Shown: positions 1 through 64,000, counted from the first letter of the stretch. The stretch: DNA of 64,000 nt from Bugula neritina (GCA_964035545.1 OZ037767.1:31636628-31700627), one strand, 5' to 3'. Made by a program: numbers and translations. Notes: generated by a model from the letters alone, not told the origin.

Positions 1-310
1 GCGCTGCCGCTGTGATTGCTGCCGCTGTGACTGCTGCCCGCTTGCTATTCTGTAGATATACAAATGTCCCTTGAGAAGAATTATCAGTTTCAAATCAGCT
101 GCTAAATTAGAAGCTATACGTTCTGGTCACGATACTCGGGGTTGACGTCAGTCATGGGCTTTCACAACGTCATTGGATATTTCTGTACCTACTTCTCGGT
201 TACTGTGTTGATGTACTCACGCTTTCCTCCTCATTTCCTCCATTTCCTCTTTTGCTTTATCACTTCCTGTAGCATTTACTGTAAACCAACTCAATGTGTT
301 CATCTTTTAG

Positions 311-657
311 GTCTTCCTAATTATTGTGACCGCTATGGGGAGACTATAGTTAGAGTGAGCGAGACGTATGGACCCACCCCAACTTGGAAAGCTGATGACC
401 CGGTAACTCTAGATCTAAGGCTTTAAAAGTTTCATGCATGTTCTTGTTGCTCGTTACTGTTGCTAGTTATTGTTGCTAGACACTGTTGCTAGTTACTGTT
501 GCTAGTTATAGTTGCCTATTGTTGTTGCTGGTTTCAGGTAATACAGGAAATCCAGCGTCAGTTCGATGCCGTTGGTCTGGGAGTTGACCAACTGCCCGCC
601 AGACGAGCGTGGAGAGATGAGAATCTCGCTAGACTTGCTAAGCTGAAACAAGAGTGA
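311..657 (+). CDS. CRYL1: Lambda-crystallin homolog (L-gulonate 3-dehydrogenase), last two coding exons 311-402 and 538-657; upstream exons lie outside the window
   Basis: ttttag|GT CTT..CCG|gtaact and tttcag|GTA..TGA give GLPNYCDRYGETIVRVSETYGPTPTWKADDP + VIQEIQRQFDAVGLGVDQLPARRAWRDENLARLAKLKQE*. This matches the recalled CRYL1 C-terminus (G..YCDRY....V..TFGP.P ... L.ARR.WRDE.L.RLAKLK). Phases are consistent. Confidence 0.85.
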
Positions 658-1138
658 GGAAAGACAACTCCGGACACACAATACTTACTAGTTGAAGGCA
701 TCTATACTAGATTATAGACACAGCACAGCTCATATCTAACTTTACCTACCAGAGAATTATTATGGCTTACATTACACATTACATTATTATCTTTTTGGCC
801 GCAACACGGGTTTTGTATACAGGACATTTTACTTTTTTCAAATAATCATTTATTTTGGCTTAAGTCTGCTTTGCTATTTTTATGCTTTTGAAATCTAAAA
901 TAAATTGCTTTTATCATTTGTGTCATCCACTAAATTGTGGCCTTGTGGTTGTCTTTCATAAGGCTAATGGGTGAATATGTAATAGAGTAAAGCATCACTT
1001 GAAATCAATACATCTTCTGCGTTGATGAGGGTTAAACAACTGTCTTCCACTCAGAGTAATGAACTATCTATTTATAGAAGGCAACATGTTAATTAATTAG
1101 ACTGCCCACAATGCATATAACTCATAGCTTTATACTAT

Positions 1139-1312
1139 ACATAAATATATATATAATATATATAAATATATATATAAGATATATAATATATATAACATAT
1201 ATATAATACATATATGTTATATATACAGTATATATATATGTTATATATACAGTATATATATATGTTATATATACAGTATATATATATGTTATATATACAG
1301 TATATATACAGT
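1139..1312. repeat. TA-rich low-complexity repeat with ~24-bp period (tatatatatgttatatatacagta)
   Basis: Directly visible; it explains the Y/I-rich ORFs at 1122-1412. Confidence 0.9.
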
Positions 1313-2478
1313 ATAAATGTGTGTGTTGACAATCAGGCAACTGATGAGAAAATAATATATTATATAAATTATGCATTAAGAAATACATATATAAATATAT
1401 AATCCAGCCCACATATATTGTAGAATTGTAGTTACATTTCTCCTACACATGAGTATTGTGACTTTCAAATGTCAAGAGTCATTATTTAAATCTAATTTGT
1501 AAGACCATGGTGTCCTCAATATCGAGTTGATAAGCATTTTATATTAGTGACTGCCATAACCTTGTGTTAAACTCTCTCTCTCTTACAGAAATATAGAGTG
1601 GCTGTGGTCTAGAAACCGCAGTCACTTGGAGAATGTTTATGGATTATTTTCTTCACCTTGTAGTTTGACTTCAGTTGCATTCAACAGCTGGTTAATAGCT
1701 GGTTTATGTTACAGTTTTGTGTACATCTATTAATTATATCACCTTTTGTAAGATTATAATTATATCTAATTATACCTTAGGTTATTTAGAGCCCTTGTGT
1801 TACCTCTGTCAACACCGCTCATCTTACAACATGTACTATAAATTAATCTAGCAGCTTGTTCATCAAGCTTCTTTGGCTCTGGTATAACTTTAGCGTATCA
1901 ATGATTATTTCCCTCAACTCCATCCACTCGTTACATGTTAGAGTAGTTACCAGCCTATTATACTACCTATTACTTGCAGCACTTAGTGCACTCAATCTCA
2001 AAGAAATAGACGAGGTATTCAATTAAAACACTGTTGATCTAAAGGAGAGATCGGCATCTTTTAGTAATGTCATATGATGAGGTTTGTCCTGCATGTGACA
2101 CGGCGCTCACCAGTGAAGGAGTCTCTAACAGGCAGCATCAGGCAGCAGGCAGCCGCCTCCTTAGAACAACTAAAGTCTTTCATTTGTCAAATGGACAACA
2201 TATGAGGAATTTCGTAAATAAATTCTTCACTTGTAAATAGTCAGCAAGTAATGATTGGGGCAAGAAAGCATGTTAGTCATGATGAGCTAAGCATATTTAC
2301 TTAGTTACCATAGCAACATGAACCTATCAATACCTTGACAATATTATTTCCTTAAAACTTGCCCCAAGAATCTAACTTTTATTTGCTAATTTTCCAAAGC
2401 AAACATCTATAGGCTGTAGTGTGTGTTTTATTAACACTGTTGCGTTTAAGTAGGCTAAAATACAACATATTGTAGAAC

Positions 2479-2895
<417 letters not shown>

Positions 2896-3015
2896 ACATG
2901 CGTGAGTGTGTGTGTGTTTTAATAATATATTACTATTACATACTCATAGAAATTATATAGTTAGTGCATACAAAATTGTCATCATGTATATCCTGTGTCT
3001 TACTCATGACTGAAA

Positions 3016-3170
3016 CTACTGCTACGGCATTACCTATTGGTTACATAGTAATATGAGCTACTGCTACGACATTATCTATTGGCTGCATTGTATTATAAAC
3101 TATTGCTACGACACTGCTTATTGGCTGCATTGTATTATAAACTATTGCTACGCACTGCCTATTGGCTAAA
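3016..3170. repeat. ~42-bp tandem repeat (~4 copies), each with an inverted CCAAT (ATTGG) motif, just upstream of the ILP1 TATA
   Basis: Unit actaYtgctacg..a...cYtattggYt repeated, with attgg at ~3035, 3078, 3120 and 3161. Confidence 0.8.
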
Positions 3171-3210
3171 TGGTGGTATCTTTTACTATCACGTTTCAAT
3201 GAGGCTCATA

Positions 3211-3218
3211 TATATAAG
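3211..3218 (+). promoter_or_regulatory. Putative TATA box of ILP1 (TATATAAG)
   Basis: Followed by a short non-coding exon (candidate donors at ~3295 or ~3355) and an acceptor tttttcttctacag ending 3525, just before the ATG. The same layout recurs in ILP2, ILP4 and ILP6. Confidence 0.5.
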
Positions 3219-3530
3219 CACAGCTTGTTGAATATATTTTCAATTATATTTTAGAGTTCCTTTTGACAGCATTAAACCAGCTGGAGATATTCAGGTCAAG
3301 TACTAAAAGAGAAACTTAAATAGTACTTTAAATACTCAAGTCTAAGTGCTACTTGGTAAGTGAGTGAATTGCCTAGTGCATGCATGCAATGCTGTGCAGT
3401 ATCTTAGAATATTTTTAAAATTACTTCCTTTTAGTCTTAGCTTATATAACCAATGAGCTGTAAATACAATCAACAAGTTCCTTCACTGAAATATTGTAAG
3501 TAAAATATTTATTTTTCTTCTACAGACAAT

Positions 3531-4845
3531 ATGAACAAGCAAGCAGTGTGCATGGTCTGTACCCTTGTTCTCTGCTCTATCATTACGACCAGTTGGACTC
3601 AGTCATACGGCTACGGCTATGACTATGGGTACGGCTATGACTACTATGCGTCATATTTTGAGCATGAATGTTCTTTTCAAGACTATCAACGCCATGGAGT
3701 TTCGGATGCCTCCACGTGTTCAGCAAAACTATCCAGCCATATCGTTAATGTTGTATGCAATGGTAACCCGTTCATCAACAAGAGGGCATGTGAGCACTAA
3801 CTCTATATTTATAATGCAACTATAAATGTTGTGAGAAAATATGAAAATGTTGTAAATAACTTTCATTATTGTTTTCAGCATTGTGGAGGAAATTCTATCA
3901 AATATTTTACTAAAGGTCCTCATCTCGGGCAGAGGCTTAACTTGGCATTTCTCAAATTAATGGAGTCCCCGAATGTTTTAGCTAATAAAAGGACTCTATA
4001 AGCCAAATTTATGAAATTTATTATGATCCAAAGAGTTGTGATTCTGCATATTATAGCACGTAAAGCGACATTATTAACAAGCTCTTCCAAGCTGATTGAG
4101 AAAATTCAACTACAAATTCTTTCCTGTACAGTAATTACATGTGAGTTGTAAATGGCAAAAAGTCATCATGGAGTCTGGCATCTGGCAAACATGAAGTTTA
4201 ACTGCAGTTTTTAGGCAATAAACAGATTTAAAATGTAGGAAAATAAAAGACTTGAAGTTAGAAGAATTGATCAATGTTTGTTTAACACATATGCATGTCT
4301 TTCCTATTATAGTCGATGGTGATTCCAAGAGCCAACCAAAAGTTAGCCGAGACATCTTTGTGTCTAAGAATCACTCTAATGAGTTTTTTAATCCAAAGAG
4401 AAATGAGCATGAGATGTCTGCATATGGAGTAGTATGCGAGTGCTGCATAAACCCATGTACTATGAGCGAGATGCAGGCTTACTGTGCTAAGAAACGGAGA
4501 AGGCGATCTGCCCACCAGGGAAGTACTCCTATCTACACCAGATCTATGCTGGAAGAGTTTCAACAACTTACTTCTTCCTCTCCTTCTCTTAGTTTGCAAG
4601 ATTTAGCCCAGTCCCCATTGGTACAGGCATTAAACCAGCAGAAGATCAGAAACAGTCAGAGAGAAGGCAATTCCAAACGAGAAGACAACTCCTTTGAATA
4701 CAGCGACTCGACTGAAGTGCTACCAGAAGGCGTGGACAAATATAACCCTGATGAAACGACTAGCAGATCTCCTGGACAGAAACTTTTTACAAAAAAAAGT
4801 AGCATACTTCGTAGGATATGGCAAGCTCTCACTGAGAACTATTAA
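3531..4845 (+). CDS. Insulin-like peptide precursor 1 (mollusc MIP/Aplysia-insulin type, 8 Cys) with long C-terminal extension; exons 3531-3789, 4313-4845; 263 aa
   Basis: Signal peptide MNKQAVCMVCTLVLCSIITTSWT; B chain ..FEHEC..TCSAKLSSHIVNVVCNG..KR; phase-1 intron (T|gtgagc ... tattatag|TC); C peptide ending FFNPKR; A chain GVVCECCINPCTMSEMQAYC (CC-X3-C-X8-C plus extra Cys); KKRRRR, then extension. Confidence 0.93.
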
Positions 4846-6315
4846 AATGTTATATAAAAATCTCTTTAAAATCTTGTTTTGGAAAATTATTAAAATATTC
4901 TTTGTTCTTTGTTAAACTCATTTTTTTAAAAATTTAGTTTTGCACTTCAATCTCAGTTTTTGTTTTTTCTCAATTATTGCATTTATTCCCATAATTATTT
5001 AATATTATTTTAGCAAGTTGTAGCACATATACAGCGAATTATTGTTCAATCAATTTTGTTTGTACTACATATAGATTGCTATTTGCATTTGTTGTATTGT
5101 ATAAATTAAATAATATAGTAGATAATTGCTAGTAGACTATTTGTTAGAATTGTTTCTAATACTCATAATAACATCAATAGATAGAAAGTGATGACAACTC
5201 CATAGTTGTTTTTCACCCAGTGAATGTGAATTCTTGACTTCCACTAGTAGAATTTTCAACTTGACAAACTTTAAGTAACGCTTTGGTAGCTAATGCATTA
5301 TATTTTAGACTGCAAAAGGTCCTTTATTGCTCAGAGCTGGCGCCAGACATAGTCTACACTCTACTATATTGTAGACTCTAGGCAGCATATATAATATAAT
5401 ATGAGTTTACGTCAGCTAACTGGAGTAACTAGAAACTAAACTAAACACATCAAAAGCAAAGATTAAATATAAAAAAGAAAGCAAATACACTAATGAATTT
5501 TTCATGATAGGAAGACAACTTACACATAGTAGTGAATAAATACTAGCTATAGAATTAGTAAAATAATTCCTTGCATTTTTCAGTTTGCTAGCTAACCAAC
5601 TGTAACTTATAGGCCATAGGGCATAGTATGTAATATAATGTGTTGGAGTTAGCTTTCCTTACTTCTATGATTGTAAAATCATTAATATGTTTATTATGGT
5701 GCTTGTTGGAACTATAAGTAGTTGGTAGCAGCTACCCAGTTCCATAATCTTTTCTATATAGTCCAACAACTCAAAAATGCTTGAAATGCTTTGAGTATAC
5801 TAGTTAACATAGTGTACAAGATTGAGATTTCTAAAAATTAACTACAAGTCAGTTTTATTTCAATAGTTTAGCAGTTGCAAGCTATTGTAAAACAGTTCCA
5901 GTTCTTGAGAAGAAATTTTTTACACAGTTACTATTTATATGTGGTTACTATTTATACATGGTTACTATTCATACATGGTTACTATGTCATTACGACAATT
6001 TTTTATTCATATTTGCTTTCTCTGGTAACATCTTTTAAAAAAAAAAAATAATAATTAGAAAATAACTGAAATACTGCGAAGCCACAAAGCCACTGATAAG
6101 TGGTGGTCAATTAACTCAAAGAGGTCTGCAGGCCTTGTTATATATTAGCTAAACTGAATGAGCCCGGAGTAGATGTGAGCATTGCCTGCCCAAGTAATGA
6201 GATAAGGAGATGTCTATAGTATGATGTGTTGTGGTAGTACAGAAGAGTCACAGACACTTGGCAAGTAAACAAGTTGATTAGATCTCAGCACATTAACTTC
6301 ACTGAAAGACGACCA

Positions 6316-6323
6316 TATAAAAG
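6316..6323 (+). promoter_or_regulatory. Putative TATA box of ILP2 (TATAAAAG)
   Basis: Consensus TATA; Inr-like catcactt ~28 nt downstream; donor cat|gtgagt at 6386; acceptor tttcag at 6720 before ATG 6744. Confidence 0.6.
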
Positions 6324-6743
6324 CAGTCTGACCACCAGATAACATCACTTGTATCCACCCTAACATGCTGATGGACAGCACACATGTGAGTATGTCTTTT
6401 AGCAGCCGACAGTCTGCTTCATATTGAATATGGAAATAAAAATAGGTTTGAAAATTTGACTAATAGTTTGACTGTGAGTTATTGTAACAAAATTTGAAAT
6501 TGTTTAGGCCATCTTTGATCAGAGTAATAGAAGTTAATTGGGAAAGTTGTGAATCTGTCATAAGATACTGAATAGACAGAATATGTCAGGCATGCTTGGC
6601 TATGGGTGTAGTGTAGCTATTTGGTTACAAGTAGGCCTACTATATTATCATTATGCTGTTTATTATATCATATAATTTATATTCATTGTGGTATGTTATT
6701 CCACTTTTATTGAATTTCAGTTGTGAAGGCAGCATAGAGCGGA

Positions 6744-7533
6744 ATGTTCGTTAGGTGCTTGATATTACTGCACTGTGTACTTTCTGGTGTTGTCTCCCTT
6801 GAAAGAATATGCCATATAGATGATCGGTCTAACAAGGACCCCGGGCTATGTAGAAGGAGACTGCAGCTATATCTCTCCAGGATATGCAATGGAGACATAA
6901 CTCCAACCAAACGCAACCACTTCACAGGTACGCTTCACAACAGTATTGTTGGAAACTATGAAACTAAACTCTACTAGATGATTTATTGTTCATGTAGAAT
7001 CATGTGGCATTCTGAAATGCCAAGTTTTGAAAAACTGAATCAAAGCAAATCTAAGGAGATGTTTAGGATGATAAACAAACTGTTTATGGTACACAAAAAT
7101 CTAATTCGAATGACATATTGTTTATAATTCAGAGCAACTCAGTGAGAGCGAGCAGAATCCGGCTACAACAAATCCGATTTCCGGTATTTCTTCCAGCAGA
7201 GAAACAGCTAATGCCTTCTTAAACCATTCTAAACGACAGCAGGCTGAGAGTGACGATGCTGACATGTTTAGCGGCATAATCTGTGAGTGCTGCTTCCATC
7301 CATGTTCGGAATATGAGCTAAGTGAATATTGCGGCAGCAGGAGGCGGAGAAAGAGGTATACGAGCCAACAGATTGAAGAGTTTGAAGCTCAACTCAAATC
7401 GCTCCCAAAATATCCCACTTTTGAGCAAATGGCCGCCTCACCAGCTGTTCAAGCATTGAACAGGCAGAAGAGAATAAACGTGACGCAAAGAGATGAAGAT
7501 GAGACAGCAACGTCTGCATCTAAGTTCAGCTGA
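6744..7533 (+). CDS. Insulin-like peptide precursor 2; exons 6744-6927, 7133-7533; 194 aa
   Basis: Signal MFVRCLILLHCVLSGVVS; B chain LERIC..GLCRRRLQLYLSRICNG..KR; phase-1 intron G|gtacgc ... aattcag|AG; C peptide ..ANAFLNHSKR; A chain GIICECCFHPCSEYELSEYC; RRRRKR plus extension; AATAAA at 7741. Confidence 0.93.
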
Positions 7534-8524
7534 CTGAGTCATGTCTTCTGAGAAGGCGTGGCTATAACTTCCCCATATGAATACAAGTATGTCAAGTTCA
7601 GCATGACAAGTGTAGTATTGTCAGCTTTGTCATGCCTTCAAACATTGGATAAACAGTTGAGAAACAATTGAAAAAACAGCAGATCAAAGACAGCAGCTGA
7701 TAGACTAGCTTAATTATGTTGTGGTTAATGTCTAATAAGAAATAAACAACTTGTCAATAGAAAAACCTGTTTGTTTCTGTAATATATAACTACAAATATC
7801 TATTTGATTCACTGTATTGTAAGACTAATTATTCAGTTTAACTTTCTGAGTCTACAAATTAATAAGAAAAAAGTAAAACTTGTAAAATAAGAAAATATAG
7901 CTAAAAAAAGTTCACTTATAATTAACTGTAATGATTACATTAGATATATCAACATTGTAGTATAACATCGTAATAGCGTAATAAGAATATTCATATTATT
8001 ATGGTCATGTAGAAGCCATTAATTGACATTTATTTATGAAAGAAAAACATGAATAACAGCAAAAATTCTCTCCATCATTTTGAATACAATAATACTGATA
8101 TTTTATGTAAGTACTTGAAGACAACCAAATGCCAATTTCAATGTACTTCTACTTGCGGCAGTTCTTTCCCTATCAGTATTGACATCAGTGGGCTGACAAG
8201 AGAAGTTTAATTCCAATCTGGCAGCAACTTTAGTCTGGCAGCCAGCTGACACAATAGGATTTTCTTCAAGACACAATAGAGAGAGAAGGGGGGGGGAAGG
8301 GGTGTAGGGACTGGACTTTGATGTCACTCTCACGTGTGTACTCTCAGGCTCTTTCTTATCTCAGCTGCCAAAGGATATGCAATAACTCACAGCTCACAAA
8401 CCAGTGTTCAGATTTTTGTTTACTTCATGTTGGCCGCTGTGCTGTGATAAGAAGTTAAATACAAACCTCATATAAGTCAAACACCCTAAAATAGTTATGT
8501 AACAACAAGCTGCTAAACTCTGAA

Positions 8525-8625
8525 ATGTCTGTCTGTCTGTCCGCCCGTCTGTCTGTATGTCTGTCCATTTGTCTGTCCGTTCGTCTGTCCGTTCGTCCGT
8601 CCGTCTGCCTGTCTGTATGTATGTA

Positions 8626-8660
<35 letters not shown>

Positions 8661-8665
8661 TTGTG
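8525..8665. repeat. (CTGT)n-type tetranucleotide microsatellite
   Basis: Visible gtct/gtcc repeats. Confidence 0.9.
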
Positions 8666-10829
8666 TACAGAGGGACAATAACACTTTATCTATCTAGTTC
8701 TATCTGGTTCTATATACGCCGGAAGTCATGGTAGAAAATGACAGCTGACTAAGAAAGCAGCACCCATCAAGTCATCTTTGTGTCAATAAGACTTCCAGCT
8801 TGCCAAACTTGGCAGAATGTTATTGGATTTTTGTATTTGTCAGAGGCCCTTTTGAGGGTTCTACAGAGGCCTCTTTTAGGTAACTCATACAAGGCATGTG
8901 TTCACCATAGCCACCTCTTTCTCCTCCTAAATTCTGCCACATTGTTAACATTCTCACCCAGTCTGTAGACTGCTACTCTGCACTGTACTGCGTTGCATCT
9001 GTTTACATCAAAATATTTACATGTCATCATTGTTTAGCTGCCTTCCAGTATTTCACATGTTTGCAAGCTACTAAACTATTTTCAATGACAAAACAATGTA
9101 CACTTATTTCACCAGCTTCTGTCCAAGTAATGCAACTCCTATGCCTATGCCTGTGGTATTGGTATTAAAACAGAGGTATATATACAGCAACATCACCGCA
9201 TGTACAACTTCTGAACCCCAGGCTTTACTGCTGGAATATCTACATAACTGAAGACACAACTTATATCCACTAAACTTAGATCAGGTGTGAAGCAGATGCA
9301 GAAAGGGAGGAATTTGAATAGGTATTTTATTAAGAGGAAATCTACTGAATGCTCCCCCACACCCCCCCTCTCGCCCCCTCCCTCCTCCCCTTCTGTTGGA
9401 TTAGTCACCTCTGTATTTGCTGCTCTGTAGAAACCTAGGAGTACAAGCAGCTGCTAAATTGGCTAGACTGAGGTCCAAAACTTTAACATATTATGTTAAA
9501 TTGTTTGATTTTAACATTTAACCCATAGCAGCACTAACTGAAGGTTTCAACTTTTGATCCAATATTCTCAACAATTAATGTTCAAAGATTAATTAATTCT
9601 CTAAACTTCAACATAATATCTTGAAATTTCTTTATTCAAGTTTTTTCATAAAATCCATTCATCAGTTCAAATTTCTTAAAATATAATATGTAATATAAAA
9701 TATATAATACAATTCTAGAACAATATAAATATTATATTATTGTATTTTCACCAACATCAAACAGTGCTGGTATTAAATAACAGAACTTCAAATTTACAAC
9801 CATGTTCACTGAACCTAATTTTTCAAAAATTAGTATATCGGATGTGAAGGACCTAATTCTGCCATGAATTAGGTGAAATTAACGGGTAGGATTTGTTGTT
9901 TTATTACAAATTTTGCATTTTGCTTTAATTAAAATAATTTTCGGATAGTTAATTATAGTATAGTAGTATTCAATTTTAATAAATATTATAAAAGCTACAG
10001 CCAGAAGATTTATGATTATAAAGATTTCTACTTTTGTATCTACTTATATGTTATAGCGATTATTTAGCTTACTTAAAGATTCTAACAAGCTTTGTAAAAG
10101 CCAAGTCATTTGTTCATATAATATAGTTGAGTTTAAATGTTTAATTCCTATCAGATGGCAAATCTGATAGGAATTAATATGTTAATCAGATAAACTAATT
10201 ATGCCATTGAAAAGTTCAAATAACTATTAGCGAGTGAATTAAGAATTCCGTCACATACTTTTTATAAATGGGTATTTGGGAAATCCGGTAAGGAAATGAT
10301 AATCACTTTGATTCGAAACAATGTCTAGCATTTATGTATTGTTACATTATACTATATCACAATACAATGTCTAGCACTTGTGTGTTGTTACTTTGTATAC
10401 TATATTATAATACAATGCTGATTAAAGCACATGTATCAATAAAACAAATAAACTAACTTGCTACGAAAAGTGGCATGACAAGTTATAATATTAGTAACAG
10501 AATAAATTTGCAGCAGAATATTTTGATATTTGTCCTTTTCTACTGACAGTTAGTCTAAAGTTTAAACTAATAATTATTGTGAGTTGCAGGAGCATACAAC
10601 TCCATTATTGCACCAGCTTTACCAAAGTCACTATATTATATTACATTCAATTTACTTCACTACAAAAGCATCATTTTACTAAATTCTTCTCAAATCATAG
10701 TTTTGTATAAAATTAATAAACAAATGAATATAGCTATATTATAGTAAAAGTATTTGCTGTATTATATTGGCGGCGTAGCTATATTATAACAGCTAGTATT
10801 AAGGCTATGTTATATTGTCATACTTTCGT

Positions 10830-10967
10830 TATATTATATTATATTATATTATATTATACTATATTATATTATATTATATTATATTATATTATATTATATT
10901 ATATTATATTATATTATATTATATTATATTATATTATATTATATTATATTATATTATATTATATTAT
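10830..10967. repeat. (ATATT)n pentanucleotide microsatellite
   Basis: Visible. Confidence 0.95.
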
Positions 10968-11914
10968 AGTACATCTTCATAATGTATTATTATAAGATTT
11001 AGAGAATATTAAAAAACAATTAAACATAGATGTACTCTATTTTGAAATAATAACATTGAATAAACTTTGCTGTTACCGGAAAAATACCTGATTTCATACG
11101 TGTATTTGTATTACAGCAAAAAGGAATTACGAGTAGTACGTTCTTCTTGTCAATGACCGCTAAAGGAAACTAACCCTGTGTAAGGTCTTTTCAACTGAAC
11201 CAAGTTAGCTCATTTGAAACTTTATAAAGAATCATTAAAGACTTGGCTAGTTCTTTACTTACTTGAAGAAAATGCAAATCAGGACATTTTACAATATAAT
11301 TATATAGATATATAGTATGTGTATGAAACATATATTATATTGCATCTTCATCTCATATAGTTTATATATTTAACAGCATATTTCAAGTTCTTCTTTACCA
11401 TATAATTTGGGTATAGCTAAGCTAACATTTAGCTGCAGTAATTATACCCTTAGCTTCAAAGTGTAGCCAGTCTCGGGATCTTACTTAGCCTCAGAACCTG
11501 GTTACATAATATCTGCTTGCTCATTGGTCAACTTAGTGGTCTGTGTAACTGCAGAGGTCTCTGCAGCTACCATGTAAGCTTTCTAAATATATTATACGAG
11601 ACAAATCACTGTACACTGTCAACTATATTCTATTGTGTAAAGAGCAAAATTGTCTGTTATAATATTCTTTCAAGTGAAATTTACACTCAAGTAATTACTT
11701 CATAGAAACTGTATGAATCTTGACTTGAGCATAAACTGCACTATGTTTCACATAAAACTGTAGGCTGCCCAAAGAGCTTGAGCAAAACAATAAACTATAT
11801 TGAAGTAATTATTACAACTCCTTGTTTATTCTGTAAGGCTTGTGAGTAAATCCTTCAAGATTAAAATGTTATTTTGAAATTTAATATCCTAAGAAGGTCA
11901 TTTTACTTTTAGAA

Positions 11915-13192
11915 ATGAAATATGAATTTGCAATACTATTCTTGAGTGATAATAATTTGGTGTATGTTTGGAGGCACTTCTGCTGAAGAATACAAAGTGT
12001 GTAGTATCAAAGATTCCCCAACCCCAGAGGAATGTGTGGGGCGGAGGTTTTCAAACAGATTTATGCAATATGCAATGGAAACATATATTTCGCTGGCTCT
12101 CTGACCAGCCCAGGTAAACCAAATGTTCAGCCACATGCATCTCTGTAACTTCACTATAGCCAGAGTGGTATCTATACCAGCACTGCTAGCACTAGTTTGT
12201 ATGGCTGATGGTGAAGCTAAAGAGTTGTCTTCTATTGTGGCAAAGAAGCAACCATGACTGAATTCCCTTCTAGCTAACATCACCAATAGTCTTAGCTAAC
12301 AACCAAAACTAATAGTTAATACCCATAGCTAATAACCAAAACTAATACTTAATACCCATAGCCAATAACCAAAACTAATACTTAATACCCATAGCCAATA
12401 ACCAAAACTAATACTTAATACCCATAGCCAATAACCGCTAACAATAACTGACAACTAAATTAATAAAACAGAACTGATTTATTGCCACCACTTTATGATT
12501 ATGTATCAAGCTGAGACCTTCACTTCTGGTGTCAAAGATTTAGAGCAAGTGTTGTCACAAAATCTGTCACAATTGCTGTCACAATTTCTGTCGCAACTGT
12601 TGCCACGTGTTATAAAGTCAAGCTACATCTGTACAGATATTGTGTAGTTACTATAGACTAATGTCTGTAGAGGATTAAATATTTCTTTTTGTTGAGATTC
12701 GTGATGGTTTGTTTAAAACTGTGTTGGTGGTCTTTTATGTTAATGATCAAGTCTGTGCAAATATAATGGAATAATCTATAAAGAGTCATATTGACTGTGT
12801 TTATAGTAACATTCATACTTTCAGACCGGAAAGCAATTCAGCCCCAAGTATCTGATATTTCCTCCAATAGAAATGCTGCTAATTCGTTCCTAAGTCAATC
12901 AAAGCGCCAGTTTGAGTATTTGGAGGATGAGCGAGATGCCAGAATGATGGGGATCTACTGCGAGTGTTGCATCCGTACCTGTACCTTAGAGGAAAAGCAA
13001 GAGTATTGCGGCAGCAAGAGGCGGAGAAAGAGGTCAGCCAGCAAACTGGTCAAAAGGTTTGAAGCTCAACTAAAATCTCTTCCAAAATATCCTACTTTTG
13101 AGCAAATGGCCATCTCACCCGCTGTTCAAGCATTAAACAGGCAGAAAAGAATAAACGTGAGACACAAAGGGATGAAAATGAGACAGCAGTAA
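11915..13192 (+). pseudogene. Insulin-like peptide 3, frameshifted (probable pseudogene or assembly error); exons 11915-12113, 12825-13192
   Basis: The ATG 11915 frame stops at 11984. Removing one base near 11945 and adding one near 12015 restores MKYEFAILFLVIIIWCMFGGTSA-EEYKVCSIKD.PNPRGMCGAEVFKQIYAICNG, with donor G|gtaaac at 12114. The second exon has an intact A chain GIYCECCIRTCTLEEKQEYC. A further 2-nt insertion near 13160 shifts the tail relative to ILP2. Confidence 0.8.
12290..12435. repeat. 33-bp minisatellite in the ILP3 intron (atagccaataaccaaaactaatacttaataccc)
   Basis: ~4 visible copies. Confidence 0.9.
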
Positions 13193-13595
13193 TTGAACAA
13201 TTGAGTTCAGTTGACCAAACTATATCTGTTATGGTTGAGATATAAATACCAGTATTATGTTCCCTGACAAGTACATAGCTTATTTTGTATTTTTATTTAT
13301 TGTTTATAATAAAATTTCTAAGCATAACAAACATTGAGATCAGCTGAAAAAGAATACAAATAGAAACTTTTATAAGATTAAAAACTAAATGCCTTTGATG
13401 AGGTTCAATCAAACAATGCATATGCAAAAAATTGAGTTTATATTATTTGAAACTAAACAAAGGTGAAAAGTAAGTCGACAAATAGACACATGCATAACTT
13501 TAGCTCACAAGCACATGTAAAGTATCAAATACTTTTATTTAGCTTCTAGCAACCTCTCATTAACGGCATGATTTATAGAGTCATAATCAGTCTTA

Positions 13596-13888
13596 TTACC
13601 ATACAGAACTGGTGCTACCACACAGAGCTGGTGTTACCATGCAGAGCTGGTGTTACCATGCAGAGCTGGTGTTACCATACAGAACTATAAGTGTTACCAT
13701 ACAGAGCTAGTTTTTCCATACAGAGCTGGTGTTACCACACAGAGCTAGTGTTACCACACAGAGCTAGTGTTACCATACAGAACTGGCGTTATCATACAGA
13801 ACTGGTGTTACCACGCAGAGTTAGTGTTACCACACAGAGCTAGAGTTACCATACAGAACTGGTGTTATCATACAGAGTTAGTGTTACC
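13596..13888. repeat. ~19-bp minisatellite (gttaccatacagagctggt)
   Basis: ~15 visible copies. Confidence 0.9.
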
Positions 13889-15225
13889 AGGAAGGAAGGC
13901 CCGGATGACTTTGCACTCACTAACACTTTAATTCTTTTTCAATCTAGTTTTATGATAATTTTGTTTTAGAAATTGATTTTTCTATTACTAGTGCTTAATC
14001 GCAGATCGAAAGTTTTTAAAGAGTTATTTATTCAGTGTGTTTTTCATTTAGATGCTTGTATATTAGAACCTAATTATCTGATGCTTAATATCTAAAAATA
14101 GGTTATTTTGCGATATATTTGTAACAAATAAATAATTTAAATCTCTAACCAAACAAGTTTAGCCAAGAATGAGTGAGTTGTTTATTAGTTTAGCTGTTTT
14201 CTGAACTCTTAAAAGTTTACTCTTTGATGTTTTACACAGCAAATTAACGCAATTTTCCTAAAAGTTGCATAAAAAGAAAATATATTTTTACACAAAAGAA
14301 AAAGTTTTTGCTTATGAGACAAATTTTTTAGATTTCTGATAATAGAATTGCCTATGGATTGTCAGCTGAGTGTTCTCCCGTCTTTAGAAAACTGGTTGAA
14401 TCGCGTGGGAAGAAGCAATTACTCTTGATGTTTTCTCTACTGTAACTCAGTCTGTGCTAAAGTATGTAGGAAAACCAGCAGCTTAGACATAAAGTGAATA
14501 ACGCATGGGCTATAAAAAGCATGAAGTACAATCATCCTTATCATATTCCCACTTGATATTACGTAATTATCGTAAACTTGCTCTATTTTTGTGCTACTTT
14601 ACCTTATAAGATATTTATCAAGAGTGTCTTTTAATTAAAACAAGAATAGAATACAACATAATAATATGGTGTAATACAACATAATGTAATATAATATAAC
14701 ATAATGTAATATAATATAATGTAATGTAATATAATATAATGTAAAATATGATGACAATTAATAGACTCATTAATAATTAGGACTGCTGGGCGTATAGCAT
14801 GACAGAAGGTTAAACACCAGCAATTTTCCCCTCAGCTTCGAGGCTTTACATTTTAAAAAACACTGCCTGTCATTATCTTCACCACCTGTTATGAGCTGCA
14901 TGCAGTGACATAACCTTATATGTGTATCTGAATGTATTTATAAAGTAGCTGTACATTACTCTGCAGGCACAGGATCATACTCTACTGTGATATTTAGCTA
15001 TAATATTACAATAAAAAATAGAATACAATAAAATAAAACAATGCAAACTAATACAATATCATAATAAATTGCCAATAAAACATTTATCAAAATAAAATAT
15101 CTTTTTTTAAATGTTGAGCTCATTAAACATCCAAGAAGTAAACAGTCTAACACGTGTACGCTGTCCAAGACTTAGCTGATTTGCAATAGTTTATTGATTT
15201 GCTAATTCCTTTAGAGTTGCGTTAG

Positions 15226-15233
15226 TATAAAAG
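15226..15233 (+). promoter_or_regulatory. Putative TATA box of ILP4 (TATAAAAG)
   Basis: Consensus TATA ~370 bp upstream of the ATG, with a probable non-coding first exon (donor ~15350) and acceptor tttag at 15592. Confidence 0.55.
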
Positions 15234-15594
15234 CTTGAATCTTCACAACATACAACATTCATATGTAAAGAATAGCTGAAGACATACAGTTGAAGCGGAA
15301 GAAGAGACAGTGCGCACAGTCATTAACCGGCAGAGTTTATTAAAACAAGGTTGTTCAGTATAGTCATAATAACGTCAGCACATTATTCCGCATGTTGTAT
15401 GTTTGTGAAACATTTATATTGAACTGCAGCATTTAGTCGTTTTACCTGTAAAGCAGTTCAAATTAATTTGTTAGCAATATAAACCTCTAGTTATTTTTCT
15501 TCGATGCTCTTGTTTACATGTTTCACCAACTTGGTTTTTATTTCTTTGTTCTCTCAATACTTAAATATTTTGGTTTTGTTTTAAAAATTTAGAG

Positions 15595-16482
15595 ATGAAG
15601 GAGAAGACACTGGCCATCTTGTCTTTCCTCTGTACAATAATCACATTGAGCTTTGCCGGCTTTGAGCAGACGTGCTATATAGAGGCATATTACAGCAAAA
15701 GTGCCCAGTCCACACGCCATTGTTCTGCACGGTTGACCAACCGAGTAATGCAACTGTGTAACAACCAGCCATATATTAAAAAAAAAAGAGGTACTTAATG
15801 TATCTATTTAGTTGTTGTAAGTTCTAGCGATTACAGACATTACATAACACAGGAATAGCTTTTGTTCTTAATGTGGAAAACAATATTACCTTCACCTGTG
15901 ATTTTCATCGCTTGTTCCACAGGCTATTCTGGTCAAGGGGATGCCATGACATACGGCTTTGAAGACATTTTTCAGCAAGAGGAGAGCTCAAACATGCTTC
16001 TAAAGAGAAATAGAAGACAGATGAATAATCAGGGAATCGTCTGTGAATGCTGTATGAACTCGTGTAGTTTGAATGAATTACTGGAGTATTGTGCCACGAG
16101 ACGCAGGCGCAGATCAGTGAAACAGCCAAACTCTCCTTTTTATACCAAAGCCATGCTGAAAAACTTTACTGAGTTAGTATCTTCGGCCCATACTCTGAAG
16201 GATTTAGCTGAGTCTCCCTTCGTACAGGCTTTAAATCAGCAGAAAATTACAAACATACAGAGAGCAGGTAACTCTAAACGAGGCTCAGTTGGCTGGGAAC
16301 ACAATTCGAATGGCATGCAAGAAGCAAAAGACTCTACAGAAAATACAGCTGATTCATGGGTAGACTTAGGTCCTACTATGTTGCCAGGGAAAGGTAGCAC
16401 TGAGGCTGTGTGGGGTCATGATGAGACAGAAAAGGAGGAGAAGCGCTTAATGGATAAAATATGGAGCATTTTGTTCAATTAA
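15595..16482 (+). CDS. Insulin-like peptide precursor 4; exons 15595-15790, 15923-16482; 251 aa
   Basis: Signal MKEKTLAILSFLCTIITLSFA; B chain GFEQTC..HCSARLTNRVMQLCNN..KKKR; phase-1 intron G|gtactt ... ttccacag|GC; A chain GIVCECCMNSCSLNELLEYC; RRRRR plus extension. Confidence 0.93.
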
Positions 16483-17307
16483 AAAGCTAAAAGTGAGTCT
16501 TTACAAAGGTTGAGTGTTCAAGGTGGTGTCACACAAATCTATTGCACATTAGTTCAAGTGTGGACGCAGTTGAATAAAACTATATAAGCTTTGACTTTTC
16601 CATGCTATAATTTTAATATTTTATGTTATTTGTTTTATTAACATTTATTATGTTTGTTTTATTGCATTATAATATGTATTATGATGTATTGCATTAGTAA
16701 TTATTGTATTACTTTATTACTTTTACTGTATTGTATTATTTATTCTATCGTACCTGCCAACATATACTCAACATTCAACAGCAAATTCGTTGTTAAATTT
16801 GATTTTAATTTTTTTCCTGTTTCATATGTGTCAGTAATATTTCAGTGAAATAAAATATATCAATATAGTTTATACTTGTAATAATTAAATGCAGTTCGCA
16901 TGTGCTCCATAGAATTTACTTTGAACATAAAATGTGGTTTGGAGTCGTCTAATTTGTATTTATGAGCTTGAATATGCAATTTGGAGTCACCTGATCTCTA
17001 TTACATCTCTATTATTGATGGGCTTGGTGTTATTGATTTGACTTTATTAGTAGATGATTCACATTCTCTGCTATAATCAAATTCACTTTCTGATTAGTTT
17101 AAATAAGTTTTCTATGACTTTGTAATCACAACAGAGTGATGCAGTTTCCTATAAAGACAACTACGGTTTAAACTTTAAATGAACAGTCCATCAACTAACT
17201 TCACTAAACCAATAGATAACAAAATCAAATTGATCAAAAATTGTTGCAATGGATTAGCTGATAGCTTGTGAGAGTTTTGCCTTCAAGTAAATCACATTTA
17301 AAGCCGC

Positions 17308-17999
17308 ATATGAGATGCTAAACTTATATTGTATAAGTACGTATTCAAACAGAACCTACCATGCAGCATAAACCCTCATATGAGATGCTAAACTTATATT
17401 GTATAAGTATGTATTCAAACAGAACCTACCATGCAGCATAAACCCTCATATGAGATGCTAAACTTACATTGTATAAGTACGTATTCAAACAGAACCTACC
17501 ATGCAGCATAAACCCTCATATGAGATGCTAAACTTACATTGTATAAGTACGTATTCAAACAGAACCTACCATGCAGCATAAACCCTCATATGAGATGTTA
17601 AACTTATATTGTATAAGTACGTATTCAAACAGAACCTACCATGCAGCATAAACCCTCATATGAGATGCTAAACTTACATTGTATAAGTACGTATTCAAAC
17701 AGAACCTACCATGCAGCATAAACCCTCATATGAGATGCTAAACTTACATTGTATAAGTACGTATTCAAACAGAACCTACCATGCAGCATAAACCCTCATA
17801 TGAGATGCTAAACTTATATTGTATAAATACGTATTCAAACAGAACCTACCATGCAGCATAAACCCTCATATGAGATGCTAAACTTACATTGTATAAGTAC
17901 GTATTCAAACAGAACCTACCATGCAGCATAAACCCTCATATGAGATGTTAAACTTATATTGTATAAGTACGTATTCAAACAGAACCTACCATGCAGCAT
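17308..17999. repeat. 60-bp minisatellite, ~11.5 near-identical copies
   Basis: Unit catatgagatgctaaacttaYattgtataagtacgtattcaaacagaacctaccatgcagcataaaccct-like, repeated in near register. Confidence 0.95.
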
Positions 18000-18114
18000 C
18001 AAAGTAGCTGATTTGTCTCTCCACGCTGCTCTGTTTTGTTGAGCTAAGAAATTGCATAGCTTCACATGGCTTTACACACTAATGCAGTGTTTTTCAGCAA
18101 TTAACCTTTCATCT

Positions 18115-18330
18115 ACTGACACACAGTATACTGTCGTACACAGTACAAGGTGACACACAGTACAAGGCGGTTCACAGTACAAGGTGACAGTATACTGACA
18201 CACAGTACAAGTTGACACAAAGTACAAGGTGACACAAAGTACAAGGTGACACAAAGTACAAGGTGATGCACAGTACAAGGTGACAGTATACTGACACACA
18301 GTACCAGGTGACAGTATACTGACACACAGT
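18115..18330. repeat. Composite minisatellite (acacagtacaaggtg / acagtatactg)
   Basis: Visible; it explains the C/V-rich minus-strand ORFs. Confidence 0.85.
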
Positions 18331-19128
18331 AATTAGCAGCTGGACCTGCACATATATGCTTAAAAAGCATTAAGGGAAGATAACTCCAATCACTTGAAGG
18401 ACTGCTCCATACCATAATGCTGCAGCCAATTACCAACAAGTTTCTGTTTACTCAAAGTTTACATATAAACTACTTTCAACTAACTGGTCTCCCACTTTAA
18501 GAACCAAAAGTACTGGCAACCAGCTACTCAGCAGAAAACTTCAACCCCAAAGAAGTAACTTCTACAGGTACTCTAGGCAAGTAAAGGAAACACACATCTA
18601 CAGGTAGGTACTGTAAACAAACAACTACTAGTACAATAAATAGATTATGTAAATTTAACTGCAAGTGGTTTATTAATTAGACTTGCAGACAGTAACTGTG
18701 AGAGTTACTCTAAATTTAATACATTTTATCATGTCCCTACCTGCAGACTTGCACCAGTAACTTGAACAAGTAACTCGCTCAAAATTTTCAAACTCTATAG
18801 TGTATAATTGTGGCATATACATCAATAAATAGGTTTCTAAGGAATTATTGTTGTTCTGTAGTTACTGCTTTTTCATAGTCCCTGCTTTTATATTGTACCA
18901 TGAAATATCTTTATTTAGGATAAATCTAATAGGAGTACTACGACATCATATAGTATGTACTATAGCATAATATATATATATTATATATAATACTTTATGT
19001 GATGTATAACATATAGGTAAGTAATATGACATTACAATGAATATAATGAAAATATATTTGTTATTATAACATATTATTATAGCTGATAGTACAACATTAT
19101 ATAATATATGTAAAATAATTGGTGTTTT

Positions 19129-19302
19129 GACATAGCATATGATATATAACATAGCATATGATATATAACATAGCATATGATATATGACATAGCATATGAT
19201 ATATAACATAGCATATGATATATAACATAGCATATGATATATGACATAGCATATGATATATAACATAGCATATGATATATAACATAGCATATGATATATA
19301 AC
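19129..19302. repeat. 19-bp minisatellite (atagcatatgatatataac)
   Basis: ~9 visible copies. Confidence 0.9.
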
Positions 19303-20348
19303 ATACATGCACAGTCTATTTATATTTAGTGTAGTATAGGTCATGTGATATATTGTATAATAGTATACGATATATTTAGATTTTATAAAGGACAAAACTT
19401 TAATGAATTGGACTTTTGCCAAAACCTAGCATACCTTGGAAGATTAGGAGAATTTTACTTATAAAAGGTTCAGTGACAATAACTGTTGAGATAACTTTAT
19501 GATAACTTTACCATAACTTTATGATATTGTTAGACTGATCAGCTATGTTCCTATAACAGAAGTGTATTACAGTAAAGTTTGAAATTTAAAGAAATGATAA
19601 GGTCGGCATCATATTATTATAAAGATTTGTGACAAAAACTGGTGGTTATCCTATTCTACCCAGACTGTCCTCGGACTAAGGTCTTTGCTGCGGGCCTGTA
19701 AGTTCGCAATGTGTGGTGTAATAGTGTCTTCCTTCTATTTTTTACTTCATGTTGAACAATGTTTGCGCTGCCTCACCTGTCCTTCAACCCATTAAAGCAA
19801 AGTTACGAAAATAAATAACAGCAATGACTCTTCAATGTAACTGCATAACATGATCAACAGTGCCAACTCCTCATCAGATTTAGCCAGCGTGTTGCTCATT
19901 TTTTTATAAAGCTGAAGAGTAAACAAGTTTTTGTTGTTCCAAGGAACAATACTATTTACTTTGTCGGTTACGATATGACTAAGAATCCAGGACGAGTAGT
20001 TACCCCCCCCCCCTGTGTCACAGCGCGCAGTGTGTCACAGCACGAAGTCTGTCACAACATGCAGTGTGTCATAACACGCAGTCTGTCACAACATGCAGTG
20101 TGTCCAGTGAGTAGTGTGAAGCTGAACGTCTGATAACTTGACCTCTTTACTTCCTGTTGGCCTAGTCAATCTCTTAGTGGAGGTCAAGGCAAGCTACAGA
20201 CTGACTTTACTCAGGGATATGATTTGCCTTGTCTAAGATCTTTTTCTGATAGCTTGTAGCAATACTCTGTAGGCTAACTGCTGACTATTATTTACTAGCT
20301 GCTGCCTGTCTTGCTATGACGGTCTTCTGCTGGTTTTGTAGACAGAAG

Positions 20349-21515
20349 ATGAAGTGGAAGGAGGTATTATGTTTCATGTACTTCACACTGACGAGTGCCA
20401 GCTACGGAGGGTTTGAGCACACCTGTGCCTACAATGACTACATGAACGCATCACCATCTCGTAGAGTTACCTGTGGCAGAAAGATCCCAATCTTTGTCTT
20501 TCATTTGTGTAACGGAGCCGTCAATGTAAAGAAAAGAGGTGAGCTTGTTGTTAGCAAAACAGGCAAAAATTGTCTTGCGTTTACAGACTTTCTTTGGGGT
20601 TGTTAGTATCAAATATCTGTGAATTAACATAATTTTCATCAAATAGTTGGATAGTGAAAAAAGTTGTAATAAAAACAGACTTGCTATATTTATTTACTAT
20701 TAAATCAAGTACGAATAAACAAATGGGCATGTACTCGAACAGCTTTTTGTAACCCAAACTTACACCAAGTTGGTTTAGATAACTGTTAAATATCAATACA
20801 AGCAAGTTGTTAGTAAAGTTTCACTTAGATATATAACTTGAATAAGCTTATATAGAAGCGGATGTTGGAAAATCCCAGTCAATGATTCATTGATGTGAAA
20901 ATCTATTTGGTGGTTACAAATTGCTTTCAGTAGACATGGAATGTGGCATATGTTATATAATGAGTGAAAGAGGAAAGCAGGTTAACCACAAAGGCCGGAG
21001 GGAGGGGTAAGGAATGATAGCAATCTGTTTGTTGATAACATGTTCATTCTTATTTGGCAGCTGTTTCACCTGAGCCAAGTCAAGTTCAACGACCAGTATT
21101 CATCAAAGGACAAACACACAAACCTACTAATTCACTCTCTAAATTTACTACTTTACACAACATATTCCAGCTGAGGAAGACAGCAAACACTTTTCTTTCT
21201 TTAAAAAAGAGGGCCATACGTTTTTATGACGACCATGAATTAGATCTGACCCAAGGGATTGTGTGCGAATGCTGTATTCACAGTTGTACAATACTGGAGT
21301 ACCAGGAGTATTGCGTTCCGACAGGGCAGCGAAGGGCAGCGAGAAGGAAGAGAGAGACTTTCTATACGGACACACTTTTGACTGAGTTTGAAGAAAGATT
21401 TGACAACTCCGAAACACCATCCTTAATTGAAATGGCGCAAACACCTCTATTTAGAGCAATGAACTCTCAGAAGATTTATAACTTGAGAAACTCTTTAACT
21501 GATGGTGGAGCGTAG
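20349..21515 (+). CDS. Insulin-like peptide precursor 5; exons 20349-20538, 21061-21515; 214 aa
   Basis: Signal MKWKEVLCFMYFTLTSASYG; B chain GFEHTC..TCGRKIPIFVFHLCNG..KKR; phase-1 intron G|gtgagc ... tttggcag|CT; C peptide ..ANTFLSLKKR; A chain GIVCECCIHSCTILEYQEYC; RRKR plus extension. Confidence 0.93.
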
Positions 21516-21989
21516 AGGTCGTTGATTATTCTAACAGTCTCTAAGATAGAACTGGAAGGCTCGTCTACTTGTCTGAATTAAATATTAAATTAGAAGGTTT
21601 TTCTAGTAAGAAAACCACCAATATCAGTGTGTGCAGTAGCTTATAGAATAACCTCTTTCAACTATATTTAGGTTTATTTATCTATTTATTCGTTTATTTA
21701 TTTTTTAAGTTATACATCAAGTGTTTATTTACTATATTTATGTAGTATACAGTGAGCATTAAACTACATGTCATATGCAGTGTTTTACCACGACTAAGTT
21801 TAGGTTCTAATAGGTAATTTCATCACATGTTAATGTATGCAACATTAACTTAAAACTGCCATATATATATTGCACACTGTATTATTTTTAATCGAAAAAA
21901 CTATTTTATATTATTTATTTTCAATTCATTTTTAAATTGTAGATTTTTTAATGTTTCAATAAATGATGTATTCTTTCACCAAACTTTTT

Positions 21990-22275
21990 ACCAAATATAA
22001 GCTTTACCAAACAATTATATTATATACAATATCCAATATAAACTCTACCAAACAATTATATTATATACAATATGCAATATAAACTTTACCAAGCAATTAT
22101 ATTATATACAATATCCAATATAAACTACATACCAAGCAATTATATTATATACAATATTCAATATAAACTTTACCAAACAATCATATTATATACAATATTT
22201 AATATAAACTTTACCAAACAATCATATTATATACAATATCCAATATAAACTTTACCAAATAATTATATTATGCAA
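21990..22275. repeat. ~39-bp AT-rich minisatellite
   Basis: Unit tttaccaaacaattatattatatacaatatccaatataaac, ~7 copies. Confidence 0.85.
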
Positions 22276-23814
22276 TACTAAATAATATAGATTATACCAA
22301 ATGATCATCAGTTTACGATTTTGGTATGAATTACGAGGCCTTTAGTTAACCCTTTGCACCTTGGAAGTACACTGCTAAAAAAACTTAGTAAAACAAGAAA
22401 GTGTACACCCCTGAGACAAGGTCAGCATGCTGGCTCTCTGGTCACATGACTGCTGCCGGATATGTTTTCTTTTCTAATTAACATGCAAACAGTCTGCAGC
22501 TCCAAAATAATATTTTTTCCACGTGTGTTTATGCAAAAACAAAGGATCTAAAATCAAAATATTTTCTAGAATCTGGGATCCTTTTCCCCTGAGCTGTGGA
22601 AATGAGCTATATATATATATAGCTTTATTCAATATTTATAAGTTCAAAATGCTGTACCATATTATATTATTATACTGTATTATGTTCTACTACACTATAA
22701 TATTATAAGTTTAAAATGATGTACCATATTATATTATTATACTGTATTATGTTCTACTACACTATAATATTATAAGTTTAAAATGATGCACCATATTATA
22801 TCATAATAGTGTATTATGTTATATTATATTATACTATACTGTATTATATTATACCATATTATTATATTATTACTCTATATACTCTGGAGAAGGGATAACC
22901 TTACTATTCTATTGTCACTGTTATTGAAGTTGAATAGTTTTAGATAGTTGAACAGTAGCTGTACTGATTACATAATAATTTGTTTACCGTGTTAGACAGT
23001 TTATCGGCAGCTCACAAACTGGTTAGACTACAGACTAATTTAGGTAGACACTACGCAAGTTGCTGGTGACTTCATCACTAATCAACATGTTTACAAATAT
23101 GATAATTACATAGAAAAATATAATAATTATACGAATTCATGCTTTTGAGCCACATTTTGTATACAGAGACAATAAAACAAATAAGCTGCAAACATTGTTT
23201 AGTAGGCAGTTTGTCTGTGGCAGCTGTCTGTGGTAGTGAAATGAACATTTGGTGGTTAGTATAATGGGAATTAGAGTCAAATTTACCTGCCCATTATTGT
23301 AGGTTCACTCTCCACACAGGATTATAATTTTCTTTCCTCTCTTTCTAATAAGTATATCCCTGCTATAATAAGCTTTACATGGTAACCATTCATTATGTTT
23401 GCAAGAAATCTTAGGACTTGTAGTTTAGCCTTTTTTGTAGAACAAAATTTGGTTGTGGACATTTTGGCAGGAATGAATTAACTTCATTTGCTTTTTATGA
23501 CAAATTACTAAGCTTTTTGGCTTGCTTTGAGTCATAGCTTATATGTTGAAGCTTGTATCCAACAAGCCACTGGTGATGTGTACTCAGTTTCTAGCATGAT
23601 ACTTGGTCCGTCTATATAATTTGAGAGGGCAACTCTCAGGAAGTAACAAAAGTAGTTATAATAGAAATCAATACCTGATATGATAACTCTCAATGAGTGA
23701 ATTTATTCAATACATTTAATGAATCACAATTACAATATCCATCTATGTACACTAACTTGTGTCAATGTTCGTCATCTTGAAAATTGTATATATTTACAGC
23801 AATAAAAATGTCAA

Positions 23815-24094
23815 ATTCTATCTGCCAGAACTAGTATGCCAGGTTCTATCTGCTAGAACTAGTATGTCAGGTTCTATCTGCCAGGACTAGTATGTCAGGT
23901 TCTATCTGCCAGGACTAGTATGTCAGGTTCTATCTGCCAGGACTAGTATGTCAGGTTCTATCTGCCAGAACAAGTATGTCAGGTTCTATCTGCCAGGACT
24001 AGTATGCCAGGTTCTATCTGCCAGGACTAGTATGTCAGGTTCTATCTGCCAGAACAAGTATGTCAGGTTCTATCTGCCAGGACTAGTATGTCAG
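23815..24094. repeat. 28-bp minisatellite (ggttctatctgccaggactagtatgtca)
   Basis: ~10 visible copies. Confidence 0.9.
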
Positions 24095-24992
24095 TGCTGT
24101 GTCTTCCATTGAGCATTTTCTGGAATACTGCAACTATGACTTATATATGTAGAAATTGTCTGCCCTATTCAATGTTGCCAGTTATTTCATTGGTGGAAAA
24201 ACTAAGAAATTAATGAAGTTCAATATTTCATATTTTAGTTACAAGTTGCGACATGCATTGCTTTAGTTTGCCGAAATTGTTATGGAAATACAAGATGTGC
24301 AGACAATCTGTAGTTTATCTTCGGTGTTATAATACAACATATATAACATAAGTAGATGATAAAACATATACTATAAGACAACATAAAAATAAAAGACTGA
24401 TATAACAAAATTATTTCTTGTTTTGTAAAATGGTGCCACTAAAAGGACTTCAAAGTGCAAAGCTTCTGTGAGACAAAACTAATATTATCCCAAACCTCTT
24501 AATTTTACACATTTTAGTTTAAAATACAAACTCAGTTGTTAGTTAACATAGTGTAGAGTTAGTAAAGAGTTAGTGTAGAGTCAATATAGGACATTTTGGC
24601 AGCGCTGTCATCCCTACACACCTCCACACATGCTGATATCCAATCAACTGGATAATTAAGTTGCTGGCAGCATCTAAGACTAAAAATAATATCTGGAGAG
24701 TATGCGTAGCATGTGGCATTGCTGACACTCAAGCAGCAGCCAAATTACTGGCAGCAGCTAAATTACTAGCAGCAAAATTGTAACGACTCAACTCATTGTG
24801 TACAATTCCTAAATTCTACGACCTGCATATGTACGACCACATTCATCTTAATAATGTTTGTGTTGGGCCTGCTAACTTCGTCTAATATGAGAAGTGTAAC
24901 TTAGTTGGCACATATCACCCTTTGTCACTAATGCCATAATAACACTTCTTACACAATTATATAATAACTCGTAATGAACGATTAACTAATCC

Positions 24993-25094
24993 TGATTGGA
25001 TAAGAGAAGGTGTGGCCCCGCCCCTTCTCATTGATTGATTTCATCCGTGAGAGGTGGGCTCACATTCCTCACTGGGAAAAAACTATATAAATAG
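24993..25094 (+). promoter_or_regulatory. Putative core promoter of ILP6: inverted CCAAT (gattgg ~24994), GC box (ccccgcccc ~25016), TATA (tatataaata ~25084)
   Basis: Canonical order and spacing, followed by a non-coding exon ending aaaag|gtaagg (~25260) and acceptor ttgtag at 25435 before ATG 25443. Confidence 0.6.
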
Positions 25095-25442
25095 CTGCGA
25101 GTCTTGGAGTCTGTAGCATTAAAATCCCTGCTCATGCCTAGACGTGCTCGAAAAATGCACACAGCAGTTTCCTTGCAATAATCTATATTATATTCTGCTG
25201 GAATAAGATAGCAACTGGACTTTGCTTGTTGAATTTTCAAGTTCCAACTGTAATAAAAGGTAAGGAATGAAAATTATATAAATTTCATTAAAATGTATTT
25301 TTGAAGTAAATTAGAAGCATATTCTCACAGAAAATTCTACGCATAAATTGAGATTTCAAACATTAGTCAATTTTAATATACATTGTAGATATAAAATAAA
25401 TATGTGTATAGGATAATATTTATTATACATTGTAGATATAAT

Positions 25443-26411
25443 ATGGATATGAGTATGGGGTACTACCTACTTATGCTGATGTTGTGCTGCCTGTTGGTGG
25501 AAGAAGTTGAAGCTGACTTTGAGCATACTTGTGCTAGCGATGACTTCGCTAGAAGCGGAGCTTACCATAGCTGTGGCTCCAGGCTGACCTCGCTAGTGCT
25601 GAGTAAATGTGACGGGAATCCCTACCTAGGCAACAGAAGTAAGTTTCTGTTCACTGACTTTACTTACTCTTCTTTAGAACTCGACTGAAGAAGAGTTGGT
25701 GTAGTGAATAAACAACTACTGCAAGAATAAAGTTTTTGTTATTGATATTTTTAAATTTATTATCAGAATATATAGGAACTTATACTGAAAGCTTGTTTAC
25801 ATAAATGCTTACAACGTAAATTTATATTTGCAGGAAAAAGAGACCTTGAAAAAATATCACTAACAATGGAATCCGCAAACTCCTACCTTCGACCTAAAAG
25901 AAACTACGAGTATGTCGCAACTGGCATGGAAGTGGGCATAATCTGCGAATGCTGCGTCAACACCTGCACGATACGGGAACTCGATCAATACTGTGAGAAC
26001 AAGCGCAAGAAGAGATCAGTGAGAGAGATTCTGACTCCCACACAAGAGAGCAAGACCTACTTCTCAGAGAAAGATGTGGAGAAGTTCTACGAAGAGTTGA
26101 AAGAGTTGCCAGAGTCGAAGGAAAACGAAGAAGAAAGTCTGCCCACGAGCCTTGAAGAGTACGAGACCATCGTGGCACTCGACAACATCAAGCGTAAGAA
26201 CATCGCGATGAAGCAGATGTATTTATCACAAGCAAATGAAGTCAATGGTGCCGTTATGTCAACCAATAGCAAAACCAGACAAAATACTAACTCGAATAAA
26301 CAGGCTAATATTAGGATTTTCTCGACAATCATATCTGGTATGCCACCATCAGACCACAAACACAGACACAAACACGACAAGCGCCATTTAAAACACAGGG
26401 AGAAAGTATGA
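25443..26411 (+). CDS. Insulin-like peptide precursor 6; exons 25443-25638, 25834-26411; 257 aa
   Basis: Signal MDMSMGYYLLMLMLCCLLVEEVEA; B chain DFEHTC..SCGSRLTSLVLSKCDG..RRKR; phase-1 intron A|gtaagt ... tttgcag|GA; C peptide ..ANSYLRPKR; A chain GIICECCVNTCTIRELDQYC; KRKKR plus extension with a His/Lys/Arg-rich tail. Confidence 0.93.
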
Positions 26412-27497
26412 GACCATTTGTCTGCGGTGCTACTTTCCACGCTAAGGAATGCAATTCCAAGTGACTCCCTTTCTATTGTAATACTATGTGTAGTACAGTT
26501 TCTGCTTACAAGCATTTAAACTCTGTATGAAAGTACTTAGAGCATTATCTGTGATGTTTGTTATATTTCCTCCACCACTAATACTCATGTTGCACATGAA
26601 TGTCAGTACTTGTTGATATATTTTTGTAACTAAAACCTGCTGCGTGAACCCATTTTAGACAATTGTTACCATCCAAATGGTTGATTATTTATTGTTTTTA
26701 TTTATTTATTTATTTACTGCATTGTAAACTGATATCAACTTTTAATACAATCAAATGAAAATATGAATGTTTACCAGTCTGGTAATTATTCTGCAGGCAG
26801 CAGTGTGTATATAATTACAATTTACTCAATTTGAATGCAGCAACCATAACTCTAATGCAATTAAACAGATTCAGTGATGTTAATGAAATGAAATTGAATA
26901 TTGTCTCAAATTGTCAGTCCAGAGGCGAATTCCTGCACCAGCCACTGTAGCACTACTACACTTGGGTTAACAGCACTCATCCAGGGCCCTGCAGTAATTC
27001 TAGGAATGCATTGTCCCATTTTTAACATCAAAACAGGAAATGGATATTTGAATGGACCATAATTCAATGTCAGTAATTGAGTGTAGCCCACATCTAACGT
27101 GCCAGTTCCAAGGATATTATCTTGCTAATTTCATTCCAACTTCATATCTTCATTTGTTAGAGGCCTGACCCCAGGTTAATGCAGCTCATCCTCTACCTCA
27201 ATCAGCTCTCCCAATCACCATTCAGCATGTCTCCAACCTTTAGAAGTCATTGTACTGCATTTACATGCTTCTACTAGTCCTCTTTAGAACTATTTTACTA
27301 GCTGATAGAACATGCAACTTTTTATGTGAAAAACTTCATTTAGGCAACAACAATACAAGTATTGCAACCGTGTGTCTAGGTTTTAAACTCATATACTTCA
27401 GGATGGGAAACCATTCCCCCTCACTAACTGCAGTATGTTGTAATAGATTTTGAACTAAGATGTTTGCAATACTAAGACATGTATATTAGAGGTAGAA

Positions 27498-27502
<5 letters not shown>

Positions 27503-27589
<87 letters not shown>

Positions 27590-27592
27590 GGA
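27503..27592. repeat. (GA)n microsatellite followed by a poly-G run
   Basis: Visible. Confidence 0.95.
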
Positions 27593-28154
27593 GAGAGGGT
27601 GGAACTGATGCTTTCTGCCTTAGATATTTCTACTGATGAGTATCAGCGGGTGGGTTTGCTTGAAACCCTCAACTGGCCAAGGAATTGCTTGGGACCCTCA
27701 ACTGGCCAAGGAACCTCCAAATCCCCCAGTCATTTACAAAAGCAAAGAGCCACACAAAGCAGCTGCTTAACTCAGTGTAAGATTTACTATTACCACGAGT
27801 TTCATTGCTTTACACTTGATGCAAAATCTCAAATTTGCATATAAAATGTAAACAAGGTGAAAAATGTCAAAATGACTGCAATTAGCAAAAAGCATCAATT
27901 GTGGTATCAATTAGCATTGTAAAACACGATGTGGTTATGCAATATCTAGCTTTGCTGAGCATCAGCCCATTGTTATAAGCTGTTTACAACCACAGATCAT
28001 TCCTGGGGCTAGAAACTGTATGTGCACATGGCATGGTTGGAGAGAGAATATGCTGTAATTCTTACTGCAAACCTTGCTGTAATTCATGCTGCAATTCCTG
28101 TGGCAGGTAGTAGAATACTAAAAAGTATTGTGGGGAAAAAAGGTGGATGTAATA

Positions 28155-28720
28155 CTATTGGGTTAGGGACAGAGTGCTATGAAGTTAGGGACAGAGTGCT
28201 ATGAAGTTAGGGACAGAGTACTATTGGGTTAGGGACAGAGTGCTATGGAGTTAGGGACAGAGTGCTATGGAGTTAGAGACAAAGAGCTATGGAGTTAGGG
28301 ACAGAGTGCTATGGAGTTAGGGACAGAGTGCTATGGAGTTAGAGACAAAGAGCTATGGAGTTAGGGACAGAGTGCTATGGAGTTAGGGACAGAGTGCTAT
28401 GGAGTTAGAGACAAAGAGCTATGGAGTTAGGGACAGAGTGCTATGGAGTTAGGGACAGAGTGCTATGGAGTTAGGGATAGAGTGCTAAGGGGTTAGGGAC
28501 AAAGAGCTATGGAGTTAGGGACAGAGCGCTATGGAGCTAAAGACAGAGTGCTATGAAGTTAGGGATAGAGTACTATGGGTTAGAGACAGAGTGCTATGGA
28601 GTTAGGGACAGAGCGCTATGGAGCTAAAGACAGAGTGCTATGAAGTTAGGGATAGAGTACTATGGGTTAGAGACAGAGTGCTATGGAGCTAAAGACAAAG
28701 AGCTATGGAGTTAGGGACAG
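28155..28720. repeat. 22-bp minisatellite (ggacagagtgctatggagttag) containing TTAGGG
   Basis: ~25 visible copies. Confidence 0.92.
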
Positions 28721-30672
28721 CGATGGAGTGATAGAGGTAATCCACGTAAACAGACATGGATTATTAACCAATTGCTCAACAAGCTGCTCTCTGGTAATCT
28801 CTAAAGCCCTCAGATCAGATTATACAGTGCACTCGCTAGCAGTGAAAGCTTGTAAATATCTTCTTGCATTTTTCCACAATAATAGCTGGTAAAAGGTTAT
28901 AGCGAACTCTTTATAATATTTCTTCAACTTAACTGGATGTTAGGTGCAGCTATGGACTGATCCCCACGCTGTGGTGTAACAGTTCTATTGTCTATGGATT
29001 TTATGAAAAGAGGATAAACATTTTAATCCAATTGTTCTTTTGACTTGTAGTCCAATAACAATAATTATTGATACAAATTACATTTTTCAAAACAAATATG
29101 TCTAGAAAAAGAATTATTAACAAATTTGCATAACAATACAATATGCATAAATAATCAGCACGATAAATATAATGTGTTTGTTTCAATAAGTAAGTGCATT
29201 GAATTGCCATCTGAACAGTTTATAGAATTAAAGGAAGAACACTTTTTATGGCAGATATTTTCTATAAAATGAAAACTTAAGAAGGCCAAGGTCATTAATA
29301 CTTGGCTAAACATCAGCAAAAAATTTGTTACAGATTGAAATATGTTCCAAATCTTAGAAATTAAATTTTCAAACTTTAGCTGTAATACTGCCCACCCTCG
29401 TAGACTTTACACCTGAACTGCTGTAAACAATTATGGACTTTGGTGTTCACAAAAGGAGTAATACCCCATTAGCACTTAATACTAATATGTTCTAATATGA
29501 AGTATAATCATGTAATACATAATAATATACTATGTTATATTAGGCCTTTAAACTTGAATCCCAACAATGCAGTAATAATACATATTCAATAGTCACAGTA
29601 GATTATCTTCATCAAAATTGGGGAACAAGGCTAAGATATCTACTGATAAATTGGATGGTTTAACATATTCTTGTAGCCTTTTGGTGGCTGCTGTTGAACG
29701 TTAACCTCACTGGGTGACCTGTAGACACCCTGAGGTAGGCCAGTGCAGAAAATATAAGCAATATGATGGTGTGTGTAAGCCAGCTGTGCTTGTGACTACA
29801 TAGTATACTATTTAGAGATGTTGTTGCTAATGACTTCATATACACATCAAATAGCATCAAACACACAGTGTGTTTGTGAATGGGGTTGACATTTACTGCA
29901 GTTGATGAGCTTCTCTGAGACACATCAATAGGATGATAGGTGGTTGTTTACAGGTGAAGAGGTACTCAGCAAACAGCTGAGGCCAGGCAAGTCTATTTCA
30001 CACAGATTTATTAAAATACCACATAAATAGAGGTAATAGTCAATACGACCAGCAGATGTGTGAATATTACGGTACCAAAAGAGATTAATGAGTGGACGGA
30101 GGTTGAAATAGAACAAAAATGTAGAACTGCCTCAGGTAGACATGAGATCAACTGATGAAAACTTCAAAAGATGGAAACATAAAATCAAAGGACAGGTTGA
30201 GCTTTAGATTATCATCAAAAACATACTAAACAGACAACACATTGCAAAACAAATAAGTTTAGTTGAGTTTTCTAAAACATGAAATCACAATCAGAAAATA
30301 TTATTCCAGGATTTAAAGATCTATACATAGAAACCAATATACCAAGTATTGTAAGTATGTAAGTATGTGAGTATAGTAAGTATGTAAGTATTGTAAGTAT
30401 TGTAAGTATTACACTTATTTAAAAACTGAATACAACAATGCTACAAGGTATCTTTTCAATCACACAACTTATTTAGTAAGACAACACCCTGTCATGTGGT
30501 CTTGCCATCCGGAGGCATTCCTTAGTCCACGTCTAAACTACAGATATTTGTAGAGAATGTACAGACTGAGAACAGTTTCAGTGGTACACGAGCTGAATGG
30601 GCGGAATTTATTGTGAAGTTTTGTAATTGTGAGGGCACGCCGTGGACAGGATATAGCTAGGACAGGATGTGA

Positions 30673-53506
<22,834 letters not shown>

Positions 53507-55094
53507 CACTATAGGATCACAGTCTAGGAAACCAAATTGCAACTAGCCAAAAATACAAATAAAACTTACAACTATTACTTTCAGCAAAAGAGTTTCACTT
53601 TAGCAACACTGTCAACATAACATTAGTTTAATCTATTTCAACACAAATAAATATAGGAAAAGAATTTGCTTTTTTAGTGAAATAAAAAATAATTGCAATC
53701 ATATTCATACTACTTGTGAGAATGAAAAAATTAAATAGCATTGTTTCCGCATTTTACAAGCTTCTTGACATCTTTCACAACGTAATAATAATTATTATGG
53801 TAATGATTACCATAAACATAAGATGTCTATTTAATTTTGACAGGTTAATGATAATCATAACAGTAATGGCTATGAATATGGGTGTGACAATTACTATTAG
53901 TATTAGTACTACCTATCAGTATCACCAATCAGTATACAAATCATAATAATACACACTAATTTAGATGAAGATTATCATAATTTCCTTAAGTTTAATAACA
54001 TCATAATGATAACATGATTATAATAATCTAATCATATTTAAAACATTGATAATGCTGAATTCATTTATGATTATTATAAATATAATTTATTAATTGATGT
54101 ATTATAATTATTATTATTATAATGATAATCATAGAATAAGAATGATAATCATGAAGATAATCATAATGATTATGATAATATACATATTCATATTGTAATT
54201 GATGGTAATAATAATATGATATTTATATTGAGTTTGAATATCCCAATGACATAGTCATAGTGATACTCAGTCATACTCATAGTCATACTCATAGTGATGC
54301 TGATAGTGATACTCACACTCACAGTCACTGATAGTGATAATCATACTCATAATTCATTTGTGATATAGTCAGATACTAATACAGTGTACCCACACCCAGT
54401 ATGAGCTTAAGTATCACTGTTATACTTGGTTTTACTGTCACAACGGCGATAAAAATCTAATTATATCACATTCTCATTTTAAATCTCTGCTGGTGGAATA
54501 CCAAATTTGATCAAAAATTGTAAATATTTACGAAAAAGAAATTAATTTTATTCGCTTTATTTGCCTATCCTAGATTCTCAGCAAGATTTTTTATTTTAGC
54601 GTTTCGCTACAATGTAACGTGACGGCTGAAATGTATAGTTTTGACACCTGGGCTATGAAACTTAAACATTCAAACATATTTAGTTTGATTCAAAATCCAG
54701 GGCAGCCAGTTTGATCTATTAACTTTAACCCTTTGAAGGCAGCAAAGTATGGTTTCCTGCTAATATCAGTATCACCATTATAATTATATTCGACATATTT
54801 TAAAATATGCATTCAATTATATTGTTGGATAAAAATTACAATTTGAATTACTATTTGATAATTATATTATTGTTAATTTTATAGTTTATATTAATTGTTA
54901 AATCTAAAGCAAATCTTCTTCTCCTGTTTTATTCAAATATTTAAATCATATTTATAATTATTGTGTGTTACACCTACTACAACTTGATCTACGTTAGTTA
55001 TTTGTGTAATTTAAGTTTACATAACTTATAGTCAGATAAGCAGCTGATGCTATAGTCATAGAGGGCGTTGCAGTTTATTTAAAGTTAGAGATAG

Positions 55095-58709
<3,615 letters not shown>

Positions 58710-59288
58710 TGCTTTTGGACATGTGACTCACATCTTGGACATGTGACTCACGTCTTGGACATGTGATATCATGTTACATCATGTGGTAAAAATCGTCATA
58801 TAATTTGGTGCTTAGGTCTACAGTCTACACACTACCTTTTTACTGATATTTAAGTCAGGAGTCTTTTTCTATAAAACCCTATCTGTATTATTTGAATTTA
58901 GTCATGTATTAGATTTATGAATACGATTAAATTTATATATTTTATTAATATAATATTTTTAAACGTCACAGTCAGAGTAATAGTGTTACCAACTTACACA
59001 AGTATCATATTTTCAGTTAATACTCGTCACTGGGGTGGGTTTCCAGCCACTTCCAACTTCCGTGATGTTAGTGGGAAGGCCAATACATAATTTCACTATC
59101 TACTATCAACACATGGCGTACTCTGGCTCACTGATTATTGAGTTTGAAATAAACAAATTACACAACCAAAAATACTGAAGACATAAATATTCAGCCAACT
59201 AGCAAAGCAAACATCTTATGAGTCATTTAAAAATGGCGGGTGTTAAAGATGAGCGCGTAGCAAGTCTACATTTTAGTTAGTTGAGGAG

Positions 59289-62200
59289 CTAAACTTGTAG
59301 TAATAACGCAACACCACCCAAAATCCACTTGGCTGCCTTTTCCTTTGTTTTAAGGTTGAAAGTCCAGACAAACGTGGGACCTCGTTGTTTAGTTTTATAG
59401 ACGGGACACTCATAGACATTCTTGGTCTCCATTCGGTCAACAGGAATGGCTTTAATAAACATGACTGGCATGGCAGGTGCCAGCTCCTTCAGTCTAGCCT
59501 CACCAATCATACCAGACTGGGTGTCCCACCTAGCCCCCTCCATGAACAGGCCGTGGACATATGCTCCCTCCCTCGGGGGGCCACTCATGTCCTCCCGAGA
59601 CTTCTTAGTTACATCGCACTGCAGCGCCATCTTGTCAAGCGGCCATTCATTCTTACGAGCCATCTGCTGCATGATAGCCGTGAGGAAAGACTGCGGGTTG
59701 AAGAAGCCAGCCAACCAGACAGCAGAAGGCAGCTGGAAGTCGCTGACCCAAGTCTCCAGCTCCTTCACTCTCAGTAGCAAGTCAGCATACCACTGGGAGA
59801 GTCCGAAGAGAGAGGGGTAGGCCCTCTTAGACCACGAGTCTGGCACTACGTCCAGGAAGAGGGAGTTTCCTAGGTTCTCCATGTCACTGGTGATGGTAAG
59901 TTCCCCCTGTAAGTAGTATATGGTATACAGTAAGTTCCCCCTGTAAGTAGTATATGGTATATACAGTAAGTTCCCCCTGTAAGTAGTATATGGTATATAT
60001 ACAGTATCGAGTATTATGTAATGACTGACCTTGAGACCCAAGTCAAGCTCCTTCAAAGATCTCCTAATCTCATTGGTTAAGCCATTCATTCTCTCACACT
60101 CCTGGAAAGCTACGATGACATAAGGAGTTCTCTCCTCAGGTGGTACTTTGTTCATTATCTCATACATGTTGAACTCATCAGGCAGCTTCTCCACAATCTC
60201 ATCAAGTATCGCCTGCAAATATAACCACCGTTCTATAATCCAAAGTAAATCATTTGGGAGGTGACAAGACACCCCCTTCCCTTCAGCAAGCAGCACCAAC
60301 TAGCGACGCATGCAGACAAATACCAACTATATAAATGAACAAAAGCACGTTACTTTAATTCTTTCGTCTTTAGTAGCTCCAGTTCCACCACCAGAGCTGG
60401 CGTCTCTTGGCTGCATCTCCAGAACAGTCTTGAACAAAGCATCAGAGTTGGTGGTGAGGAACTCTATTTCGGCGTTGGGGTGAAGGCCGTAGAGATAGGG
60501 GCTCTCCGGAGGCAAGCATTCGTCTATGTAGGCGTGGTACCCGTTGTAGTCAGAGTTGGGGGGCAGAGGGAACCCAGGGGCTAGATACAGCTCTCCTTCC
60601 AGCTGTATAAATATACCACGTCTCAGTATATATAAATATACCATGTCTTAGTATATATAAATATACCATGTCTTAGTATATAATATAAATATACTACGTC
60701 TGAGTATATATAAATATACTACGTCTCAGTATATATAAATATACCACGTCTGAGTATATATAAATATACCACGTCTGAGTATATATAAATATACCACGTC
60801 TGAGTATATATAGATATACCACGTCTTAGTATATATAGATATACTACGTCTGAGTATATATAAATATACCACGTCTGAGTATATATAAATATACTACGTC
60901 TTAGTATATATAGATATACCACGTCTGAGTATATATAAATATACTACGTCTGAGTATATATAAATATACCACGTCTGAGTATATATAGATATACCACGTC
61001 TGAGTATATATAAATATACCACGTCTGAGTATATATAGATATACCACGTCTGAGTATATATAGATATACCACGTCTGAGTATATATAAATATACCACGTC
61101 TGAGTATATATAAATATACTACGTCTCAGTATATATAGATATACCACGTCTGAGTATATATAAATATACCACGTCTGAGTATATATAGATATACCACGTC
61201 TGAGTATATATAAATATACCACGTCTGAGTATATATAGATATACCACGTCTGAGTATATATAAATATACCACGTCTGAGTATATATAAATATACCACGTC
61301 TGAGTATATATAAATATACTACGTCTGAGTATATAATATAAATACCATGTCCGGATGCATGTACTCCTCGAGGTAAGTTCGACACAGCTTCCTGTCCCAG
61401 TCGTCAGTGATATGTCCGCCATACATGATCTCTCCAAACAGATACCGAAGATCTTGCCAGGGTACTTTTGCGTTGGCCTCCAGATAGTTGTATAGCACCA
61501 TGGCACTGATGGTAAGGTCTCCAGTGTTGTATGGGTACACTCTGTTCCAGCCTACAGAACCGCACTCTAGTAGTTACAGTACTCTAGTAGTTATAGTACT
61601 CTAGTAGTTACAGTACTCTAGTAGTTATAGTACTCTAGTAGTTACAGTACTCTAGTAGCAATAGTACTCTAGTAGTCATAGTACTGTAACTGATGTCTCA
61701 TGTCTCACCTTGAGGTCCAAACTTCCTTCTTTCGCAGACGACGGCGTGGAAGTAGCAGAGAGCGAATAGAATGCTCCGGAACTCGTTTTCTCTCGCACAC
61801 ATCTCCAGAGTGTCCTGGTTGAAGTTGTCCAGAGCTTTATGCAGGTTCGCAGTCATACCAGTTGGCGGTTCATTCGTTATTTTAATGGCCGATTCCAGAA
61901 TACCCTAGCCAAATAAATTAAGGATATTATCCCTGTATAGTAATACACATGTAACTGTATAGTAACACACGTGTAACTGTATAGTAATACACGTGTAACT
62001 GTATAGTAATACACATATAGCTGTATAGTAATACACATGTAACTGTATAGTACTACACATGTAACTGTATAGTAACACACATGTAGCTGTATAGTAACAC
62101 ACATGTAACTGTATAGTAATACACATGTAACTGTATAGTAATACACATGTAACTGTATAGTAATACACATGTAACTGTATAGTAACACATGTAGCTGTAT

Positions 62201-64000
62201 AGTAATACACGTGTAACTGTATAGTAATACACATGTAACTGTATAATAATACACATGTAACTGTATAATAATACACATGTAGCTGTATAGTAATACACAT
62301 GTAGCTGTATAGTGATACACACATATAGCTGTATAGTAATACACATGTAACTGTATAGTAATACACATGTAACTGTATAGTAACACACATGTAACTGTAT
62401 AGTAATACACATGTAACTGTATAGTAATACACGTGTAGCTGTATAGTAATACACATGTAACTGTATAGTAATACACATGTAACTGTATAGTAATACACAT
62501 GTAACTGTATAGTAATACACATGTAACTGTATAGTAATACACATGTAGCTGTATAGTAATACACATGTAACTGTATAGTACTACACATGTAACTGTATAG
62601 TAATACACATGTAACTGTATAGTAATACACATGTAGCTGTATAGTAACACACATGTAACTGTATAGTAATACACATGTAGCTGTATAGTAACACACATGT
62701 AACTGTATAGTAATACACGTGTAGCTGTATAGTAATACACATGTAACTGTATAGTAATACACATGTAACTGTATAGTAATACACATGTAACTGTATAGTA
62801 ACACATGTAGCTGTATAGTAACACACATGTAACTGTATAGTAATACACATGTAGCTGTATAGTAATACACGTGTAGCTGTATAGTAACACACATGTAACT
62901 GTATAGTAATACACATGTAGCTGTATAGTAATACACATGTAACTGTATAGTAATACACGTGTAGCTGTATAGTAATACACATGTAGCTGTATAGTGATAC
63001 ACATATAGCTGTATAGTAATACACATGTAACTGTATAGTAATACACACGTAACTGTATAGTAACACACGTAACTGTATAGTAATACACACGTAACTGTAT
63101 AGTAATACACATGTAACTGTATAGTAATACACATGTAACTGTATAGTAATACACATGTAACTGTATAGTAATACACGTGTAACTGTATAGTAATACACAT
63201 GTAACTGTATAGTAATACACATGTAACTGTATAGTAACACACATGTAGCTGTGTACCTGGGGAATAAGGTGATACTCGGGGCTGGGGGCCGGCTCCGCAG
63301 AGATGTACACTCTGTAACCGTCGTGAGCCGTGAGGCTATGCTCCTCTAACTTCCTCTCGAGCATGCTCAGCCACTTGGCGACGAGGTGCACGTTTTGCAG
63401 TACGACCCAGTGACCATCCTTGGCGGCTAAATCCATTGCCTGCTCAGCCACTATCTCCTGACCTTGACCTAAGGAAATGTTGTGGAAGTTCTTCTTGTCC
63501 AGAGTAAAGCCGAGTTTCTTTCCCAGAGCTTCAACGTCCTTGAGAGGGTCAACACCGGGAGAGAGGATGAAGAAGACGGGAGTTCCTGGACCCGTTTCCT
63601 CATACGACTTGGCAAACTCGATGGATCTGCCTGTATGTATATATAGTACATGCTATATGCTATACTGTATACTGTATATAGTACATGCTATATGCTATAT
63701 ACATACACTGTATACTGTATATAGTACATACACTATAGACCTACACTTTAGACATACACTATATACGTACACGTAAGTACAGTGACTTACCCTCAACGTA
63801 TTTACTGCCCAGCATCTCTGACACAAAGTCCACCATGGCGTAGGACATACGATCTGGTCTCAAAGCCCTCATCATACACAACTTCTGCAGAGAGCTCTTG
63901 TTCTTCCACTCCTGGGGGAACTTCTCTTTCTCTGGACACTCAGACTCAACAAACTTCTTCCATCTCTTAGCGGAGCCCTCGATGTCGCGGTCTAAGTTCC
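59289..64000 (-). CDS. DNAH9: Axonemal outer-arm beta-type dynein heavy chain (DNAH9/11/17 family), 3' part; exons >64000-63791, 63630-63257, 61904-61709, 61551-61346, 60602-60354, 60212-60030, 59906-59289
   Basis: [124 protein letters not shown] and [37 protein letters not shown]. Co-orthology to vertebrate DNAH9/11/17 cannot be resolved by eye. Confidence 0.93.
60606..61345. repeat. 25-bp minisatellite filling a dynein intron (ataccacgtctgagtatatataaat)
   Basis: ~29 copies spanning intron 60603-61345. Confidence 0.95.
61563..61685. repeat. 17-bp minisatellite (actctagtagttaYagt) in a dynein intron
   Basis: Visible. Confidence 0.9.
61933..63254. repeat. ~22-bp minisatellite filling a 1.35-kb dynein intron (gtaactgtatagtaatacacat)
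   Basis: ~60 copies; it explains the ORFs 61877-63451, 61905-63242 etc. Confidence 0.95.

What the first reader, a model, noticed from the sequence alone, without database searches (positions are those of the whole stretch)
4489..26210. Unrecognised conserved ~45-aa domain after the A chain in all six ILP precursors: candidate co-released peptide or pro-domain
Seen: after the last A-chain Cys, each precursor has a furin/PC-type polybasic site (KKRRRR, RRRRKR, KRRRKR, RRRRR, RRKR, KRKKR) followed by an alignable Cys-free segment. ILP1 YTRSMLEEFQQLTSSSPSLSLQDLAQSPLVQALNQQKIRN; ILP2 YTSQQIEEFEAQLKSLPKYPTFEQMAASPAVQALNRQKRIN; ILP3 SASKLVKRFEAQLKSLPKYPTFEQMAISPAVQALNRQKRIN; ILP4 YTKAMLKNFTELVSSAHTLKDLAESPFVQALNQQKITN; ILP5 YTDTLLTEFEERFDNSETPSLIEMAQTPLFRAMNSQKIYN; ILP6 (most divergent) YFSEKDVEKFYEELKELP...LEEYETIVALDNIKRKN. 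Established: MIP-type insulins usually end at or shortly after the A chain (Aplysia has a short D peptide), and IGF E-domains are poorly conserved. Inference: the hydrophobic periodicity suggests a 2-3 helix module cleaved off and co-secreted, acting as a second bioactive peptide, a folding chaperone/latency domain or a sorting module. This would be a two-component precursor type I do not recognise.
Basis: partly seen in the sequence, partly recalled or inferred. Interest (0 to 1): 0.9.

Follow-up and report, generated by a model that had tools for sequence, protein, structure and literature searches.

The report
Conserved cleavable tail on bryozoan insulins
Every detectable insulin-like hormone gene of this moss animal (a bryozoan close to Bugula neritina, not a mollusc) encodes a conserved, helical, roughly 45-residue segment after a furin-type cutting site behind the A chain, resembling the E-peptide of IGF precursors in position but with a sequence that matches no described domain.

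Summary
Six tandem insulin-like peptide (ILP) genes lie on the + strand. In each, the last exon runs past the A chain through an R-x-K/R-R site into an alignable, Cys-free segment.

The genome is a bryozoan collinear with Bugula neritina at 80-88% nucleotide identity. Four of the six genes are orthologs of B. neritina ILP transcripts published in 2016. That paper ends chain A at the first basic pair and does not discuss what follows.

The extension is real coding sequence and is constrained:
- The B. neritina cDNA-derived BnILP-A protein is collinear with the genomic frame to the stop.
- Pooled dN/dS against B. neritina is 0.155 for the extension core, 0.134 for the A chain, 0.55 for the B chain and 0.66 for the tails.
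- All 10 A-chain exons in this genome carry the extension.
- A profile search found 36 protein clusters spanning A chain plus extension. Named ones are from Bugula and Watersipora.
- One Lys is invariant (43/43) and one Asn nearly so (41/43).
- AlphaFold2 gives a confident three-helix unit.
- There is no Pfam, PDB-sequence or fold match.

Reading: an E-domain-like pro-peptide released by a furin-type convertase. Its function is unknown; precursor handling is slightly favoured over a second hormone. It is a new variant of a known kind. The scan also noted this stretch as s1-472407.

The parts
3531..3789 (+). ILP1 exon with signal peptide, B chain and start of the C peptide; phase-1 donor at 3790
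   Evidence: ORF and donor scan. The junction agrees with the B. neritina BnILP-F chain C listed in PMC4990251.
4435..4485 (+). ILP1 A-chain Cys core
   Evidence: PF00049 at 29.9 bits
4486..4533 (+). ILP1 polybasic furin-type site plus linker
4534..4653 (+). ILP1 conserved extension core (40 codons, helices 1-3)
   Evidence: Alignments A1/A3/A5. dN/dS 0.12 against the ortholog. AF2 pLDDT 87-95.
4654..4845 (+). ILP1 tail: a conserved KR site about 9 codons after the Asn, a disordered acidic stretch, a C-terminal amphipathic helix, and the stop codon
   Evidence: tail dN/dS 0.98
6744..6927 (+). ILP2 signal peptide and B-chain exon (end inferred from the B. neritina cDNA junction)
7282..7332 (+). 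ILP2 A-chain Cys core
7333..7356 (+). ILP2 polybasic site
7357..7479 (+). ILP2 extension core (41 codons)
   Evidence: dN/dS 0.04
7480..7533 (+). ILP2 short tail and stop; a 2-nt indel relative to ILP3 shifts its frame, and the B. neritina ILP2 ortholog (P0004) ends in the ILP3-type frame
11946..12104 (+). ILP3 B-chain exon region, split over two reading frames by a 1-bp deletion in a C run near 12019
   Evidence: Contigs from run X1 at depth about 121 are identical to the window here.
12959..13009 (+). ILP3 A-chain Cys core
13010..13033 (+). ILP3 polybasic site
13034..13156 (+). ILP3 extension core (41 codons)
   Evidence: dN/dS 0.16
15595..15790 (+). ILP4 signal peptide and B-chain exon
16042..16092 (+). 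ILP4 A-chain Cys core
16093..16140 (+). ILP4 polybasic site plus linker
   Evidence: dN/dS 0.09
16141..16254 (+). ILP4 extension core (38 codons)
   Evidence: dN/dS is 0.19, while the B and A chains of the same gene are at about 0.77.
16255..16482 (+). ILP4 tail with a KR site and a C-terminal amphipathic helix, then the stop
20349..20538 (+). ILP5 signal peptide and B-chain exon (the exon junction is ambiguous)
21264..21314 (+). ILP5 A-chain Cys core
   Evidence: PF00049 at 20 bits, below the cut-off
21315..21362 (+). ILP5 linker with two basic sites
21363..21482 (+). ILP5 extension core (40 codons); the stop ends at 21515
   Evidence: dN/dS 0.09
25443..25638 (+). ILP6 signal peptide and B-chain exon; phase-1 donor at 25639
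   Evidence: matches cDNA-derived P0003
25944..25994 (+). ILP6 A-chain Cys core
25995..26057 (+). ILP6 polybasic site plus linker
26058..26201 (+). ILP6 extension core (48 codons, the most divergent)
   Evidence: dN/dS 0.30
26202..26411 (+). ILP6 tail ending in a His/Lys/Arg-rich stretch, then the stop
   Evidence: Collinear with the B. neritina BnILP-A cDNA protein P0003 to the stop.

Best explanation
The segment is a true protein-coding, lineage-conserved C-terminal pro-domain of bryozoan 8-Cys insulin-like peptide precursors. The precursor is laid out as signal, B chain, C peptide, A chain, furin-type site, extension. The extension therefore sits where the E domain sits in IGF precursors. 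Shown: it is translated in frame with the A chain in one exon. It is present in all 10 A-chain exons of this genome and in a second cheilostome genus. It evolves under purifying selection as strong as that on the A chain. It is predicted to form a small three-helix unit. Its hallmarks are a conserved aromatic/acidic first helix and a last helix with an invariant Lys and a near-invariant Asn three residues later. Inferred: a furin-like or prohormone convertase cuts at the R-x-K/R-R site in the secretory pathway, and carboxypeptidase trimming leaves an A chain ending 1-2 residues after its last Cys in five of the six genes (ILP5 has two basic sites, so its A-chain end depends on which is used). 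A free peptide of about 45-60 residues is then released in equimolar amount with the hormone. In the ILP1/ILP4 type, a second conserved KR site separates off a long tail that ends in an amphipathic helix. The same few residues are kept across paralogs whose hormone chains differ widely, and they stay fixed even where B and A chains evolve fast. The domain therefore most likely works through one partner shared by all paralogs. My split is about 45% a role in handling the precursor (folding, granule sorting or condensation, or processing), about 30% an independent secreted signal, and the rest other roles.
For: Coding and unspliced: the cDNA-derived BnILP-A (P0003) and BnILP-C (P0024) proteins are collinear with the genomic open frames to the stop. 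No conserved donor lies at the end of the core.

Constraint: pooled dN/dS is 0.155 for the extension core (95% CI 0.085-0.264, 248 codons), 0.134 for the A chain, 0.55 for the B chain and 0.66 for the tail. dS in the core is 0.275, which is at background. Fisher tests give p = 0.0007 for core versus B chain and p = 0.0002 for core versus tail.

Breadth: this genome has 10 loci, and every PF00049 hit is among them. Of 70 profile hits, 36 span the whole module, including Watersipora subatra XP_067947270 and XP_067946457.

Cleavage motif: 48 of 48 members have R-x-x-R and 47 of 48 have K/R-x-K/R-R. The residue after the site is Ser in 30 of 48. The furin consensus is taken from PMC8286064.

Invariant residues: Lys in 43 of 43 and Asn in 41 of 43.

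Structure: the core has pLDDT 87-95 with helices at residues 12-24, 30-34 and 37-58. In full-length Watersipora P0015 the same helix is the most confident part, at 93-94.

Independence from the hormone sequence: in ILP4, B plus A chains run at about 0.77 while the extension is at 0.09-0.19, p = 0.0055.
Against: There is no direct evidence of cleavage, secretion or any activity. No RNA runs exist for this species and no peptidomics was found. The dN/dS values rest on one species pair and short regions, and the per-gene values are noisy. The taxonomic range is established by name only for two cheilostome genera; the other hits are unnamed contigs. The AF2 models have low global confidence (pTM 0.31-0.38), so how the helices pack against each other or against the insulin core is unknown. 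The test of binding to the insulin core could not be run. The choice between precursor handling and a second hormone rests on argument, not on data.
Confidence: 0.7

Rival explanations
1. The released extension is itself a hormone or neuropeptide-like signal with its own receptor, co-released with each insulin.
For: It is constrained as strongly as the A chain. It stays conserved where the B and A chains of the same gene diverge fast, in ILP1 and ILP4. It is bounded by convertase-type sites, including a second conserved KR in the ILP1/ILP4 type. It has a confident autonomous helical fold.
Against: Ten paralogs would all release near-equivalent ligands carrying the same invariant residues, which fits a shared cellular partner at least as well. 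At 45-60 residues with a folded core it is large for a co-released peptide. There is no receptor candidate, no peptidomic detection, and no homolog outside ILP precursors among 1.84 billion proteins.
Confidence: 0.25
2. The extension is not removed. It stays on the A chain as an IGF-like D-domain or tail that tunes receptor, binding-protein or matrix binding, and the basic tract acts as a matrix or heparan-sulfate anchor rather than a cleavage site.
For: Echinoderm and hemichordate IGFs have long charged C-terminal extensions without obvious convertase sites (PMC8286064). The ILP6-type tails are rich in acidic and then His/Lys/Arg residues.
Against: A K/R-x-K/R-R motif is kept in 47 of 48 members, mostly followed by Ser. 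That is the furin consensus and is much more basic than needed for an anchor. Dibasic sites also flank the C peptide, so these are processed two-chain hormones. PMC4990251 likewise predicts that chain A ends at this site.
Confidence: 0.1
3. The similarity among the six segments is only a legacy of recent tandem duplication or gene conversion and carries no function.
For: ILP2 and ILP3 are 83-90% identical in nucleotides from the basic site to about 30 nt past the Asn codon, but only 50-65% identical upstream. This looks like a past conversion tract.
Against: The same pattern is present in B. neritina, so any conversion predates the species split. Synonymous differences have accumulated while replacements have not. 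The module is kept in paralogs on three chromosomes and in Watersipora. A quick tree places a Watersipora member in each of the two main groups.
Confidence: 0.03

Closest known systems
Bugula neritina insulin-like peptide precursors BnILP-A to BnILP-F (Wong et al. 2016, PMC4990251; GenBank KX095881-KX095886)
   Same: They are direct orthologs, read from the chain sequences in that paper's Table 2 set against the ortholog alignments: BnILP-A matches ILP6, BnILP-B matches ILP3, BnILP-D matches ILP2 and BnILP-F matches ILP1. The loci are collinear at 80-88% nucleotide identity. The deposited proteins contain the extension.
   Different: The paper describes a B-C-A structure, ends chain A at the first basic pair and does not mention or analyse what follows. 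ILP4 and ILP5 are not among its six transcripts. BnILP-C and BnILP-E lie on other chromosomes.
E domain of vertebrate pro-IGF-1 and pro-IGF-2 (definition in PMC8286064)
   Same: It lies C-terminal to the A/D region and is removed at a K/R-x-K/R-R furin site in the secretory pathway. It is basic-rich and is released alongside the hormone.
   Different: There is no sequence similarity (no Pfam hit). IGFs keep their C domain as single-chain molecules, whereas these precursors have dibasic sites on both sides of the C peptide. IGF E domains are encoded by separate, alternatively spliced exons, whereas here the extension shares an exon with the A chain.
C-terminal extensions of arthropod IGF (aIGF; Veenstra 2020, PMC7357564)
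   Same: These are invertebrate insulin-family precursors with long extensions after the last Cys that 'look similar to one another' and contain an Arg-rich part.
   Different: aIGF extensions are encoded by two extra exons with alternative splicing. Their Arg-rich part often carries two Cys, and they occur in one specialised paralog. Here the extension is Cys-free, lies in the same exon, and is present in every detectable paralog.
Tails after the A chain in annelid, nemertean and brachiopod 8-Cys ILPs (Capitella ELT95556 and ELU03087, Lineus XP_064628879, Lingula XP_013416474)
   Same: They share the 8-Cys framework. Read by eye from the sequences, they also share a C-peptide end motif. A KR or RKR site lies shortly after the last A-chain Cys and is followed by 20-60 further residues.
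   Different: Only the A chain and basic site align to the profile, at positions 1-30. Profile comparison of the tails gives no relation, with probability below 1%.
Proinsulin C peptide (PMC2478623)
   Same: It is a non-hormone part of the precursor that aids folding, sorting and processing and is co-secreted in equimolar amount. This is a working analogy for the favoured function.
   Different: The C peptide lies between the B and A chains, is short, is poorly conserved and is largely unstructured. The extension is terminal, conserved and predicted to be helical.

Membership tests
Insulin/IGF/relaxin superfamily (Pfam PF00049) | Profile match above the gathering score | tested here: met
   Five of the six exon-2 translations score 23.3-29.9 bits against a cut-off of 23. 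ILP5 scores 20 bits.
Insulin/IGF/relaxin superfamily (Pfam PF00049) | A-chain CC-x3-C-x8-C and B-chain C-x11-C cysteine framework | tested here: met
   The A motif is present in all six genes. The B motif is in one frame in five. ILP3 has it split by a 1-bp deletion.
Lophotrochozoan 8-Cys (molluscan-insulin-type) ILPs | An extra Cys two residues before the A-chain CC and an extra Cys near the start of the B chain | tested here: met
   C-x-CC is present in all six A chains, and an upstream B-chain Cys is present. The motif definition is from PMC5996578.
IGF-type E domain | Lies C-terminal to the A/D region behind a furin consensus site | tested here: met
   K/R-x-K/R-R lies within 22 residues of the last Cys in 47 of 48 family members.
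IGF-type E domain | Is actually removed in the Golgi or in granules | not testable with these tools
   This needs peptidomics or expression experiments. There are no RNA or protein data for this species.
IGF-type E domain | Sequence homology to known E domains | tested here: not met
   No Pfam family matches at E up to 10 on the six translations, or up to 1 on 43 extension sequences. There is no PDB sequence match.
IGF-type E domain | The host molecule is a single-chain IGF with an uncleaved C domain | tested here: not met
   Dibasic sites flank the C peptide in the window genes and their orthologs.
Arthropod IGF extension (PMC7357564) | Extension encoded by additional, alternatively spliced exons | tested here: not met
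   A chain and extension form one open frame in all ten loci and in the contig ORFs from other species.
Arthropod IGF extension (PMC7357564) | Terminal consensus motif described for aIGF | not tested
   No explicit motif scan was run. The 1.84-billion-protein profile search returned no arthropod protein that covers the extension.

The most novel reading that the evidence does not exclude
Every bryozoan insulin gene is a two-hormone gene. The helical extension peptide, with its invariant Lys-x-x-Asn helix, would be a previously unknown secreted signal with its own receptor or binding protein. It would be released one-for-one with insulin-like peptides and would be specific to Bryozoa.
Probability: 0.25. 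Interest if true: 0.8.

Novelty: new variant of a known kind. Interest (0 to 1): 0.55.

Why it matters
Insulin-family precursors are usually read as B-C-A, and whatever follows the A chain tends to be ignored. That is what happened for these genes in 2016.

Here the ignored part is as constrained as the hormone's A chain and is predicted to fold on its own. It is found in every detectable insulin gene of the genome and is shared by two distant cheilostome genera. This gives a defined, testable pro-domain in a phylum whose endocrinology is almost unknown.

It also adds a data point to the debate on whether C-terminal extensions (IGF-like precursors) are ancestral in the insulin family (PMC8286064). 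If the peptide proves bioactive, or proves necessary for granule sorting, it would be a new component of insulin biology. B. neritina larvae are an established settlement model, so the question can be addressed at the bench.

Tried and rejected
- **RNA evidence.** No RNA run holds this stretch; only one DNA run does, X1. Expression and splicing could therefore not be checked in this species. Read laying was used on 1.5 kb for the ILP3 frameshift only.
- **Splice donor at the end of the core.** Only ILP2 and ILP3 have GT there, so this idea was rejected.
- **Pfam on the extension.** Nothing consistent was found.
- **PDB sequence profile.** Only chance-level hits appeared, with E at or above 0.12.
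- **Fold searches with the ILP1 extension model.** Foldseek found nothing at E up to 0.001, and VIA-align's best Z was 3.7 on generic long helices.
- **Profile comparison with tails of Lineus, Capitella and an unnamed ILP.** No relation was found.
- **Third word-indexed search with the 48-sequence profile.** It added no named taxa.
- **Naming the species behind ENA/Logan hits.** Only sample codes were obtained, one of them labelled BRYA16-1.
- **A coordinate script with several typed peptide motifs.** Coordinates were derived instead.
- **Joined precursor models.** None was built or searched. All window exons were handled exon by exon by reference, and full-length work used database proteins P0003, P0005 and P0015.

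Full report
**What is there.** The window carries six tandem insulin-like peptide (ILP) genes on the + strand. Each has one exon for the signal peptide, B chain and start of the C peptide. A short intron follows, phase 1 wherever the junction can be read; the ILP5 junction is ambiguous. A second exon holds the rest of the C peptide, the A chain and a continuing open frame. After the last A-chain Cys, each frame reads a polybasic tract, a short linker in four of the six genes, and then an alignable Cys-free segment of 38-48 codons ending at an invariant Asn. ILP2, ILP3 and ILP5 stop 10-18 codons after that Asn. ILP1, ILP4 and ILP6 continue for 63-69 more codons. A splice donor at the end of the core is not conserved, because only ILP2 and ILP3 have GT there.

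**Whose genome.** A profile of the six second exons instead hits Bugula neritina proteins: the BnILP-A precursor and two genome-annotated proteins. The window is collinear with B. neritina contigs at 80-88% nucleotide identity, including introns and spacers. The organism is therefore a bryozoan very close to, but not identical with, the sequenced B. neritina. Wong et al. 2016 (PMC4990251) cloned six B. neritina ILP transcripts. From the chain sequences in their Table 2, set against the alignments, BnILP-A corresponds to ILP6, B to ILP3, D to ILP2 and F to ILP1. That paper describes a B-C-A structure and ends chain A at the first basic pair. The rest falls under 'preprotein sequence' and is not discussed. 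ILP4 and ILP5 are not among those transcripts.

**Is the extension really coding?** The cDNA-derived BnILP-A protein (P0003) is collinear with the genomic frame of the ILP6 ortholog through to the stop. The cDNA-derived BnILP-C (P0024) ends in the same module as its counterpart in this genome. I compared the six genes codon by codon with their B. neritina orthologs, exon by exon, using Nei-Gojobori counts with bootstrap.

| Region | Pooled dN/dS | Note |
|---|---|---|
| Extension core | 0.155 | 95% CI 0.085-0.264, 248 codons |
| Basic site plus linker | 0.19 | |
| A chain | 0.134 | |
| B chain | 0.55 | |
| C peptide (second exon) | 0.37 | |
| Tails | 0.66 | CI reaches 1.13 |

dS in the core is 0.275, which is in the range of the other regions, so the constraint acts on the protein. 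The core differs from the B chain (Fisher p = 0.0007) and from the tail (p = 0.0002) but not from the A chain (p = 0.83). In ILP4 the B and A chains run at about 0.77 while the linker and core are at 0.09-0.19 (p = 0.0055). ILP1 shows the same tendency.

**How widespread.**
- In this genome (216 Mb), the A-chain-plus-extension profile finds ten loci: the six here, three on another chromosome and one on a third. All have the basic site and the core in one frame.
- A Pfam insulin scan of the whole genome finds eight exons, all among those ten, so no detectable ILP lacks the extension.
- Against 1.84 billion representative proteins, the profile gives 70 hits at E up to 0.001. Of these, 36 span the profile to position 74 or beyond.
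- The named hits are further B. neritina ILPs and two 'uncharacterized' proteins of Watersipora subatra, another cheilostome genus.
- The remaining hits are ORFs on short ENA or Logan contigs, one from a sample labelled BRYA16-1. They again carry C peptide, A chain and extension in a single frame.
- A quick, weakly supported tree puts one Watersipora protein in each of the two main groups. The module would then predate the paralog radiation.
- Hits from Capitella, Lineus and Lingula cover only the A chain and basic site. These proteins also continue for 20-60 residues after a KR site, but profile comparison shows no relation to the bryozoan module.
- The idea that such insulins end at the A chain holds for the molluscs I checked in the literature (PMC5996578, PMC11275868). 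It is not a general spiralian rule.

**Anatomy of the module.** In a 48-sequence family alignment, all members have R-x-x-R within 22 residues of the last Cys. Forty-seven have K/R-x-K/R-R, the furin consensus as given in PMC8286064, and the next residue is Ser in 30. In the 43-sequence extension alignment, one Lys is invariant (43 of 43) and an Asn three residues later is nearly so (41 of 43). They are framed by conserved hydrophobic positions. An earlier helix carries a conserved aromatic pair in an acidic, amphipathic setting.

AlphaFold2 on the ILP1 extension with this alignment gives pLDDT 87-95 for residues 11-50. It predicts helices at 12-24, 30-34 and 37-58, then a disordered stretch, then a C-terminal helix at pLDDT 83. 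In full-length Watersipora P0015 the Lys/Asn helix is the most confident part of the model (93-94), while the insulin core scores 50-70. Global confidence is low (pTM 0.31-0.38), so the packing is not established.

Two tail types exist. The ILP1/ILP4 type has a conserved KR about nine residues after the Asn and ends in an amphipathic helix. The ILP6 type ends in a His/Lys/Arg-rich stretch. The extension has no Pfam match, no PDB sequence match and no fold match.

**How it most likely works.**
- Shown: the segment is coding and constrained, is predicted helical, sits behind a conserved furin-type motif, and is present in every detectable paralog.
- Inferred: convertase cleavage and carboxypeptidase trimming yield a normal two-chain hormone plus a free peptide of 45-60 residues, in equimolar amount.
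- Weighing the function: the same residues are kept across paralogs with very different hormone chains, and they remain fixed where B and A chains change fast. This argues for one shared partner rather than a paralog-specific interface with the hormone. I weigh a role in precursor handling (folding, sorting, condensation or processing, by analogy with roles reviewed for the proinsulin C peptide in PMC2478623) slightly above an independent secreted signal.

**Comparison with known systems.** In layout this is an E-domain arrangement, as in IGF precursors, the amphioxus ILP and the arthropod IGFs whose extensions 'look similar to one another' (PMC7357564, PMC8286064). The Cherif-Feildel data set already tabulates D and E domains for invertebrate ILPs (PMC6321970). 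The differences are these:
- The sequence is unrelated.
- The extension shares its exon with the A chain.
- The host molecules are processed 8-Cys two-chain hormones, not single-chain IGFs.
- The extension is present in all detectable paralogs rather than in one specialised gene.
- It has a structured, strongly constrained core.

I therefore class it as a new variant of a known kind. It is unannotated and undiscussed, but it is present in public sequences.

**Limits.**
- There are no expression or peptide data for this species.
- dN/dS rests on one species pair.
- The named taxonomic range is two cheilostome genera.
- Spliced, joined precursor models of the window genes were not built or searched. 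Work was done exon by exon by reference, and database proteins were used for full-length analyses.

Noticed in passing
window 11946-12104 (C run near 12019): The ILP3 B-chain exon has a 1-bp deletion in a C5 run relative to both B. neritina haplotigs. This splits the B chain over two reading frames. Contigs from run X1 at depth about 121 agree with the window, so it is probably real in this individual. ILP3 may be a young pseudogene, yet its second exon still looks constrained (dN/dS 0.13-0.38).
   Followed up: partly
window 7480-7533 versus 13157-13192: The ILP2 tail carries a 2-nt indel relative to ILP3, and the B. neritina ILP2 ortholog ends in the ILP3-type frame, so the residues after the invariant Asn are read in another frame here. 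This suggests the short tails are not constrained. ILP2 and ILP3 are 83-90% identical in nucleotides only from the basic site to about 30 nt past the Asn codon, which looks like an old conversion tract.
   Followed up: partly
window 15595-16092 (ILP4) and 3531-4485 (ILP1): The B chains of ILP1 and ILP4, and the A chain of ILP4, diverge from their B. neritina orthologs at dN/dS 0.76-0.94 with all Cys kept. This could be relaxed constraint or positive selection on the hormone itself.
   Followed up: partly
C-peptide ends just upstream of each A chain, e.g. window 4380-4425, 7200-7270, 25860-25930: Read by eye, the last part of the C peptide carries a conserved Ala-Asn-x-Phe-Leu ... Lys-Arg type motif. 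It is shared by all paralogs and, in looser form, by annelid, nemertean and brachiopod ILPs seen. It may be a processing or folding element.
   Followed up: no
G000 C7:11211818-11223419 (L012-L014) and C6:12124662-12124925 (L015): Four more ILP genes carrying the extension lie on two other chromosomes. A cluster of three (BnILP-C type) ends 4-8 residues after the invariant Asn. One gene (BnILP-E type) has a His-rich tail.
   Followed up: partly
window 20500-21170 (ILP5 intron): The ILP5 exon junction is ambiguous. The phase-1 donor after the dibasic site needs an acceptor with a poor pyrimidine tract, while a phase-0 donor/acceptor pair would skip the dibasic site after the B chain. No cDNA is known for this gene.
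   Followed up: no
window 2480-2900; 36600-37300; 50494-51324; 61900-63450: There is a long (TG)n microsatellite upstream of ILP1. Several long tandem-repeat blocks read as open frames in more than one frame, some of them inside introns of the neighbouring gene.
   Followed up: no
window 59289-60299 and 61877-63451, minus strand: From their translations, these exons look like the C-terminal region of a dynein heavy chain. A possible dioxygenase-like exon lies near 57224-57400 on the + strand. Neither was checked against a family library.
   Followed up: no

Follow-up and report, generated by a model that had tools for sequence, protein, structure and literature searches.

A tandem array of six insulin-like peptide genes

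A six-frame scan of the window (the whole 64-kb stretch of Bugula neritina DNA analyzed here) with the pattern CCx3Cx8C returned seven matches. Six of these lie on the + strand (4441, 7288, 12965, 16048, 21270, and 25950) and mark the A chains of six insulin-like peptide (ILP) genes, designated g1 to g6, all of which share the reading G(I/V)xCECCx3Cx8C and close on YC. The seventh match (- strand, 52352) was rejected, as it has no insulin-gene context. In each gene, an upstream exon encodes a signal peptide and a three-Cys B chain, which starts with FE(H/Q)xC in four cases (g1, g4, g5, and g6), and is separated from the A-chain exon by a GT..AG intron in phase 1, with splice sites conserved in a second lineage. 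A pyrimidine-rich AG within 2 to 25 nt upstream of the ATG in 6/6 genes suggests an intron in the 5′ UTR, preceded by a putative non-coding first exon. cDNAs for B. neritina ILP-A to ILP-F (BnILP; GenBank KX095881-KX095886) were reported by Wong et al. (2016, PLoS One; PMC4990251), and the exons are listed below with their relation to that set. The PF00049 and A-chain pattern entries name the evidence for each A exon.

3531..3789, + strand: g1 exon for signal peptide, Tyr/Gly-rich stretch, and B chain (FEHEC...); orthologue of BnILP-F, with a cDNA peptide match (PMC4990251, Table 2)
4313..4845, + strand: g1 exon for C-peptide, A chain, KKRRRR site, 117-aa extension, and stop; PF00049, 29.8 bits
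6744..6927, + strand: g2 exon for signal peptide and B chain; orthologue of BnILP-D
7133..7533, + strand: g2 exon for C-peptide, A chain, RRRRKR site, and extension; A-chain pattern, PF00049, sister protein P0003
11922..12113, + strand: g3 exon for signal peptide and B chain, disrupted; orthologue of BnILP-B
12825..13192, + strand: g3 exon for C-peptide, A chain, and extension, frame open; A-chain pattern, PF00049, omega of 0.24 versus the sister lineage
15595..15790, + strand: predicted g4 exon for signal peptide and B chain; absent from the 2016 cDNA set and the GenBank draft-genome annotation
15923..16482, + strand: predicted g4 exon for C-peptide, A chain, RRRRR site, and 124-aa extension; A-chain pattern, PF00049, A-chain omega of about 1.15
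20349..20538, + strand: predicted g5 exon for signal peptide and B chain; no published transcript, mature B omega of 0.08
21061..21515, + strand: predicted g5 exon for long C-peptide, A chain, RRKR site, and extension; A-chain pattern, PF00049
25443..25638, + strand: g6 exon for signal peptide and B chain; orthologue of BnILP-A, cDNA precursor P0004 (257 aa)
25834..26411, + strand: g6 exon for C-peptide, A chain, KRKKR site, and extension with His/Lys-rich tail; Watersipora orthologue
18..1164, + strand: stretch collinear with the 3′ end of a 3HCDH (CRYL1-like) gene, which lies upstream of g1 in the sister assembly; assembly comparison

The five intact models have open frames of 263 (g1), 194 (g2), 251 (g4), 214 (g5), and 257 (g6) aa. 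The original prediction of six same-strand genes with a common architecture between 3531 and 26411 was thus borne out for exons, introns, and A chains, including the shared A-chain reading, the four FE(H/Q)xC starts, and the phase-1 introns, but not for the B exon of g3, which is not an open frame. The CRYL1 side of the synteny that it proposed was recovered in the sister assembly.

PF00049 (Insulin) matched the A exons with E values of 1e-6 to 1e-3. Searched as A exons alone against the curated cutoff of 23 bits, g1 (29.8), g4 (29.5), g2 (23.9), and g6 (23.7) reached it and g3 (22.3) and g5 (20.1) fell just under, while the full-length sister precursor P0004 scored 27.3 bits over profile positions 3-81. 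AlphaFold modelled the full-length sister precursor with low confidence (pLDDT 51). The extra Cys of the A chain (C-E-CC) and the extra Cys near the B-chain N terminus are found in 6/6 genes, in g3 across the frameshift, as expected for four-disulfide (MIP-type) peptides with the pairing predicted. The B-chain Cys pair is spaced Cx11C in g2, g3 (third piece), g4, g5, and g6, and Cx12C in g1, an unusual spacing that occurs in both lineages. CCx3Cx8C also occurs in four paralogues elsewhere in the same genome, and the phase-1 C-region intron is common to all ten paralogues, with cDNA confirmation for four. The canonical insulin gene has three exons, with one intron in the C-peptide region and another upstream of the signal peptide (PMC5062327). 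We are confident that this region is the main ILP locus of an animal of the Bugula neritina complex, a bryozoan and not a mollusc, with six tandem four-disulfide MIP-type genes that follow the canonical plan in their C-region intron and putatively also in the upstream intron.

Correspondence with published cDNAs and a sister assembly

The peptides in Table 2 of PMC4990251 identify g1 as BnILP-F, g2 as BnILP-D, g3 as BnILP-B, and g6 as BnILP-A. They span four splice junctions in agreement with our models, among them ...NKRA|F|D... of g1, and the P0004 cDNA precursor equals the g6 model in length. These cDNAs stem from a sister lineage, with 12 to 19% intron divergence from the genome studied here. 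The cluster is collinear with contigs of GCA_010799875.2 at 80 to 94% DNA identity; two NCBI proteins of Bugula neritina, EB796_001291 and EB796_025307, show 88% and 64% identity, and a protein with 93% identity is encoded on a JGI contig labelled AY690838, an accession that appears in six bryozoan papers, including the description of the B. neritina mitochondrial genome. The copies are only 23 to 39% identical to each other and keep the same order in an independent assembly; they are therefore not assembly duplicates, as the original prediction had anticipated. The remaining two genes, g4 and g5, are further paralogues that have not been published.

An older gene and a Bugula-lineage expansion

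The ILP family of this genome has ten members at three loci, and the cluster itself has no duplicate. In trees with several long branches and moderately supported deeper nodes, g1 to g5 formed a Bugula-specific clade together with three genes on contig 7, and g6 grouped with its Watersipora orthologue as ILP-A type. This topology points to g6 as an old bryozoan ILP type and to g1 to g5 as part of an expansion in the Bugula lineage that would also have seeded the three contig 7 genes. A single local, lineage-specific expansion had been predicted, with one clade as its expected signature. That reading holds in part: g1 to g5 fit it, g6 falls outside, and the clade extends to the three genes on contig 7. 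The six genes do not form one clade, close to what the prediction had named as its refutation, yet all ten constitute one bryozoan family.

One stretch is closely similar in g2 and g3:

7393..7510, + strand: stretch of the g2 extension with 85-90% DNA identity to g3 (about 13060-13170); dS of 0.39 here, saturated elsewhere

Both g2 and g3 read PTFEQ in the window and PNFEQ on the sister haplotype L003, and on the sister haplotype L002 g2 reads PTFEQ and g3 PNFEQ. This stretch is probably a gene-conversion tract.

A hypervariable B chain in g4

Comparison of three g4 haplotypes (the window plus L002 and L003 of the sister assembly) delimited one variable block:

15661..15790, + strand: hypervariable g4 segment, corresponding to the mature B chain

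Nucleotide identity in this segment is 58 to 72%, against 86 to 100% in signal peptide, intron, and extension. The signal peptide of the window is identical to that of L003 at 22/22 positions and to that of L002 at 18/22, and omega is 0.36 in the extension. Across the three haplotypes, dN of the mature B chain is 0.4 to 0.5 versus an intron K of 0.12; nonsynonymous change affects 36/99 sites and change in the adjacent intron 14/129 (Fisher p=5e-6). The block starts at the signal-cleavage site and stops at the exon end. On these comparisons, the insulin-like ligand encoded by g4 may be diversifying under selection between haplotypes.

A competing explanation, to which we grant not quite an even chance, is that the divergence reflects old allelic lineages preserved by balancing selection or by chance, sequence exchange with a paralogue outside the sample, or non-orthology of genes at matching positions, and not diversifying selection. 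It would account for the raised dS of the segment (0.32 to 0.64 versus 0.23 in the signal peptide), for an omega of 0.65 to 1.6 that is not significantly >1, and for the mosaic of haplotypes upstream of g4. It fits less well with the excess of nonsynonymous over intron change, with the functional borders of the block, and with the single g4 that each haplotype carries at this position. Moreover, the three Cys, Leu, and PY are kept in all three alleles, whose frames are all open, and no donor was found among the loci compared, which included the A-chain exons of the ten paralogues but not the B exons of the contig 6 and 7 genes, which were not located.

Disruption of g3

The signal peptide of g3 is interrupted at codon 8 by a TGA (11943-11945) that is GGA in the sister lineage, and its B chain carries a 1-nt deletion in a C run (12016-12019; C4 here, C5 there). 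Neither lesion is present in the other B. neritina assembly. A DNA contig from run X1 (word depth about 120) is identical to the assembly over 10978-12360, with no differences or gaps and a depth like that of its neighbors; X1 is possibly the assembly's own sample and thus gives weak independent support for the lesions, one of which concerns homopolymer length. The premature stop and frameshift together indicate that g3 is probably a recent pseudogene or null allele in this genome. That all six genes are functional, with the g3 lesions being assembly errors or the null allele of one individual rather than a fixed loss, appears unlikely: although the A exon and splice sites are intact, the sister lineage expresses an orthologue with an open frame, and the C4/C5 difference and the origin of X1 leave room for error, two independent lesions lie within 75 nt, one of them is a substitution and not a length error, and the X1 contig reproduces both.

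Predicted maturation and the post-A-chain extension

By analogy with the family, removal of the signal peptide would be followed by formation of four disulfides. Prohormone convertases would then cut the KR sites flanking the C-peptide, and furin-type cleavage of the R-rich site that directly follows the A chain would free the extension. A two-chain hormone would result, and its receptor is presumably a kinase of the insulin-receptor type. The extension is conserved across cheilostome bryozoans. Among the proteins in which its motif (..ALNQQKxxN.. or ..NKxxNI..) was found, all named ones are bryozoan. The extension may act as a sorting domain or as another bioactive peptide.

Long extensions behind R-rich furin-type sites in every gene, and a contig 6 paralogue without a dibasic site between C region and A chain, would also suit IGF-like single-chain growth factors that retain the C region and lose the extension as an E domain to furin in the constitutive pathway. 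We regard this as improbable, since 6/6 window genes have KR or KKR both at the B/C junction and in front of the A chain, the C regions (22 to 50 aa) are insulin-like rather than IGF-like, and B-C-A processing was predicted by Wong et al. (PMC4990251). Of the IGF features, a short uncleaved C domain plus an E domain, only the latter has a counterpart here, in the E-like extension.

Selection on the individual copies

The copies differ strongly in regime: g5 and g6 have an omega of about 0.1 to 0.2, and the mature chains of g1 and g4 reach about 1. Purifying selection acts on g2, g5, and g6, whereas the mature chains of g1, and especially of g4, evolve at or above the neutral rate. That several copies, chiefly g1 and g4, are duplicates in decay or not expressed, with relaxed constraint behind their omega of about 1, is very unlikely despite the missing g4 transcript and gene call, given the cDNA of g1 (BnILP-F), a g4 frame open in three very different haplotypes with its eight Cys and its GIVCECC / EL.EYC core preserved, constraint on g4 outside the mature B chain (signal peptide and extension), and a nonsynonymous rate above that of the neutral intron, which relaxed constraint alone cannot yield. 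Sub-functionalised hormones rather than dosage copies, as originally proposed, are plausible in view of these rates.

C-peptide ends resembling carboxylase recognition sites

Recognition by the vitamin K-dependent (VKD) carboxylase depends on Phe-16 within a hydrophobic stretch (-17 to -15), Ala/Gly at -10, and hydrophobic residues at -7 and -6 (PMC13187478). The following stretches were aligned with this arrangement:

21144..21212, + strand: g5 C-peptide end, in register (I-17, F-16, A-10, F-7, L-6, KKR at -3 to -1)
4336-4401 (g1), 7171-7236 (g2), and 12842-12907 (g3), + strand: equivalent C-peptide stretches, by alignment with that of g5
15943-16008 (g4) and 25836-25901 (g6), + strand: equivalent C-peptide stretches, by alignment with that of g5

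IF..S..(FF/LL) is retained in g1 and g4, and Ser occupies -16 in g2, g3, and g6. Against the family-wide C-peptide-end profile A8, g6, g5, g2, and g3 scored 9 to 19 bits (shuffles, <= 6.2) and g1 and g4 did not exceed the controls. A8 retrieved VKD propeptides from the whole PDB sequence set. The same genome has a carboxylase gene, with HTTM and VKGC lumenal-domain exons together (G000 C2:15957416-15965948, minus strand). We tentatively propose, while holding the opposite to be somewhat more probable, that the C-peptides of these bryozoan ILPs, and of many four-disulfide ILPs elsewhere among animals, end in a working carboxylase site and that the following A chain, which has the invariant Glu of C-E-CC and an acidic N-terminal stretch, is gamma-carboxylated.

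Comparison with known insulin systems

The genes belong to the same family as BnILP-A to -F, and g1, g2, g3, and g6 are the same genes in a sister lineage. The published peptides have four predicted disulfides, B-C-A organisation, and dibasic sites, and in situ hybridization placed one ILP (BnILP1/BnILP-A in the text, BnILP-B in the legend) in the apical organ of the larva (PMC4990251). Theirs was a transcriptome study, without genomic arrangement, intron positions, or discussion of the extension, and its set does not contain g4, g5, or two of the contig 7 paralogues. ILP-C and ILP-E map to other loci of this genome, and ILP-B (g3) is broken here. What is new is thus the genomic map, the two unpublished paralogues, and a probable lineage-specific gene loss in a family already known from cDNAs.

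Molluscan peptides (Lymnaea MIPs, Aplysia insulin, and oyster cgMIP123/cgMIP4) have the same extra Cys pair, in C-E-CC of the A chain and at the N terminus of the B chain. The FExxC start, predicted to be mollusc-like, is indeed common to four of the bryozoan genes and Crassostrea virginica Con-Ins Im2-like (P0015), and oyster MIP genes are tandemly duplicated (PMC8149454), as in the Bugula cluster. However, bryozoan ILPs carry an extension and belong to a different phylum, whereas P0015, the one mollusc precursor examined, ends right after the A chain.

Con-insulins of cone snails combine a conserved signal peptide with hypervariable A and B chains (PMC5062327, PMC6372279). They share this pattern, and putatively the three-exon plan, with g4: from haplotype to haplotype its mature chains diverge by about 50%, and its signal peptide and introns hardly at all. 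Among insulins, such a contrast is otherwise described for venom insulins. Bugula has no venom apparatus, and the variability of g4 lies between haplotypes and sibling lineages rather than between prey-specialised species, so the likeness is one of evolutionary pattern only and g4 is not filed as a con-insulin.

The Conus venom insulins Con-Ins G1 and G3 are also the sole ILP precedent for gamma-carboxyglutamate (PMC6372279). ILP C-peptide ends, that of g5 in register, resemble VKD propeptides (protein S, osteocalcin, PRGP2, protein C, prothrombin, and factor X) in the hydrophobic pair with Phe-16, the small residue at -10, the hydrophobic positions -7 and -6, and the basic cleavage site. They differ in that the ILP site is a C-peptide between two hormone chains instead of an N-terminal propeptide before a Gla domain, and in that Phe-16, invariant in known VKD substrates, is Ser in g2, g3, and g6. 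With this sequence evidence for propeptide mimicry, gamma-carboxylation of invertebrate insulins becomes open to a direct test by mass spectrometry. If the proposed modification is real, endogenous spiralian insulins would be a previously unrecognised class of vitamin K-dependent hormones, and a carboxylase site in ILPs would explain the Gla of cone-snail venom insulins.

Architecture of the ILP gene array

A six-frame scan of the window for the insulin-like peptide (ILP) A-chain pattern returned six plus-strand matches (4441, 7288, 12965, 16048, 21270, and 25950), all of which read G(I/V)xCECCx3Cx8C, and a single match without context on the opposite strand. Each of the six A-chain segments is a long open stretch that matches Pfam Insulin and is preceded by a short open segment that encodes a hydrophobic N terminus and a B chain with three Cys. 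Only phase-1 donor/acceptor pairs preserve the reading frame, which yields the following gene models.

Exons of the six ILP genes, each pair joined by a phase-1 donor/acceptor
3531-3789 / 4313-4845, plus strand, g1
6744-6927 / 7133-7533, plus strand, g2
11922-12113 / 12825-13192, plus strand, g3
15595-15790 / 15923-16482, plus strand, g4
20349-20538 / 21061-21515, plus strand, g5
25443-25638 / 25834-26411, plus strand, g6

The window genes were searched exon by exon, with P0002 to P0005, sister-lineage proteins from cDNA or annotation, as full-length stand-ins; exons were joined solely to count frame, length, and cysteines. The five intact models (g1, g2, g4, g5, and g6) encode 263, 194, 251, 214, and 257 amino acids, with an R/K-rich furin-type site directly after each A chain, followed by an extension of 50 to 135 residues. 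The pattern scan, the Pfam matches, and the phase-1 junctions bear out the original prediction: the six-gene tandem array is real and was correctly read. All six genes carry a pyrimidine-rich AG 2 to 25 nt before the start codon, compatible with the predicted 5′-UTR intron of the canonical insulin plan, which combines such an intron with one in the C-peptide (PMC5062327). An AlphaFold2 model of the BnILP-A precursor P0004, built on a four-row alignment, was poor (pLDDT 51). The g1 pro-region has a Tyr/Gly/Asp repeat, SYGYGYDYGYGYDYYAS, ahead of the B chain (window 3600-3650) that is kept in the sister lineage, and the cysteines of its B chain are spaced Cx12C, not Cx11C.

Among the remaining window ORFs, Pfam searches matched only dynein heavy chain and PhyH, both close to the 3′ end. 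Coding-looking frames at 2372-2960, 8500-8730, 13749-13928, and 23756-24210 were rejected as genes, being tandem or low-complexity repeats (e.g., CLSV repeats and a minisatellite of ∼28 codons).

Other genes in the window
57224-57823, plus strand, exons of a PhyH-domain gene
59289-63451, minus strand, dynein heavy chain exons (D6 P-loop, AAA lid, and C-terminal domain)

Correspondence with published cDNAs

Six B. neritina ILP transcripts, all four-disulfide, had been predicted and their chains printed (Wong et al. 2016; PMC4990251). By inspection, BnILP-F corresponds to g1, BnILP-D to g2, BnILP-B to g3, and BnILP-A to g6; in the own genome, BnILP-C maps to contig 7 and BnILP-E to contig 6. The printed peptides cross four splice junctions in agreement with the gene models, and the full BnILP-A precursor (P0004), extension included, has the 257 residues of the g6 model. 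The cluster is largely known already at the cDNA level; g4 and g5 are absent from the published set, and the sister GenBank contigs have no gene call for g4.

Family history

A genome-wide search found ten genes of this ILP subfamily in the own genome; the cluster itself occurs once. In a tree of second exons, support was good for (g1,g4), for (g2,g3), and for a group of the three genes on contig 7. An exhaustive profile search recovered 236 relatives, about 45 of them with the extension; the named carriers are all bryozoan, four Watersipora subatra proteins among them. With relatives added, g1 to g5 and the contig 7 genes formed a Bugula-only clade (94/94) nested in a clade (100/99) that includes one Watersipora gene. 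Gene g6 clustered with Watersipora XP_067946537 (33% identity across the whole precursor), and the contig 6 gene with a different Watersipora protein. This placement points to g1 to g5, five of the six genes, as a lineage-specific expansion and to g6 as an older ILP type that adjoins them by chance. The single local expansion that had been proposed, with all six genes in one clade, therefore holds for g1 to g5 together with the contig 7 genes but not for g6.

The contig 7 genes make up a second tandem cluster of three ILP genes (G000 C7:11211809-11223548, minus strand; loci L004 and L006), which consists of the BnILP-C orthologue and two unpublished paralogues with the exon plan and extension of the window genes.

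Sister lineage and disruption of g3

The g3 exon matched the B. neritina proteins EB796_001291 and EB796_025307 in NCBI; on the GCA_010799875.2 contigs that encode them, g1 to g4 follow a 3HCDH (CRYL1-like) gene in unchanged order, in line with the CRYL1 synteny expected at the outset. The only database relative of the g5 exon shares 93% identity with it and sits on a metagenome contig from JGI that is labeled AY690838. Six bryozoan papers cite this accession, including the description of the B. neritina mitochondrial genome. The accession and the B. neritina protein matches reject a mollusc origin and place the cluster in a bryozoan. The entire cluster is collinear between the window and the sister assembly at 80 to 94% DNA identity, with intron K=0.12-0.19, which places the window in a sibling lineage within the B. 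neritina complex. Collinearity in the sister assembly and the lack of a second cluster copy in the own genome also reject assembly duplicates, an origin that had been deemed unlikely.

Three sequencing runs of one study (X1 to X3), none recorded as RNA, were compared with window 10900-16600 and gave DNA contigs only, with zero depth over g4. X1 contigs are identical to the window; those of X2 and X3 are ∼91% identical and represent another lineage filed under one organism name with the first, ∼9% divergent on window 12204-14302. This divergence fits a named taxon that includes cryptic species.

Two lesions interrupt g3. Codon 8 of its signal peptide is TGA in the window versus GGA in both sister haplotypes compared, and a run of five C in the sister B chain is shorter by one C in the window, leaving the pieces MNLQYYS X VIIIWCMFGGTSAEEYKVCSIKD X FPNPRGMCG..., with X at each break. 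An X1 DNA contig equals the assembly exactly over 10978-12360 at a word depth of ∼120, although X1 and the assembly may come from one sample. The reading frame of the second exon remains open, with an omega (dN/dS against the sister lineage) of 0.24; the broken g3 is therefore probably either a recent loss or a segregating null allele.

A conserved extension and g2/g3 exchange

The extension that follows the A chain has an A..K..N signature (e.g., ALNQQKxxN) that is invariant in 10 of 10 paralogues and also occurs in Watersipora. Those of g2 and g3 are near-identical, with a dS of 0.39 versus saturation elsewhere.

Shared g2/g3 extension tract of low synonymous divergence
7393-7510, plus strand, g2
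∼13060-13170, plus strand, g3

The two genes also agree at one residue, reading PTFEQ in the window and PNFEQ on sister haplotype L003, but they differ there on haplotype L002. Because synonymous divergence is low and the residue is shared in the window and on L003, gene conversion appears to fit this tract better than stronger constraint alone.

Precursors of the ILP-A and ILP-E types from Bugula, Watersipora, and other relatives end in His/Lys/Arg-rich tails (HKHRHKH-like), found at window 26330-26408 (g6), in the contig 6 gene (L005), and in proteins P0017 and P0008 to P0011.

A hypervariable B chain in g4

Mature B chains are conservative in g5 (omega 0.08) and g6 (0.19); g2 is intermediate, and g1 reaches ∼1. 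In g4, dN of the mature B chain is 0.42 to 0.52 among three haplotypes, two of them from one assembly, and blastn fails to align them.

Mature g4 B chain in the three haplotypes
15661-15790, plus strand, window
L002:14504-14632, sister haplotype
L003:19571-19696, sister haplotype

The variable block (58 to 72% nucleotide identity) runs from the signal-cleavage site to the end of the exon, and its flanks (signal peptide, intron, and extension) are 86 to 100% identical; the window signal peptide equals that of L003 and matches L002 at 18 of 22 residues. Nonsynonymous change exceeds change in the adjacent intron (36/99 versus 14/129, p=5e-6), the A chain has an omega of ∼1.15, and the cysteines and core residues are retained. 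Diversifying selection is the simplest reading of these patterns. Since dS is also raised, old alleles or unsampled exchange may instead underlie the divergence. Gene conversion from the loci compared was rejected as the source, no donor paralogue being found among them. A metagenome scan for further g4 alleles returned one weak, unrelated locus only. Hypervariable g4, where diversifying selection may act, is one of two parts of the cluster worth following.

Carboxylase-like C-peptide ends

The C-peptides end in [IV]F-x5-[AS]-x2-[FYL][LF]-...-KR.

C-peptide ends
4336-4401, plus strand, g1
7171-7236, plus strand, g2
12842-12907, plus strand, g3
15943-16008, plus strand, g4
21144-21212, plus strand, g5
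25836-25901, plus strand, g6

The structural determinants of a carboxylase propeptide comprise a hydrophobic stretch from -17 to -15, in which Phe-16 is invariant, Ala or Gly at -10, and further hydrophobic residues at -7 and -6 (PMC13187478). The g5 end is in register with them; Phe-16 is missing in g2, g3, and g6. The strict motif occurred in 52 of 118 ILP relatives, versus 0.7 expected from shuffles. A profile selected by regex (A7) is partly circular, so the test used A8, built without selection from the 40 residues that precede the A chain in 101 relatives, mostly unnamed sequences. Searched against all 177,635 PDB sequences, A8 gave six matches. Five were propeptides of vitamin K-dependent proteins, namely protein S (two entries, E=0.005), osteocalcin (E=0.03), PRGP2, and protein C. 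Profile A6, built on eleven bryozoan C-peptide ends only, retrieved a chance p53 match alone from the PDB. The C-peptides of g6, g5, g2, and g3 scored 9 to 19 bits with A8, versus at most 6.2 for shuffles; those of g1 and g4 did not score above shuffles. A carboxylase gene that encodes HTTM and lumenal domains is present in the own genome (G000 C2:15957416-15965948, minus strand). The C-peptide ends thus resemble the recognition propeptides of vitamin K-dependent carboxylase. The evidence that they act as such is suggestive but short of proof: g2, g3, and g6 lack Phe-16, and the profile sequences are mostly unnamed. The motif is the other part of the cluster worth following; gamma-carboxyglutamate itself has been demonstrated in two Conus venom insulins, G1 and G3 (PMC6372279).
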